A stretch of DNA of 64,000 bases. Origin: an uncultured bacterium (GTDB taxonomy: Bacteria; Babelota; Babeliae; Babelales; Babelaceae). The DNA lies in contig CAVRKK010000001.1 of assembly GCA_963722385.1 (NCBI GenBank), forward strand, positions 224,001 through 288,000, read 5' to 3'. The notes beneath the pieces were generated by a model. It was not told the DNA's origin. It ran no database searches and saw only the letters and a list, made by a program, of their open reading frames with translations. Each line of letters opens with the position of its first letter. Position 1 is the stretch's first letter. Positions 1 to 64,000 of the stretch are shown here, piece after piece. The position numbers and the translations under genes are program-made.

Positions 1-344
1 TTTTTGTTACTTACGTGCCTCATCTTCTTTACGTCTATGATGCTCTAACCATGCGAGGCGCATGCTTAGAGCTACCGCAATTTTCCTGACGGAAAATAGA
101 TTTTTATCATGAAGCGTAGCGCACATGATAATGGCGTAAGTTATCGTGCGCTTTGGCGAACGATAACTACACACACCAAGCCTGTAAGCATAACGCTTTG
201 GGGATTGCTAAGGGACGATGTCCCTTAGCCCCCAGCCGGGCAGGCGATTCGATTCAATTCAATTCGCTCTGTTCCGTCAGCCGTACGCGACTTCGCCTAG
301 GCTACACCCACCAAGCAGGCGATTCAGTTCAATTTCAATTCAAT

Positions 345-1904
345 TTACCGCGCATACTCGATCGCACGCTTTTCGCGTATAACATTTACCTTGATCTGGC
401 CCGGGAAGCTCATCTCCTGAGAAATCCTCTCAGCAAGATTTCTTGCAAGCGTCGAAGCCTTATCATCGTCGAGCAAATCCTCTTCTACAATAACACGAAT
501 TTCACGCCCCGCCTGCAAGGCATACGCCTTCTTGACGCCACCAAAGGCCTGCGCTATATCCTCCAACTTCTCCAAGCGCTTGAGATACGCGGTTAGCGTC
601 TCACGCCGTGCTCCGGGACGCGAGGCAGATATCGTATCAGCAACCATAACTAAAGGGCTGTAAATCGAAGCAAACGCCAGCTCCTCATGATGCGCAGCAA
701 TCGCGTTCACCACCAACGGATCCTCGCCGCACCGCTTGGCAACTTCAGCACCAATAAGTGCATGCGGTCCCTCATGCTCAGCCGACAAAGCCTTACCAAT
801 GTCATGCAATAGCCCGCCGCGCAGAGCAATCTCCGGACGCGGCAACCCAAGCTCCTCAGCAAGCGTACGCGCAAAAATACCAACCTCTATACTATGCGTC
901 AGTACATTCTGGGAAAAACTTGTCCTAAAATGTAATCGACCGAGAAGCATAATAATCTCTTGCTTAACACCCTGCAAATTAAACTGGAGAATGGTCTTCT
1001 TGCCATACTCCTCAATCATCTCCTCAATATCCTTTTCACACTGCGAAACCGTCTCTTCAATACGAGTCGGATTTATGCGCCCATCGGCAATTAACTTTTC
1101 TAAAGTCCGCCGTGCAACCTCACGGCGTATAGGGTTAAATCCAGAAATCGTGATAACTTCGGGTGTATCACCGATGACAAACTCCATGCCCGTCGACATC
1201 TCAAGCGCCTTAATATTACGCCCTTCCTTGCCAATAACACGCCCTTTCATCTCTTCATTAGGCAGATGCACGACGCTTGATGAATGCAAGGTAACCTGCT
1301 CTGCTACGTACCGCTGCATGGCCGTAACCAAAATTTCAATGGTACGCTCTTTAGCGCCCTGACGTGCCTCTTCTTCTACCTTCTGTACCCACTTCTCCTG
1401 AGTATGCCGAACCTCAGCCTCAAGCGTCTGAAAAAGCGTCTGACGCGCCTCCTCGCGGGTCATGCTCGCCACATGCTCTAACTTGGTAATCAGTTCATCA
1501 TAAAGCTGCTTAAGCTTCTGCTCATTAATACGTAACTGATCCGCTAAGCGGGAAAGCGCGCGCTCTTTCTGCTGCAGCTCTCGCTGCGTCTCCTCAAGTC
1601 GCTGCTCTTTCTTTTCGATCGCATCGTATTTTACGTTAAGTTTCGTCTGAAAGCGCTCAAGCTCAACACGCTCGCGTTTGATCTCAAGCTCAAACTCACT
1701 CCGTTTCTTATAAAGCTCGTCCTTAAGCTTGAGCGAAGCCTCGCGCCGCTCCGTCTCAATCTCTTTCTTAATATCCTCACACTTCTGCTGCGTCTCAAGT
1801 GAAACATGCCGCGCTTTATCATGCCGTCTCTTTGCAAGAACGAGGAGCATGCCCCCCACAACCGTTATCAAAATACCAAACGCAGGCATAAACGCCGCGA
1901 TCAT
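345..1904 (-). CDS. rny: Ribonuclease Y
   Basis: N-terminal TM helix, coiled coil, KH domain (MKGRVIGKEGRNIKALE), HD domain (LLHDIGK), C-terminal PGQIKVNVIRE. Confidence 0.97.
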   Translation of the reverse strand: MIAAFMPAFGILITVVGGMLLVLAKRRHDKARHVSLETQQKCEDIKKEIETERREASLKLKDELYKKRSEFELEIKRERVELERFQTKLNVKYDAIEKKEQRLEETQRELQQKERALSRLADQLRINEQKLKQLYDELITKLEHVASMTREEARQTLFQTLEAEVRHTQEKWVQKVEEEARQGAKERTIEILVTAMQRYVAEQVTLHSSSVVHLPNEEMKGRVIGKEGRNIKALEMSTGMEFVIGDTPEVITISGFNPIRREVARRTLEKLIADGRINPTRIEETVSQCEKDIEEMIEEYGKKTILQFNLQGVKQEIIMLLGRLHFRTSFSQNVLTHSIEVGIFARTLAEELGLPRPEIALRGGLLHDIGKALSAEHEGPHALIGAEVAKRCGEDPLVVNAIAAHHEELAFASIYSPLVMVADTISASRPGARRETLTAYLKRLEKLEDIAQAFGGVKKAYALQAGREIRVIVEEDLLDDDKASTLARNLAERISQEMSFPGQIKVNVIREKRAIEYAR

Positions 1905-2011
1905 ACAGCATCTCCTTTATATAATAGTGCAATTCCTGGCGCCGTGCCGAGCCACTAAAAACGTGGCACTCTAAAGATGCCATAATCTACGACAAACGTC
2001 CACGCTAACAA

Positions 2012-2308
2012 TCAAAAAACTTCCATCCCCAAAGAAGAAAGCTCCTGATCAAGGCGAGCAATAAGCTCAAGCCCCCTGCGCTCAGACTCCTCAAGAAGAG
2101 CATATGTATTCTTAAACTCGCACGCAACCTGAAGTGCAGCGAGAACTGCTATCCGTTTGGTATCGGCAAGCCCTGTTTTCTCTGCCAGATCGCGCATAAG
2201 ACAGTCAATCTGCTGAGCCGAAAGCAAAACATGCTCCTCACGCTCATCGCTGACCAGCGTGTAAGACTCGCCAAAAATAGAAACTTTGTACTTTTTGAGC
2301 GTTTCCAT
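2012..2308 (-). CDS. zapA: Cell division protein ZapA
   Basis: KVSIFGESYTL...RIAVLAALQVA pattern; usual position upstream of rny. Confidence 0.85.
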   Translation of the reverse strand: METLKKYKVSIFGESYTLVSDEREEHVLLSAQQIDCLMRDLAEKTGLADTKRIAVLAALQVACEFKNTYALLEESERRGLELIARLDQELSSLGMEVF

Positions 2309-2311
2309 GGG

Positions 2312-2656
2312 CTACCGCTCTGGCTCTATCAGAACATCAATACTCTTAATAAGATCATCAACAGCCATTTTGGTAAGCTCGCGCTCCTGACTTAACCCCT
2401 CAAGACTCTGGTGACGAGCAAGCAGCGCTTCCTCAAGCTTTTCTGCCTGTAATCGCAACTGCTGGTTCTCTTCCTTAAGCAGGCCAACCTCGCCACGCAA
2501 ATCATCGCCCGCATGCTCCAATTGCTCCTGCATTTTAAAGCATTCTTCCTTGACCAAGACAAGCTCCTGGTCAAGCTCAGCAATGCGAAGCATATCGCTT
2601 CTTTTACTTTCAATCAGCAACGATAATTTTTTTTCAAGAATACCAAACTGCTCCAT
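2312..2656 (-). CDS. ZapB-like coiled-coil protein
   Basis: All-coiled-coil protein directly upstream of zapA; start placed at ATG 2656 behind an AAGGAG SD. Confidence 0.6.
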   Translation of the reverse strand: MEQFGILEKKLSLLIESKRSDMLRIAELDQELVLVKEECFKMQEQLEHAGDDLRGEVGLLKEENQQLRLQAEKLEEALLARHQSLEGLSQERELTKMAVDDLIKSIDVLIEPER

Positions 2657-2738
2657 CAGTATCTCCTTGTGGGCATATCTCATTCAATATCAATCTGCCC
2701 TAGATTCTAATGGCCGAAGCTGAAGCTTGTCAAGATAA

Positions 2739-3086
2739 TTATCGCGAAACCTGCTCAACAATCTGCCCAAATACCGCTGGATCATAGACCGCGATCTGAC
2801 TTAGCATTTTTCTGTTCAGCCCAATATGCGCCTTCTTAAGCCCGTGCATAAAAGTACTATAGCTCCACCCATGCGTCTTGACCGCCGCATTAATACGCAC
2901 AATAAATAACGAGCGCACATCACGCTTACGTAATTTACGGCCTGTAAATGCAAAAGCCAAAGCACGCATTAATGTCTGCTTCGCTCTCTTAAAAATGTTT
3001 TTACGCTGGCCCCAAAAACCCTTGGTCTGCTTTAATAGCCGCTTATGCCTGCGCTTGGTAACAACACCACGTTTAACTCGACTCAT
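2739..3086 (-). CDS. rplT: 50S ribosomal protein L20
   Basis: MSRVKRGV...RINAA...LNRKMLSQIA; infC-rpmI-rplT order. Confidence 0.98.
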   Translation of the reverse strand: MSRVKRGVVTKRRHKRLLKQTKGFWGQRKNIFKRAKQTLMRALAFAFTGRKLRKRDVRSLFIVRINAAVKTHGWSYSTFMHGLKKAHIGLNRKMLSQIAVYDPAVFGQIVEQVSR

Positions 3087-3116
3087 AATACTATTTCCAT
3101 GGTTATTATATAATCA

Positions 3117-3311
3117 CTAATACGGTAATGCAAAAAGAATACGGGCAGCGTCCGCAGGACTGACCATAAGCTTTGTACGCAAAAAGCGCTTGCGCTTCGC
3201 CGTCTTATGAGCAAGCTTCTTGCGTCGACCTGCATGGGCCGCCTTGATACGGCCGCTTTTTGACTTCTTAAATCTCTTTTTAACCCCAGAGTGGGTCTTC
3301 ATCTTTGGCAT
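3117..3311 (-). CDS. rpmI: 50S ribosomal protein L35
   Basis: MPKMKTHSGVKKRFK...LPY. Confidence 0.97.
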   Translation of the reverse strand: MPKMKTHSGVKKRFKKSKSGRIKAAHAGRRKKLAHKTAKRKRFLRTKLMVSPADAARILFALPY

Positions 3312-3317
3312 GATTCC

Positions 3318-3881
3318 CTACTTCTTTAAATAATAAACACGATACAAAGTATTATCAGTCAGCATGTCTTTTTCCTGCTTTTCCTGAATAATATGCTGAC
3401 CAATCTCCGATGCCTTAAAGGCATCATTAATTTTATCAAAAAGAGCACCACCACGCTCGCTCTTCATTGCTATCTCTCTTCCGCGGAAAACAAGCGTAAA
3501 TTTCACCCGTTTGCCCTCAGTCAAAAACGCGAGCGCCTGGTTCATCTTTGTCTGAAAATCGTGCTCGCCAATCTTCGGCCGCAACTTAAGCTCTTTCACC
3601 TGTATAATATGCTGCTTCTTCTTAGCATCAGCTAACTGCTTCTTCTTGGCATAAAGTGCCTTGCCATAGTCCATAACTTTAGCAACCGGCATTCCATCCT
3701 TGCCCTGCTCAGCAATAATAACCAGATCAAGCCCCGCCTCACGAGCAGCGCGCAGCGCTGCCTCCCGCGTCACAACACCCTCATTCTTCCCATCATGGGT
3801 AATAAGCTGCATTTTGTCGTAGCGTATCTTCTCGTTGATTAATGGACCCGAATCGCCCTTGGTCGTCTTAGTTACCACCAT
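3318..3881 (-). CDS. infC: Translation initiation factor IF-3
   Basis: INEKIR, LDLV, KVMDYGK, VKELKLRPKIGEHDF, FRGRE motifs. Confidence 0.97.
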   Translation of the reverse strand: MVVTKTTKGDSGPLINEKIRYDKMQLITHDGKNEGVVTREAALRAAREAGLDLVIIAEQGKDGMPVAKVMDYGKALYAKKKQLADAKKKQHIIQVKELKLRPKIGEHDFQTKMNQALAFLTEGKRVKFTLVFRGREIAMKSERGGALFDKINDAFKASEIGQHIIQEKQEKDMLTDNTLYRVYYLKK

Positions 3882-3884
3882 ATC

Positions 3885-4964
3885 CTACTCTTCGTCTGAA
3901 AGATGATCAATATTTTGGCCAGACGCCGCCTGCAGAGCATCAGCACCAAACACCGCCCTTACGCGCTCAGTCAATCCTTGCATCAAAGAGGCATCACCCT
4001 TAAGCGCGTGCACAACCTGGTCTCGCCCCTGCGCAAGCTTCTCACCATTAAATGAGAACCAAGAACCCGACTGCGTCACCACGCCAACCTTTAACGCCGC
4101 ATCAAGAACATCATATTCTTTGCTCACACCCTCACCAAAAATTAAATCAACTTCAACTGACTTAAAAGGGGGCGCCATCTTGTTCTTAGCAACCTTAACT
4201 CTCACCCGATTACCCCGATGCGAACCGTCTTTGTCCTTCAGGCTCTCGATACGACGCACATCAATACGAAGTGATGCATAAAATTTGAGCGCGTTGCCGC
4301 CCGTCGTAACCTCGTTGTTAGCAAAGGCCATAGCGTTAATTTTTTGACGAATCTGATTGATAAAAATAAGCGCCGTACGCGACTTGTGCACCACCGGCGT
4401 CAGCTTACGTAAAGCCTGAGACATCAACCGCGCTTGTAAACCCATATGGGGATCACCCATGTCGCCGTCAACTTCAGCCTTAGGAACCAGTGCAGCAACA
4501 GAATCTATAACAATAAGGTCAACCGCTCCTGATCTAATAAGCATTTCCGCTATGTCAAGTGCCTGCTCGCCAAAGTCTGGTTGAGAAATAACCAAATCAT
4601 TGATATTGATACCAAGCTTGGTAGCATAAACAGGGTCCAAGGCATGCTCAGCGTCAATAAACGCGCAAATACCCCCGCCCTTCTGAGATTGCGCAATCGC
4701 CTGCAATGCAAGTGTCGTCTTGCCTGATGCCTCCGGTCCATAAATCTCCGTAACGCGGCCCCGCGGAAACCCACCAACACCAAGAGCGCTATCTATTAAA
4801 AACGAGCCAGTCGAGATAACGTCAATCTGTGCAGCAGCAGACTGCCCAAGAAGCATTACCGACCCCTTGCCATACGCTTTATCTATTTGGGAGAATACAA
4901 CCTCAAGCACCTTATGCTTGGCATTGATATCCGAATCCCTTACAACTTTTTCTTTTTCACTCAC
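3885..4964 (-). CDS. recA: Recombinase RecA
   Basis: GPEASGKTT Walker [30 protein letters not shown]. Confidence 0.99.
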
Positions 4965-4981
4965 GCTTTTTGCTCACTCAA

Positions 4982-6520
4982 TTAACGACGACCAATAAAA
5001 GATTTGTTAGTCTTAATTTTAGCATTTTTCTCTAAAGAAGCAATAAACCCTTGCGCAACCTGCTCCCCTTCTTTTCTCATAAGAGTATTAAAGAGCTCGG
5101 GCTTCTTCTGATTAAATTTTTCAATGTCAAGTTCGGCAAGCTCTTTAACCCCGATTACATAGCCAGCTTGGGGCGTAAGCACCGTTTTTGACTGGCCTAC
5201 GGGCAGGCTGAGCAATTGCGATACCTGCTGTCTTTGCAAGCCCTCCTTCTCAAGGCTTGCCCAAACTGGCGAATCCTTTTTATCAGGCTCGATAAAGTCC
5301 GTATCAAAGGACGTAGCACCCAGCGCTTTATGCTCATTAATCCATGCCTGCCGCCCCGATGCGTCCAATCCTTTTATCGTGGTCAAGTCGTTGGCCAATG
5401 CCTGGGCTGCCTGTGCTAAGTAATAATCTTGCTCAACCGGCCCCCGGATCGTCGACAACGGCTGTTCTGCGCGCGGGTCAACCTTCGTCAATTCAACAAC
5501 AAAGCCGCGACGCTCTTTGCCTTCACCAGTAACAAAAATAGCTCGCTCACCAATGTCCTTAAGCGAGAAGAGCTTGCGCGTTAACACATTATCAGGAGCT
5601 CCTTGGCTCTCTTCAGGCAAAGCAACCGGGCCAAGCGGGCTGGCCGCCCCCTGATACTTTTTAACAAACTCATCAAAGCCAGACACAAGAACCTGTTCGC
5701 CTTCAGCCAAAAAATCATCAGGAATATGGTCAAACGTCCAGACCGAGCCGCTTCGCTTTTCCAGACTCCAGTAATGATGATTACGCTGGTTTGCCTCCTG
5801 AAAGAACTTTTCAAGCGCAGCGGTATCAAGCGAAACTTTTTTAGCCTGTGCAAGATAATCAGCAATAGGCACCTTAATAAGAGAAAGCTTTTTTGCCCGA
5901 TAAGCCCGATCAAACTCATCACGAACCCGAGCTATTGGCACATAAGCAGCACCTTGAGCAAACTGAAGAACAAGCTGCCCCTTGATGCGCTCTTCAACAA
6001 CCTCTTCAAGACAGCGAGCCGAGACCCCTTGACGCTGCAGCAATTTAAGCAAGTCGCGATAATTAACACCCTGAGGACTTACCGCGCCAGCAGGGATCAT
6101 GTCCCCCATAATTTGTAGCGCAAAATAGGGATTTTCAAGCTGATTCGAGACGTAGTCAGGCGATAACCGTAAGCCGAGCTTGTCGGCGCAGGCAAGTAAA
6201 AGTTTCTGCTCCGTTAAGGCTTTAAGAGCGCGATCCTCAGGCTTGCCACCAAAGCCAAGCGCTTCAAGAAACGCCGAAGCATTGGCACCAAACTGCTGCC
6301 TCATATAACTCTCTCGGCGCTGCTCCTGGCCAACCTTGCGCTGAAATTCACGAATACTAATTTCGTAGCCATCAACAAAGGAAACGCCCGTATCGCCAGT
6401 TCTCATAAAGCGGCGAAACAGCCCACCAATAAAAATGCCTCCCCCCAAAGATAAAATAGTAATCCATATAACGATATTAAATGCTTGCTTACTGAAATTC
6501 TTGCGTATCGTTGAAATCAT
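4982..6520 (-). CDS. PpiD/SurA N-terminal-domain membrane-anchored chaperone
   Basis: MISTIRK plus TM anchor, VDGYEIS, LLLACADKLGLRLS pattern of PpiD N-terminal domains; no recognisable parvulin active site. Confidence 0.7.
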   Translation of the reverse strand: MISTIRKNFSKQAFNIVIWITILSLGGGIFIGGLFRRFMRTGDTGVSFVDGYEISIREFQRKVGQEQRRESYMRQQFGANASAFLEALGFGGKPEDRALKALTEQKLLLACADKLGLRLSPDYVSNQLENPYFALQIMGDMIPAGAVSPQGVNYRDLLKLLQRQGVSARCLEEVVEERIKGQLVLQFAQGAAYVPIARVRDEFDRAYRAKKLSLIKVPIADYLAQAKKVSLDTAALEKFFQEANQRNHHYWSLEKRSGSVWTFDHIPDDFLAEGEQVLVSGFDEFVKKYQGAASPLGPVALPEESQGAPDNVLTRKLFSLKDIGERAIFVTGEGKERRGFVVELTKVDPRAEQPLSTIRGPVEQDYYLAQAAQALANDLTTIKGLDASGRQAWINEHKALGATSFDTDFIEPDKKDSPVWASLEKEGLQRQQVSQLLSLPVGQSKTVLTPQAGYVIGVKELAELDIEKFNQKKPELFNTLMRKEGEQVAQGFIASLEKNAKIKTNKSFIGRR

Positions 6521-6567
6521 GAACTCTTTCCTTGCTATCTTTGCTATCTTTGTCGTCTTTTACTAAA

Positions 6568-6840
6568 TTACGTATCTTCTACCGAATATGATGTACAGAG
6601 AGATGAGTGAACGCGGTCCGCGAATGCGCCTTGCTTTACGCAGGCAGCGATCTCCTCGCTCTGGTTTTTTTTCCCTAAGTAGTAGCCAGCAATAAATACA
6701 AAAAGCATCCCTATAATACCAGCCGCAATTATTCTGCTAATCTGGGCATCTGACAACACAAGGTGGTGGCGGTACGCCTTGTGGTCTAAAGATGGCTCTT
6801 TGAGCTCCGACGTCCCTTTGTCATCGTGCTTATCACTCAT
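6568..6840 (-). CDS. Small single-TM hypothetical protein
   Basis: One TM helix (IIAAGIIGMLFVFIAGYYLG); overlaps the miaA stop, suggesting translational coupling. Confidence 0.7.
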   Translation of the reverse strand: MSDKHDDKGTSELKEPSLDHKAYRHHLVLSDAQISRIIAAGIIGMLFVFIAGYYLGKKNQSEEIAACVKQGAFADRVHSSLCTSYSVEDT

Positions 6841-7780
6841 GCAAACCTTCTTTCACATTTTCAATTTTATTAATATACGCCTCAAAGGGCGTATGGGTCA
6901 AATTTATCTCAGCAATCGTAATACCAGGGATAACAGGAAGCGCCTTTTTAAAGCCGCGCCAAAAAATTCTTTGCCGGCGAGCATAAGCGCGGGTTTGGCG
7001 CTTAATGCGCTCATGGAGCTCGCGCTCGGAGCAGCCACCCCGAACAAATTCAATAACGTCGCGGTATCCCAAAAGCCCCTTAGCCGATAAAAAAGTATGC
7101 CATGACGTCGGCAAAGCTGCAACCTCGTCAATCCAACCCAATGACATCATCTCTTCAACCCGATCGTCAATTCTTCCATATAAATCGTCAGTATCACGGT
7201 CAAGAAATAGTATATGACAACGCCCTGGCAATGCAAACGATGGCTTGAGCTGCGAAGGCAAAATACCGTGCTCGCGCCATATATGTAATGCACGGCCAAT
7301 CCGATAGGTATCATGTGGGTGGATCTCGCGAGCACGTACCGGATCAACCGCGTGCAAAAGGTCCCAATAAATGTCACGCATCGGCGCAGCGACAGGTTGA
7401 GCACCCCGATCAGCCGGAGGGAAAAAGAGCGATTTCAGATAGAAACCGGTACCTCCTACGATCACCGGCGTATGCGCCGATGATCCACCTCGACCTCCTA
7501 TCATCGCAAGCAATGGTAAACAGTCCCGCCGATATTGATATGCTGAGTAGTGTACCGGGTCTTTCACGATATCAAAAAGGTGATGCGCGATAGGATCATT
7601 TTTCCAGTCAGGCTTGGCAGTACCAATGGATAATCGCTTATATACTTGACCCATATCGCCATTAATTATCTCAATCGACTGCGCTTGCCCCAAGGCAAGC
7701 GAGCATGCAGTTTTACCAACACCCGTCGGTCCAAAAAGAATGATAAAAAATGGCGATGTGCCCATCAAGTCAACATCCAT
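6833..7780 (-). CDS. miaA: tRNA dimethylallyltransferase
   Basis: GPTGVGKT, QVYKRLSIGTAKP, VGGTGFY, TRAYARRQ. Confidence 0.96.
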   Translation of the reverse strand: MDVDLMGTSPFFIILFGPTGVGKTACSLALGQAQSIEIINGDMGQVYKRLSIGTAKPDWKNDPIAHHLFDIVKDPVHYSAYQYRRDCLPLLAMIGGRGGSSAHTPVIVGGTGFYLKSLFFPPADRGAQPVAAPMRDIYWDLLHAVDPVRAREIHPHDTYRIGRALHIWREHGILPSQLKPSFALPGRCHILFLDRDTDDLYGRIDDRVEEMMSLGWIDEVAALPTSWHTFLSAKGLLGYRDVIEFVRGGCSERELHERIKRQTRAYARRQRIFWRGFKKALPVIPGITIAEINLTHTPFEAYINKIENVKEGLHE

Positions 7781-7796
7781 GATAATAATTCACCCT

Positions 7797-8309
7797 TTAG
7801 CCATCCTTGCTCTGCGCGGTGAAGAGAGACCTGAGCCGCTCCAAGGCACTGTGCTGCGGCAATTTCTCAACAAGTGAAATTTCCTCAGCAAGCAAGCTTT
7901 CAGTCTGGCATAATAAGCTCTTTTCACCAAAAGAGAGCTCCTTCTGCATCTCTATAAACCGCAAATCTCGATAAATCTCCGACAGTTCGCGCAGGCCGCC
8001 AGCACGCAGTTTCATCTGGTATTCTTTGTTCCTTTTGTTCCAACTACTCGCCGTAAACTCATAAGCATTTAATCGTCGCGCAGGCTGCGTCAAAATCTTC
8101 AAGGCATCATCAACGCTCTCACGAGAACTCAGCGGGCGGATAGGCACGGTGTGCATATTTTGCACCGGCACAAGCACTGTCATATCCTTGTTCAAAAATT
8201 TCAACTCATAGTAGCTCGTCTTCTGCCCAGCAACAATCTTCTCAATAACCCGCGTAATTTGCGCAACACCATGCCCTGGATAGACAACCTTATCATAGAG
8301 CAAAAACAT
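7797..8309 (-). CDS. carD: CarD family transcriptional regulator
   Basis: DKVVYPGHGVAQI, conserved WNKR, LSFGEK...LAEEIS. Confidence 0.93.
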   Translation of the reverse strand: MFLLYDKVVYPGHGVAQITRVIEKIVAGQKTSYYELKFLNKDMTVLVPVQNMHTVPIRPLSSRESVDDALKILTQPARRLNAYEFTASSWNKRNKEYQMKLRAGGLRELSEIYRDLRFIEMQKELSFGEKSLLCQTESLLAEEISLVEKLPQHSALERLRSLFTAQSKDG

Positions 8310-8362
8310 GGGCTAACCCCTTTAAAGATTTTTACTCTTTAAAAGCTTTAAACCCACTGTTT

Positions 8363-8391
8363 ATTATATCATCACACGCACGCCAGGGCAA
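8363..8391 (-). promoter_or_regulatory. Sigma70-type promoter of the carD operon
   Basis: Minus strand TTGCCC-N17-TATAAT with extended -10 TG. Confidence 0.7.
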
Positions 8392-8450
8392 TCTTCTCGC
8401 CCGATGCTCGCCGTTTCATCACCACATTCTTCACCACACCCCCTCCACAC

Positions 8451-8588
8451 CGATCCCTCAACAAAGCCCCTTCCTCTTACCTCGGACAAAGGGGCCCCAG
8501 CACACAACCACCTCCCCCCAAAAGGTGGTGGGGAACCGCTCCGATAAGGCTGGCGGCGGGGGCGCAGGGATCGCTCCAAAGTTGAGCG
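8451..8588. other. GC-rich multibranch stem-loop element, candidate unassigned ncRNA
   Basis: Closing stem CGATCCCT/AGGGATCG enclosing GCCCCTT/AAGGGGC, ACCACCT/AGGTGGT and CCGC/GCGG hairpins; no RNase P, SRP or tmRNA signature recognised. Confidence 0.4.
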
Positions 8589-8603
8589 AACAACACTAAG
8601 AAA

Positions 8604-8647
8604 ATATGAGCATATCACTTGACCTCATATAAACAAGATGCTAAAGT
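8604..8647 (+). promoter_or_regulatory. dnaK promoter with overlapping inverted repeat
   Basis: TTGACC(8619)-N17-TAAAGT(8642) with extended -10 TG; ATATGAG-N13-CTCATAT spans the -35. Confidence 0.6.
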
Positions 8648-8701
8648 GTAACTAGCTTAAATAGAAGGGAAAATTGCAATAAATAAAGAAGGAATATAAG
8701 C

Positions 8702-10591
8702 ATGGCAGGTAAAATAATCGGCATAGACCTAGGAACCACCAACTCGGTAGTTGCCATCATGGAAGGCGGAACGCCAAAAGTTATCACCAACCAAGAAGGC
8801 CAAAATACAACGCCATCAGTCGTTGCATTCACCAAAGACGGCAAGCGCCTCGTGGGTGTGCTTGCAAAGCGCCAAGCAGTAACAAATCCAGAAAATACTA
8901 TTTATTCAATAAAACGATTCATGGGCAAAACCTATGATGAGATAAAGAATGAGACGCAGCTCGTACCGTATAAAGTTGTTCGCCGTAGTAATGGCGACTG
9001 CGCGGTCCTCATCCAAGGATCTGAATATACTCCCCAAGAAATTTCCGCTGCGATCCTAACAAAGCTTAAACAAGCAGCAGAAAGCTACCTCGGTCAAACC
9101 GTCACCGAAGCCGTCATCACCGTCCCAGCCTATTTCAATGATGCCCAACGTCAAGCTACCAAAGACGCTGGCAAGATCGCCGGTCTAGAAGTACGCCGCA
9201 TCATCAATGAGCCAACAGCTGCAGCGCTAGCCTACGGGATTGATAAAAAGAAAAATGGCATCATCGCGGTATTTGACTTCGGAGGCGGAACTTTCGACAT
9301 CTCGATATTAGAAATTCACGATGGTGTCATCGAAGTAAAAGCAACAAGCGGTGATACGCACCTCGGCGGCGATGACATAGATGAACGCATTGTTAAGTAT
9401 ATAATAGACGAGTTTAAAAAAGAGCATGGCATCGATCTCCGCAATGACAAAATGGCTCTCCAACGGCTCAAAGAAACAGCTGAAAAAGCAAAAATAGAGC
9501 TCTCAACACTCCATGAAACAGAAATTAATTTACCTTATATAACTGCTGACGCATCAGGCCCTAAACACCTCGTCATGAAGCTTACAAGAGCAAAACTAGA
9601 GTCACTCTGCAGCGATATATTCGAGCGCCTTCTAAAACCAACACAACAAGCAATGAAAGATGCACAATTATCAAAAAATCAAATTGATGAAGTTATATTG
9701 GTAGGTGGCTCAACCAGAATGCCTAAAGTACAGGAACTCGTTAAAGATTTTTTTGGCAAGGAACCTAACAAATCAGTCAATCCTGATGAAGTAGTAGCGC
9801 TCGGCGCAGCCGTCCAAGGTGCCGTATTAACAGGCGAAGTGCGCGAAGTCCTCCTCTTAGACGTTACACCGTTATCACTCGGCATCGAAACTCTGGGCAG
9901 CATAACAGCGCGCCTCATAGAACGCAATACGACTATTCCAACGCGGAAGTCTCAAATTTTTACGACAGCAGAAGATAACCAAACAGCTGTTGATATAAAA
10001 ATTGTCCAAGGAGAACGCGAGTTAGCACGAGACAATAAGCTGCTCGGTCAATTCAGGCTCGAGGGAATACCGCCCGCACCACGCAGCGTTCCTCAAATAG
10101 AAGTCACTTTCGATATCGACGCGAATGGCATACTCCATGTGTCCGCACGCGACAAAGCAACTAATAAAGAACAACGCATAACCATCACCTCAATCAGCGG
10201 ATTGAGCAAAGAAGAAGTTGAAACGCTTGTCAGAGAAGCAAAAGAGCATGAAGCGGAAGATAAAAATATAAGAGAAACCGTCGAAAAGCGAAACCGACTC
10301 GATGGGCTCATTTTTGAAATAGAAAAAGCAATCAACACTAATAAAGAAAAACTAGCTGCAACCGACCTCGAAACATCTCAAGCAGCACTCGATAAAGCAA
10401 AAACAGCTCTTAAAGAGCACGAAAATAACCCAGAAGAGCTCCAAAAAGCAACCGACGAACTTACGCAAACCTGGCACAAAATTGCCGCACAACTCTATCA
10501 AGCAGAAAACCAGCAACCATCTGGCAATAATAACGACGATACCTCCAATAAACCAGGAGGCCAAGGTCCTATCGACGCAGATTTTTCTTAA
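8702..10591 (+). CDS. dnaK: Chaperone DnaK (Hsp70)
   Basis: [38 protein letters not shown]. Confidence 0.99.
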
Positions 10592-10601
10592 GTATCAGCA
10601 G

Positions 10602-10632
10602 GCAGGCAGTTGGACATGTTCCAACTGCCTGC
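10602..10632 (+). terminator. Hairpin after dnaK, probable terminator
   Basis: 13-bp perfect stem GCAGGCAGTTGGA/TCCAACTGCCTGC; no U-tract. Confidence 0.55.
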
Positions 10633-10814
10633 ACCTCCCAGAGCCTCTTCTCGCCTGCCCACCAGTGATAAAGCTTACTCTTGTATTGCTCAATAAGTCC
10701 CAAAACCGATCCATTTTTATATTTAAAAATAAAGGCCTTGCTTTTGCCATTTTATTTATATTAGTATTGATGATGTGATGAAAATAAGACATTGATCATC
10801 AAAGGAGCAATAAA

Positions 10815-11504
10815 ATGCTTAATAAAATCCGTTACCTTATACTTGACATCTTTTTTACCATCGTTGTCCTATCGGCAGGTCCACTTTTCGCCCAAGATCA
10901 GGTAGACATAAAGCAAGTATTAGCCGATAAATACGAAGAAAGAGCAGGCTATATGATCGACAGCAGCGAGCAACAAAGCATTCATAACAAGGGCTGGTCG
11001 CCTACGTACGGCGAAATTACTCCTGAAGGTGCTTCGATACTTATCAAAGAGCTCAAATTAACCAACAAAGACCGTTTTTACGATCTTGGCTGTGGCGTTG
11101 GCAAGCTTGTATTTCAGATTTTTTTGGAGGGCGGCGTACAAAAAAGCGTAGGCATCGAGCTCTCTCCGTCACGATTACAGTATGCCAAAAAAGTGCACGC
11201 CGATATCAAACATACCATACCTGCCGACAATCGAATATTAGCGTTTATCGAACAAAACATGCTCGAAGCTGATTTGAGCGATGCCACGGCACTCTACGTA
11301 GCCTCTACCTGTTTTTCAAACGACGTTATGACCAAACTAGCTCAAAAATTATCATCATTGCCTGCAGGAACACGCTTAGTAACGTTAACCGAGCTACCTA
11401 ACCTTTACAACTTCCGCTTGGACAAAAAGGTTACCATTCCCATGACATGGTCGCCAAATACCACAGCGTATTTTTACGTCCTTGATCCAAAAAAGCGCAG
11501 CTGA
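10815..11504 (+). CDS. DOT1-like class I SAM-dependent methyltransferase with signal peptide
   Basis: TYGEI, FYDLGCGVGK, GIELS, YVASTCF motifs; hydrophobic N-terminus ending LFA-Q; AGGAG SD. Confidence 0.8.
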   Translation: MLNKIRYLILDIFFTIVVLSAGPLFAQDQVDIKQVLADKYEERAGYMIDSSEQQSIHNKGWSPTYGEITPEGASILIKELKLTNKDRFYDLGCGVGKLVFQIFLEGGVQKSVGIELSPSRLQYAKKVHADIKHTIPADNRILAFIEQNMLEADLSDATALYVASTCFSNDVMTKLAQKLSSLPAGTRLVTLTELPNLYNFRLDKKVTIPMTWSPNTTAYFYVLDPKKRS

Positions 11505-11736
11505 TAAACCATAATGCTTCCTATCTTCCGTTAGGAAGATTGCGTTTGCCTAATCATGCGCCCCGCATGGTTATGGCATTGAACGAACGAGTTACAAAGA
11601 TGAGCACTTAGAGCAGGAGGTCCCAAATCAACGGGTGCAGGGCCGCCGCCATGCCGCCCACCGCGTAGGTGTGCTCGCCGCACAGGCGCCCCACGCCGCT
11701 TGATATAGTCGCACCCAGCTACGATATCCATCAAGC

Positions 11737-14700
11737 TCAGCCAACCCACTCCTGAGCAGGTGCGATGATATTCTGCTCCTCAGTCTTCATAGCATCAATA
11801 AGACTGCTATACTGATCAACAATGCACTGGCTCGTTACGCCCTCAGCACAGACAGAAGCAAGGTAGGTATGGATAAAGCACGCTGAAATTGCCTGAAAAA
11901 TATAATCAGCCCACTCCTTGGTTGTTGAAAGCGCACCAGCTAGGGCCGCTTTTGCCCCAGCCAAATGGCCAACCTGCTCAGGCGTGATAGCGCCACCAAA
12001 GAGAAAGTCCCTAAGAATACTCCGCACCTTCTCAGCAGACAATGACCCCGTAATGAAAACCGTCGCTAAATCCTGAGCCTTCTTGGTTGCCGGATCAATC
12101 GGTAAACGCTTGGCAAGATAAGCTTGAACAACCGAATCCTGTTGAACTTTTGCTTGAGCATTTTGAGCACCTGTCGACAATGCGCCCATAGCACTCGCGC
12201 TCGGGTTCACAAGAACAACCCCGCCACGCTGCGCTTGCTCAGCTATAGTTGTATCAACCGACGTTAAATAAACAAGCGCATCCAAAATAGACTCTCTTAA
12301 TTTCTTACACTCATCTTTTTCATCTTCCCTAAAGCCAAAAACAATCGAGCAATCCGCCATCAGCTGATCGAATGACGAAACGCTGCCACCAGAGGATAAA
12401 ATAAGCGGTGTTGACCAACGCGACTTATACCAGCCTACAAAATACTCAATAGCACCGTAAAACAAAGCCTCCAATCCCTCAAGCCCCATCCTCGTAGCCT
12501 TCTGCTCATAGAGAGCAGCCTGCTCAGCATCAACCTGCTGATAATCAGAGCCTAACGACTGGTACAGACCCTGCGCAGTATTAAAATAAGATAATGAAGC
12601 AATATAGTGTTGTTTGCTGTAGTAAGCACGCGCAACATTCTCAAACATTTGCCCTCTCTTTGTTCGCACCGCAAGCCCGCTGACGTGCGCCTGCTGATAG
12701 GCACCTTCGGCAAAGACATACAACTTGGAAGCAAGAGTAAGATAGTTCTGGTATTGCACTGCCCTAGGATCTCCCATTAAAAACGAAGCTACAAAATCAG
12801 CATGCTGCTCATAACAAAAACCAAGTAATCCTTGTGCTTCAGGCAAACCTAGCCCCGTTAGAGCACTCGGCGAAGCAGCAGTAGCCACATACGTAGCAGC
12901 CAAAGCAAAATAATCTTGTACCCACGAAACAGCGCTCACCAGTTGCTTTGCCTGTGCATGGTCAAGATTGTCAATGTCAGGTACATGCTGAAAAAATGCA
13001 CGTTGTGCTACCAGCTGAGCCCGCTCTTGCTCATCAACGGTAATAAGCTTGAGCAGATCTTTAGAAACTACCCCACCACGCATATATGCTATTTTCTCAA
13101 AAAAAGCATACACTTGCGACAAATAAGCCTGCTGTATATTACGCTGCAAAGCATTTACCCGCTCCTGGGCGTACTTCTGCTGGCTCGAAGAAGCCGTCTT
13201 AAAGCTCTGGTACTGATTAAGCGCAAAAGCATAAGCCAGAACCGCCGTAGGATCTACCTGCTCACTTTTTTGCCCCATAGGCACAGGGAAAACGGGAATA
13301 TTACAGTAAACAAGCGCTGGCAACCGTCCCGCTGGCGCTAAAAAAGTCAGCGTTGTTTTAATCGCAAGACCATCTAATTTAGTCCCATGCGCCATCAGGT
13401 CGGCCAAATGCGTACGATAGCTCTGCGCAGCTTGGACATAAGGCACAAAGGCTGGATCGGCAACAGCTTCAGATCCTACGACGCTCGCCACATAGTCGTG
13501 GGTAAAGCTCCCTACAAGCCCCGCTGCCATGAGATGCTGATATAAGTATGCTGCAGCAGCTACGATACGTAAATCCTCCTCGAGCGACACTCTTAAGCTC
13601 GCGTCATTCTTGTTTTTACTATAAGCCGCATAGTCGCTAAAAAGAGCTGCTGGCGTCAAAGCGGGCTTTTGCGGCAATTGAACGAGCCATGGTGATAAGA
13701 AATATTGGCCGTACACGGGAAGGCCTCCGAGAAAAGAGCTAAACCTGGTGGTATTAGGCAGCCCAACCTTAGCGGCATCAGCTACCATATCAGCCAAGGC
13801 AAGCGCACCCTCTATCTGACTTAAAAGCGCCATCTCGTGACCAAGCTGCACATTGCCAATATTGTTATAAGCTGTACCGGCTTGCGCATAGGCGCCAGCC
13901 GCAATGCCACGATAGCCCGTAGACAAGGTACATTCAGCTGCTTGCAGCGGAACCTGCGCTGCTCCAACAAGAGCAGTAGCCCGCTCCACCGCCCAATCAC
14001 CTTGCTTTTGAGAAAGCTGGGCTAATTGCAGCATAAGCGACCCAAGTGGCAAAGCACGTATGTTAGAAAAAAGTGGCGAACTATATATAACATTCCCACT
14101 GCCCTGAGCTTTAACAAACAATGCCTTTAAATCAGGAACAGCCTGCATAAGCGCATCTTTTTGATCACTCAACGCTAATGAAACGCGAGCGACCAATGAA
14201 TCAGCTCGCTCTTGCCATAACTGCAAAGAACGTACGGCTTGCAAGACCTCAGCATAGCCCTGCTTGGGGTCGAGGTGCAATGCAGCAGCCTGACCCGCCA
14301 AAATTCTGGCCTGCTCAACAAATTTTTCCAGCCAATGTTGCATTTTTAATAAGAGCTCCGAAACATGCGGTACCGATACGCCGCCAACTGCATCTAGGAG
14401 ATAAAGACGATACTGCGCAACAACACGTAACCATGCATCAGCCTCGGGGCCCATAGCATATGACTGGACATAACCAAGCAGACAATCCCGATAAAGAGTA
14501 GGCCCATCTTTAAATAATACCGATTGCCCCCCTGCATGCCAAATCGTGTAGACAGCAAGTGTCGCACTCAGCGCGGATTCCCAAAGGGCAACCAATGATG
14601 CATTGACGTCAGACTTATTGCTTTTTGCTTGCTCATCAGCACTTTGAGCAGCAGCCAAGGCCTGACGAGCAGACTGCACAATCGCCGTAACGCGCCGTAA

Positions 14701-16647
14701 TGAGCGCATGATATCTTGACGCACATCAGCAGATAAATACTGCTGATAAGAAAAGGCCGCGAGGTAATAATCAGCAAGCAATACCTGGTGCGCATCTCCC
14801 GTACCAGCAGCCACAACAACCGAAGCAGCAAGCACCCGGTACCGATGGGCAAGAAAGCCACCAATAAACGTAGCAAACGAACTCGACGGCAAAAATGTAT
14901 AAAATGGTACAAAAACATGCACTCTTTTTGCACCAGCTATTCGAATCAAACTTTGATACGATGAGTCTGACGTAGCCAATAACGACAGAGCCGAGGCAGC
15001 GAGCTTCTGCACCTGAGCAACCACAAGAGCATTACGCTCCCCGCCCAAAAGCTTCATCGCCTGTGCTAAAAGTGAGCCAGCCGAACCGCAATTATCAAAG
15101 ATAGTTTTGCCTGTCATCAGCGTAAGCTGATTACCGATGTACTGCGTCTGCATACTGGTCAATAATGGCCCATTAGAGTACAGCGTACTTCCCGTCTGGG
15201 AAGCAATTTGGTACTGAACATTGGCCCGATCATACAAAGCCCCTGCCGCCCGGCAGGCATCTGCCAGCGAACCAAAAACATCCTGAAAGGTATCTTTGTT
15301 TTTGAGATCAGTCGTTTGGATAAAAGAGGCAGCTTGAGCAAAACGCTTCTGATAAGCCCCGACGAAATTTTTAAGCTTGGTACCAGCCTGAGCAAAATAT
15401 GAATCAGCCAGAAGTAAAGCACTTGCCTGCTGTATATGCTGAGCCAGCCAGGATGCACCACCTGCTTGTAACGGCGCGATAGCCTGCCCGAGAGCAGCAA
15501 CCTGAGCATCAAGGCCGCCACTGGCCAACGCAGCATCAAGAAGCTTAATCGCCTCGTCCAGACTCCGGTAAAATCCCTGAAAGCGAGCTTGAAGCGCCTC
15601 AAAGTCCCCACCAGTCATTCCCTTATAGGCATCAGCAGCCAGCTTAACATACGTGCACGCTTTTTCCAGAAAAAGCCGGTTATGCGACCGTGATCCTACC
15701 ATATCAGCAAGAGCAATAAGCAAATCTTCGGGCCTCATAGCAGCGAGCTGGTTCTGATAGGCATTATACGCTATCTGCGCCATTGACAGATGAAAGGACT
15801 GCAACGCTTGCTGAGCATTGGCAAAGCCAGAAATTACAAGATCTTCGCGCCAAGCACTCTGCGCCTGCTGAAAATAGAGCTGTGCCTGCGCCACAACCGA
15901 TGCTGACGCGGCGGATTGCGGACGCTCAGCTAGGTCGCTCAGTGCCAAAGTATAGGTTGCCACCAAGAGGCCCTTCGTTGATGAGCCATAGGGCTGATAC
16001 AGCGCATCCCAATTTTTTGCCACGTAAGGTTTTGCCCGTAGCACCGCAGTATCGTAGCGCTTTGCTTGCACCGATAGCTGATTCGCTAGACCCGTATAAT
16101 CTTTGCCAACAGATTTGAAATAAATTATGGTATTTTTTAACGCTTGAAGATTATGCAAAAACAAGGACATCGTACGCTTAATTACCGAAATGACATAATT
16201 GTTGCTTACCGTGCCATCAATGACAAAATGAGGAACTGAGCCATTCATCGTGATAGCAGGATCGGTATAAGCCTTGGCAAAAGCACTAATGGCGCTTTGA
16301 TAAGCACTAATAGCAGCTTGATCAATTGGTCGATACGTGATCTTAACCCCGCCAATTTGCGCAAACCCTTCACCCGTTAAGCGTATGGCTGAGTTATATG
16401 CTTTCTCCGCTTGCTGAAAATAACGACTCCGCCATAAAAAGATAATCGGTGAAACAACAGGCTTCACCTTAGACTTACCGCCAATGGTTGCACCACCAGC
16501 CCCATGTTGAATAGGTGCCTGTCCACCAATACCAGCAGGTTGCCGTGAGGCAATGCTGCCTCCCGGCGCTCCAATACTCGGGCCGATCATGGCGTGCACA
16601 TCGCCATAAATAACCAAACAAATAAGTGAAAAGTAGATATAACGCAT
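11737..16647 (-). CDS. Giant (1636 aa) exported Ala-rich alpha-helical protein
   Basis: Long uninterrupted ORF, AGGAG SD, signal peptide ending VHA-M, recurring TPR/SNAP-like A..Y..A...Y helices. Confidence 0.85.
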   Translation of the reverse strand: MRYIYFSLICLVIYGDVHAMIGPSIGAPGGSIASRQPAGIGGQAPIQHGAGGATIGGKSKVKPVVSPIIFLWRSRYFQQAEKAYNSAIRLTGEGFAQIGGVKITYRPIDQAAISAYQSAISAFAKAYTDPAITMNGSVPHFVIDGTVSNNYVISVIKRTMSLFLHNLQALKNTIIYFKSVGKDYTGLANQLSVQAKRYDTAVLRAKPYVAKNWDALYQPYGSSTKGLLVATYTLALSDLAERPQSAASASVVAQAQLYFQQAQSAWREDLVISGFANAQQALQSFHLSMAQIAYNAYQNQLAAMRPEDLLIALADMVGSRSHNRLFLEKACTYVKLAADAYKGMTGGDFEALQARFQGFYRSLDEAIKLLDAALASGGLDAQVAALGQAIAPLQAGGASWLAQHIQQASALLLADSYFAQAGTKLKNFVGAYQKRFAQAASFIQTTDLKNKDTFQDVFGSLADACRAAGALYDRANVQYQIASQTGSTLYSNGPLLTSMQTQYIGNQLTLMTGKTIFDNCGSAGSLLAQAMKLLGGERNALVVAQVQKLAASALSLLATSDSSYQSLIRIAGAKRVHVFVPFYTFLPSSSFATFIGGFLAHRYRVLAASVVVAAGTGDAHQVLLADYYLAAFSYQQYLSADVRQDIMRSLRRVTAIVQSARQALAAAQSADEQAKSNKSDVNASLVALWESALSATLAVYTIWHAGGQSVLFKDGPTLYRDCLLGYVQSYAMGPEADAWLRVVAQYRLYLLDAVGGVSVPHVSELLLKMQHWLEKFVEQARILAGQAAALHLDPKQGYAEVLQAVRSLQLWQERADSLVARVSLALSDQKDALMQAVPDLKALFVKAQGSGNVIYSSPLFSNIRALPLGSLMLQLAQLSQKQGDWAVERATALVGAAQVPLQAAECTLSTGYRGIAAGAYAQAGTAYNNIGNVQLGHEMALLSQIEGALALADMVADAAKVGLPNTTRFSSFLGGLPVYGQYFLSPWLVQLPQKPALTPAALFSDYAAYSKNKNDASLRVSLEEDLRIVAAAAYLYQHLMAAGLVGSFTHDYVASVVGSEAVADPAFVPYVQAAQSYRTHLADLMAHGTKLDGLAIKTTLTFLAPAGRLPALVYCNIPVFPVPMGQKSEQVDPTAVLAYAFALNQYQSFKTASSSQQKYAQERVNALQRNIQQAYLSQVYAFFEKIAYMRGGVVSKDLLKLITVDEQERAQLVAQRAFFQHVPDIDNLDHAQAKQLVSAVSWVQDYFALAATYVATAASPSALTGLGLPEAQGLLGFCYEQHADFVASFLMGDPRAVQYQNYLTLASKLYVFAEGAYQQAHVSGLAVRTKRGQMFENVARAYYSKQHYIASLSYFNTAQGLYQSLGSDYQQVDAEQAALYEQKATRMGLEGLEALFYGAIEYFVGWYKSRWSTPLILSSGGSVSSFDQLMADCSIVFGFREDEKDECKKLRESILDALVYLTSVDTTIAEQAQRGGVVLVNPSASAMGALSTGAQNAQAKVQQDSVVQAYLAKRLPIDPATKKAQDLATVFITGSLSAEKVRSILRDFLFGGAITPEQVGHLAGAKAALAGALSTTKEWADYIFQAISACFIHTYLASVCAEGVTSQCIVDQYSSLIDAMKTEEQNIIAPAQEWVG

Positions 16648-16717
16648 AAGCTAGCTCCTACGACGCACGTAACAAGCTCTAGCCTAGCATGATCAGATAA
16701 CTTCTAAGAATAGTTTT

Positions 16718-16752
16718 AAAAAAAGCGGCGATCTCTTTGATAGAGATCGCCG
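16718..16752 (-). terminator. Rho-independent terminator
   Basis: 11-bp stem CGGCGATCTCT/AGAGATCGCCG followed by a T-run on the minus strand, just after the 16770 stop. Confidence 0.8.
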
Positions 16753-16769
16753 TGCTTCTGAGAAAATAC

Positions 16770-17942
16770 TTACAGAATTCTAAAATTTGAGACTAATTTT
16801 ATAGCGTTTTCGAGGACTAGCCTTGCAGCACCATCAGAATGGCGTCGTAGCATAGCGTCATGCAAAAGCTGCCTAATTTTGAGACGCCCCTCACCAGCAG
16901 TGTAGCCTATCTGCTCACGCGTCTGTTGCCATGGAACATGCGGAAGCGAACTAAATACGGTCATCAGATCAAGATTAAGCGAATTGCGGTGATCATAGTC
17001 AATCAAGTACTCTGCTATTTCAACATTACCTCCAGCAGCGGCCTCATGCAAAGCCTTTTCCAAGGCCGATTTAACGCCTTTTCTCGAAGCATCCAACTTT
17101 TCAAGCAGAACTTTGAAATAATCTATCTTGCCCAACTGAGCAGAAAGAATAACGAGCTGTTGTAAAAATCCTTGAGTACATTCCATCATACCCATAAGTT
17201 CAGCAAGCAAATCGGCTTGAACAACTTCATTATCATTAAGAAGCTCTAAAACACCACCTGCTAGCTGTTCTTCGCTCGTCGGTTCTTTATCTTCAGCAAG
17301 AAGTCTTTTAGCAATACGTATGGTATTGGGGCTATTTGACAATAATAGCTCTAAGTGCAACCCGGCATCGGACACCGTCAAAACTTCAGGATGAGCTAAT
17401 TCTCTTATGACCTGGTCAAGCACCTGATAAAATTGAGGCTCACTTGGATCTAATGCAATCAACGTGAAGAAAGCGCTTGCGTCTGCAATACTTAACATAT
17501 TGCGCTCAGAAAGACGTATGCCCGGTCCTCTATGAACCAATCTCTTAAACATCTCTTTATGGCCCCAACGAGCAACCAGAATAACTAATCTCTGCCAAAA
17601 TCCCTCCGACAACTTCACTTTGCTCAACATCGTCTCGAGCAAATCAACCTGACCATTCTCAACAGCGCCAATAATCGCGAGGGATAGCTCCCGTTTACGC
17701 GAATACCCTGTGTCTGCTTCTTCGGCAGCCCGCATTAACGCCCGTTCCAAGCGAGGATCCCGGAGTGTTAGTTCAAAGGCACCGCCCGCATCGGCTATCG
17801 TAAGCACGTCCTCACTTCGAGTTTCAACGCTACGAGTTTCAACGCCTTGGCTTCTCTCTTCCTGAGGCGCCTCCATAGCCATCATGCCAGCGCCACCAAG
17901 CGCTATCAAGGAAAGGCTAACTGCTTGCAATAATTTTGACAT
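16770..17942 (-). CDS. Exported ankyrin-repeat-like protein
   Basis: Signal peptide ending MMA-ME; ALHEAAAGGNVEIAEYLID and AIIGAVENGQVDLL ankyrin-like motifs. Confidence 0.8.
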   Translation of the reverse strand: MSKLLQAVSLSLIALGGAGMMAMEAPQEERSQGVETRSVETRSEDVLTIADAGGAFELTLRDPRLERALMRAAEEADTGYSRKRELSLAIIGAVENGQVDLLETMLSKVKLSEGFWQRLVILVARWGHKEMFKRLVHRGPGIRLSERNMLSIADASAFFTLIALDPSEPQFYQVLDQVIRELAHPEVLTVSDAGLHLELLLSNSPNTIRIAKRLLAEDKEPTSEEQLAGGVLELLNDNEVVQADLLAELMGMMECTQGFLQQLVILSAQLGKIDYFKVLLEKLDASRKGVKSALEKALHEAAAGGNVEIAEYLIDYDHRNSLNLDLMTVFSSLPHVPWQQTREQIGYTAGEGRLKIRQLLHDAMLRRHSDGAARLVLENAIKLVSNFRIL

Positions 17943-18054
17943 ACACGATCCCTTCTTAAAGTAAACTTTATTAATTTAGTCTAAAATCCAGTCTAACAAA
18001 TATTACAAATAGCGCAATAATAATTTATTGCCGTAAATACTATTTTCAAGAATC

Positions 18055-18672
18055 TCAGACTACAACAATTTCCGCAAACTCCTTTTTATGAAGCTTACCT
18101 GTGCTAACCTCTTTATAAACAATCTTCTCTTTGGGGCTTTCCGCCAATTTTTCTAAGAGCTCACGTTGCCTTCGCTCTTCATCCAAGCGGTCAGCCTCAA
18201 TTCTCCTCATCTCAAGAAAGCGCGACTCTTCACGATAGTCAGCATCAGTTTTTATTATTTTCAGCACCGACATAAGCCCGTCGCGCATCGATTCGAGTCG
18301 GCGATACAGTGGTATATTAACCAACAAACGCCCTCCCAAACCTCCTAGATGCCCATTAACAGAATCAATGTCATCCTCAATAAATCGCGCCACCGCATGA
18401 AGCGGTGTAGCTTCGCGTGAAAAACTGTTTGATCGAAACATCCAATCAAACCAACCCTTCTTTTCAGCATAACTTGTCGTTCCTAAGTCTCGCGCCAGCG
18501 CTATGATCTTTTCATCGTCAGGCGTATCAAGAAGCTCCTCGTAACGAAGGGAGACTTGCTGGTAACAATGCTGTGCATTTTCTAAAATTTGATCATCAGA
18601 TTGGTAAAGGCAACCGGGCAGAGCAAGTATGCCAAGACATAGTAAAGCCAAACGAAATAAATAACAAATCAC
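18055..18672 (-). CDS. Putative lipoprotein of unknown function
   Basis: GTG start at 18672 behind GGAG; lipobox-like ILALPG-C; C-terminal coiled coil. Confidence 0.65.
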   Translation of the reverse strand: MICYLFRLALLCLGILALPGCLYQSDDQILENAQHCYQQVSLRYEELLDTPDDEKIIALARDLGTTSYAEKKGWFDWMFRSNSFSREATPLHAVARFIEDDIDSVNGHLGGLGGRLLVNIPLYRRLESMRDGLMSVLKIIKTDADYREESRFLEMRRIEADRLDEERRQRELLEKLAESPKEKIVYKEVSTGKLHKKEFAEIVVV

Positions 18673-18766
18673 AAAAACTCCATCATGCACAATTAAAATA
18701 AAAAACAATCTAATTATAAAGAAACGGAAAATATTTGCAAGAACATGGTAAACCGATATCACCGAT

Positions 18767-19798
18767 TTAAGATAAACCGCTTTCTGAAACAATGATCTGC
18801 ATAACGAACAAAAATAAAACAGCAAAGAGAACCGCCGAGTTTATATTTTTTTCTATCTCAGACTTGATACGCTCCGCATAATGCCTAGCGAGTTGCCTCG
18901 TATCAGCGGTCAGATTGCTGATTGTTTTTTTGCATAGGGTAAGTAAAAGAGAATAAGAACCATAATGCCAAGCAATGCTATATGCCTTCTCAAAAGCCAC
19001 AAGGTGACTTAGATTATCACCAGGAACGTGCTCATGGAGTGAAATAAATGCTTCAGTATTGCTGCGTAACGCACTTACCCATAAAGCGCTCGATATTGTT
19101 ATGGGCGACAAATACTTGCCAGCTTGCTCAAAAATGAGCTCGATTATTGAGACACGATTATAAGCAGCTGCTATAACCAAAAAGTCATCAAGCGTAATTG
19201 CCGGCCGAGGAAACTCGTGCTCTTTCACGCGCTCTTCGGCATGGAGCAAACCATGCAAAAAATTATACATCAACTCATCATAATCCGTTCCCTCAATAAT
19301 CGCATAGATAAGCGAATTTTCACCAAAAATAGCCTTAATTTTTCTTCTTAGCGTCACATCAAGAGGAACACCAACCCTGAGCAATGCGCGAACTGCCAGG
19401 CCATTTGAGTCATCAAGTGCTCTGGCCATAAGCAAAGGGCCCCAAAACACGATATCAATTTCTTTTTGATATACCAACCATTCGAAAGATTTATGGTCCC
19501 ACCATCTAGAATCTTTAAAATAGACGCCCAGAAACTGCGCCGATAAACGCACATCCCTATCGTACAGCACTTCAAGCGCATCTCTATTATCTACCAGACA
19601 TGCAATATCAAGAAGCGTCAAGCCCGTATGATTTCTAAACTTATAACGCCGATCCAAATCGATAGAACTCTTCTTTAACTGCTCAGTAGCTGCTGGCAAA
19701 CGAGAAGTAATAAGTTCCAACAACATGCCGCCAGGATTCTTCATAGCCAAAGCATGTTCGCAAATTAATAGCAGCAATACAAATAAAGCAATACGCAT
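18767..19798 (-). CDS. Exported ankyrin-repeat-like protein
   Basis: Signal peptide ending ALA-MK; GLTLLDIACLVDNRDALEVL and IAAAYNRVSIIELI ankyrin-like motifs. Confidence 0.75.
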   Translation of the reverse strand: MRIALFVLLLLICEHALAMKNPGGMLLELITSRLPAATEQLKKSSIDLDRRYKFRNHTGLTLLDIACLVDNRDALEVLYDRDVRLSAQFLGVYFKDSRWWDHKSFEWLVYQKEIDIVFWGPLLMARALDDSNGLAVRALLRVGVPLDVTLRRKIKAIFGENSLIYAIIEGTDYDELMYNFLHGLLHAEERVKEHEFPRPAITLDDFLVIAAAYNRVSIIELIFEQAGKYLSPITISSALWVSALRSNTEAFISLHEHVPGDNLSHLVAFEKAYSIAWHYGSYSLLLTLCKKTISNLTADTRQLARHYAERIKSEIEKNINSAVLFAVLFLFVMQIIVSESGLS

Positions 19799-19880
19799 AA
19801 AAAACCTGCTCCAAATATATAATATTAGATTATCAGATTATCCGCAACGTCTTCAAAAAGCAATCAAACAGCCTAAAGCA

Positions 19881-21521
19881 CTACATGCTCTTTGGCATGC
19901 TAATTTTCAAAAGCTTAAAGCAGAGCTCAAGAGTCAAGCGAAGCTGGGCGATCAACAAAAGACGCGCCCTGCTTTTAACGGGATTTGCCGCATCTATAAC
20001 ACGACATTGGCCGTAATATTGATGGAAAAAATGAGCAAGTTCAAGAATATAATAAGTCACTAAATGAATCTGATAATTGGTGCTAATATTGGCGAGCAGC
20101 TCCTTAAGCGAAACAATTTTCTTAAGAAGCAACTTTTCCTCAGAACCAAGGCCCACTATATCCGCATTAGTCAGCCCTTCAAGCTCAGGCAGTTGGGCAG
20201 CCTTTTCGAGAATACTACCCATACGCACGTAGGCATATTGCGCATAATAAACTGGATTTTCATCCGTATGCTTAAGCGCAAGATCAATATCAAACTCTAA
20301 ATGGGCATCTGCCTTGCGATGCAAATAAAAAAATCGCGCAACATCGGTGCCAACAGCCTCAATAACATCCTCAAGCGACACGATACGTCCTGACCTTTTT
20401 GACATCCTGATCTGCTGGCCCGTTTCCTTAAGAGTAACGAGCTGGTACAAAATAACATCCAAGCAAGCTGGTTCATAACCAAGCGCCTCCAATATAGCCT
20501 TAAGGCGAATAACGTAACTGTGATGATCCTGACCAAGCACCATAATAAGCCGATTGGACCCTCGCGTAAGCTTGTTATGAAGATATGCAACATCTGATGC
20601 AGCATACGTAAATTCGCCATCGCTCTTGCGCAACACCCTGTCTTTATCATCCCCAAATTTTGTTGAGGCGAACCATACGGCACCATCAGCTTCGTAGAGA
20701 TACCCGCGCTGGGCCAATAACTCAACCGCAGCCTCAACGGAGAGGCTTTTTTCAGAGAACCATACGTCAAATTCAATACCATATTTTTTCAGTGTCTCTT
20801 TTATATTCTCTAAAAGAGCATTTTTTGCATACTCTTCAAAAAACGTATCGGGCTTATTAAGCGCCCCCACGCCTTCACGCTTGATAAGTAAGGCTGCTAA
20901 GTCATGAAGATACTGCCCCTGATATCCATCCACCGGCAAAGCTGCTTCTTGGCCAGCAACTTGTTGACAACGAGCCTTAAAAGAGGCCCCCAGCTTCTTA
21001 ATTTGCACACCTGCATCATTTATATAGTATTCTTTGGTTACGTTATTGCCCAAAAAGCGCAAGATGTTACCGAGAACGTCACCAATAATTCCGCCCCGGC
21101 CGTGACCCAAATGCAGCGGCCCGGTTGGGTTAGCGCTTACAAATTCGATCGAATATGCAAACCGCGACTGGCACGGGTCAGGCTTAAAGAACTGATCCCC
21201 CAACTCCATCAACTCTTCTAAAATGCTTCTAAAAGCATCAAGAGCAAGAACTATGTTGATAAAGCCAGGACCGGCTACAGAACAACGCTCTATAAGAGGA
21301 TCCTCAATACGAGCAACAAGCTCTTCAGCAAGAACTCGCGGCTGCTTCCCCAGAACCTTGGCCAAAACAAGAGCAGCATTCGTGCTCATATCGCCAAAGC
21401 CACCCTTGGCAGGATCCGCCATTAATGATAAAGTAACCTGAGCTAGAATATCAGGTGTAAGCCCGTAAGCCTGCTGAATTGTGGTAAGAAGGCGCTGCTG
21501 AATAAGCTCAATTGTGTTCAT
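19881..21521 (-). CDS. argS: Arginine--tRNA ligase
   Basis: EFVSANPTGPLHLGHGRG (HIGH), RMSKRSG (KMSKS-like), YYAQYAYVR. Confidence 0.98.
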   Translation of the reverse strand: MNTIELIQQRLLTTIQQAYGLTPDILAQVTLSLMADPAKGGFGDMSTNAALVLAKVLGKQPRVLAEELVARIEDPLIERCSVAGPGFINIVLALDAFRSILEELMELGDQFFKPDPCQSRFAYSIEFVSANPTGPLHLGHGRGGIIGDVLGNILRFLGNNVTKEYYINDAGVQIKKLGASFKARCQQVAGQEAALPVDGYQGQYLHDLAALLIKREGVGALNKPDTFFEEYAKNALLENIKETLKKYGIEFDVWFSEKSLSVEAAVELLAQRGYLYEADGAVWFASTKFGDDKDRVLRKSDGEFTYAASDVAYLHNKLTRGSNRLIMVLGQDHHSYVIRLKAILEALGYEPACLDVILYQLVTLKETGQQIRMSKRSGRIVSLEDVIEAVGTDVARFFYLHRKADAHLEFDIDLALKHTDENPVYYAQYAYVRMGSILEKAAQLPELEGLTNADIVGLGSEEKLLLKKIVSLKELLANISTNYQIHLVTYYILELAHFFHQYYGQCRVIDAANPVKSRARLLLIAQLRLTLELCFKLLKISMPKSM

Positions 21522-21753
21522 AGGTGAAAAATCTCAGATGATGATAAACACACCAAGTATACCAAAGAGTATAAAGAAGAAAAAGATCCCCGCCGCGCGC
21601 ATATCGGTTTTTACTACATGTAGGGAGTACTGTGTAAAATTTATACCGCGGCGAGGAAACCTACAATATCGCCTAGTATAGCAAAATAATCCTTATTGTA
21701 CTATAATTTATTTGATATATATAAACAAACTATAAAATAATTAAGGAATAATC

Positions 21754-22851
21754 ATGCGAATTGCCGCTCTTGTATCTGGCGGCGTCGACAGCTCGGTAGC
21801 CTTGCGCCTTCTGCAACAACAAGGGCATGACGTCACTGCCTTCTATTTAAAAATTTGGCTTGAAGACGAGCTATCATATCTTGGTTCGTGCCCGTGGCAA
21901 GAAGACTTAGATTACGTTCATGCTGTTTGCAAGCAGGCAGGGGTTCCTCTTGAAGTAGTATCTTTTCAACGGGAATACTGGGATGCCGTCGTCTCCTATA
22001 TGATCTCAGAAATAAAAAGCGGTAGAACTCCGAACCCCGACATAATGTGTAACCAGCGTGTCAAGTTCGGTGCTTTTAGCCAAGTCCTTGGTGCTGAATT
22101 TGATAAAATTGCAACAGGCCATTATGCTGCGGTCAAGCAGCACCATAACGATTACCATATGTACTGCTCGCCTGACCCGGTAAAAGATCAAACGTACTTT
22201 TTGTCATATATGAATCAGGCTCAACTTGCACGAGCATTATTTCCGCTGGGCAACCTGAGCAAAAATGACGTTCGCATATTGGCGAATGATATGAACTTAC
22301 CCACAAAGGCAAGAAAAGACAGCCAAGGGATCTGCTTTTTGGGCAAGATTAAATTTAGCGAATTTATACGATTCCATATGGGCGATCAACCAGGGCTATT
22401 ACAAGAATATGAAACACGAAAAACACTGGGCCAGCACCAAGGCTTTTGGTATTATACCATTGGACAACGTCAAAGAATCGGCCTAAGTGGCGGCCCGTGG
22501 TATGTTGTCGCCAAGGATCCAGCAGCAAATATCGTTTACGTGTCTCGCTCGTATTACGACGTGGATAAAAAACGGAGAGAACTGATCGTTCAAGCGGTTA
22601 ACTGGATACCAGAACCGCCCAAACTGCCAGCCCGCTTGTACGTAAAGTTGCGCCATGGCCCCCATCGTCATCAAGCAACCGTGCTTTCCCATGATCAAAG
22701 CGAATACAGTATTATACTCGATGAACACGACCAAGGCATTGCCCCAGGCCAATTTGCTGTCTTCTATGACAATGACCGCTGCTTGGGCGGCGGCGTCATT
22801 GCTGAACTATGCCCAAAAAGAGAGCTGGGCAACGCAATCATTCTTTGCTAG
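21754..22851 (+). CDS. mnmA: tRNA-specific 2-thiouridylase MnmA
   Basis: SGGVDSSVA, TPNPDIMCN, ATGHYA, KDQTYFL, DSQGICF, PGQFAVFY. Confidence 0.98.
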   Translation: MRIAALVSGGVDSSVALRLLQQQGHDVTAFYLKIWLEDELSYLGSCPWQEDLDYVHAVCKQAGVPLEVVSFQREYWDAVVSYMISEIKSGRTPNPDIMCNQRVKFGAFSQVLGAEFDKIATGHYAAVKQHHNDYHMYCSPDPVKDQTYFLSYMNQAQLARALFPLGNLSKNDVRILANDMNLPTKARKDSQGICFLGKIKFSEFIRFHMGDQPGLLQEYETRKTLGQHQGFWYYTIGQRQRIGLSGGPWYVVAKDPAANIVYVSRSYYDVDKKRRELIVQAVNWIPEPPKLPARLYVKLRHGPHRHQATVLSHDQSEYSIILDEHDQGIAPGQFAVFYDNDRCLGGGVIAELCPKRELGNAIILC

Positions 22852-22861
22852 TATAAACAAT

Positions 22862-23503
22862 ATGGCATTCACAACAAGGGTGGGTATGATACGGGATAGA
22901 GTAAAACGGGAACTGGCCAACAGGTTAACACTGGCGATATTATTAACGCTTTCACGCATCTGCTTAATCCCATTTGTTATACTTTCTATTATGCTGCACG
23001 CATGGAACGCCGCTTTATGCCTATTTGTCATCGCTGCCATTACTGATATTTTAGATGGGGCATGTGCGCGCCTTTTTGATGAACAAACGATTACCGGTGC
23101 ACTTCTTGACCCTATAGCAGATAAATTACTTATCCTTTCGTGTTACGGGGCACTCGCATGCAGCAATTTACCCGCTTATATAGCACCATCATGGCTCGTA
23201 TTTGTTATTTTTTTAAAAGAAATTGCACTTATGGTGGGTGCGATCTGGCTTGCTAAAACGCAATCATCTTATGCCGTGCGCCCGAGTTTGCTTGGCAAAG
23301 CAGCTATGCTCGCACAAACAATAAGCGTTTTTTGGCTCTTGTTAATACTATTTACCGGAAATATTTCACCAACCACGTTACTTTTTTTGCATCAATGCGT
23401 TTTATTTCTTATACTTGCATCTTTTGTACATTATGTTTATAAAGCCCTTAAAGGAACTCGCCTATGGTACTCTCTCAAAAAGTCGCTCTATTCTTACTTC
23501 TAA
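22862..23503 (+). CDS. CDP-alcohol phosphatidyltransferase (PgsA family)
   Basis: TDILDGACAR...GALLDPIADK signature, multiple TMs; start moved downstream of the mnmA stop (exact start uncertain). Confidence 0.88.
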   Translation: MAFTTRVGMIRDRVKRELANRLTLAILLTLSRICLIPFVILSIMLHAWNAALCLFVIAAITDILDGACARLFDEQTITGALLDPIADKLLILSCYGALACSNLPAYIAPSWLVFVIFLKEIALMVGAIWLAKTQSSYAVRPSLLGKAAMLAQTISVFWLLLILFTGNISPTTLLFLHQCVLFLILASFVHYVYKALKGTRLWYSLKKSLYSYF

Positions 23504-23886
23504 TAGGCAGCGTATACCACTGCTCATCTGAGCCAGCACCATCTGAGACAAGCTTTTTGATCGAAAAGCCTACCTCGAAAAATATGCGCCTTTCGCCCTC
23601 ACAAGCAAGACGTGAAGCGATCGGACTTTGCGAATCCCTTGGCCATACGCTGACCAAAGAAATAAAAGCGTTAACCGAACTTTTAGACGATGTCATGCTT
23701 GCGGTCCGCGACCTTGTTGAAGGAAATGCAGAAACAGCAAGCATGAAACTCCTGCGCAAGGACAAGCAGGGTGTGCTCAATACGCTGCAAATACAACATA
23801 AATCTGCAAAAAAGCGCATCGATGAAATCCAGGAGTGCAGACACTGGCTAACGCAGATACCAAATCAGGAAAAATCAAAGCCGTAA
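23464..23886 (+). CDS. Hypothetical exported or membrane-anchored protein
   Basis: Hydrophobic N-terminus, AAGGAA SD, fills the gap between the pgsA-family gene and ssb. Confidence 0.65.
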   Translation: MVLSQKVALFLLLIGSVYHCSSEPAPSETSFLIEKPTSKNMRLSPSQARREAIGLCESLGHTLTKEIKALTELLDDVMLAVRDLVEGNAETASMKLLRKDKQGVLNTLQIQHKSAKKRIDEIQECRHWLTQIPNQEKSKP

Positions 23887-23931
23887 TAATTTTCAATCTT
23901 TTACTTATAGCTTTTTAAGAAAGGGGCACCT

Positions 23932-24423
23932 GTGGCCAATTATAATCGTATTATCATGGTCGGCAATTTAACGCGAGACCCTGAGCTCAAGCAACTCCAA
24001 ACAGGACAATCTGTTTGCAAGCTCAACCTCGCCTCTAACAGAAAATACAAATCAAAAACAGGCGCTATAACCCAAGAGGTCTGCTTTATTGAGGTTGATG
24101 TATGGGGACCGGTTGCTGAAAGCTGTAACCAGCATTTGCGCAAAGGAAAGCCCGTTCTGGTTGAGGGACGACTAAAGCAAGATACTTGGAAAGAAACTGA
24201 TGGGCAAACCCGCAGTAAGCATGTGATTGTGGCCGATAGCGTCGTATTTCTCGGCTCATCACCAGCAGCGGAAACAGGCAGTGAAATAAGCGAAGAAACT
24301 ACCGAATTTCCGCCTGCAGCACCATCACGTCGCACCGCCCAACCAAAAGCAGACTCCCCCGTCGTCGGCGGCTCAGCTCTCTTTAAAGACGAGCCACCTT
24401 TTGAAGACGAATTGCCTTTCTAA
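23932..24423 (+). CDS. ssb: Single-stranded DNA-binding protein
   Basis: NRIIMVGNLTRDPEL, VLVEGRL, acidic tail EDELPF. Confidence 0.97.
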   Translation: MANYNRIIMVGNLTRDPELKQLQTGQSVCKLNLASNRKYKSKTGAITQEVCFIEVDVWGPVAESCNQHLRKGKPVLVEGRLKQDTWKETDGQTRSKHVIVADSVVFLGSSPAAETGSEISEETTEFPPAAPSRRTAQPKADSPVVGGSALFKDEPPFEDELPF

Positions 24424-24430
24424 AATATCT

Positions 24431-24456
24431 AAGGGAGAGGTTGAATCCTCTCCCTT
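24431..24456. terminator. Hairpin between convergent ssb and antitoxin genes
   Basis: 10-bp stem AAGGGAGAGG/CCTCTCCCTT. Confidence 0.65.
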
Positions 24457-24466
24457 GCAGCGCACT

Positions 24467-24853
24467 CTATCGAGACAGTTTACTTCTCTCCATTTCGGTT
24501 TTAGGAAGAGCAACGTAAAGTCTTGCTTTCCGCCTTAAGGACTTCCTCGGCTTTACACTAATGGTAATATCTTGCCCAAGGTCATTCAAAAAGCGAAAGA
24601 GCCTTTCCAGGGAAAAGCCTGTTAATTTCCCATTCATAAGGGCCGAGATTTTTGGTTGGTCGATATTAAGAAGCTTAGCAGCGCTTCTTTGGGTGAGCTT
24701 TTTTCGCGCTATAATGTCGTTAATTTGTAGAGCTAGCTGAGATTTGGCAAGTGCTTCTTCAGGCTGAGCAATACCAAGGTCAGCAAAAACATTTCCGCTA
24801 CTGATCTCATATTCTAAAGTTAAGGAGTCTTTCTTTTGAACTTTATTTTTCAT
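24467..24853 (-). CDS. XRE-family HTH antitoxin (HigA-like)
   Basis: SSGNVFADLG, LTQRSAAKLLNIDQPKISALMNGKL.GFSLERL; follows a RelE-type toxin. Confidence 0.9.
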   Translation of the reverse strand: MKNKVQKKDSLTLEYEISSGNVFADLGIAQPEEALAKSQLALQINDIIARKKLTQRSAAKLLNIDQPKISALMNGKLTGFSLERLFRFLNDLGQDITISVKPRKSLRRKARLYVALPKTEMERSKLSR

Positions 24854-24862
24854 AATGGTTCC

Positions 24863-25220
24863 TTATCTGCTATTTAGCTGAGATATGGCGTAAGCAGTTT
24901 TCAATCGAGCCTTTATCAAGCTCATATCTTCTTTTGGCGTTTTAATGCCATGCTTCGATTTCTTTTGAAATGCATGAAGCACGTAAAGCGCGTCATCATA
25001 CCGAACCGTATACACGGTTCGGTAGGTTCCTGAATCATCCATCTCGATTATTTCCATCATATGGGCTCCACCAAAATTTTTAAGCACCTTTATGTTGCTC
25101 TTCGTTTTTCCCGTGTTGTGCTGCATGCAAGGCGTGACCCATAGATCTTTGAATCTCATCAGGAAATTCTTTTAGATCTTTTTTACTCGAACCGATCCAC
25201 ACTAACTTTTTCAATGCCAT
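24863..25220 (-). pseudogene. RelE/HigB (Gp49-like) toxin, frameshifted
   Basis: ATG at 25220 reads MALKKLVWIGSSKKDLKEFPDEIQRSMGHALHAAQHGK; one extra A in GGGAAAAAC shifts away from the frame encoding KNFGGAHMMEI...YVLHAFQKKSKHGIKTP. Confidence 0.85.
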
Positions 25221-25238
25221 TTTACCCTCTTAGTTAAT

Positions 25239-25254
25239 ATGCCAGATCTGGTAT
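25239..25254 (-). promoter_or_regulatory. Palindromic operator in the toxin-antitoxin promoter
   Basis: ATGCCAGATCTGGTAT near-palindrome lying between minus-strand TTGACG and a -10-like CATATT. Confidence 0.6.
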
Positions 25255-25456
25255 CGCTCGTCAACATTTGTCAACGCTGGACATATTTAGGTAGCTATTT
25301 AAGCTATTCATAGCTAGTAAACTATGAGCAAGCAAGGCATAAAGTGACGCAGAATTTGCGCTCTTTTAAGCCCATGTTATGCTTAATATATGAAATTTTA
25401 GATCTTTTTCTGGGCTTACCAGCACGAAGATTTCATCAAGCTACCGGGAGCAAGCC

Positions 25457-26695
25457 ATGATTGACCTTAACCTGTTACGTGATAGGCCAGAACAAACTAT
25501 TAAAGAGATCAAAAGAAAAGACCCTCATTTTGATGCTGAAAATCTTTTAGAACTTGACAAACGCCTCCGGGCGCTTAGGCAACAAGTTGAATCCCTGCGT
25601 GCCGAAAAAAATGAGCTCGCGCGGCACGCACAAAAAGGCGTCACGGAAGATATTCGCTCTCGCTCGCGATCACTTGATACTATTTTAAAAGATGCTGAAG
25701 TCGAGCTTAAAGTTGTTGAGATTCAATTTAACTCACTCTACCTTTTTTGTCCCAATATTCCGGCAGCTGACCTACCAGATGGTGGCAAAGAAGCAAACCG
25801 CACCATAAGGGTCCATGGCAAGCGCCCCACCTTTGACTTTATACCAAAAAACCACGTCGAGCTTGGCACTGCTGCGGGGTGGCTCGATTTTGAAACAGCC
25901 GCACGCATGACCGGTTCCCATTTTGCTCTCTATAAAGGGCAAGGAGTCCAGCTCCTTTATGCACTCGCGCTGATGATGCTTAACCATAATCGGGCACATG
26001 GGTACCACTTTGTGTTGCCGCCGGCGCTGATTAATGAGCACGCAATCGAAGGAGCAAGCAACTTTCCGCGCTTTAGGCAAGATGTCTACGCAATTGAAGC
26101 TGACGGGCTCTACCTCACCCCCACATCTGAAGTAAACCTGGCAAACATGTACCGCGATCAGATTCTCTCAGAACAAGAGCTACCACTACGCATGACGTCC
26201 TGGACAAGCTGCTTCAGGCGTGAAGCAGGAGGGTACGGCTCGACAGAACGCGGGCTCATACGGATACACCAGTTTGAAAAAGTCGAACTCTACACCCTTT
26301 GCTTGCCAGAAGAAGCAGAGCATGAACAAGAACGGATGCTGGCCTGCGCCGAAGAATTGCTCCAAAAACTTGGCTTACATTACCGCGTCGTCCTGCTAGC
26401 CGCCCAAGATTGCTCATTCGCGTCGGCAAAAACCTATGACATCGAAGTCTGGATGCCCGGCCAAGGAGAGTATAAAGAAGTTTCTTCAATCAGCAACTGT
26501 ACCGATTTCCAAGCACGACGCTGCTCAATACGCTATCGCCAAGAGGGTCAACAGAAACCACATCTCGTTTACACCCTCAATGCTTCGTCGCTCGCTTTGC
26601 CACGGGTCATGGTCGCTCTGCTAGAAACGTATCAAACAAGCGAAGGCTCTATTGTACTGCCAGATATACTGAGATCATTAACGTGGGCATTTTGA
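25457..26695 (+). CDS. serS: Serine--tRNA ligase
   Basis: LTPTSEV, CFRREAG, GLIRIHQFEKVE, KTYDIEVW, SNCTDFQARR. Confidence 0.98.
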   Translation: MIDLNLLRDRPEQTIKEIKRKDPHFDAENLLELDKRLRALRQQVESLRAEKNELARHAQKGVTEDIRSRSRSLDTILKDAEVELKVVEIQFNSLYLFCPNIPAADLPDGGKEANRTIRVHGKRPTFDFIPKNHVELGTAAGWLDFETAARMTGSHFALYKGQGVQLLYALALMMLNHNRAHGYHFVLPPALINEHAIEGASNFPRFRQDVYAIEADGLYLTPTSEVNLANMYRDQILSEQELPLRMTSWTSCFRREAGGYGSTERGLIRIHQFEKVELYTLCLPEEAEHEQERMLACAEELLQKLGLHYRVVLLAAQDCSFASAKTYDIEVWMPGQGEYKEVSSISNCTDFQARRCSIRYRQEGQQKPHLVYTLNASSLALPRVMVALLETYQTSEGSIVLPDILRSLTWAF

Positions 26696-27011
26696 TTAAC
26701 AGAAGCACCTTTTACTAAAATAAAAACTCGCTTGCCCCGCATGGAGGCCCTTATAAGCAATTTATCAACCGCCCCTCTTGACACGTTTGGTAAACTTATA
26801 ATATACCCTTTTTTACGAGGACCACATAAATTTACCATAGCAAGCAAGAGGAGGCTTTAATTTTCTCCCTTTTTCTTTTCAGGTAGTGACTGGAAATTAA
26901 CACCTGAAAAGAGCCAAAAGAGTAAGCGCAGGCCATTATACTAATACTATCAACCCTCAGGAGAAGGCATTATGAACGAATAGATAGGTTATTTTTAAGG
27001 AGATTGCGTTT

Positions 27012-27473
27012 ATGGCAAAGCACGTTGGAGTCAAGCTTCCCGATGATTTGCTCCCGATACTAAAATCTGAAAAAACCGTTGCTGTCCTGGCCACCTTTTC
27101 GGAAAAAGAGCTTCCCCATACCACCCCGATTCAATGGGTCTATCCCAAGGGTGTTGACAGCATTTTGATAACAATTCATAAAGATCACGAAGGTTATCAC
27201 AACATGGTTTGGCAAAAGAAAGTCATGTTATGCTTTCTTGATGGGCATGATACCGCTTATAGCGTGCTTGGGCGCGCTGGCGTTGTTCGGGCGCCTTCAT
27301 TGGTACATCCTCTTATGAATGTCGTGCGACTCGATATTATCGACGTCAAATGCGATCGATCGCCAATAAGTCGTATTGATCAGGGCGTTCGCTGGAACTA
27401 TACCTCCGCTGAGGCTGAAGAGCTTGGAACGGCACTGATGGACGAGCTTAAAGAGCTTGCGCAAACACTTTAA
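27012..27473 (+). CDS. Pyridoxamine 5'-phosphate oxidase-like (split-barrel) protein
   Basis: VAVLATFSEKELPHTTPI N-terminal pattern and length; AAGGAG SD. Confidence 0.6.
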   Translation: MAKHVGVKLPDDLLPILKSEKTVAVLATFSEKELPHTTPIQWVYPKGVDSILITIHKDHEGYHNMVWQKKVMLCFLDGHDTAYSVLGRAGVVRAPSLVHPLMNVVRLDIIDVKCDRSPISRIDQGVRWNYTSAEAEELGTALMDELKELAQTL

Positions 27474-27498
27474 CCCGCGCGCTAAAGGGGCATTTACG

Positions 27499-28524
27499 AT
27501 GAACAAATCGATCAAAAAATCCCTATCACGCTGCATTATCAGCGCAAGCTTTTTATGGGTGATGCGCGGCGAGGGTCAACAGGCTGTTGGTGAAAAATGG
27601 CAACCTGTTGTACCTTCACATGCACCAGCATCGCCTGGTGCGCGGTTCGATGAAACACGCGGCAACTGGTATTATAAACGCGAATATTACCGGAAAGCGC
27701 GCCAGCTCAACGAAGCCATACATCACAAAATTAACGAGCTAGCTGAACTTAAAAACTCGCTTTTTAAAAAGCGAACGGCAAGCGATAAAGCAGTGGCTGA
27801 CTTTAATAACACATTGGGCTTCGAAGAAGGGGAGCTCGATGAGGTTCTTAAAGAGCTTGCCGTTCAGCTATCGCAAGAACGAGAAGAGATGATTGAGCTC
27901 ACCGAAGAAGAGCGAAAGATCGATCAAGAGCTCAAAGAAAAAAGAAATGCCCTTGAGCAACTCAAAACAGATATGACCACCGTTGGCGAGCTCGATCAAG
28001 CACTTGATAAAAGTATGGGCCTCGTGCTTGAAAATATCAGCAAAGCCCGCTCATATGAGGAAAAAGCCTGGAAAGATTATAATGGGATTAGCCAAACGTT
28101 AAGCGATCGAAAAGCTGAACAGCTTTATCTCAATATGCAAACGTATATGAAAAATATCGAGAATATTAGTCAGTACCTTACGGGCCTACTTTCGAATTTT
28201 ATTAATACGAAGACTCATGAACTCTCAAGCCTCATGGATAAGATCCGCCGAGAGGTCGAGCGGCTCCGGGCAAAAGGAATCGAGCTTTCAAAAAAAATCG
28301 CCACAGAAAAGAAAGCTGATATGGAGCGTAAAGCTGCTGAGCTTAAGAGAAAGATGCAAGAAGAAGAGGAAGCACGCAAAAAAAGAGAAGCAAACGTGCC
28401 CTGGTGGCAGCGCTTAAGAGCTTCAGTCAGCTCGGCTTTCCAAAAGCTCTTTGGCAAAAAGAAAGAAGCTACGCCAAAAGAAACGCCCAAAAAAGCCACA
28501 AAACCAGTTGCTAAGACGCCTTAA
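27499..28524 (+). CDS. Exported long coiled-coil protein
   Basis: Signal-like N-terminus from ATG 27499, heptad-rich body, amphipathic WWQRLRASVSSAFQKLF, Lys/Pro-rich tail. Confidence 0.75.
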   Translation: MNKSIKKSLSRCIISASFLWVMRGEGQQAVGEKWQPVVPSHAPASPGARFDETRGNWYYKREYYRKARQLNEAIHHKINELAELKNSLFKKRTASDKAVADFNNTLGFEEGELDEVLKELAVQLSQEREEMIELTEEERKIDQELKEKRNALEQLKTDMTTVGELDQALDKSMGLVLENISKARSYEEKAWKDYNGISQTLSDRKAEQLYLNMQTYMKNIENISQYLTGLLSNFINTKTHELSSLMDKIRREVERLRAKGIELSKKIATEKKADMERKAAELKRKMQEEEEARKKREANVPWWQRLRASVSSAFQKLFGKKKEATPKETPKKATKPVAKTP

Positions 28525-28593
28525 ATTTGCTAATTTTAGAATACGTGGCTTGAAAAAGCCCAATCCCTCCTTTCTATTTTTAAGATGCCATAA

Positions 28594-28679
28594 GCGGAAG
28601 TGGTGGAATGGCAGACACGCAGCTTTGAGGGGGCTGTGGAGGAAACTCCGTGGGGGTTCAAGTCCCTTCTTCCGCACCA
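28594..28679 (+). tRNA. tRNA-Leu(GAG)
   Basis: GCGGAAG/CTTCCGC acceptor stem, anticodon arm CAGCT-TTGAGGG-GGCTG, long variable arm, GGTTCAA T-loop, encoded CCA. Confidence 0.97.
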
Positions 28680-28697
28680 AAATAAAAAGGGCAGGTA

Positions 28698-30248
28698 ATG
28701 CAATTATCGCTGCGACGGTTTCTTTTTTCCGGTCTATCTCTCTGGTTTGTCGTCACCATCATCGGTATTTATTTTTTGGCTGACTTAAGAAAGCGCATAA
28801 ATTTTGGGGTTGACCTTGTAGGTGGCACCTACATAACCCTTGAAGTACAGCTCGATAAAGCGATCGAAACAGAGATTGCCCAAAGAGCCCAATCGCTGGC
28901 TGATACATTAAAGAAAAACGGCTTTGAGCCTGTCTCTGTCACCGCTGAAAAGGAAGCAGGATATTTAAATTTTAGCGATGAAGAAGCTGCTCGCAAAGCT
29001 GAAGATTTTCTTGTTGCCCAAGATATACGCGTACCAACTGTCCGCGAGAACAAACGGTTGAAGGTCAGCTTCACCGCAGAAGAAATCAAACGACTCAAGA
29101 ACGAAGCGATTGAGGGCAACATCAGCGTGCTTGAAAGGCGCTTAAACCCTTATGGCGCTGGCGAGATTTCCATTGTACGCCAGGGAGATAAAAATATCGC
29201 CATAGAACTGCCCAATGTTCACGATATACGGCAAGCAAAAACAATGATTGGCAAAACAGCTTTATTAGAAATTAAGCTCGTCGAGGACATGGCAGACAGC
29301 CGGGACGCTTTGCTCAAAAAATATGGGGGCCAAATCCCTGAAGGAAAGGTAATAGCACAAAGCAAGGGGCGCGGCGAACGGGTAGCATTTTTCTTGTTGC
29401 CCCAGTACACTGATTTAACAGGACGCCTCTTAAAAGACGCTTATAGCGATGTTGGCGGTGATTTTGGGGGACAACATGTTATTAAGTTTGCGTTTAAGCC
29501 AGAAGGTGCTGACAAGTTTTATGATTTGACCAGCGCTAATCTCGGTCGGCATATAGCAATCTTGATCGATAACGTCGTCATTACAGCACCGGTTGTGCAA
29601 TCAGCTATCGGCTCAGAAGGCCAAATTACGGGCTTTGCAACTCCCCAGGAAGCTCAAGAAGTTGCAGCCCTCTTGAAATCGGGCGCCTTCGTTGCACCCG
29701 TAACGTTTGAACAAGAGCGACACATAGGCCCTTCTTTGGGATACGAATCGATTCGCAATGGTCTTGGCGCGTGCCTTGTTGGCCTACTTGCCCTCTTGAT
29801 CTTCGCGATTATTATTTATAAAGTTGCCGGATTTTTTGCGTTTATCGTGCTGCTCTATAACATTCTGTTGATCTTGTTCGCGCTGGCATTCTTGCGCGCG
29901 ACGCTCACCCTGCCAGGTATCGCGGGTATGCTTTTGACCATTGGTATGGCGATTGATGCCTCGATTTTGATCTTTGAGCGGATCCGAGAAGAGCTGGCAG
30001 CAGGAGCAACGTTCAAAAAGGCCGTTGACGCAGGCTTTTCCGGAGCGTTAGGAGTTATATTAGACGCAAACATTACGCACTTTTTGGTCGCATTAGTGCT
30101 TTATTACTTTGGAGCAGGGCCTATTCGAGGCTTTGCGATCACTATGATCATTGGTATTATATCAACATTGCTCACCGGTATTCTTCTGCTGAGATCGATC
30201 TTCAATTTTGTTATCGACGGCCTTGGCGTATCAAAGATAAAAATTTAA
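28698..30248 (+). CDS. secD: Protein translocase subunit SecD
   Basis: GVDLVGG, IGPSLG, TLTLPGIAG..LTIGMAIDA..LIFERIREE, GPIRGFA. Confidence 0.97.
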   Translation: MQLSLRRFLFSGLSLWFVVTIIGIYFLADLRKRINFGVDLVGGTYITLEVQLDKAIETEIAQRAQSLADTLKKNGFEPVSVTAEKEAGYLNFSDEEAARKAEDFLVAQDIRVPTVRENKRLKVSFTAEEIKRLKNEAIEGNISVLERRLNPYGAGEISIVRQGDKNIAIELPNVHDIRQAKTMIGKTALLEIKLVEDMADSRDALLKKYGGQIPEGKVIAQSKGRGERVAFFLLPQYTDLTGRLLKDAYSDVGGDFGGQHVIKFAFKPEGADKFYDLTSANLGRHIAILIDNVVITAPVVQSAIGSEGQITGFATPQEAQEVAALLKSGAFVAPVTFEQERHIGPSLGYESIRNGLGACLVGLLALLIFAIIIYKVAGFFAFIVLLYNILLILFALAFLRATLTLPGIAGMLLTIGMAIDASILIFERIREELAAGATFKKAVDAGFSGALGVILDANITHFLVALVLYYFGAGPIRGFAITMIIGIISTLLTGILLLRSIFNFVIDGLGVSKIKI

Positions 30249-30251
30249 GAA

Positions 30252-30328
30252 GGCGACGTAGCTCAGGTGGTTAGAGCGGCGGAATCATAATCCGTAGGTC
30301 CGGGGTTCGAGTCCCTGCGTCGCCACCA
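30252..30328 (+). tRNA. tRNA-Met(CAT), probably elongator
   Basis: GGCGACG/CGTCGCC fully paired acceptor (no initiator C1 mismatch), GCGGA-ATCATAA-TCCGT anticodon arm, CCA; Ile2 not fully excluded. Confidence 0.93.
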
Positions 30329-30353
30329 ATACTTTGAATATGGGTACCATCAC

Positions 30354-31208
30354 ATGAATCGTCATCAAACACTAATACTTATTTCAGGTCTTGCTTTATT
30401 GAGCTTGCCTGGTACTGCTTTCTCACGGGACGTTATCTGGGACCTCGGTGGCACGCTTATTCGAAGAAGCAACCTAAGCCAGCTTAAAGCGGTCGGGTTT
30501 TGGAATGCGGCAAGACTTTATTTTCAGCACGGCAATAGTATCTCAAAGCTTATGCGCACGACGATGTGGAATATACTTAATTTATATGAGCATAATGCTA
30601 AACCCCATGCAACGCAGGCTCTTGATCCTTCTGGAGCTCCTTTGCCGGTGCTTATGCAAGACTGGCTTATAGGTAACAAGACGAGCGCAGACCTTGCTAC
30701 GATAGCTCAAGAACTAGCTGATAAATATACAGGGTTCTACAGTAATACGCACAAGAAAATGATAAAAAATACATTTGACTGGATGTTTACCCCCGCAAGC
30801 TATGCGGCAAGTTGGGTTCCTATTAAGAAAGCATTAAAAATTCTTTCAAAAGTGAAGAATAAAAAAGACGCGCAGAATAAGCCAGCAAACCGTATATTTA
30901 TGCTTTCAAACTTTGATAAAGACACCTTTGACCGGATCAAACAACGTCCCCGCAATAAAAAGATATTTAAGCACTTTCACGATAATGACCTTTTTGTATC
31001 CGCACCACTACGCGACATCAAGCCACGTCGCTCTGCCTTCCAGAAGCTTCTCGACTCAAAAAATATCGATATTCGCAACGCGTTATTAATCGATGACCAA
31101 GAAGAAAATTGTAAAGCATTCGTCGAGATGGGAGGCAAGGCCATACATGTTCCTGATGGGGACTTTAAAAATGTGCGTAAGCAGCTTGAAGAATGGGGAG
31201 TGTTATAA
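30354..31208 (+). CDS. HAD-family hydrolase with signal peptide
   Basis: Signal peptide ending AFS; WDLGGTL motif I, LSN motif II, KP motif III, IDD motif IV. Confidence 0.85.
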   Translation: MNRHQTLILISGLALLSLPGTAFSRDVIWDLGGTLIRRSNLSQLKAVGFWNAARLYFQHGNSISKLMRTTMWNILNLYEHNAKPHATQALDPSGAPLPVLMQDWLIGNKTSADLATIAQELADKYTGFYSNTHKKMIKNTFDWMFTPASYAASWVPIKKALKILSKVKNKKDAQNKPANRIFMLSNFDKDTFDRIKQRPRNKKIFKHFHDNDLFVSAPLRDIKPRRSAFQKLLDSKNIDIRNALLIDDQEENCKAFVEMGGKAIHVPDGDFKNVRKQLEEWGVL

Positions 31209-31222
31209 TTTATTCAGCCGGC

Positions 31223-31567
31223 CTACAATTCCTCATGAACAAGCACCTCTTCATTAATTTTTTTAAATCGCGAAACAAGCTTACCATCGGGACCAGCTAC
31301 CAGCTCAACAAACATCTCTTTTGGGCGAGCCCACAACGTACCGATTGGTAAAGGCTTCCCTTCAGGCTCAAGCTTAGATTCATAGAGCTGTTGATAAATA
31401 ACAAACTCTTTACGCGGATCTTCGCTAAACCGCGCAACACCGAGCACTCTATACCGACCACCTCTAAAGTGCTCGTAAAGACCAGGCAAAACATCCGCAG
31501 GTTGAGAACTAAGCATTGCACACCCCAAAGCACACGTTAAAATCAAACTAAGACGCATATACTTCAT
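31223..31567 (-). CDS. DUF1653-family protein with signal-like N-terminus
   Basis: GLYEHFRGGRYRVLGVA, VIYQQLY, LWARPKEMF, RF. Confidence 0.85.
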   Translation of the reverse strand: MKYMRLSLILTCALGCAMLSSQPADVLPGLYEHFRGGRYRVLGVARFSEDPRKEFVIYQQLYESKLEPEGKPLPIGTLWARPKEMFVELVAGPDGKLVSRFKKINEEVLVHEEL

Positions 31568-31985
31568 AGATTACCTCTCTTTTAACCAAAATGTGGCCAA
31601 TTAGTATTTGTATTAATTATACTAAACGACCATAACACAAGCAAGAATTGCTTAGAGCTCAATAATGGGGGCATGAACGCTCCGATAAGGGATATTTGCT
31701 GTTTATTCATCATGGCTCTTATCATGAGGGAGACGGTGAATACTTTAGCAAAATAATGACTCGAGGGGAATAAATTTTTTGCGGAGCGTGATCAGGCCGA
31801 AGCGCTAGCTGCAAAGTCCTACATTTAGGAGTAAAATTTGAAAAAATGGTGACGCAACTATAAAAGCTCGGCGAGGCGGCTTCGTGAGAGAATTATCAGA
31901 ATTAATCAAGTTTTTATTGAATAATTGAGAATTTTTATGATACTATCTTTTATAAGAGGGCATTTTTATAAAAAGGAGAAATATA

Positions 31986-32234
31986 ATGAAGAAACTTATT
32001 GCTATCTCACTACTTGTAGTATCAGGTGCAACCCAAGCGGCTCAATGGAATTGCAAATTTTCGGAAAGAACTTCGGAAGGAACTGTTGGTTTTATGGGAT
32101 CAGGGGCAACGCAAGAGAAAGCGAGCAAGGATGCCATAGCGGAGTGCAATCATGCAAATACGCTTTTTGAACATAAGCCCTATGTATGTAATCCAAATGA
32201 TGTGGTAATGAGCTGCACCATTGTAAATGACTAA
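31986..32234 (+). CDS. Small exported Cys-containing protein
   Basis: AAGGAG SD, MKKLIAISLLVVSGATQA signal peptide, four Cys in the mature part, downstream terminator. Confidence 0.8.
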   Translation: MKKLIAISLLVVSGATQAAQWNCKFSERTSEGTVGFMGSGATQEKASKDAIAECNHANTLFEHKPYVCNPNDVVMSCTIVND

Positions 32235-32304
32235 GCTAAGCTAAAGCACTTGGTGAAGGTTTTTTATAGAGAAGGCCGCAAAACTAGCATATGTAGTCAA
32301 CAAC

Positions 32305-32333
32305 AAATCCCAGGATTAAACCTGGGATTTTTC
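32305..32333 (+). terminator. Rho-independent terminator
   Basis: AAATCCCAGG/CCTGGGATTT stem followed by a T-rich tract. Confidence 0.75.
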
Positions 32334-32418
32334 TTTGCGTACTTTTAGCAAGAGGCTGGTGAGTCTAAAGGAGCAAGCGTCGCAACCGAAGAATAAATAC
32401 ATGACTTGCAAATTACGA

Positions 32419-33183
32419 CTACTTTTCTTGCAACAGACTGGAGCTTAAAACTCCCCGCTCTATGAGCTGCTTTTCTACGGCATATGCGTCATTATGCTCA
32501 AAATGAATCGCTTGCATGCCGCATTTAATCGCACCATCGACGTTATTTTTTTGGTCATCAATAAAGATGCAGTCTTTCGGATTCAGCTTTTCTCTCTCAA
32601 GTAAATAGTGATAAATTGCAGGATCTGGCTTAACATAACCGATAAGGCCTGAAGCATAAATATGCTCCGAGGCAAAATGCTTAAAAATAACCTGAAGCTC
32701 CGGTCGTTGATACATTTTCAGAAAAGATTCACGGTCCCAATTGGAAAGAACATACCGGGAGGAACCAGTCTTTGAACATTTTTCTAAAAGGCTCACCATA
32801 TTCTGTTTGGGCTGTATGCTCTTTGCAAAAAGATCCGGGGTAAAAATCCACCTTAATATGCTTTGAACCAACTCTCGTTCTTGGCCGTCAAAATTCGGAG
32901 CAGCTTGGATCCGCTTTAGGGCCTTGGCCAACATCTCGCTGTCTGAAATAAACCCGGCGAACCAATCACGCACCAATTGGGGTAATTCCTTAACGGTCGC
33001 ATAACGGGCTGCATCACCTTCAGAAAGCATCTTTGCCAACATACCATTTAACATTTCTTGGTTTAAGGCACCATACGTGCGCTGAAGGTAGAGGCAGTTA
33101 TCATAACCAATATCCTGAGCAACAGCAAAGCAATCAGGTTCAACGAGCGTGTATCCTAAATCCCAGATCAGAGCAGTACGCAT
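32419..33183 (-). CDS. HAD-family hydrolase (cytoplasmic paralogue of 30354-31208)
   Basis: WDLGYTL, VLSNW, KPDPAIY, FIDDQ..NV. Confidence 0.88.
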   Translation of the reverse strand: MRTALIWDLGYTLVEPDCFAVAQDIGYDNCLYLQRTYGALNQEMLNGMLAKMLSEGDAARYATVKELPQLVRDWFAGFISDSEMLAKALKRIQAAPNFDGQERELVQSILRWIFTPDLFAKSIQPKQNMVSLLEKCSKTGSSRYVLSNWDRESFLKMYQRPELQVIFKHFASEHIYASGLIGYVKPDPAIYHYLLEREKLNPKDCIFIDDQKNNVDGAIKCGMQAIHFEHNDAYAVEKQLIERGVLSSSLLQEK

Positions 33184-33253
33184 TTTCTACCCATATTCTT
33201 TGTAACCCACCACCAAGTATGATGGCGACCCGGGCAAAAAAGCAAGCTCACGC

Positions 33254-34732
33254 CTAATGTTCCAAGAAAGAGCAATCGAGATGATCTTTCATAATATGAG
33301 CAAAATCGTGCTTAATATGACCAAGGCAAGCAACATCATCACCCTCAAATCTCATGCTTAACATGGGCTCGGTGTTTGACATCCGCACAATTGCCCAGCC
33401 ATAGGGCAATTGAACGCGCACACCATCAACAAGCACTAATTCTGCGTCATCCCGGTGCCCAAAACTGGTTTTTAAATCACTAATAATCGCAGCACGCTTT
33501 TCATGCTCGCAGGGAATGCGATAGGTTGGCGAAGCGACCTTGTCAGGAAAAACGGCAAGGAGCTCATCTAACGATTTGCCTGTCTCTTGGAGAATCTCAA
33601 ATAAGCGCAAAGCGCTATAAATACCATCATCGTAGCCAAACAGCCCCGGGCGGTCGTTAAATACAAAGTGGCAGCTTATTTCGCCTCCAAGCACCGCATT
33701 TGCTTTCTTCATTGACGCTTTAATATTCGTATGGCCCGTCGCTGACATTACAGGTTTTGCTCCCCATAGCTCAAGCAGTTGTATTAAGCCACTCGAGGCA
33801 GAAACATCAAAAACGACATCTCGACCTGGATTTTTCTTAAGTATAGGTTCGCTAAAGATCGCTAAGAGCCGATCACCTGAAACAAGCTTTCCCGTCTTAG
33901 TCATGGGTGCCATACGGTCTGCATCACCATCAAATGCCAATCCAAGTGCAGCATCAGATGAAGCAAGCTCCTTTTTTAGATCTTCCATATACTTTTCAAC
34001 CGTAGGGTCGGCGACATGATGAGGATAGGTACCATCAACTTCGGCATACATAAGCTTTATTTTTGTCCAATTCATCTTTTCAACAAGCTGTGGCATAACG
34101 GTACCAGCTGCGCCATTTCCGCAATCAATAATCGCTGAAATATCCATACCAACCAGATGAGGAAACTGCTGGGCAAGCCAATCAATATACAGCGGAATTA
34201 CCGGGTGCTCACTATAGACGCCTGGCACGTGGACGCCATCGCTAAAATCTCGTGTCTTATAAATCTCACGAATTTCTTCTATCTGGGCACCGTATACTGA
34301 TTGCTTATGCAAACATATTTTAATACCATTGTACTCAGCGGGATTATGCGATGCTGTTATCATAAGCGCTGCATCGGTATTAAGCACATGCTGGGCAAAG
34401 TATAAGATGGGCGTCGTACAGGTGCCTATAAAAATAACATCAAACCCCATCTTCACCAATGCTTCAACAATATGTTGCTTGATGGCAGCCGAATGAATCC
34501 TGCCATCCATGCCAAGCGCAACGGTCTTTGCATCAGGGGCCTGCTTGCTAAAATAAGTACCTATAGCACGGGCTATATCATAACAATCAGCTACCTGAAA
34601 GTCTTTATCAACGACGCCTCTTAAGTCGTACGCTTTGAACACCGTATCATCAGCCTTGGGTGAGGCAAAAAAAAAGAAACATGAGAGCGCAACCACCGAC
34701 AGCAAATAAATGATATCTCCGATCTTCATCAT
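33254..34732 (-). CDS. Phosphomannomutase/phosphoglucomutase with N-terminal signal peptide or anchor
   Basis: FKAYDLRG, TASHNP (phospho-Ser), FDGDADR, GEISCH, RMSNTEP; start at 34732 behind AGGAGG. Confidence 0.95.
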   Translation of the reverse strand: MMKIGDIIYLLSVVALSCFFFFASPKADDTVFKAYDLRGVVDKDFQVADCYDIARAIGTYFSKQAPDAKTVALGMDGRIHSAAIKQHIVEALVKMGFDVIFIGTCTTPILYFAQHVLNTDAALMITASHNPAEYNGIKICLHKQSVYGAQIEEIREIYKTRDFSDGVHVPGVYSEHPVIPLYIDWLAQQFPHLVGMDISAIIDCGNGAAGTVMPQLVEKMNWTKIKLMYAEVDGTYPHHVADPTVEKYMEDLKKELASSDAALGLAFDGDADRMAPMTKTGKLVSGDRLLAIFSEPILKKNPGRDVVFDVSASSGLIQLLELWGAKPVMSATGHTNIKASMKKANAVLGGEISCHFVFNDRPGLFGYDDGIYSALRLFEILQETGKSLDELLAVFPDKVASPTYRIPCEHEKRAAIISDLKTSFGHRDDAELVLVDGVRVQLPYGWAIVRMSNTEPMLSMRFEGDDVACLGHIKHDFAHIMKDHLDCSFLEH

Positions 34733-34832
34733 AAGCATCCTCCTTGGATTGGTAAGTTTATGAGATAGCATAGAAAAAACAGAGAAAATGAAAAGGAAAT
34801 TCTTTAGAAAAAAAGCAAAAAGCTGAAAAAAG

Positions 34833-35042
34833 CTACCAGCATGCTATTTTAAGATTAAACGACAAAATACCAAACTGCTCAAGCAAGAACAAAACGGCAG
34901 TCATCACGAGCGAAAGCACCACGACACCAAGAAGGCCGCGCTGCCTCACATGGTAAAAGGTACTATATAAGCTATCAAAAAAGAGAACGACGCAAAAAAA
35001 ACCCAAAAAGAGTACGCCGTAAGACACAATTTTACTTATCAT
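34833..35042 (-). CDS. Small two-TM membrane protein
   Basis: Two hydrophobic helices, GAGG SD. Confidence 0.55.
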   Translation of the reverse strand: MISKIVSYGVLFLGFFCVVLFFDSLYSTFYHVRQRGLLGVVVLSLVMTAVLFLLEQFGILSFNLKIACW

Positions 35043-35166
35043 TGATCTTTCCTCTTTTGCTCATGGTACACCAATACGAGTCTACGCGTGATTAACGTTT
35101 GAACATATACGTTAAGATAGAACAGACCAAAAGAAAAGTGCAATATTTTTAAAACATGCTTGTAAA

Positions 35167-35949
35167 TTAAGACTGGGTGCTTTTATTGCCGCTTAAGTAT
35201 TCCAAAACACGAGAAGCATATAAGAGCTCTTCTGATGTTTCAGCAATGTTTCCCTCAGTAACATCAAGCTTGCGGTGAATTTCTTGTCGCGCTTGCTCTT
35301 CCTTATGCAAAGTCTCAATTTCATCGAGCGAAACAAGTTTATATCCTTCTTCATAAGCCATATCAGCTTCACCTTGATACAAAAGCTTGGCCAGGTTCGT
35401 AAAGCTGTCTTTGCTTGCGGAGTAACACGGGGCACCACGGATGTGCCAATTATTTCGAGCAATATCAAAATAGAAGAGCTGAATGCGGATGTTGCCATAG
35501 TTCCCATGGAAATATTTTTTGAACACAAACGCTATAAAGGGCGCACCTTCAGCGTCATAGCTTAAGAAATAAGGCTTGCCCGCGGCCAAAAAATCATCTA
35601 ATGTTATACTGGTAACGAGAGCGGACGGTTTCTCGAGGAGGATTCGTCGGGTAAGATCAAAAGTAAGCAATGGCACTGCCTCACGCCACGGCATGCCAAA
35701 AGCATTTACTATGGCACGGGTAAAAGCAGAAAAAAGCTCCTGATGTTGCTGATTTGCTAAAATATTTTTAAAGACTAATAAGGCTTGATCGACTTGCTGT
35801 TGCTCAATTAGAGCATTATCTCTAATTTGGGCTACCTCGGATATATCAAAGCCCTGTCCCATAAATGGTGCTGACTCTTCCATACCAAGTAGAGAACTAA
35901 CAAAGCCAACAACTATCAATAGGTGATAATAACGCACACGATGAATCAT
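35167..35949 (-). CDS. Exported orphan protein
   Basis: GAGGT SD, signal peptide ending LLG-MEE. Confidence 0.75.
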   Translation of the reverse strand: MIHRVRYYHLLIVVGFVSSLLGMEESAPFMGQGFDISEVAQIRDNALIEQQQVDQALLVFKNILANQQHQELFSAFTRAIVNAFGMPWREAVPLLTFDLTRRILLEKPSALVTSITLDDFLAAGKPYFLSYDAEGAPFIAFVFKKYFHGNYGNIRIQLFYFDIARNNWHIRGAPCYSASKDSFTNLAKLLYQGEADMAYEEGYKLVSLDEIETLHKEEQARQEIHRKLDVTEGNIAETSEELLYASRVLEYLSGNKSTQS

Positions 35950-36180
35950 AGATTACCTCACTAACTTATACGCTTAAATAAGTATGCTTCTGGTCGTACT
36001 TATAGAGCTTAACAAGCCTTCCTGTAACATCTTCTATTGTCTGGTCTTTGATCATTACAAACTTTCTCCCTGGCTTGAGCAAGAATCATACTTAATAGTA
36101 GCATAAACTCCTTGTTTAGGCTATCTCTCGTACTGGCCCAGTAATTGGCAAGAAAAATATGCGCTCAACTATTTATCAAG

Positions 36181-38736
36181 TTAGTTTTGAGTGCCAAGAA
36201 CACCGAGCGCTGATTTCAGATAAGCGGCAGTGGCACTTTTTTGATCAAGCGCTACTTGCTCAGGGGTTCCTTGCGCAACAATCTGACCGCCCTCCTCGCC
36301 GCCTTCAGGACCAAGATCGATAAGGTAGTCCGCTACCTTCAGCACGTCTATATTATGCTCGATCACCATGACAGAATTACCTTTATCAACAAGACGATTC
36401 AGCACCTTAAGAAGCTTTTCTATGTCGCTTGCATGTAAACCTGTTGTTGGCTCATCCAAAATATAGAGGGTCTTTTGTCCCCTTTTAGCAAGCTCGTCAA
36501 CAAGCTTAATACGTTGTGCTTCACCGCCAGAAAGCGTTGTCGAAGGCTGCCCAAGCTTAAGATAATCAAGGCCAACGTCAACCATAAGTCGCAGCCTTTT
36601 AGCCAATGCCATATGGTTGGCAAAAAATGCAAGTGCCTCATGCGCGGTCATATCAAGAACCTGTGCTATATTTTTACCCTTATAAAGAATTTCAAGCGTT
36701 TGCTGATTATAGCGAAGGCCCTTGCAGCGACTGCACATAATCGTTACATCGGGCAAAAAATGCATTGAAATCGTCAGCACACCCTCACCGTTGCACTGGG
36801 CACAACGCCCTTCTTTAACATTAAAGCTGAAGCGTCCCACGGCGTAACCGCGCGCATTGCTCTCAGGCAAACTCGCAAATAATCTTCTAATTTCATCAAA
36901 AATGCCAAGATAGGTTGCCGGGTTAGAGCGCGGCGTCCGGCCTATGGGGCTCTGATCGATAACTACCAGAGAATCGAGCTGCGCAAAATTTTGAATTTTA
37001 TCAAAAGTTATCTGCCGATGCTTATGAAGAAGAGCGTGCTTTAAAGCAGGAACAAGTTCTTCCATGACCAGCGTACTTTTGCCAGAGCCCGAGACCCCTG
37101 AAATACAACAGAAAACACCTAAAGGAAATGCTACCGTAAGATTCTTCAGATTATGCGTCGATGCCTGCTTGAGCACCAGAAATTCAGCCGGCTGGCGCGC
37201 AGGGCCATGCCGCTTAATAGCTTGCTTGCCTGCAAGGTACGCACCCGTTATAGAGCCAGCAGCCGTACTAATAGAGTCAGGAGAACCAGCAGCAATAACG
37301 TTCCCTCCTTGTACGCCGGCAGCAGGCCCCATATCGATAATATAGTCGGCATGGCGCATCGTATCTAAATCGTGCTCAACAACAAGCACCGTATTGCCTT
37401 GATCACGAAGCTTTTTCAAGGTAACAATCAGCCGATCATTGTCTCGTTGATGCAGCCCAATACTTGGCTCATCAAGCACATAGAGGACGCCGCTCAACGC
37501 GGAGCCTATCTGCGTCGCTAACCGAATCCGCTGGCTTTCACCACCTGAAAGGGTACGAGCAGTCCTATTAAGCGTTAAGTAGCCAAGGCCTACATCAGAT
37601 AAAAAGGTATAGCGATTACGGATCTCAATAAGAAGGCGCTCAACAATAGTTTTTTGGGTTTGATCAAGCTCGAGCGCGCCAAAAAAGAGCAATGCTCGCT
37701 TAACAGAGAGCTGGCTCGCTTCGTAGATATTCAGACCACCAACCGTAACAGAAAGCGGTAATGCGCTTAAGCGACGGCCATTACATTCAGTACACGTAGC
37801 TTCAGCATGCTCCTGCTCATCGCGCTTATGCCACAGCGGCCTGGTAGGCGCAACAAAGAGAATCCCCAAACCATGACACTTTTTGCACGCTCCCACCGGT
37901 GAATTAAAGGAAAAGAGCCGTGGCTCAATCTCACCAAACGAACGAGCACAAGGAATGCACATCCGCTGCGATGAATAGACATAATGTTCCTGACCGACCA
38001 TGATCTTGCACAGGCCTTGAGCAAGCTCAAATGCTTTCTCAAGTGCCTCATGGACGCGTGCAGATTCCTCTAGGCTTACATCAATGGTATCAATAAGCAC
38101 ATCAATGGAATGCTTATGCGTCCGCTTGAGTGCAAGCTTTCGGATGTCTTCGGGAGATTTAAAGCGCTCATGCTTCCCGTCAATAATAAAGCGGTAAAAG
38201 CCGCTTAAAAAAAGCTTTTCAAGATCAGCAACAAACTCCCCCTTTTTCTCGATAACAACCGGAGCTGAGACAGTAATTGTTTGGTTGACAAACATGCTTT
38301 GAAGCCGCTGCGCAATCGTTTCTGGCGACTCCGCTTGTACAGGCTTGCTGCAGCTTGGGCAATTTAGCGTGCCAATGCGCGCAAAAAGGACCCGAAGATA
38401 ATCGTAAATTTCCGTTATGGTGCCAACGGTAGAGCGCGGATTGGCACCCACCGTCTTCTGGTCAATGGCAATAGCAGGGCATAAGCCTTCGATGCGGTCA
38501 ACATTGGGCTTGGGTGGCACCCCTAAAAACTGTCGCGCATATGATGATAATGACTCGATATAGCGGCGCTGACCCTCAGCATACAAAACATCCAATGCCA
38601 ACGTGCTCTTGCCCGACCCCGATGGCCCCGTGATGACCGTTACCGACTCCTTAGGAATAGCAACCGTCAGATCTTTGAGGTTATGCTCGCGCGCACCAAT
38701 TACCGTAATCCACTTTTTTGCTTCCACAACCATCAC
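36181..38736 (-). CDS. uvrA: Excinuclease ABC subunit UvrA (short form)
   Basis: GAREHNLK, two ABC cassettes (GPSGSGKS and GVSGSGKS, LSGGE twice), Zn motifs; 851 aa. Confidence 0.97.
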   Translation of the reverse strand: MMVVEAKKWITVIGAREHNLKDLTVAIPKESVTVITGPSGSGKSTLALDVLYAEGQRRYIESLSSYARQFLGVPPKPNVDRIEGLCPAIAIDQKTVGANPRSTVGTITEIYDYLRVLFARIGTLNCPSCSKPVQAESPETIAQRLQSMFVNQTITVSAPVVIEKKGEFVADLEKLFLSGFYRFIIDGKHERFKSPEDIRKLALKRTHKHSIDVLIDTIDVSLEESARVHEALEKAFELAQGLCKIMVGQEHYVYSSQRMCIPCARSFGEIEPRLFSFNSPVGACKKCHGLGILFVAPTRPLWHKRDEQEHAEATCTECNGRRLSALPLSVTVGGLNIYEASQLSVKRALLFFGALELDQTQKTIVERLLIEIRNRYTFLSDVGLGYLTLNRTARTLSGGESQRIRLATQIGSALSGVLYVLDEPSIGLHQRDNDRLIVTLKKLRDQGNTVLVVEHDLDTMRHADYIIDMGPAAGVQGGNVIAAGSPDSISTAAGSITGAYLAGKQAIKRHGPARQPAEFLVLKQASTHNLKNLTVAFPLGVFCCISGVSGSGKSTLVMEELVPALKHALLHKHRQITFDKIQNFAQLDSLVVIDQSPIGRTPRSNPATYLGIFDEIRRLFASLPESNARGYAVGRFSFNVKEGRCAQCNGEGVLTISMHFLPDVTIMCSRCKGLRYNQQTLEILYKGKNIAQVLDMTAHEALAFFANHMALAKRLRLMVDVGLDYLKLGQPSTTLSGGEAQRIKLVDELAKRGQKTLYILDEPTTGLHASDIEKLLKVLNRLVDKGNSVMVIEHNIDVLKVADYLIDLGPEGGEEGGQIVAQGTPEQVALDQKSATAAYLKSALGVLGTQN

Positions 38737-38765
38737 CTTGAGGTATTATGTTCTAGTATAGCATA

Positions 38766-38786
38766 GTGCTCGATGAGTTCGAGCAC
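38766..38786. promoter_or_regulatory. Inverted repeat in the uvrA promoter region
   Basis: GTGCTCGA-N5-TCGAGCAC directly upstream of a minus-strand TGCTATACT extended -10. Confidence 0.45.
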
Positions 38787-38924
38787 CTAATTTAATTACA
38801 TATTAAAATAATTATAGATAAAAAAATAATTTTGTAAATAATAATTGAAAGATTTTAGTAGGCAAAATTGCACTTAAATACACAGATTTGCTATAATATA
38901 CCAAAACAACCGTAGGAACTTCCG

Positions 38925-39356
38925 ATGATCCCTATTCTTTCTTTTTGCCTTTTAATCTTACCCGGGGCCTCCCTGGCGGCAGCCTCGAGTCCAACATTTT
39001 TTATAGAAGATGAGCGGTATATTGCTCATCTTGAGCAGGGGTACCTGAGCCAACAATTACGCGAGTCGATATTGCATAGAGACCACCAGGCGCTCCTCCA
39101 GGCAATCAACGATGGCGCCTCTGTCAACTCAATATACCAATGGGATTCGTGTCGTGGCACTCCGCTTCATTTGCTTGCCTACAGCTTTGGCGGTGTCTTG
39201 GGTCTGGCTCAACTTCTTATCGATCATGATGCGCCTATCAATGCTCTCGATCACGAAGGACTAACCCCCCTCGATAGAGCAATATTTTGCAATAACAGCG
39301 AACTGAAAGACTTTTTGGCACAGCGTGGCGCGATATCAGCCTTATTACCCCAATAA
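38925..39356 (+). CDS. Small exported ankyrin-repeat protein
   Basis: Signal peptide; GTPLHLLA, DHEGLTPLDRAI ankyrin motifs. Confidence 0.88.
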   Translation: MIPILSFCLLILPGASLAAASSPTFFIEDERYIAHLEQGYLSQQLRESILHRDHQALLQAINDGASVNSIYQWDSCRGTPLHLLAYSFGGVLGLAQLLIDHDAPINALDHEGLTPLDRAIFCNNSELKDFLAQRGAISALLPQ

Positions 39357-39409
39357 CAACTAATCAGGATTGTTTGTTGCGAGCACTTCCGTAAAAAATA
39401 AAGGATATT

Positions 39410-41068
39410 ATGAAAAGTACTCTTTTCGGATGCTTGTGCTTATGGCTTAGCGTCAATACGTTTGTTACTGGTATGAAAGCTGACGAGAAAGAAAAAGAGA
39501 AAGAATACGAAACTCCTCCAAGCAATAGTTCTCAGCATGAACTTGATGAAGGCGAGAAAAAAACAAAATCTGAGTGGAGAGCCGAAGCACAAACTGAGCT
39601 TTTTGATGCTATGACAGAAAGTATTATCAATCGAGTTTGGCAGGGAATTCGTGTAGGTGCCGCAGATGAATTACTTGATTCAGAACTCGTAGGCGCAGCT
39701 GTTGATCTCGAAAAAGCACGTTGAGCCTTGGAAAATGGCGCTGATCCCAATTCGTGGAGAGGTCTCCACTTCGGACTATTTGACCAGGATGAAGAAGAAA
39801 TCTATGAAGAGGAATTTCGAGGGGAATTATCAGGACCTCTCTTACTCGCTTCCCAAATAGGGAACATTGAACTGGCCAAATTGCTTATCGAGTATGGCGC
39901 TCATATTGATTTACCTGATGTCCGCAACATAACACCGTTAGGAAACGCTATAGATAATGGTTATTATCAGTTGGCACGCGCCTTGCTTGAGCATGGTGCA
40001 GCTATTTCTTTCGAACATATATGTGCAGAATTAGCAAAAGGGGAGGACTATAAGGGTAATCCTGCTCCAACAAGCCTAGATTTTGTTAAATTACTTATTG
40101 CGTATGGCTTTAACCTTCATAATCACATTCGACCTCTATCTGCATATTTAGAAGCAATGTTGAGGTCACTTAATGAGACCATCCAGCAACTTGAGAATCC
40201 CCAGGAACTAGAAAAAAGTAGAGCATTATCGCAAACATCAAATCAATTAGGTGATGTACCCGGCTTAAGGCACATGGGCTACTTATCTTGGTTGCTCGAG
40301 AATGCCGAAGATCCTCAATTCATAGCAAACTATAAGGCGAAACAAGCACAGATATCAGACCTAGCTTGGGAGCTTGTTTCCTATGGCGCTTTTAATAGCG
40401 ATGAGCTCTTACCTACTTTACGCACGCTCGTAGCTGAGCTCAACGTACCTGAACTTCTGCAGGCTATCCTTTTTGATACCGATAAAGCTCTAGAACGCCT
40501 CAAAGAATTCACTTTCTATAATCCTGATACTGATCAATCTCACAAAATTTCCCTTGTTAATGCAAGCCTCGCCTTAGCAGCCGCATATGGAAACTTACAG
40601 ATCATAGCATTTATTGTTGAAAATCTAAGGTCATTTCTTACTGATGATGCCACCGATAAAGCATTCGCCCGCACAGCTTTTGCAGGGCAACTTCGTGTAT
40701 TGCATATTTTAAGGCTGTTAATATCTGATGATCGCCTTTTAACTCTCATCACTGAAAACTTACAAATAATAGCTGCCCAACAGCGCGAAGACGTTGTTAT
40801 ATATCTTATGACGCTTGCCGAAGAGCTTCCTACCTATCCAAGGATTGATATTCTACCAGTAAGTAATTTTCTGAGCATCCTACTTCGTAATCAAAAATTA
40901 CCAGACAAAACTAAGAACAATTACCTCCGGATTCAAAATTTTCTATGGAGTTACCTGCTTAATCATATTGCAACAAGCACCACACCGAGCCATTTGGGCC
41001 AATTGCCACCCGAGCTCCACTTCCACCTTGCAAAATTCATAAGCCCAGGTAAATTCAATGCAAAATAG
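39410..41068 (+). pseudogene. Ankyrin/F-box-like paralogue 1 with internal nonsense codon
   Basis: In-frame TGA at 39722-39724 where paralogue 3 has CGA (GCACGT-TGA-GCCTTG vs GCACGT-CGA-GCCTTG); otherwise colinear with 42861-44528. Confidence 0.9.
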
Positions 41069-41101
41069 TTAACGATTTTATAGCTTTAAATTAAGGATTT
41101 T

Positions 41102-42826
41102 ATGAAAAAAAATGCACTTATAGGATTCATCAGCTTATGGCTCAGTGCTCATACTTTTGTTATGGGTATGGAGGATGGAAAAAGATCTGCGCCTGAGAGA
41201 GAAAAAAAGAAAGAGTACGAAACTCCTCCAAGCAAAAGATCCCGGCATGAAGTTGAAGAAGCTGAAGAAAAAAATAAACCTGCATGGAGCGCTGAAGCCC
41301 AAACCGAGCTTTTTAATGCAATATCAGGAAGCAATATCCATCAGGCTCGGTGGGCGCTTATTGGCTCAATGGACGTGACGCAGCAACTTGGAGATCTTGC
41401 ACGGGTAAGTATTGATCTCCAAAAAGCACGTAACGCTTTAGAAAATGGCGCTGATCCCAATTCATGGCACGACCTACATTTTGGCCTTCTTGATCCAGGC
41501 GAAGTAGAAGATCTTGGTACAGCTCTATCGAGCCCTTTATTATTCTCCACTCACATAGGAAATGCAGAATTGGTTGAGCTCCTTATCGAATTTGGTGCCG
41601 ATGTTAATGCAACATTGGCCGGAGATTTGCTGCCTTTAGAAAACGCTCTACATCTTGGTTATTATGCTGTAGCTCAAACCTTGCTTGCGCATGGCGCATC
41701 TATCGTGCCACAAGTGCTTGAGTCGTCAATAAGAGGGAATCTTAAGGATGAATATCAAGCCTTAGACTTTACTAAGTTACTTCTCGCCTACGGTCTTAAT
41801 CTTCACGACTTTACTGCAATACGTTGCCTATCGAAGTTCCTGACGAAGGAGATAAGGAGCCTTCGTAAGCATGTCAAGCAACTCGAAGACCCTGAGGAAA
41901 TAAAAAAGAATAAAGCTGAGTTGGCAAGGATTGAAACTCAATTATCAAAAGAAACACTTTCGGCAGATGGAAGATGTGTTATACGCACTCGCCCAGGGAT
42001 GACTGAATACTCAAGCATCCTTCCACAGGACCGCAGCATTCTTTCTTATCAAATTAAGCTAGCCGAAGATCCTCAATATATCGCAAACCAAAAAACTAAA
42101 CTCTCAAAATTATTGGAGCTCGCGCGGTGGCTTATTTCCTCTGGTGCATATAACGGCGATACGTTCCTGCCTCCTTTACGCATATTATTAGCCGAACTCA
42201 ACATGCCTGCGCTTCTTCAAGATATTCTTTTTGATACCGACAAAGCTCTAGAAAGCCTCAAAGAATTCACTTTCTATAATCCTGATATTTATCAACCTCA
42301 CGACATTTCCCTTGTTAATGCAAGCCTCGCCTTAGCAGCGGCATATGGAAACTTACGCATCGTAGAGTTTATTGTTGAAAAAATAAAATCATTTCTTACT
42401 GATGATGTCATCAATAACGCATTCGCCCGCGCCGCATTTGCAGGGCAACTTGCTGTATTGCACATTTTGAGACCGTTAATATCCGACGATCGCCTATTAA
42501 ATCTCATCCACGAAAGCCTTCCAATAGCATCTATACAACAGCACAAAGACGTTGTTATATATCTTATTACGCTTACTAAAGAGCTTCCTAACAATCCAAA
42601 GATTGATTTTGTGTCAATAAGTAACTTTTTGAGCATCTTACTGCGCAATAAAAATTTATCACAAGAAACCAAAAATAATTACCTTTGGATTCAAAACTTT
42701 CTGTGGAGTTCTCTGCTTAACGGTATTGGCACAAGCACCACACCGAGCCATTTGGGCCAATTGCCGCCCGAGCTCCACTTCCACCTCGCAAAATTCATAA
42801 GCGCAGGTAAATTCAGCGCAAAATAG
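41102..42826 (+). CDS. Exported ankyrin-repeat protein with C-terminal F-box-like motif (paralogue 2)
   Basis: Signal peptide ending VMG-MED, SPLLFSTHIGNAELVELLIEFGADVN, tail LGQLPPELHFHLAKFI. Confidence 0.88.
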   Translation: MKKNALIGFISLWLSAHTFVMGMEDGKRSAPEREKKKEYETPPSKRSRHEVEEAEEKNKPAWSAEAQTELFNAISGSNIHQARWALIGSMDVTQQLGDLARVSIDLQKARNALENGADPNSWHDLHFGLLDPGEVEDLGTALSSPLLFSTHIGNAELVELLIEFGADVNATLAGDLLPLENALHLGYYAVAQTLLAHGASIVPQVLESSIRGNLKDEYQALDFTKLLLAYGLNLHDFTAIRCLSKFLTKEIRSLRKHVKQLEDPEEIKKNKAELARIETQLSKETLSADGRCVIRTRPGMTEYSSILPQDRSILSYQIKLAEDPQYIANQKTKLSKLLELARWLISSGAYNGDTFLPPLRILLAELNMPALLQDILFDTDKALESLKEFTFYNPDIYQPHDISLVNASLALAAAYGNLRIVEFIVEKIKSFLTDDVINNAFARAAFAGQLAVLHILRPLISDDRLLNLIHESLPIASIQQHKDVVIYLITLTKELPNNPKIDFVSISNFLSILLRNKNLSQETKNNYLWIQNFLWSSLLNGIGTSTTPSHLGQLPPELHFHLAKFISAGKFSAK

Positions 42827-42860
42827 GTAAATGCTTTATAGCTTTTGAATTAAGGACTTT

Positions 42861-44528
42861 ATGAAAAAAAATGCACTTATAGGACTCATCTGCTTATGGC
42901 TCAGTGCTCATACCTTGGTTATAGGTATGGAGGACGGAAAAAGGTCTGAACCTGAGAGAGAAAAAGAAAAAGAGTATGAAACTCCTCCAAGCAATAGTTC
43001 TCAGCATGAACTTGATGCAGGCGAGAAAAAAACAAAATCTGAGTGGAGCGCCGAAGCACAAACTGAGCTTTTTGATGCTATGACAGAAAGTATTATCAAT
43101 CGAGTTTGGCAGGGAATTCATGTACATATGGTGGACGAACTACTTGATGCAGAACTCGCAGGCACAGCTGTTGATCTCGAAAAAGCACGTCGAGCCTTGG
43201 AAAATGGCGCTGATCCCAATTCGTGGAGAGGCCTCCACTTCGGACTGTTTGACCAGGATGAAGAAGAAATCTACGAAGAGGAATTTCGAGGGGAATTATC
43301 AAGACCTCTCTTGCTCGCTTCACAAATAGGGAACATTGAACTGGCCAAATTGCTTATCGAGTATGGCGCTCATATTGATTTACCTGATGTCCGCGACGTA
43401 ACACCATTAGAAAACGCTATATATAATGGTTATTATCAATTGGCGCGCATCTTCCTTGAGCATGGTGCAGCTATTTCTTTCGAACATATATGTGTAGAAT
43501 TAGCAAAAGGGAACTATAAGAGTAACCCTCCCCCAACAAGCTTAGATTTTTTTAAATTACTTATTGCATATGGCTTTAGCCTTCACGATCACATTCGGCC
43601 TCTATCTCCGTATTTACTAGCAACGTTGAGGTCGCTTAACGAAGCCATCCAGCAACTTGAGAATCCCCAAGAACTAAAAAAAAATAGGGCATTGGCGCAA
43701 AAGTCAGGCCAATTAGCTGATATGTCCCAATTAACGCGAATAGCCCATTTAGCTTGGTTGTTCGATAATGCTGAAGATCCTCAATTCATAGCAAACTATA
43801 AGATGCGACAAGCACAGCTATCAGACCTGGCTTGGGAGCTTGTTTCCTGTGGGGCTTTTAATAGCGATGAGCTTTTACCTATTTTACGCACGCTCGTAGC
43901 GAAGCTCAACATGCCTGAACTTCTGCAGGCTATCCTTTTTGATACCGATAAAGCTCTAGAAAGCCTCAAAAAATTCACTAATCCTGATACTGATCAACCT
44001 CACGACATTTCCCTTGTTAATGCTGGCCTCACCTTAGCATCCGCATATGGAAACTTACAGATCATAGCATTTATTGTTGAAAATCTAAGGTCATTTCTTA
44101 CTGACGATATCATCGATAAAGCATTCGCTCGCGCAGCATTGTCAGGGCAGCTTCCTGCATTGCATATTTTAAGGCTGTTAATATCTGATGATCGCCTTTT
44201 AACTCTCATCACTGAAAACTTACAAATAATAGCTGCACAACAGCGCGAAGACGTTGTTATATATCTTATGACGCTTGCCGAAGAGCTTCCTACCAATCCA
44301 AGGATTGATATTCTACCAATAAGTAATTTTCTGAGCATCCTACTTCGTAATCAAAAATTACCTGACAAAACTAAGAACAATTACCTCCGGATTCAAAATT
44401 TTCTATGGAGTTACCTGCTTAACCGTATTGCAAACGGCCATACACCGAATCATTTGAGCCAATTACCACCCGAGCTCCATTTTCACCTTGCAAAATTCAT
44501 AGGCTCAGGTAAATTCAGCAAAAAGTAG
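42861..44528 (+). CDS. Exported ankyrin-repeat protein with C-terminal F-box-like motif (paralogue 3)
   Basis: Signal peptide ending VIG-MED, PLLLASQIGNIELAKLLIEYGA, tail LSQLPPELHFHLAKFI. Confidence 0.88.
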   Translation: MKKNALIGLICLWLSAHTLVIGMEDGKRSEPEREKEKEYETPPSNSSQHELDAGEKKTKSEWSAEAQTELFDAMTESIINRVWQGIHVHMVDELLDAELAGTAVDLEKARRALENGADPNSWRGLHFGLFDQDEEEIYEEEFRGELSRPLLLASQIGNIELAKLLIEYGAHIDLPDVRDVTPLENAIYNGYYQLARIFLEHGAAISFEHICVELAKGNYKSNPPPTSLDFFKLLIAYGFSLHDHIRPLSPYLLATLRSLNEAIQQLENPQELKKNRALAQKSGQLADMSQLTRIAHLAWLFDNAEDPQFIANYKMRQAQLSDLAWELVSCGAFNSDELLPILRTLVAKLNMPELLQAILFDTDKALESLKKFTNPDTDQPHDISLVNAGLTLASAYGNLQIIAFIVENLRSFLTDDIIDKAFARAALSGQLPALHILRLLISDDRLLTLITENLQIIAAQQREDVVIYLMTLAEELPTNPRIDILPISNFLSILLRNQKLPDKTKNNYLRIQNFLWSYLLNRIANGHTPNHLSQLPPELHFHLAKFIGSGKFSKK

Positions 44529-44811
44529 GCCAAGAGCTTTCTTTTTAAGAGTAGTCACGTTGCTATCACCATAGCGCACGATCCAACTGCCCTGCAAGCC
44601 ATGTGGATAAATGAACGCTCAAGGGAAACTCAGCTCAAAAACTTGGGTCGCTCACTAAGGGAGCAGGCCCGAGTCTGCTCCCTTATCATCAAGCAAATGA
44701 TGCAGGTACTGCTCTGGATTATCTACAAAAGATTTGGTGATGAGATGAGGATCATTTTCATGTGCCATTGCCTCAAAATGCCCTGTTGTAGGGCACGTTT
44801 TTCCTCGAGAA

Positions 44812-44839
44812 GGCTCGTATAAGAGCTCTTATGTTAAGA
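44812..44839 (+). other. dif-like XerC/XerD site candidate
   Basis: GGCTCGTATAA-GAGCTC-TTATGTTAAGA: 11-6-11 layout, 8/11 and 9/11 identity to E. coli dif arms. Confidence 0.4.
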
Positions 44840-45584
44840 TTTGGGTGTATAGGGAAGCCATAGTGCTATATCTCCAAGAATAGCGTCATATGTCTGCCCT
44901 AAACTACGTGTTTGATTATTCAAAGTGCTCAAGAGTGTTAGCTTCTGTTTCAGAAATTTTTTGAAGAGTAAGTTCCTTGCTTCTGTTTTTTGCTCAAGCT
45001 TTCGTGCTGCCTGGTATTGTTTCTCAAGGCTTTGCAGATCCCTGGCATAAAGACTTCTTGCTCTTGCGAGCTTAGTCCGATATGCGGTTTCAAGCTCCTG
45101 TTTGGTAAAGGTAGATTTAGTCAGGCCTAAAACTGAAGGATCATAGCTAACACCAAATGCCCCATATAGGATTCCTGATAAGAACCTTAGTCAAGATCTA
45201 CCTATTCCCTGAACCGGAACATATTCAGCCCCATTTTTTGATTCACTCAGATTCTGTTTAACGCTGTTTAAAGTAGCCCGTGCATTATTTGCGAGAACCT
45301 TAGCATTAGACTCACTATGGTCTCTCCGCTTGGCGCTGTTACGATAGGAATATTTTCTGCTGCTGTGGATGATGAAGGTTCTGTAACCGGTGGAGAAGTA
45401 TCTTTTTCAGTCGAGGGAGATGTCTCAGGTGAAGTAGCAGGTGGTTGTATATCTGGTTGCTTCGGCCTTTGCCATAGAGGCTCCCCAATTATTCTGGTAA
45501 TTGCTTTTTGCTGGGTTCATTCATAGCTCCTAAGCTACATACAAAAAAACTAATTATTGCTAACAAAATTTTACCATAATACAT
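44834..45584 (-). pseudogene. Degraded exported protein gene with J-domain-like fragment
   Basis: GAGGT SD, MYYGKILLAIISFFVCSLGA-MNEP then stop; Pro/Ser/Thr linker in another frame; VLGLTKSTFTKQELETAYRTKLAR fragment; 3' limit uncertain. Confidence 0.6.
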
Positions 45585-45812
45585 TATGTTACCTCACCCT
45601 CTATATACCTATTTTTCATCATTATAACTACTAAGATAAATAAAAATCAATAGTATTATTATTCTGTTTAATATTTTTGGTTTTTTTCTATTAGATCATT
45701 GGGAGCTGCGCTAGTTCTTTGATAGGCATAAAATATTGTTCCGAGCACCTTACTGTGCCTCAAAAATTACCCACCCGAGCTACCGCTTCCATCTTGCAAA
45801 AATAAGCTCAGA

Positions 45813-46730
45813 TCAGCACGAAGTAGACAAAGGGCTTTCTTTTTTAAGGGCAATTTGTACGTGCCGGTAAAAATAAAGCACAAGCCCTGTTACCACCAAA
45901 GCTCCGGCGATCATAACATTAACAGATGGCCGTTCATTAAATAAAATCCACCCGTAGAGTGCTGCGAAAAGCGGTGACAAGAAGCTCATGACTGTCATCG
46001 TGGTGGAACTATAGCGCTTGAGAATGGCCGCCTGTAAATGGGCCGATATGACATTACTTAAGATAATATTAAGGAAAAGCAATTGAATAAAAAGAAAAGC
46101 ATTCCCCTTAATCCAGACCGACTCGGTCCAAAACGAAGCATTAAACGTAAAAATACCTGCAAAAAACATCGTTAAGCCATTGGCCAAAAGGGGAGAGCAT
46201 TGACGATGACGAACCAATTGTTGCATAATAAGAAGGCTATAGCTAAATGAAAGTACCGCCATAAGTACGAAAACGTCAGCATACGATATATGGGTGACAA
46301 GCTCTTTAACGCTTTGAGGCTGCCCATTAAGAAATAAAGGAATCAGGCCGGTAAAGCCAATGACCAACCCCAGCAGTTGTATAAGGGTTAAGCGCTCTTT
46401 TAAGAAAAAATAGGTCAAAAGAGCTGAGAAAAAAGGCGCAAAATTAAACAACAATGCTATTTTAACGGCCGGTAGGTACTGAAGCGCCCATGCCCTACCG
46501 GCAGCGGGTATAACAACACCGAGCAACGCAAACTGCCCAATAAGAAACCAATCCTTAAGCCCAAGCGCCTGGAGGCGGATATTTTGCATATGCGCGTATG
46601 CGCATAAAGCTATACCCGAAATCAGCATTCGGACGCCCACAAAAAAAAGCGGCGATGCATATGCAAGCAAAACCTTGCCCAAGGTAATGGTAAAGCCAGA
46701 AATAGCATATAAGAGCACAATCAAAATCAT
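45813..46730 (-). CDS. DMT/EamA family transporter
   Basis: About 10 TMs in two EamA repeats (P.FFVGVRMLISG, FLSPLFAALYGWILFNE). Confidence 0.9.
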   Translation of the reverse strand: MILIVLLYAISGFTITLGKVLLAYASPLFFVGVRMLISGIALCAYAHMQNIRLQALGLKDWFLIGQFALLGVVIPAAGRAWALQYLPAVKIALLFNFAPFFSALLTYFFLKERLTLIQLLGLVIGFTGLIPLFLNGQPQSVKELVTHISYADVFVLMAVLSFSYSLLIMQQLVRHRQCSPLLANGLTMFFAGIFTFNASFWTESVWIKGNAFLFIQLLFLNIILSNVISAHLQAAILKRYSSTTMTVMSFLSPLFAALYGWILFNERPSVNVMIAGALVVTGLVLYFYRHVQIALKKESPLSTSC

Positions 46731-46872
46731 ACCAGCCCTATTTCAAAGCTTATCATTATGCGCTTTACAAGCTACCATTTTTTTTAGAATAAGTCTCCAA
46801 AAGAAAAAGATTTGCACGTATAAGTTCTTTTTAATCGCTCTTTTGGTATAATAAAGAAGAAACAGGTCCTTT

Positions 46873-48504
46873 ATGCACAGATATATTTTTATTACTGGCG
46901 GTGTCATATCTTCTCTGGGCAAGGGCATCGCTGCCGGCGGTATTGCAGCTTTACTCGAAGCCAAGGGGCTTTCGGTTTCATTTCTTAAGTTAGACCCTTA
47001 CCTCAATCTTGACCCCGGCACCATGAACCCTTATCAACATGGCGAAGTCTATGTCACCGAAGATGGCGCAGAAACCGATTTAGATTTAGGCCACTATGAG
47101 CGATTTAGCAGCACAATTCTTTCCAAAAACAATTCCACCACAGCAGGCACAATTTATGCCCAGCTCCTCCAAAAAGAGCGGAGTGGCGGCTTCCTCGGCA
47201 AAACGGTACAAACGGTTCCCCATTTTACGAACGAAATAAAAGAATACATTTATCAAGTAGGCAGAAGCGCTGATATCGCCATTGTTGAAATTGGCGGAAC
47301 TATCGGTGACATTGAAAGCCTTCCCTTTGTTGAGGCTATTCGGCAAATACGACTTGATCATAAAAATCGTTGCGCTTTTGTTCATATAACCTATATTCCC
47401 TATATAGCAGTCGTTGATGAGCTCAAAACAAAACCAACACAACACTCAGTCAAGGCACTTCTTTCGTTAGGTATTCAGCCAGATATTATTATTGGCAGAG
47501 CCGAGAAAGCGCTAACCCAAGATATCAAGCAAAAGATAGCACTGTTTACGAACGTTGATACAGAAGCCATCATATCAGCGCCCGACCTTAAAAACATTTA
47601 CGAAATACCTCTTATATTCTATGAACAAAAATTAGATAGCGTGCTCAGTAATCATCTTGAGCTCTCTTGCCAAAGGCCAATCCTTACCAAATGGCATACG
47701 TTTATCGAAAGCATCTCTACGCTGCATGATGCCGTCAATATAGCTATCGTAGGCAAATATGTAAATTTACCTGACGCTTATAAAAGCATAACCGAAGCGC
47801 TCATTCACGCTCAGGCTCCTAACAACACACGAGTTATGGTCAATTGGATTGACGCCGAGCAGCTAACGAGCGAAACCACACATCATCGTTTAGAAAACAT
47901 GGATGGTATCTTAGTACCAGGCGGATTTGGCGACCGGGGAGTTAAGGGAAAAATCGCGGCAGCACAATATGCCCGTGAACATAAGGTGCCTTATTTTGGC
48001 ATATGCCTCGGTATGCAGGTTGCCGTCATAGAATTTGCTCGTAATGTACTTGGTCTCAAAGAAGCTAACTCAACAGAATTTGATGCCTCAACGCCGTTTC
48101 CTGTCATTGATCTTATGCAAGAACAAAAAAGTAAAAAAGAATTAGGCGGCACCCTAAGGTTGGGATCATCTCGCTGTACCTTGAAAAGAGGAAGCGCTGC
48201 CGAGACTATTTATGGTATAAATAGTCTTACTGAGCGCCATCGCCATCGCTACGAATTTAATACCCAATTCATCTCACATTATGAAGAAAACGGCTTTGTT
48301 GTAACCGGCTACAACGAACTTCAACAGTTACCTGAAATGATAGAAATTCCTAGCAATCCTTTTTTTATTGCTTGTCAGTTTCATCCCGAATTTAAGAGCA
48401 AACCATTTGCTCCTCACCCTCTGTTTGTGGCATTTGTTAAAGCCGCTTCCGCATACAAGAAGAACCTTGCCAGGCATCTAGAGCTCGCTTGCTGCTTGTA
48501 TTAA
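46873..48504 (+). CDS. pyrG: CTP synthase
   Basis: YIFITGGVISSLGKG, KTKPTQHSV, GICLGMQ, ERHRHRYE, QFHPEF. Confidence 0.99.
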   Translation: MHRYIFITGGVISSLGKGIAAGGIAALLEAKGLSVSFLKLDPYLNLDPGTMNPYQHGEVYVTEDGAETDLDLGHYERFSSTILSKNNSTTAGTIYAQLLQKERSGGFLGKTVQTVPHFTNEIKEYIYQVGRSADIAIVEIGGTIGDIESLPFVEAIRQIRLDHKNRCAFVHITYIPYIAVVDELKTKPTQHSVKALLSLGIQPDIIIGRAEKALTQDIKQKIALFTNVDTEAIISAPDLKNIYEIPLIFYEQKLDSVLSNHLELSCQRPILTKWHTFIESISTLHDAVNIAIVGKYVNLPDAYKSITEALIHAQAPNNTRVMVNWIDAEQLTSETTHHRLENMDGILVPGGFGDRGVKGKIAAAQYAREHKVPYFGICLGMQVAVIEFARNVLGLKEANSTEFDASTPFPVIDLMQEQKSKKELGGTLRLGSSRCTLKRGSAAETIYGINSLTERHRHRYEFNTQFISHYEENGFVVTGYNELQQLPEMIEIPSNPFFIACQFHPEFKSKPFAPHPLFVAFVKAASAYKKNLARHLELACCLY

Positions 48505-48584
48505 CGGCCTCACCTTGTTAAGCTTAATGCTCATGGACTACTTAAAATAACAAATGTATAATCCACCAAGAAAGGTGTCATATT

Positions 48585-48947
48585 ATGAAATTTAATGTTT
48601 TATTTATTTTGCTCATTGCTATATTGGGCAACCAAACCTGCCAAGCGTATCTCTATAGGTTCCATAACACCAGCAAGCAACTTGTCGAGGTAACCGTAAC
48701 CGACCCTGCAACCCATAAAACGCACAATTTTAAGATTGGTTCGAATAAAATACATGATTTAGATCTACCTTCCGAACGCGAACAATATGGTCACCCGGAG
48801 ATTAAGATTAACGGTCAATTTGTTGAACATATCATGGATATTGAGATCATTTGTCATCCGCCTATCATAGGCGAAACTCTTGAAATAAAAAAATCTCCTT
48901 TTGCGCCAAGCGATTGGTGGATCGACTCGGTATGTATCTCAGAATAG
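48585..48947 (+). CDS. Small exported orphan protein
   Basis: AAGG SD, signal peptide ending CQA. Confidence 0.7.
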   Translation: MKFNVLFILLIAILGNQTCQAYLYRFHNTSKQLVEVTVTDPATHKTHNFKIGSNKIHDLDLPSEREQYGHPEIKINGQFVEHIMDIEIICHPPIIGETLEIKKSPFAPSDWWIDSVCISE

Positions 48948-49006
48948 GTTTCCAGTCTCTTTTTTCAAATTCAAGTATATCCATGAGGAACCTGTTATAG
49001 GTTTAG

Positions 49007-49041
49007 CTAGAGCCCCAACCCATAGGTGATCGGGGCTCTAG
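49007..49041. terminator. Hairpin between convergent genes
   Basis: CTAGAGCCCC/GGGGCTCTAG 10-bp stem. Confidence 0.55.
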
Positions 49042-49050
49042 AGCTATAGG

Positions 49051-49497
49051 CTATATTCGCTCATTGAGCTCGGCAGTAACCTCCGCTTCTATCTTCCCAT
49101 GATCGGTGGTAAAAAGCGCATGTAGAGATCCCGTATAAAACTCTTGGGGTGATTTCCAGCAACCCCCCGATTTCGTACGTATAAGCAGCTGCCCATTACT
49201 ATACGCGACATAGCATTCCTTCAGAATTGTTATCGTTTGCTCAATGTCACGCATGGTAAATATATCCCCCTTAACACTCAGCTTGACGGGCAATTGTGTA
49301 CCTGCAGGACAGGCGACAATAAATCGCTCTTTTTGTGAGAAAAATCCCTCTATTTGTTCTTTGGTTAAATTATCCCATTGGATAATAGGCAAAGAAGCAA
49401 GGTCGTCAGCAACCGCACAAACAGGTGCGTGATTCATGCTTGCCTGATGAGCAGCAAAGAGAGAAAGCGCAATGGCAAAAACTCGCATACTATACAT
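49051..49497 (-). CDS. Exported protein of unknown function, probable BlaI-regulated gene
   Basis: AAGGAG SD, signal peptide, operator palindrome directly upstream. Confidence 0.75.
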   Translation of the reverse strand: MYSMRVFAIALSLFAAHQASMNHAPVCAVADDLASLPIIQWDNLTKEQIEGFFSQKERFIVACPAGTQLPVKLSVKGDIFTMRDIEQTITILKECYVAYSNGQLLIRTKSGGCWKSPQEFYTGSLHALFTTDHGKIEAEVTAELNERI

Positions 49498-49507
49498 GAT
49501 ATCTCCT

Positions 49508-49523
49508 TACTACATTTGTAGTA
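49508..49523. promoter_or_regulatory. BlaI/MecI/CopY-type operator
   Basis: TACTACA-TT-TGTAGTA containing the TACAnnTGTA core. Confidence 0.75.
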
Positions 49524-49583
49524 GTTTCGGTAAAAAAAATAATCATTTAACAAGAAATTTTGATACTCTATCACCTACCTTTC

Positions 49584-50648
49584 TTAAAAGATCCAGAATT
49601 TGCCCAAAGCGACAATTATCAGGATCGAGCTAATACCAACCATATGGAGCATTTTTAATACCAAGGGAACTTTGTAGGGTATATCTTGTTTTAGCAGTGC
49701 TTCGATGCGGCACTTCATACGTTCGGCTTGAAAAAATGATGCAATCGGCAATGTCTGGCAGGACTGTTTTGCGTGTCGTGCTACCTTAACCAGCGCATCT
49801 GCCAGGTCTATCGGCGCAAGTGCAAACTTATGTATCGTACTATCACACGCTAGCTCTTGGGCCCCCTCAACGTGCTTAATCCAGCGTTTAAGCGGAATCC
49901 ACCAAAGAAGGGCAGCAAGCGCTTGAAAAAATAACCGCAGCGGCGCATCATACCAGGTCAAATGATTGAGCTCGTGAGCAATAATTGCCTCAAATTCAGA
50001 TTGGGTGATATGTTCGACTAATACTTGGGGAATCAATATGTATTTAGAAAGCAAGCCGAAGCAACAGGGAATGGTAACCTCTGGTGATAACATCACATGC
50101 GTGTTCGAGGACCTCAGGACCTCATTGAGCAAGGGATTATCGATATTTCGCGTACAAGCAAGCGCGCGTTGTATAAGTGCTCCTAATAACTTTCGTGAAT
50201 ACCAAAGATTAAATAACCAGTGCACAACAAACAATACCGAAAGTACCATCACACTTAGCACAAAGAGCTTGACCCACCATGGCCCAATGTATAACGCTAT
50301 TAAATCAGCGAACGTAAAAGTTTTGCCATCGCTTAAAATAAGTTGAATCACCGTGACTGGTATAAGGCGCAAGCCAGGAATCCACTCAAGTGAAAAAAGA
50401 AATGTTCTACTGCCCGGCATAACCCAAAAGGGATTGATCTCATGGGCAAGAGCCCATTTCGAAAAATCATAGAGATAAAGATCAAGGATAACTTTGAAAA
50501 GCGGTAGTGCCAACATTAAGGCTTTTAAGCGCGGCTGACGGACGCTCAGTATCATAATAGACAAGCGAACTAAAAGTGCCACCGTTATAAAAGAAAAAAA
50601 CATGTTAATAATAATGTTAAAGATATAAATCCAACCAAGGTCACTCAT
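49584..50648 (-). CDS. M56 family (BlaR1/MecR1-like) membrane metallopeptidase without sensor domain
   Basis: TMs, AIIAHELNH (HExxH), LLWWIP, ELACD, RIEALL; coupled to the blaI-like gene. Confidence 0.9.
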   Translation of the reverse strand: MSDLGWIYIFNIIINMFFSFITVALLVRLSIMILSVRQPRLKALMLALPLFKVILDLYLYDFSKWALAHEINPFWVMPGSRTFLFSLEWIPGLRLIPVTVIQLILSDGKTFTFADLIALYIGPWWVKLFVLSVMVLSVLFVVHWLFNLWYSRKLLGALIQRALACTRNIDNPLLNEVLRSSNTHVMLSPEVTIPCCFGLLSKYILIPQVLVEHITQSEFEAIIAHELNHLTWYDAPLRLFFQALAALLWWIPLKRWIKHVEGAQELACDSTIHKFALAPIDLADALVKVARHAKQSCQTLPIASFFQAERMKCRIEALLKQDIPYKVPLVLKMLHMVGISSILIIVALGKFWIF

Positions 50649-51030
50649 GAGATTTTTTCGCCTCGCGCTTACGCTTAATTGCTTCCTCTAAATGTGCCAA
50701 TTCGCTCTCAGTTATCTCCTCATCTTCGTTAATTAAAAAAGCGATCATAGATGATGATTTGCCGCCAAAAACTTTATTTTTAAGCTTGCAAAGAAATCCT
50801 GAATCATGCTTTGCCTGCACCAAGTTCATAGCATATTCATATTGATTGCCATTCAAGGATCGCTTGAGCTTTCCCTTTTCAACTAACCGGTTCATCACCG
50901 TCATTACCGTTGTATAACAGTCGCCTTGACCCAGGGTATTAACAACGTCACGAATGGTTAAGGTCGTTCGATTATTAAACGTCTGCAAAATAGCTAATTC
51001 AAGCTCGCCAAAGATACGCTTTCTTTTCAT
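50641..51030 (-). CDS. BlaI/MecI/CopY family transcriptional repressor
   Basis: FGELELAIL, YTTVMTVMNRLVEKG, VFGG. Confidence 0.93.
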   Translation of the reverse strand: MKRKRIFGELELAILQTFNNRTTLTIRDVVNTLGQGDCYTTVMTVMNRLVEKGKLKRSLNGNQYEYAMNLVQAKHDSGFLCKLKNKVFGGKSSSMIAFLINEDEEITESELAHLEEAIKRKREAKKSHE

Positions 51031-51063
51031 AAATTACCTTTGCTTTTTGATATGCTATTACAT

Positions 51064-51079
51064 TACTACGCTTGTAGTA
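51064..51079. promoter_or_regulatory. BlaI-type operator in the repressor's own promoter
   Basis: TACTAC-GCTT-GTAGTA between minus-strand TTGACT and TAATGT (17-bp spacer). Confidence 0.75.
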
Positions 51080-51162
51080 GCAAGTCAACAATTGTTTGAC
51101 AAAAGTTTTTTCGCATAAGAAGTATGAGCAGTTGCTTAACATACTCAACCAAAATCATAACA

Positions 51163-52155
51163 TTATCTTAATATAAGTTTGAATTGCTTTAAAATATCGT
51201 TGGTTTCGTCGTGAAAACTAGGTGTACGATGGCCCAAAGTTCCGTGAATAAGTATCCAAACATAACGAATTTTAGAAAGATCAATTTTTTTTGGTTTGAT
51301 AGTATCTAGACAGCCAATCCATAAGCAGCGTATTCCCTCATTATTTTTAGGTTCGCAATCTTTGAGAATTTTATTCGGGCAGTTATGCCAGCGCCACTCT
51401 CTTTTTTTCCCCACTGGCATGCCAGCTCCACCTGCTACTTTAATTGGCAATTGGTCAGGTTGGCGTGACGGTGAAGCAGAAGGACCTGTCTTATTTACTG
51501 TTGATGAACTTGAATCCCGTTTTTGATCTGGTTGTTTACTAGTATTAGGCTTTGGTTGAAAGTTTAGTTCAGCAGCAGACATAAATTCTATTACAGGTTC
51601 TGCATCTGTTTCACCCTCATACTCAAAAACATAATATTCTATCTCTTCCGATTCTTCAGTTTGTTTATCCTCATTATTTTGGGCTCCCTCTTGAAAAGCA
51701 GCTTGAGAGGCAGATAGACGAGCCAAATAATATTTTGATGCTTCTTTTAAATCTATACAAGGTATAGATTCGTTACCAAAGGATTGCTTAAAGTATCTTC
51801 TTGCTTGCTGCCAATCAACAAAAATGATTACTTGATTATTAGTTAATGATGCTAATAAATCGCTTGCTTCAATTATAGATATGCCAAGATGATGTTTTAT
51901 AACTTGTGCTCCGCGCGACTTTGTTTTTTCATTAGTTGGAAGAGCGCTATAGAAACTAAGAAGCACCTCAAGCACACTATTCTTATTACGCAAAAAATCC
52001 TGTCGATTAGTTTTTACCAAAAATCTTTCAAAATTTAGTAAAGATATTTGCTTAATTTGATTTTTTCGAGGATCTTCCATAGTGTGAACATGGAAGCACG
52101 GAACAATAGTTAATAGAAACGCTATTAGCCAAAATCTATTTACTGTTTTATACAT
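51163..52155 (-). CDS. Exported protein, probably 3'-truncated alpha/beta-hydrolase-like
   Basis: Signal peptide ending VHT-MED, acidic/Pro-rich linker, ends shortly after WILIHGT with no GxSxG. Confidence 0.55.
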   Translation of the reverse strand: MYKTVNRFWLIAFLLTIVPCFHVHTMEDPRKNQIKQISLLNFERFLVKTNRQDFLRNKNSVLEVLLSFYSALPTNEKTKSRGAQVIKHHLGISIIEASDLLASLTNNQVIIFVDWQQARRYFKQSFGNESIPCIDLKEASKYYLARLSASQAAFQEGAQNNEDKQTEESEEIEYYVFEYEGETDAEPVIEFMSAAELNFQPKPNTSKQPDQKRDSSSSTVNKTGPSASPSRQPDQLPIKVAGGAGMPVGKKREWRWHNCPNKILKDCEPKNNEGIRCLWIGCLDTIKPKKIDLSKIRYVWILIHGTLGHRTPSFHDETNDILKQFKLILR

Positions 52156-52227
52156 AAGCTTCCTTAAATGCTATATTTAACAAAAAATAGCTTTATAAAT
52201 GCTATTAGATTATAGGTTTTTCGGGAT

Positions 52228-54033
52228 CTATATACTTGGAGTGCTGGATTCTCCAATTATTTTAAACACCGCATTTTTATCTTCGTTGGAGAGGAAAGGG
52301 ATACTCGAGCTAATGTATTCCCATAGCAAACCTCTGACCGAACTGTTAATATCGGATGGACTTAATTGTTTCATCATAAATGCAAGTTGCTTGTTTAATA
52401 GTTCTTTTGTTCTGTTCGTATGGGCTCCACCTAGCAATTGAGGTAATAGCCACACTTGCATATCATTATTGGCAAATGTCATAGAGAGAACGATAAAAAG
52501 GTATTGATCTTCGCTAAAAGAGTATTGCTTGTCGCTTAATGCGTGAAGTCTTTCAATTGCTTGGCAAATAAGCTCATACGTATTCGGGCTCATGGGTAAA
52601 ATAGTGAGCGCATTGGTAATAGAATGGCTTAATAAGGCAGGGTCCTGCTCTTGTGAGAGCTGGTTAGTGATAAATAGGTGGGCGCTTACTATATCTTTGA
52701 CTGCCAAAATATCAGGATGGTTTGCAGCTTCAAAAGCATGTGAAAGAGCTGAGTAAGTGATTGCAGAAATTAGCTTTTGTTTTTTTTGTACGTTAGTCTC
52801 TTGATAAAACTCGTATATAAATGATGGAATAAGTTCATGAGCGCCGTAGATACTTAGAAGATCAGTGATGATAGAAAAGTGCTGCTGATTGCTGTTTTGA
52901 GCTCGCTGCCATAGGTTGTTTAGCTTTAGAGAGCGAGGGATGGTGGTGTCGCCGAGGTATGCTGTCAGCTCAATTTCTAGTGAGTTATATTCTTGGGAGA
53001 TATCAGTTTTTTGCTTAAGAGTTGTAGAATTAGGCCGATGAAAGAGAAACTCGTGGAAGGTAGATCGTGGTAATATTGGGGTTGGTGGATTAACTATATG
53101 TACATCAAATCCTTTAAGGTAGCAAAAATTAACAAAGGTATCACAGCGAAACATTCCTCGAATTATCCCTCTTTCGAGTATTAATCGATGTTGGGATTCA
53201 TCATAAACGGGTCTTAAGGTATAGCGACCTTCTCTCCATTGAGCAGTTAGCGTATATTCTGGGTCGAACTGTATTTGATTTACACCTGCTTGGAAAGCGC
53301 TGGTTGCTTTATTAGCCTCAATCATTTCTAATGATTCAAGACCATATACTGCTCCCCAGTAAGGGCTTCGGGTTTTAAAAGTGGTTAATGGATTAAGTTG
53401 AATAACTGGTCTTTCATTTAATACCTCAAGTACAAAGGCTGTTTGGTCAGTTTGGTTACTCTTAATTAATCCCGTATGGCCAAGCCAGCCTAACCCGGGA
53501 TAATCTAAATTTCTTCCTACAACGTCTGCCATGCATACTCCAGGTTCAGTTGAGCAAAAACGCCCGTATTCAGAGTTTTTGATGGCCGTGTTCCTTGGGC
53601 AGCGATAGGTGGGCTTGGTAAAGAGAACAGCTGAATCAATAATTTGGTTGTTATTATCTTGACAGTAAAAATTCCACATCTCTACTTTTGGAGCGTCATT
53701 GGGCTTTGATACTTCATAGTAGTCGCCGTTGGATGTTGGAAAATCATCCGGTACCATTTGTGGTATTGTAATCGGAGGTTGATTTAGCCAACGACAGCTG
53801 TCATGTTGAGGCAAATTTGCAGCAAACTCTTCAATAAGAGAATCCTTGCTAATAGCTTTAAAATGATAGTTAAATTGAGGAATATAACAACTATTAAATG
53901 TAGGGTTGCCTTCAGTGCTGTCATACCATTGATTGGCAAATTCAGGCAAGAGCTTTTGGCTCAATAAGTGAAAAGGTGCTATAAGAACTAAAAGAAATAG
54001 CAAAGTAACTCTTGCCGAATAGATACATTTCAT
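52228..54033 (-). CDS. Exported protein with permuted papain-like (NlpC/P60-type) domain and helical C-terminus
   Basis: AAGGAG SD, signal peptide; GHTGL (His) precedes VLEV and FRCDTFV (Cys). Confidence 0.65.
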   Translation of the reverse strand: MKCIYSARVTLLFLLVLIAPFHLLSQKLLPEFANQWYDSTEGNPTFNSCYIPQFNYHFKAISKDSLIEEFAANLPQHDSCRWLNQPPITIPQMVPDDFPTSNGDYYEVSKPNDAPKVEMWNFYCQDNNNQIIDSAVLFTKPTYRCPRNTAIKNSEYGRFCSTEPGVCMADVVGRNLDYPGLGWLGHTGLIKSNQTDQTAFVLEVLNERPVIQLNPLTTFKTRSPYWGAVYGLESLEMIEANKATSAFQAGVNQIQFDPEYTLTAQWREGRYTLRPVYDESQHRLILERGIIRGMFRCDTFVNFCYLKGFDVHIVNPPTPILPRSTFHEFLFHRPNSTTLKQKTDISQEYNSLEIELTAYLGDTTIPRSLKLNNLWQRAQNSNQQHFSIITDLLSIYGAHELIPSFIYEFYQETNVQKKQKLISAITYSALSHAFEAANHPDILAVKDIVSAHLFITNQLSQEQDPALLSHSITNALTILPMSPNTYELICQAIERLHALSDKQYSFSEDQYLFIVLSMTFANNDMQVWLLPQLLGGAHTNRTKELLNKQLAFMMKQLSPSDINSSVRGLLWEYISSSIPFLSNEDKNAVFKIIGESSTPSI

Positions 54034-54158
54034 AAATAAGCTCCTTGCTCAGGTTATCTCATAATTTTAGTTTTGAGCTGGTTGATTTGTTCTTAATTCA
54101 CTGTTTTTCCCCAGCGGATTTTCACTATTGACTGATTATATCTCAGATAAAAAAGATC

Positions 54159-54214
54159 GGCAATTCATCTCGCCACCCATAGAGGTGGGAGAATTCTTGC
54201 CAATTTTCAGTTAA
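54159..54214. mobile_element. IS200/IS605-like subterminal hairpin (solo end)
   Basis: GGCAATTCATCTCGCCACC-CATAGA-GGTGGGAGAATTCTTGCC resembles the CAATTCATC-hairpin-TTCTTGC ends of IS200/IS605 elements; no tnpA or tnpB nearby. Confidence 0.45.
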
Positions 54215-54517
54215 AAAAGAGGCACAGCTCTAGATTAACGTATATTCCTTGCCAGTATCCCCCACAACAGGATCGCAAAGATAAGGAATAACAGAGGAAT
54301 ACCGCTGTAACTTCTTGTATCAAATTTCTTACAACGAACAACATCTACGCTGCCGAGAAAACCTGTTAGAATACCATTGCATGTAGCTAAAAGACCTAAA
54401 CGCTTAATCATATTTTTATTGCTTGTCAATGTAATGGTTTGGGACAAACATACCTATCATGCTTATTTAGTAGGACATGATTCAGATAGTGCTTTCTTGC
54501 CGGCAAACCGAAAGCTG

Positions 54518-55155
54518 GCGGCACATAAAAAAACAAGAGGGTACTCCTGCTTGTAAGAAAGTACTTGCAAGCAGGAGTAATGAAGAATGGCGTGTGTGTA
54601 AGGACAGAAAAAGGGACACCACAAGGAGGCCCACTATCACCGTTATTAGCAAACATCATGCTAGACGATATCGACAAGGAACTAGAAAAGAGAGGGCACA
54701 AGTTCTGCAGATATGCAGACGACTGCAACATCTATGTGAACAGTATTGCAGCTGGAGAACGGGTGATGGAGTCGGTAACAACATTCCTAGAAAAGAAGCT
54801 GCGCCTTAAAGCAAACAAGGCAAAGAGCGCGGTGGCTCCCCGTAGTGAACCGAACTTTCTTGGGATGCCGGCTAACCAACTATGGGCTAACTATAGCGTT
54901 CGAAAGCGTAATGCGAATCAAAAACACCATAAGGATGATAATAAGAAGAAATAGAGGCTGCAGCCTGGAACAAGTCAGGGAAGGTTGGGTACGATATTTA
55001 AGTTAGCTCGATGCAAAACATATTGCAGGAACTTGACCAATGGATAAGGCGCAAACTAAGGCGGATAAGAATCAAACAGCTGAAGAGAAGATACACCATA
55101 GCAAAAACACTAATCAGCATGGGGGTAAAAGAATACCAGGCGTGGATACTTACCG
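54518..55155 (+). pseudogene. Group II intron reverse transcriptase/maturase remnant (class C-like)
   Basis: KRVLLLVRKYLQAG, GTPQGGPLSPLLANIML, RYADD, FLG, then frameshifted RRNRGCSLEQV..GWVRY and QELDQWIRRKLR maturase segments; N-terminal RT half missing. Confidence 0.9.
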
Positions 55156-55412
55156 AAAATTGGAAACCGATAATTTTAAACGGGATATAATATAAATTGG
55201 AAGTGATCAAAAATAAGCACAAAATAATGAAGATAGAGGCTCACAAGTTTTACCTTGCGTCTTTAATTAACTGGTTATTTAGACCTACTAACCAAAGCAA
55301 GCTTCAAACTACTCCTCTATCTCTAGTTAATAGATTATCATAAAAATTTCAGTTTGTCAAGTTGAAATTATTGCCTCGAGTTTACTTCCCGGTCAGCCAA
55401 AAAAAAACTAGC

Positions 55413-55955
55413 TCAAGCACTAAGTCTATCTCTATATTTTATATCTTCTTCGAGAATAAACCGACCCAAAAGATAATGCTTAAAATCTTTTTTACGCAAG
55501 AGCAAGGTTCCGTAGCCAGTTTTTAAAGGCCTCAAGCTGAGACCAACAAGCAGATGCTGCATTTCTTTTTTAATGGTATCAATATTCTCGATAGACGTGG
55601 CCATTAATTCTACTTCAAGAAAAGTACCTAAATCAGCAACCTCATCTATTCCAAGGGTGAAGTGCTGTGCTGCATAAGAGATTCTTCTCTTGTCAACCAC
55701 ATAATGAACAGTAAAATTATTCACGCGTTGTAGCTCGGAAAGATCGGCAACGCAGATTTGATGTAAACCAAGGCTCAGGAGAAGCTCATTAATTTTTTGA
55801 AGATCAGCATCTAGAAGCGGCAGAGAAAAACTATGCTCTTCACAGTAATCCTGAATAGCAAGATGGGGATTACTTAAGCAAGCACGATTAAATTTAAATT
55901 CCAGCTTCTTGTCGTTGCGCCTGCTGAACCGCCGATGCGTTTTCATATCTCCCAA
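55413..55955 (-). pseudogene. CYTH-domain protein lacking its N-terminus
   Basis: RNDKKLEFK, DKRRISY, IDEVADLGTFLEVE present; ExExK motif and a clear start absent. Confidence 0.6.
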
Positions 55956-56446
55956 GCGTTACTTTCCCTGGCTCCCAGGGTAGATGCTCATATTTTATCA
56001 ACTTGCAAGAACAATGCAAGAACGACTTTAAGTCATTCTTACACAAATTTGAAGGCCCGTATATCCCAGCCTTAAAAGTGCTGGGTTTTACGGCCTTTTT
56101 TATAAAGCGTCCCGAGAGCTTCGTCAAACAATGATCAATAAAGCTGAAATTCTTCTTTAGAAGGCTCGCTGTTGCCGCGATCGCCCCCCAATAGAAGCAG
56201 ATGTTGTATAAGGGCATTTCGAAATCGCCGCCCCTAAACATCCGTGTTGTAAAATGAGCGTCATAATAGAACAATAGTAGAGGTATTTCATGACTTTATC
56301 CTTTAAAATCTAATATTATTATTTTTCTTAAGCGTATATTTTATTTAAATTTATATAATTCAATGCATATAAGTCAATAATTTTTACCAGGAGATCGCAG
56401 TGCTCGATCCGTATTCTAAGAAAACGATATAGACTCAAATACTTTC

Positions 56447-57340
56447 TCAGTAAATAATTGTGCTTATTTTTGAAAGCTGCTGCGCTTCTTCATAGGTAAT
56501 TACGCGATTATGCTTCTTGATATGGTCTAATTGAAATCGCATTATGATCGCATCAACGTCTGGCACCTGAAATTCGGCTGCTCGATAAATATATCCCTGA
56601 AATGGTATCCGTTTATGTTTCATTGCGAGAGCAACTGATTGAACAAATTCAGGTCTATCATCAACAAAAATAACGTTGTCTGGTGTATGGCCTATGTGGT
56701 CAAGAAATGCTGCAAGTACTACACCTTTTGGATATGATGACGAACATAAAATCCCCTTATAAAAGACAGGGATACCTCGAGGCGGAGCAGGAAATTTATC
56801 AAATCGTATAGATTGTTCAGGAAAGCTTTTGCTCAAATCTATACCAAGCCTTTGTAGTCTCTCATAACGCCATTCTTCAAAGCGCGGTACGCGCCCACCC
56901 CATACCGGCCCCGTGCCCTGTGCCGTAAGAGCAATAACTTTTATACCACTTTGACATAATCTATTGATGGTATCAACCATTGATTGCTCAACTGCCCGGT
57001 ATGATACCTTGGTATATATTTCAGCACTTATGGCCTCACTATAGTCTAAAGGATCCTCTTTTGTTGCTGCATGGCGAATAAACTCAGCTTGAATTTCTTT
57101 AACAACCGAATGGTTTTGGAGCGCAGCAAAGAGGTAAGGGTCGGTTGGCACAAGTATTGTTTCATCGCAATCAAATATTACTAATGTTGAAGGGTCTACG
57201 CGCTCTATCAAATCCTTAATTTCGTTAAATGAGTTAATCTCCTGTATCGATGAAAACGCTTTCTGTCCCAAAAATAAGAGCACAGCTCCCATAACCAAAC
57301 TCAAAATATGCTGCTGCATTGTGATTCTTTTATTTATCAT
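56447..57340 (-). CDS. DUF2608-type HAD-like protein with signal peptide
   Basis: Signal peptide ending AFS, LVIFDCDETI, IALTA, KG..L..FL, IFVDD. Confidence 0.8.
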   Translation of the reverse strand: MINKRITMQQHILSLVMGAVLLFLGQKAFSSIQEINSFNEIKDLIERVDPSTLVIFDCDETILVPTDPYLFAALQNHSVVKEIQAEFIRHAATKEDPLDYSEAISAEIYTKVSYRAVEQSMVDTINRLCQSGIKVIALTAQGTGPVWGGRVPRFEEWRYERLQRLGIDLSKSFPEQSIRFDKFPAPPRGIPVFYKGILCSSSYPKGVVLAAFLDHIGHTPDNVIFVDDRPEFVQSVALAMKHKRIPFQGYIYRAAEFQVPDVDAIIMRFQLDHIKKHNRVITYEEAQQLSKISTIIY

Positions 57341-57498
57341 ACTCGCCCTTAATCCAAACTTTAACAGTTATATATTCTAGCAAAGGAAGCCTACCGCCGT
57401 AAATAATTTTGAACAACGAATTCTCACCACCATAACTCTTGCCTACCTTACGCGCGCTCATTTAGATTGGTATAGATGTATTCAACGAAAGCGCTACC

Positions 57499-58167
57499 AT
57501 GGTATTCACAAAAACTGAGGTTCGTATCCCCATCAACAGTTCGTTTATATATGGTGATTTAAGCCTAGCCACCTCTACCAAAGGCATTATCATTTTTGCT
57601 CATGGAAGCGGCAGTAGTCGGCTGAGCACAAGAAACCAGTTCGTAGCGGACATTTTGCAACAAGCAGGCTTTTCTACCTTTTTATTTGATTTGCTTACAA
57701 AAGATGAAGAACATATTGATATATATACTCGGGAATTTAGATTTAATATACCGTTATTGGCAGAGCGACTTGTAGAGGTAACTCAATGGATTCGGACACG
57801 CGAAGATTTGTCAGTGCTACCCCTCGGGTATTTTGGTGCAAGCACCGGTGCCGCAGCGGCTTTAATTGCGGCCGCCCTCTTTGCTCACAAAGTAACTGCC
57901 ATTGTTTCTCGTGGTGGCAGGCCTGATCTGGCAGGTAGCTATTTACCGCAAGTTAAAGCTGCTACCCTGTTAATTGTTGGGCAACTTGATAGTGAAGTCA
58001 TTGCTTTAAATAAACAGGCCTATAACCAATTAACCTGCAAAAAAGAACTAGCGATCGTATCCGGCGCAACCCACTTGTTCGAGGAAGAGGGAACTCTGGA
58101 AGAAGCTGCCCGCCTTACAAAAGAATGGTTTGCTCGCTATATGGAGCCTAAGCGATATATTTCATAA
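57499..58167 (+). CDS. Dienelactone hydrolase-family alpha/beta hydrolase
   Basis: FAHGSGSSRLS.RN, GYFGASTGAAAAL, VSRGGRPDLA, GATHLFEE. Confidence 0.9.
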   Translation: MVFTKTEVRIPINSSFIYGDLSLATSTKGIIIFAHGSGSSRLSTRNQFVADILQQAGFSTFLFDLLTKDEEHIDIYTREFRFNIPLLAERLVEVTQWIRTREDLSVLPLGYFGASTGAAAALIAAALFAHKVTAIVSRGGRPDLAGSYLPQVKAATLLIVGQLDSEVIALNKQAYNQLTCKKELAIVSGATHLFEEEGTLEEAARLTKEWFARYMEPKRYIS

Positions 58168-58703
58168 GTCACGCATAGCCATTTATTAAACTTACGTTGA
58201 ACCGAGGCATCGCAGGGAGGTAATTCCTCATGCTCTTTACCAAACCATTTGAGTTCTTTCGACTCGTTATTACCAATAGGCTGTTCATCCCTGGTAACAT
58301 GTAACAAAAAACCAATATCGTAATGGTAATGTTCTTTTTCACGCGAATTAGCAGGAATAAGGTGAATATCAATGTCAAAAATGCCACTGCTCATGGGAAC
58401 AATAGCGTTTATGCCTGACTCTTCTTGTGCCTCTCTCGTGGCGACACGCAAAACATCTGGATCACCATCACAATGCCCTCCTGGCTGTAGCCATTTATCA
58501 AGCCGGGCATGATGCATCAAAAGAGCCTTCGTTTTATCTTTGCTTAAAAGCCATGCTGAAGCCGTAACATGGCCTATCGGTAGCGATCTCTCAAAGCATT
58601 CTTCGTGTGTCTCAATAAATGAAATTATGCGATCTTTGGTGAGAATTTCTTCAGATGACGGCGTATATGCCTGTAGCATCTTCATAAGCGTATATCTATG
58701 CAT
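58137..58703 (-). CDS. NUDIX hydrolase
   Basis: GHVTASAW, WLQPGGHCDGDPDVLRVATREAQEESG Nudix box, HYHYD; start at ATG 58703. Confidence 0.92.
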   Translation of the reverse strand: MHRYTLMKMLQAYTPSSEEILTKDRIISFIETHEECFERSLPIGHVTASAWLLSKDKTKALLMHHARLDKWLQPGGHCDGDPDVLRVATREAQEESGINAIVPMSSGIFDIDIHLIPANSREKEHYHYDIGFLLHVTRDEQPIGNNESKELKWFGKEHEELPPCDASVQRKFNKWLCVTYEIYRLGSI

Positions 58704-58714
58704 AGTTCCACCTG

Positions 58715-59629
58715 TTAAAAATTTAGGTCCCATGTTACCCAAAAAGCAGTGATATTTTTATAGCCTTCCTTCTGTGGCTTATGATCAAAGCCCTCAGAAA
58801 AGCCCAAAGCAATCGAATTTGGAAGGTCATAGAGTGAAAAACAATACTTATATGTCCCGTAAAAAGTACTTCGTATATATGGTATATTTTTTACCACGTT
58901 AGCAATACGCGGGGATATCTTCGTTCCCCATAGAAAAGTTGGGTTATAACCAGCCTCAAATCTATGATCACCCCAGGTAGTATGATGTGCAATAAATAAG
59001 TCGGCAAGGTTGCCAAAATCAAAATCATACTGGTGTACTTGGTCATCATTTTTAAAAGGCGTCTTTCGCGGGAAAAAATGAATAACCCGAGCAGCCGTTC
59101 TCATTGAATGTTTCTGGTTTCGGTTCTGCAAATACTCGAAGGCGCCATCTGCCTGTATTCCCAATCCAACATGACCATACCCGAACTGGAAGTTTTCGAG
59201 ACTCAAGTCTCTATGAGTCGGAATACCGAGCAACCCTGAAAGAGTTACTATCATTCCCTCCTGCAAAGAATGTGTGTAGCCGGCTGAAAAAAGCAAATCA
59301 TCTGTTTGCGTTTGTGCAAAGTGAACACCTTGCTTATCTTGAGTGATGCGCGCTACAGCAAAATCAGCACGAACATAAAAAGTTTTTGCCGAATAAATAA
59401 AGTTACTTAAATTGGCTGCAACGGACTGGCGCGTACCATCGCGTTTATGCCGAAGTTGACCAAGGGGCGTATCAGCAATCAAAATAGGATAAATATAGTG
59501 GCTGTCTAGCCTGTAATGTTTTGTCGTTTCTGCTATGCGAAGGTTATAGACAACTGACACACTATCATAGCTTTTTTGCCCAATAAGGAGACAACACATA
59601 AGGATGATGATATGTGTTTTTACCTGCAT
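58715..59629 (-). CDS. Putative outer-membrane beta-barrel protein
   Basis: Signal peptide, alternating aromatic beta-strands, C-terminal FWVTWDLNF (BamA-type terminal Phe). Confidence 0.6.
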   Translation of the reverse strand: MQVKTHIIILMCCLLIGQKSYDSVSVVYNLRIAETTKHYRLDSHYIYPILIADTPLGQLRHKRDGTRQSVAANLSNFIYSAKTFYVRADFAVARITQDKQGVHFAQTQTDDLLFSAGYTHSLQEGMIVTLSGLLGIPTHRDLSLENFQFGYGHVGLGIQADGAFEYLQNRNQKHSMRTAARVIHFFPRKTPFKNDDQVHQYDFDFGNLADLFIAHHTTWGDHRFEAGYNPTFLWGTKISPRIANVVKNIPYIRSTFYGTYKYCFSLYDLPNSIALGFSEGFDHKPQKEGYKNITAFWVTWDLNF

Positions 59630-59968
59630 ATAATCAAGCTGCCAATTGTTTTTGTTTTGTGCTCACGATATTTCTCAAGATACCTTGAGTATACACTCTT
59701 TAGGCAAGTTTACCATAGTCATCGAGTAAGTCCCTCTAGCGAAATATATTACAATCTTCGATGTAAGTATGGAATTTTGTATGAGAAATCAAATTACGAT
59801 GCTATGATGCCCCTCTTACACCTAAACAAAGCACTCTTGCTACTATTGGCTTTACTGTTAAGCGTAAACATGGCAAAGCGATAATGCTCGCTTGATCAGT
59901 TTAACCGCCAGTTTCTTGAGGCATTTTTTTAGAAACCTTTACAGAACTTCGAGGCGGGCGCTTTGCTT

Positions 59969-60355
59969 TCAGTAACTCGCGTTTACCTTTTCTCGCTTAG
60001 GCAGTATTTCTAAATGGATAGAACTCCCTGAAGTACGTTTATTTGCAATAGTAATCTCTGCGGTTTTTTCCCACTCGGCTATCATAACAGGGCTTGCTAA
60101 AATAAAGTGCCCTTCTTTCTCCACCTTAATTACAAGGGCTTCAATTTCAACAGCACTTTCATCCTGCTCACGTATTACGAGATCGAGAAGATACCCATTT
60201 GTTGTAGCAAAGCCAAATCGTTGGCCGTCAATAAACTCAACGCTTTCGTTAATAAGCGTTTTGCCATCAATACCAAAAGTAACAAAGAGGCTGCTGGCTT
60301 GTGAGCCGGCAGACACCAATAATATGCTCGCTAGAATTGACTTAAAAATTTTCAT
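59969..60355 (-). CDS. Small exported beta-rich protein
   Basis: GGAG SD, MKIFKSILASILLVSAGSQA signal peptide. Confidence 0.7.
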   Translation of the reverse strand: MKIFKSILASILLVSAGSQASSLFVTFGIDGKTLINESVEFIDGQRFGFATTNGYLLDLVIREQDESAVEIEALVIKVEKEGHFILASPVMIAEWEKTAEITIANKRTSGSSIHLEILPKREKVNASY

Positions 60356-60606
60356 AATTCTCCAGAGATAAATTAGGCACAACTAGCAAAAACGTACCAA
60401 TTTATTTTAAGCATGTCTACGAAATAATAGGTGAAAAAGTACACCTGCGCATGCATCTTTAAAGAGCCGCATCAAAATCACGATGAAAGCGCTAAAATGG
60501 AGTAAGGCAGCTTAATGTTTTTGGGCAAATAATTTAACTAATTATTCAAACGTCATTTTTAAATTGGCCTAATAACTCTAGCAAGCATGAAGCTTCTATA
60601 AGTGTT

Positions 60607-61953
60607 TTATGATTTAGCTCCTGCTTCTCGTAAAGGCTGGAGGAGCATTGCCATGATTATGGCAAATAGTTCTGGGAAAAGGCGTTGCAACTGAGCAGTA
60701 ATTTGGCTGGCATCAAGACCGAGCACGTTGGGGCTTAGTAGGCGTTCAGCACCTATAGAGTATATGTCGTTAACTAATACTTGTAATTCCTCTTGTTCTT
60801 CAATGGCTTTCAACCGCGCAACAGATTCTTCAGCTGATCTGGGTTGTTGATTGATGATATGCTCTAGAGCGCTTAAGCGACGATTGAGGGAATGCGTGAG
60901 GGCGGTAAGGTTGACCGCTATATTTTCATCAAGAGCAGTACTGAGGAGCCAACGCACTTGGTTGTAGCGACGTTGAGCGAGTGCGTAAGCAAGAGCCCTG
61001 TCGAAAATGCCAGTCCTATCAAAATCTATGTTCTGAGAAACGTCTTTCACAGCATCATACACATTTTGCATCGCTTTGATATTGCCTACAAGGGCAGCTC
61101 GAGCGAAGCCAGCAGGAAGGTTAACTATATGAGTAAAATTACCGAGTATAAAATTGAAAACATTATAATTGCGCTGAGCAATAGCAAGGAAAAATGCTTG
61201 CCGAAGAAGTTGCTTATCTTCCTCACTGAGCTTATGATGGTGAGCTTTTTGTAGTAATTCCTCTAAGAGCCGTAAAGCCTCTTTATTTCTCCTCGCTGTT
61301 ATATAGGAAAGCAGCAATTTTTCATCTGTATAAGCTCTCATTGCAAGAATCAGGCGGGAGCTCGCGGTAGGGGTGAATCCATGTTCAAATAGCCATCGCA
61401 ATACCTCTAAGGGATACGTACCTACTTTTAGATAAGGAAGGTTGAGTTGAGCACCAAGCATCATAAATTGGGCAAGCTCAAGAGGTTGAATTGCGAGTCC
61501 TAAATTAGATTTAATAAAGACAAAAATGGCTGTGTCGCCTAAGTGAAAAGGATGGTTTATTGTAGAAGGGGAAGGGGCATTAATATCAGCACCATAATCT
61601 ACCAACAGTTCGATAAGTTCTAAAGCGTCAGGCATGGTTGCCGCTAAAATAATTGCCGGAAAACTTCCTGTTTCATGAGGTAAGGCACCATGAGCATTAG
61701 CCCGAGCGCCCTTTGCGAGAGCTTCTTTAGTAGTTTCTATGTCATTGGCTAAAATAGCGCTGATCAGCATATGGTCAAGCCTTTGCTGTTCTTCAGACCT
61801 TTCTTCAGAAATTATTACCCAAGAAGCCGGAGAGGCTTTAGGCTCGCCAGGGGCCTCTCCGGAAGGTTGATTATTCTGCTTCTCCATGGTATTGATGCCA
61901 GCGCTTGAGAATATTCCAAAGATAATTAATATAAAAATAGTATAAGTCTTCAT
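60607..61953 (-). CDS. Exported ankyrin-repeat protein with C-terminal F-box-like motif
   Basis: Signal peptide ending INT-MEK, ALAKGARAN, LIELLVDYGADIN, tail LQRLFPELFAIIMAML. Confidence 0.85.
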   Translation of the reverse strand: MKTYTIFILIIFGIFSSAGINTMEKQNNQPSGEAPGEPKASPASWVIISEERSEEQQRLDHMLISAILANDIETTKEALAKGARANAHGALPHETGSFPAIILAATMPDALELIELLVDYGADINAPSPSTINHPFHLGDTAIFVFIKSNLGLAIQPLELAQFMMLGAQLNLPYLKVGTYPLEVLRWLFEHGFTPTASSRLILAMRAYTDEKLLLSYITARRNKEALRLLEELLQKAHHHKLSEEDKQLLRQAFFLAIAQRNYNVFNFILGNFTHIVNLPAGFARAALVGNIKAMQNVYDAVKDVSQNIDFDRTGIFDRALAYALAQRRYNQVRWLLSTALDENIAVNLTALTHSLNRRLSALEHIINQQPRSAEESVARLKAIEEQEELQVLVNDIYSIGAERLLSPNVLGLDASQITAQLQRLFPELFAIIMAMLLQPLREAGAKS

Positions 61954-62098
61954 TATAATGATCCTAATTATTTTATTTATTTTAATAATAATAAATTTTA
62001 AATTAAAAAATCAATATATTTATTACTGAAAATTTTATAAGGTTTTTACCAAGGGGTGCAAAATTTGCACTTCTATAAGTAGTTCATAGGCTATTGTT

Positions 62099-63052
62099 TC
62101 ATTTAGCTTCTGGCTGGCGTCGTAGATGCTGGAGTAAAGGGGCCATGATTATGGCAAGCAGTTCTGGAGGTAGGCGTGGTATCTGAGCAGTAATTTGGCC
62201 GATATCAAGACCGAGCACGTTAGGACTTAATAATCGCTCAGCGCCTACGTTACGTATATCTCTCAAGAGGGCATTTAACTCTTCTCGTTCATAAAGGGGG
62301 TTGCTTATTTCATCCTCATTTTTATAAAAAGGGACTAATTGCTTCAGTCGAGCTTTTATGTCAGTTAATTGTTCATCTAAGGCATTTAATTCATTTTGTT
62401 CGTTTTCAGGCTGACCAGAGGTTTGCAAGCGATTTATGACTTGGGATCGCTGAATCATTAATTCTTCTTTTTGCTCAAATAAGATGGTTAGTTCATCTTG
62501 CTCTTCTTCTGATAGGGGTGAGGTAGCAAAATGATTAATGGCTATATTGTCATTAAAAGCAGTATTGAAAATCCAGCGTATGGCATCCATATGTCGCTGG
62601 GCGAAAGCGTAGGCAATCGCTCTGTCGAAGATATCGTCCCAGTTTACATGAGGTGCATCATGGTAAATAGTTTCCATAGCATGGATATTGCCCACAAGCA
62701 CTGCACGTGCAAACGCTGGAGCAAGGTTAAGTCGATCAGCAAAATGATTGAATATAAAATCGAAAATAACGTCATTCTGCTGTGCAATAGCAAGTAAGAA
62801 TGCTTGCTGAAGAAGCAGTATACCATCTTTGGCAAGCTCATTATTTTCTGCTTTTTGATGCAGCTGCTCGAGAATAGATAATGCGTTTTTAGTCCAAAGA
62901 ACTGATAAAGCTTTTTTCTTATTGGTTACTATATAATTGCGTAGATCGTTGTTCGGATAAACGTTTTGTAATATTAGACTATGTTGGATTAATCCATGCT
63001 CTAACAACCATTGCAGCACCTTGTGGGAATAATTTCTCCAATTTAAAGGAAG
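62099..63052 (-). pseudogene. 5'-truncated paralogue of 60607-61953
   Basis: Homology begins about 175 residues into the paralogue (KVLQWLLEHG vs EVLRWLFEHG) right after the upstream gene's stop; no signal peptide; tail IPRLPPELLAIIMAPL. Confidence 0.75.
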
Positions 63053-63057
63053 GAGAC

Positions 63058-63477
63058 TTACCTCCAGATACCCAAGATTGCACCTGCAGCTAAAAGAGTT
63101 ACTAACATATTACCTATACCTAACCAAAACAAAGTCTTTTGGTTACACCATAATGCATCGCTTAATTTGATTGGTACAACAAACCCGATCCATACTAAGG
63201 AAGCTACCATCAGCCCACCATTAAAAGATACCATCCCCATATTTTTCATAAACACGGCCAATACGTAAACCATAGCCAAAGTGCCGAGGAATTGATAGAT
63301 GTATACCATTCCAAGGGTCTTCTTGAGCTCGGCTATTTGATCTGCGTTCATTGTATCCATGCCAACGGCACACATAAAGTGCTTCCCAAAAAACAGCCCG
63401 TACCATAACGCTCCAATGATCATAGCTACAATAGAAGCAGCTACTACCGGTAGCCAATGTACGCTCATAATCATCAT
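63058..63477 (-). CDS. DUF1761-family membrane protein
   Basis: HWLPVVAASIVAMIIGALWYG.FFGK, WIGFVVP, four TMs. Confidence 0.85.
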   Translation of the reverse strand: MMIMSVHWLPVVAASIVAMIIGALWYGLFFGKHFMCAVGMDTMNADQIAELKKTLGMVYIYQFLGTLAMVYVLAVFMKNMGMVSFNGGLMVASLVWIGFVVPIKLSDALWCNQKTLFWLGIGNMLVTLLAAGAILGIWR

Positions 63478-63677
63478 TACTTCACCTTCTTGCTTTAGTT
63501 GAATCCTAAATACCAATTCATAATCCTTAAAAAGGGTAATCAGATTCTCCTAGGCTGTCAAGACATCCAATGGGTTTTGCATGCTAAGCATAGCAATCAC
63601 AGATTACCGCTATCAATGAGCCGAATGCTTGATTTTTTTTAAATAAATATTATATTTGCTAATAATTTATTAGGAAA

Positions 63678-64000
63678 ATGATGGATAATTATCAAATGAT
63701 CGCTGGCATTGATGATGCAACTAAATGTCCCTGTATAGGGAGCATTTTCCTTGCGGGTGCAGTTGCTGATGAGACCACTATACATTCATGGCAGGAGATT
63801 GGGGTTAAAGATAGCAAGCTTATTGCGCGTAAAAAGAGAGAAGAATTAGCAGGGATCATAAAAGCAACTAGCCGCGCTTATCATGTTGACCAAATAACAC
63901 CTTCCATGATTGACGATAAGAGCTTTAATCTTAACGAGTGGGAGATGCTTATTGTTTTTAGGATAATTGAGGCATTGAGTCTATGTGAGCCTCAGCATAT
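63678..64000 (+). CDS. Ribonuclease HII-like protein (partial, runs off the window)
   Basis: Absent from the ORF track; manual translation MMDNYQMIAGIDDATKCPCIGSIFLAG...GVKDSKLIARKKREELAGII...ITPSMID...NLNEWE. Confidence 0.8.
   Translation, partial: MMDNYQMIAGIDDATKCPCIGSIFLAGAVADETTIHSWQEIGVKDSKLIARKKREELAGIIKATSRAYHVDQITPSMIDDKSFNLNEWEMLIVFRIIEALSLCEPQH

Follow-up and report, generated by a model that had tools for sequence, protein, structure and literature searches.

Genes of the window with a methionine junction

The window, a stretch of 64,000 nucleotides from the genome of a Dependentiae (Babeliales) bacterium, contains eleven genes in which a signal peptide is followed directly by a methionine. 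The initial annotation had drawn attention to these N-termini, and all eleven were confirmed in position and sequence. Two ankyrin proteins, of 390 residues (signal peptide and Met-Glu at 17874..17942, minus strand) and 448 residues (Met-Glu, 61885..61953, minus strand), match Pfam ankyrin families above the cut-off, and a 343-residue protein (Met-Lys, 19742..19798, minus strand) gives weak ankyrin matches below it. The three tandem paralogues that had been recognized lie on the plus strand. The first (Met-Lys, 39410..39475) is split by an in-frame stop at 39722-39724, its second part (39728-41068) being an above-cut-off Pfam ankyrin match; the second (574 residues; Met-Glu, 41102..41170) and the third (555 residues; Met-Glu, 42861..42929) are also above the Pfam cut-off. 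The 574-residue protein ends in an F-box-like L-P-x-E-L tail (42750..42826, approximate bounds, plus strand), which is common also to the ends of the open reading frames at 41068 and 44528.

Four orphans without a Pfam family, all on the minus strand, carry the same arrangement: proteins of 1636 residues (HA/MI, the slash marking the junction; 16588..16647), 260 residues (Met-Glu, 35881..35949), 148 residues (Met-Asn, 49435..49497), and 330 residues (Met-Glu, 52078..52155). A gene remnant of 31 codons followed by a stop completes the set (Met-Asn, 45522..45584, minus strand). NCBIfam assigned none of the window proteins to a specific family, the 148-residue orphan had no match in the 5 relatives searched, and the ESM Atlas returned nothing usable for the N-terminus of the 448-residue ankyrin protein. 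In the orthologue of the 260-residue orphan in a relative genome (G001), Met-Glu is kept behind a dissimilar signal peptide. The two orthologues of the 1636-residue orphan have Arg or Gln at +1 instead of Met, so its methionine is probably incidental.

Cleavage had been expected immediately before the methionine; the predicted cut falls there in 5 of the 10 intact items, and 1–5 residues earlier in the other 5. Exported enzymes had been described as lacking the methionine, which holds within the window for four of them (DOT1-like at 10815, HAD at 30354, PGM ending at 33254, and DUF2608 at 56447) and fails elsewhere in the genome, where several exported enzymes carry it. The putative β-barrel protein at 58715, which has no Pfam match, is also without it. 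A counter-example among the ankyrins is found at 38925..39356 (plus strand), an exported ankyrin protein lacking the junction methionine.

Frequency and shape of the junction

Cut sites were predicted throughout the genome with a crude predictor that is blind to methionine. Methionine occupies +1 in 49 of 411 exported proteins, far above the background of 1.6%, which bears out the earlier impression that the residue is unusually frequent there. At each of positions +2 to +12 the count is 2–10 (p=3e-27), and in 200 shuffles the +1 count had a mean of 9.3 and a maximum of 21. An independent anchor, the first acidic residue, is preceded by Met in 65 of 401 proteins; together with the shuffles it rules out a predictor artefact.

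The commonest form of the junction is [LAV]-x-[AGS]/M-E-x-P. Among 118 leaders, selected without regard to position −1, that residue is A/G/S/T/P/C in 111, and the −3 residue is L/A/V/S/T/I in 95; leader lengths are mostly 20–25. With its basic n-region and hydrophobic core, the segment has the features of a Sec substrate with a classical (−3,−1) signal peptidase I (SPI) site. The genome encodes one full-length LepB and, besides it, only a short S26 fragment, and a second dedicated signal peptidase was rejected as an explanation on this account.

The N-degron, methionine aminopeptidase (MetAP) and NatB rules make the next residue relevant, Met-Glu, Met-Asp, Met-Asn, and Met-Gln being NatB-type termini. 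At +2, E/D/N/Q is found in 42/49 cases in this genome, 48/69 in relatives (55/78 in dereplicated relatives), and 52/90 in the relative genome G005. Glu alone accounts for 39/49 here, in contrast to native starts, which are led by Lys, Ala, and Ser. Bulky hydrophobic and small residues, which would otherwise create a Met-hydrophobic degron or permit MetAP trimming, are avoided. Arg, Lys, Ser, and Gly also occur, with M-R in 3 of the 7 full-length Babela Ulp1-AAA proteins. Support for the proposed NatB mimicry is thus partial: E/Q/D/N is preferred without being a strict rule, since M-R, M-K, M-S, and M-G termini exist.

Exported proteins that carry the methionine

The methionine tracks ankyrin and effector-like cargo, as the tabulation suggested by the initial annotation shows. 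In this genome it is present at the junction of 45/62 exported ankyrins and 24/349 other exported proteins, a contrast that persists after dereplication (32/49 against 21/326) and recurs in G005 (50/63 ankyrins against 40/196 others). F-box-like C-terminal tails, which are short and were found by pattern without a Pfam match, end 12/111 proteins with the methionine and 0/343 without it, all 12 exported tail proteins being marked. Across the order, Met is found in 16/30 F-box proteins; among WD40 proteins it marks 17/25, in 4/9 genomes. Both Ulp1/RickCE-type proteases of this genome are marked, as are 7/7 full-length Babela Ulp1-AAA proteins (PMC4378268 supplement); a search of 121 genomes for Peptidase_C48 yielded only two weak matches outside this one, both with internal stops. 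In all, the residue recurs on ankyrin, F-box, WD40, Ulp1, NUDIX, GNAT, and nuclease domains, and marks 12/161 conserved exported families against 40/151 lineage-restricted ones. Neither cysteine parity nor CaaX endings distinguished the Met from the non-Met class.

Clustering of the 118 N-termini at 40% identity, by which paralogy was assessed, gave 95 clusters, among them clusters of 8 and 6 members. This and the enrichment surviving dereplication rule out a single paralogue family.

Exceptions exist in both directions: 17/62 exported ankyrins lack the motif, Gln takes the +1 position in a published secreted Babela deubiquitinase (C19), and the periplasmic chaperone Skp carries Met in 5-6 of 30 genomes. 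None of the Skp methionines has E/D/Q/N after it, and one genus accounts for 4 of the 5 clear cases. The idea that the motif marks host-delivered effectors is supported in part, by its concentration on eukaryote-directed domains and a strong statistical split with these exceptions, and it is not supported as an obligate code. These sequence patterns suggest that exported proteins of host-directed appearance mostly begin with Met after the predicted cut, as a tag for host-bound proteins of which no description was found in the literature.

The methionine as a start codon

The junction ATG could be an alternative or true start giving a cytoplasmic isoform, or the relic start of a captured gene. 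It is in frame, and a 3–4 nt Shine-Dalgarno (SD)-like match precedes it at 2 of the 11 window junctions. Among the 118 genes, however, 79% have an SD match of at least 4 nt ahead of the first ATG and 5% ahead of the junction ATG, with 7.7% of 339 in the control, and in the window each first ATG has a match of 4–7 nt while the junction ATG is without one in 9/11. Ahead of Glu the junction codon is ATG 76 times, GTG once, and TTG never, against 13% GTG/TTG among called starts. The well-formed signal peptide upstream, with its (−3,−1) pattern, and a +2 spectrum unlike that of native starts also speak against such a start. The reading is already largely refuted and retains almost no probability.

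Discussion

Our favoured explanation, held with some reserve, is that the methionine is the selected mature N-terminus of host-delivered proteins, probably for compatibility with the N-terminal quality control of the host. Babeliales would route their host-directed proteins through Sec, and ordinary signal peptidase I (LepB) would cut after [LIAV]-x-[AGSCTP]. In most host-directed proteins, selection would have made Met the residue that opens the mature chain, usually as Met-Glu/Gln/Asp/Asn; these proteins would cross the outer membrane in a second step, probably by a type II system with its two GspD-like secretins. The protein would then enter the protist cell with an N-terminus resembling that of native cytosolic proteins: a Met-Glu-type terminus would escape trimming by the methionine aminopeptidase of the host, the Arg/N-degron pathway would not read Met, and NatB-type host enzymes could acetylate it. 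Type III and type IV effectors retain their initiator methionine, and Sec-processed effectors must rebuild one. An F-box protein labelled Alphaproteobacteria (P0161) has the same junction, which hints at host-side pressure. P0161 was drawn from a profile that favours Met (11/16 rows), and no relatives of it were found; beyond Dependentiae the spread is thus known from this one protein, for which the ESM Atlas returned nothing usable. The motif may also occur in Holosporales.

In ankyrins without Met, other classically stabilizing +1 residues are not favoured (16/49 against 258/751, with noisy cut sites), so generic N-end-rule stability fails to explain Met specifically. This lack of replacement, and the far greater strictness of Met than of the +2 residue, agree with the main rival, in which a free Met(-Glu) is a second-step sorting signal that tells host-bound proteins from resident ones. 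Its reader would be a type II receptor in the periplasm (of one of the two systems with a secretin) or would lie at the vacuole membrane. PilM/PilN-like and GspC-like genes are present besides the two GspD-like secretins. Among 120 ankyrin matches, the Met junction is found only in close relatives of the query or Dependentiae-labelled proteins (6), and it is not clear in the other 24 signal-peptide-like matches. Against a sorting role stand the host-acting C19 protein without Met, the resident Skp with it, and the recognition of type II substrates as folded shapes, no linear substrate tag for this secretion being known to us. In favour of a sorting role, type II is the sole secretion system that excerpts of PMC4378268 give for Babela; its genes are core in all TM6 genomes according to excerpts of PMC4776705, which leaves no co-occurrence contrast for this reading. 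We consider it a serious but unlikely explanation. The broader proposal of a one-residue code, in which the SPI-exposed Met would be a "deliver to host" address in Dependentiae and, convergently, in some intracellular alphaproteobacteria, read by the type II system or by a periplasmic N-acetyltransferase, is to be doubted to a similar degree; if true, effectors that use Sec plus type II would carry a linear sorting signal comparable, on the bacterial side, to the PEXEL mature N-terminus.

Inheritance combined with peptidase preference would dispense with any later role: new effectors would recombine behind an old leader ending in Met-Glu, and the LepB of this lineage would cut efficiently in front of Met. 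Strong paralogous expansions (the clusters of 8 and 6 and WD40 arrays) and a somewhat raised Met(+1) in conserved exported families (8/161) and Skp are in line with it. The 95 clusters, the recurrence of Met on so many different domains, and a single-codon residue outlasting the turnover of the signal peptide, as in the orthologue of the 260-residue orphan, make it improbable, and a peptidase preference would be expected on all substrates alike. Still less probable is an M-rule modelled on the Bacteroidetes Q-rule, with a dedicated enzyme acetylating the new Met terminus before export. The candidate is a membrane-anchored, probably periplasm-facing GNAT (G000:C2:794916-795497, G000 being this genome), whose family is present in 83/121 Babeliales genomes and whose N-terminal anchor, with a positive N-side, is conserved, one orthologue having a lipobox. 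Its best sequence matches are Naa30, Ard1, and RimI, and its best folds RimI 9mto (Z 19.6, rmsd 1.8, 135 aligned) and Ard1 4pv6 (Z 19.3, rmsd 2.5, 143 aligned), but GNATs that are not N-acetyltransferases (NATs) tie in Z (18.8), and Tyr-Tyr of the β6-β7 loop, a NAT motif, is not evident in the alignment. Eight families (f3, f6, f7, f11, f14, f16, f18, f20) gave no strong protein or profile match, and Met(+1) is as frequent without the GNAT (12/75, from 287 kb) as with it (45/274); as an obligate partner, the enzyme is unsupported by its distribution across genomes. Other types of exported GNAT occur commonly in the phylum, a search of this genome (93% complete) for an acetyl-CoA carrier of the Acatn family found none, and the analogous Plasmodium candidate failed when tested, according to excerpts of PMC10038149.

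The Dependentiae, widespread parasites of protists, export hundreds of orphan proteins and lack genetic tools. The methionine offers a sequence handle for choosing those that are likely to be host-directed; this genome yields about 110 such candidates, of which about 40 are not ankyrins and many have no known domain. The rebuilt N-terminus also poses the question of how SPI-cut effectors, stripped of their initiator methionine, survive host N-terminal quality control. If the Met is read on the way out instead, type II secretion would have a linear signal on its substrates.

Comparison with known systems

Poxvirus-type PRANC proteins combine ankyrin repeats with a C-terminal F-box, an arrangement resembled here by ankyrin repeats with the L-P-x-E-L motif at the end; the proteins described here differ in their cleavable Sec signal and Met tag, and in a tail that is short and lacks a Pfam match. 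A parallel to the junction itself is PEXEL, in which mature position 2 is likewise E/Q/D. In Plasmodium, the N-terminus exposed by cleavage and not the signal itself tells exported from resident proteins, and it is N-acetylated (excerpts of PMC10653839 and PMC10038149); the mature N-terminus may act as such a separator here. The systems differ in that Plasmodium is a eukaryotic parasite using plasmepsin V and PTEX, whereas the present site is a bacterial Sec/LepB site with an invariant Met, a plain (−3,−1) junction without an RxL motif or a conserved upstream Arg.

The Bacteroidetes Q-rule, in which Gln at +1 after signal peptidase I is cyclized by glutaminyl cyclase (excerpts of PMC5837995 and PMC10653852), resembles our case in that one phylum prefers a particular +1 residue on its Sec/SPI substrates, a residue thought to stabilize the mature protein. 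Here the residue is Met, on a functional subset of effector-like cargo and not on most substrates: Gln occupies +1 in 44/411 and Met in 49/411, neither of them a majority. A search for the plant-type cyclase (PF05096) found none in the genome, and the distribution of the candidate NAT does not follow that of the motif. Phe(+1) of complex-plastid presequences is a single signal-peptidase-exposed residue acting as a second-step sorting code (excerpts of bioRxiv 10.64898/2026.03.27.714854); it serves host-to-organelle import in algae and is followed by a transit peptide, in contrast to the bacterium-to-host direction considered here. Within the phylum, signal peptides are found on 79/126 ankyrins of Babela massiliensis (PMC4378268) and 78% of those of Chromulinavorax destructans (PMC6561590), which were assumed to be secreted into the host. 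The word "methionine" occurs 0 times in the main texts of both reports, although the Met can be seen in the published Babela Ulp1-AAA alignment (PMC4378268). Both bacteria have the same classes of Sec-signal ankyrin, F-box, and Ulp1 proteins as the genome described here.

Methionine after predicted signal peptides

The initial annotation listed eleven genes of the window in which a signal peptide is followed by Met, and all 11 are present as quoted. Across the genome of this Babelaceae bacterium (1.6 Mb; 1,395 genes from our own caller), cuts were predicted by a crude (-3,-1) score blind to +1, the first residue after the predicted signal peptidase I cut. Met occupies +1 in 49 of 411 soluble signal-peptide-like proteins, a set including some false positives and membrane anchors, which dilute the signal rather than create it. 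This frequency exceeds the 1.6% background (p = 3e-27) and persists after dereplication (38/375), whereas Met is found at each position from +2 to +12 in only 2–10 of the same 411 proteins. The mean over 200 shuffles of the post-core segment was 9.3 (maximum 21), and Met directly precedes the first Asp/Glu after the core, an independent anchor, in 65 of 401 cases. Glu is at +2 in 74/411. A relaxed search yielded 118 leaders followed by M-[EDQN], part of them false; 111 have a small residue at -1, 87 have Glu at +2 and 54 have Pro at +4. Pro, uncommon at signal peptidase I sites, stands at -1 before Met in 7/118 leaders here and 4/90 in relatives. Gln at +1 is likewise raised (44/411, several non-Met ankyrins among them), and no plant-type glutaminyl cyclase was found in the genome.

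Shine-Dalgarno matches of at least 4 nt precede 79% of first ATGs and 5% of junction ATGs, the codons of the Met at the signal-peptide junction (control, 7.7% of 339). Before Glu, the junction codon is ATG in 76 cases and GTG in a single one, with no TTG at all, while GTG or TTG opens 187 of the 1,395 called genes. The scarcity of both features largely rules out the junction Met as a start codon; because junction ATGs seldom follow a ribosome-binding site and are hardly ever replaced by GTG or TTG, Met at the predicted junction is under selection as an amino acid. The signature is not one family either, since the 118 leaders fall into 95 clusters at 40% identity.

One listed gene, encoding a 1636-residue Ala-rich exported orphan without a Pfam or NCBIfam family (11737-16647), is probably an incidental case, since its orthologues, present in two of the five relatives searched at 37% and 28% identity, have Arg or Gln at +1. 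The orthologue of the gene starting at 35949 retains Met-Glu behind a dissimilar leader. Broken or truncated effector-like genes lie at 39410-41068, 44500-45584, 62099-63019 and in the 51163-51030 region; they include the first tandem paralogue (39410-41068), with an in-frame stop, a remnant of only 31 codons at 45584, and a leaderless paralogue of the gene starting at 61953. Short ORFs at 54477-55195 resemble a group II intron reverse transcriptase fragment, with the P-Q-G-G and Y-A-D-D motifs of such enzymes.

Proteins that carry the methionine

The motif is found in 45 of 62 exported ankyrin proteins versus 24 of 349 other exported proteins (32/49 versus 21/326 after dereplication). The earlier proposal that Met marks host-delivered effectors agrees with this contrast but does not hold throughout: none of three Babela C19 deubiquitinases has Met, the clearest having Gln, and Skp has Met at +1, then Ala or Thr, in 5–6 of 30 genomes. 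The Met is carried by every one of the 12 exported proteins that end in an F-box-like L-P-x-E-L tail (12/111 Met-bearing versus 0/343 non-Met exported proteins, p = 3e-8, for a pattern picked after the window proteins had been inspected); within ankyrins alone the tail occurs in 12/69 versus 0/17 (p = 0.11). Ankyrin proteins of the window (41102-44528, 39728-41068 and 60607-63019) end in this short tail and are reminiscent in layout of poxvirus ankyrin/F-box proteins.

A domain scan of 31 proteins, about 22 of them Met-bearing proteins missed by the ankyrin profile, gave matches that include two Ulp1/RickCE proteases, NUDIX, GNAT, an LHH nuclease, a nucleotidyltransferase and, weakly, a HipA-like kinase and two ankyrins; roughly one in two proteins could be assigned to no family. 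The contrast set, the 95 exported non-Met, non-ankyrin proteins located in 400 kb, includes solute-binding proteins, OmpA, M23, amidase, TamB, GspC, catalase, sulfatase, glycosyltransferases and a single WD40-like propeller; none of these 95 showed an F-box or a ubiquitin-protease domain.

Signal peptides also occur on many normally cytoplasmic enzymes: in the window, a DOT1-like methyltransferase (10815-11504), a HAD hydrolase (30354-31208) and a phosphoglucomutase (33254-34732); elsewhere in the genome, G6PD, GDP-mannose dehydratase, nucleotidyltransferases, sulfotransferases and glycosyltransferases. Such leaders point to a periplasm that is supplied with cofactors, or to activity within the host.

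Distribution among relatives

Met is at +1 in 29/138 proteins from 20 ankyrin-centred stretches of relatives, 40/312 around lepB in 62 Dependentiae loci and 0/22 in 16 distant-hit loci; the motif occurs in 12/161 conserved exported families versus 40/151 lineage-restricted proteins. In the relative G005 (800 of 1,118 kb covered), 68/259 proteins have Met at +1, and the motif is present in 50/63 ankyrins versus 40/196 others. F-box proteins of 20 genomes, read by eye, have it at 16 of 30 loci, lack it at 12 and are unclear at 2; WD40-like proteins have it in 17/25, confined to 4 of 9 genomes. All 7 full-length Ulp1-AAA members in the available part of the published Babela alignment (PMC4378268 supplement) have Ser/Ala then Met. 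Outside the phylum, no clear Met junction was found in 24 other signal-peptide-like ankyrin matches. Apart from its queries, a leader-plus-F-box profile, itself biased towards Met, gave 15 signal-peptide-like matches; Met is present in 6, of which one is labelled Alphaproteobacteria.

The likeness to NatB substrates drawn in the initial annotation stands in part: +2 is E/D/N/Q in 42/49 cases here and 48/69 in relatives, but the share drops to 52/90 in G005, whose +2 residue is often Ser, Lys or Arg. Other stabilising residues at +1 are not enriched in non-Met ankyrins (16/49 versus 258/751). Judged from sequence, the +1 Met rule is real and order-wide, and marks most of the predicted effector-like Sec substrates of Babeliales.

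Export route and possible roles of the methionine

The genome has 160 ankyrin matches and matches to ATP/ADP translocases, and its content agrees with accounts of protist parasites living inside cells in the accessible text of PMC4378268, PMC4776705 and PMC6561590. Its signal peptidase I matches 62 close loci (44–70% identity), whose informative labels are Candidatus Dependentiae, Babeliales or TM6. There is one full-length LepB; a short S26 peptidase-like ORF without membrane anchor (contig C1, 295566-295892, locus L002) lies near mobile-element-like genes. PilM/PilN-like genes lie between two GspD-like secretins of ~1000 aa each (contig C2, 774048-783251, locus L055); a GspC-like gene is located upstream. 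In the available text, two gspD copies are core in TM6 (PMC4776705) and no secretion system other than type II is reported for Babela (PMC4378268). Sec export and cleavage by LepB are suggested by the build of the leaders and by the presence of just one complete LepB. A second step would presumably use the type II system, and Met could act in the host or during export.

Action in the host is the reading that we tentatively favour. Some +2 residues lead to removal of the Met or create a Met-hydrophobic degron, and this reading is preferred because the +2 bias avoids them, because domains unrelated to each other carry the tag when their function is host-directed and because one alphaproteobacterial protein has the same tag. 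A sorting receptor that reads Met during export would better account for why Ala or Ser do not take its place, and seems to us possible, if rather unlikely. Inheritance plus peptidase bias, which we consider improbable, would account for the low Met background in resident proteins but leaves the contrast between protein classes unexplained.

A candidate enzyme for modifying the Met terminus is a GNAT held by a conserved membrane anchor at its N-terminus, encoded beside a truA-like gene (contig C2, 794916-795497; L335:1501-2082). It probably faces the periplasm, since its anchor is positive on the N-side and one orthologue has a lipobox. Of 121 Babeliales genomes, 83 have it, and its presence or absence divides cleanly by family; C1:122916 holds a paralogue whose signal is cleavable. 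Among solved structures the enzyme is closest to Naa30, Ard1 and RimI (model pLDDT 89), which makes it most like N-alpha-acetyltransferases, and such an enzyme would parallel the Q-rule cyclase. However, eight families without a strong match to it have the same Met rate (12/75 versus 45/274), other GNATs tie with N-acetyltransferases in the structural comparison and the phylum has many exported GNATs, which makes this role very doubtful.

Comparison with known systems

The +1 Met rule is apparently undescribed so far. No description was found in the literature covered, to which subscription journals and supplements mostly do not belong, so an earlier mention is possible; the word "methionine" does not occur in the main texts of PMC4378268, PMC4776705, PMC6561590, the Q-rule paper PMC5837995 or a Holosporaceae preprint. 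The function of Met in the effector-like Sec substrates of Babeliales is directly testable. Going by the available text of these sources, the closest kinds are the Bacteroidetes Q-rule (PMC5837995, PMC10653852), the PEXEL mature N-terminus (PMC10653839, PMC10038149) and the Phe(+1) of complex plastids (bioRxiv 10.64898/2026.03.27.714854), and the Met signature is a member of none of the three.
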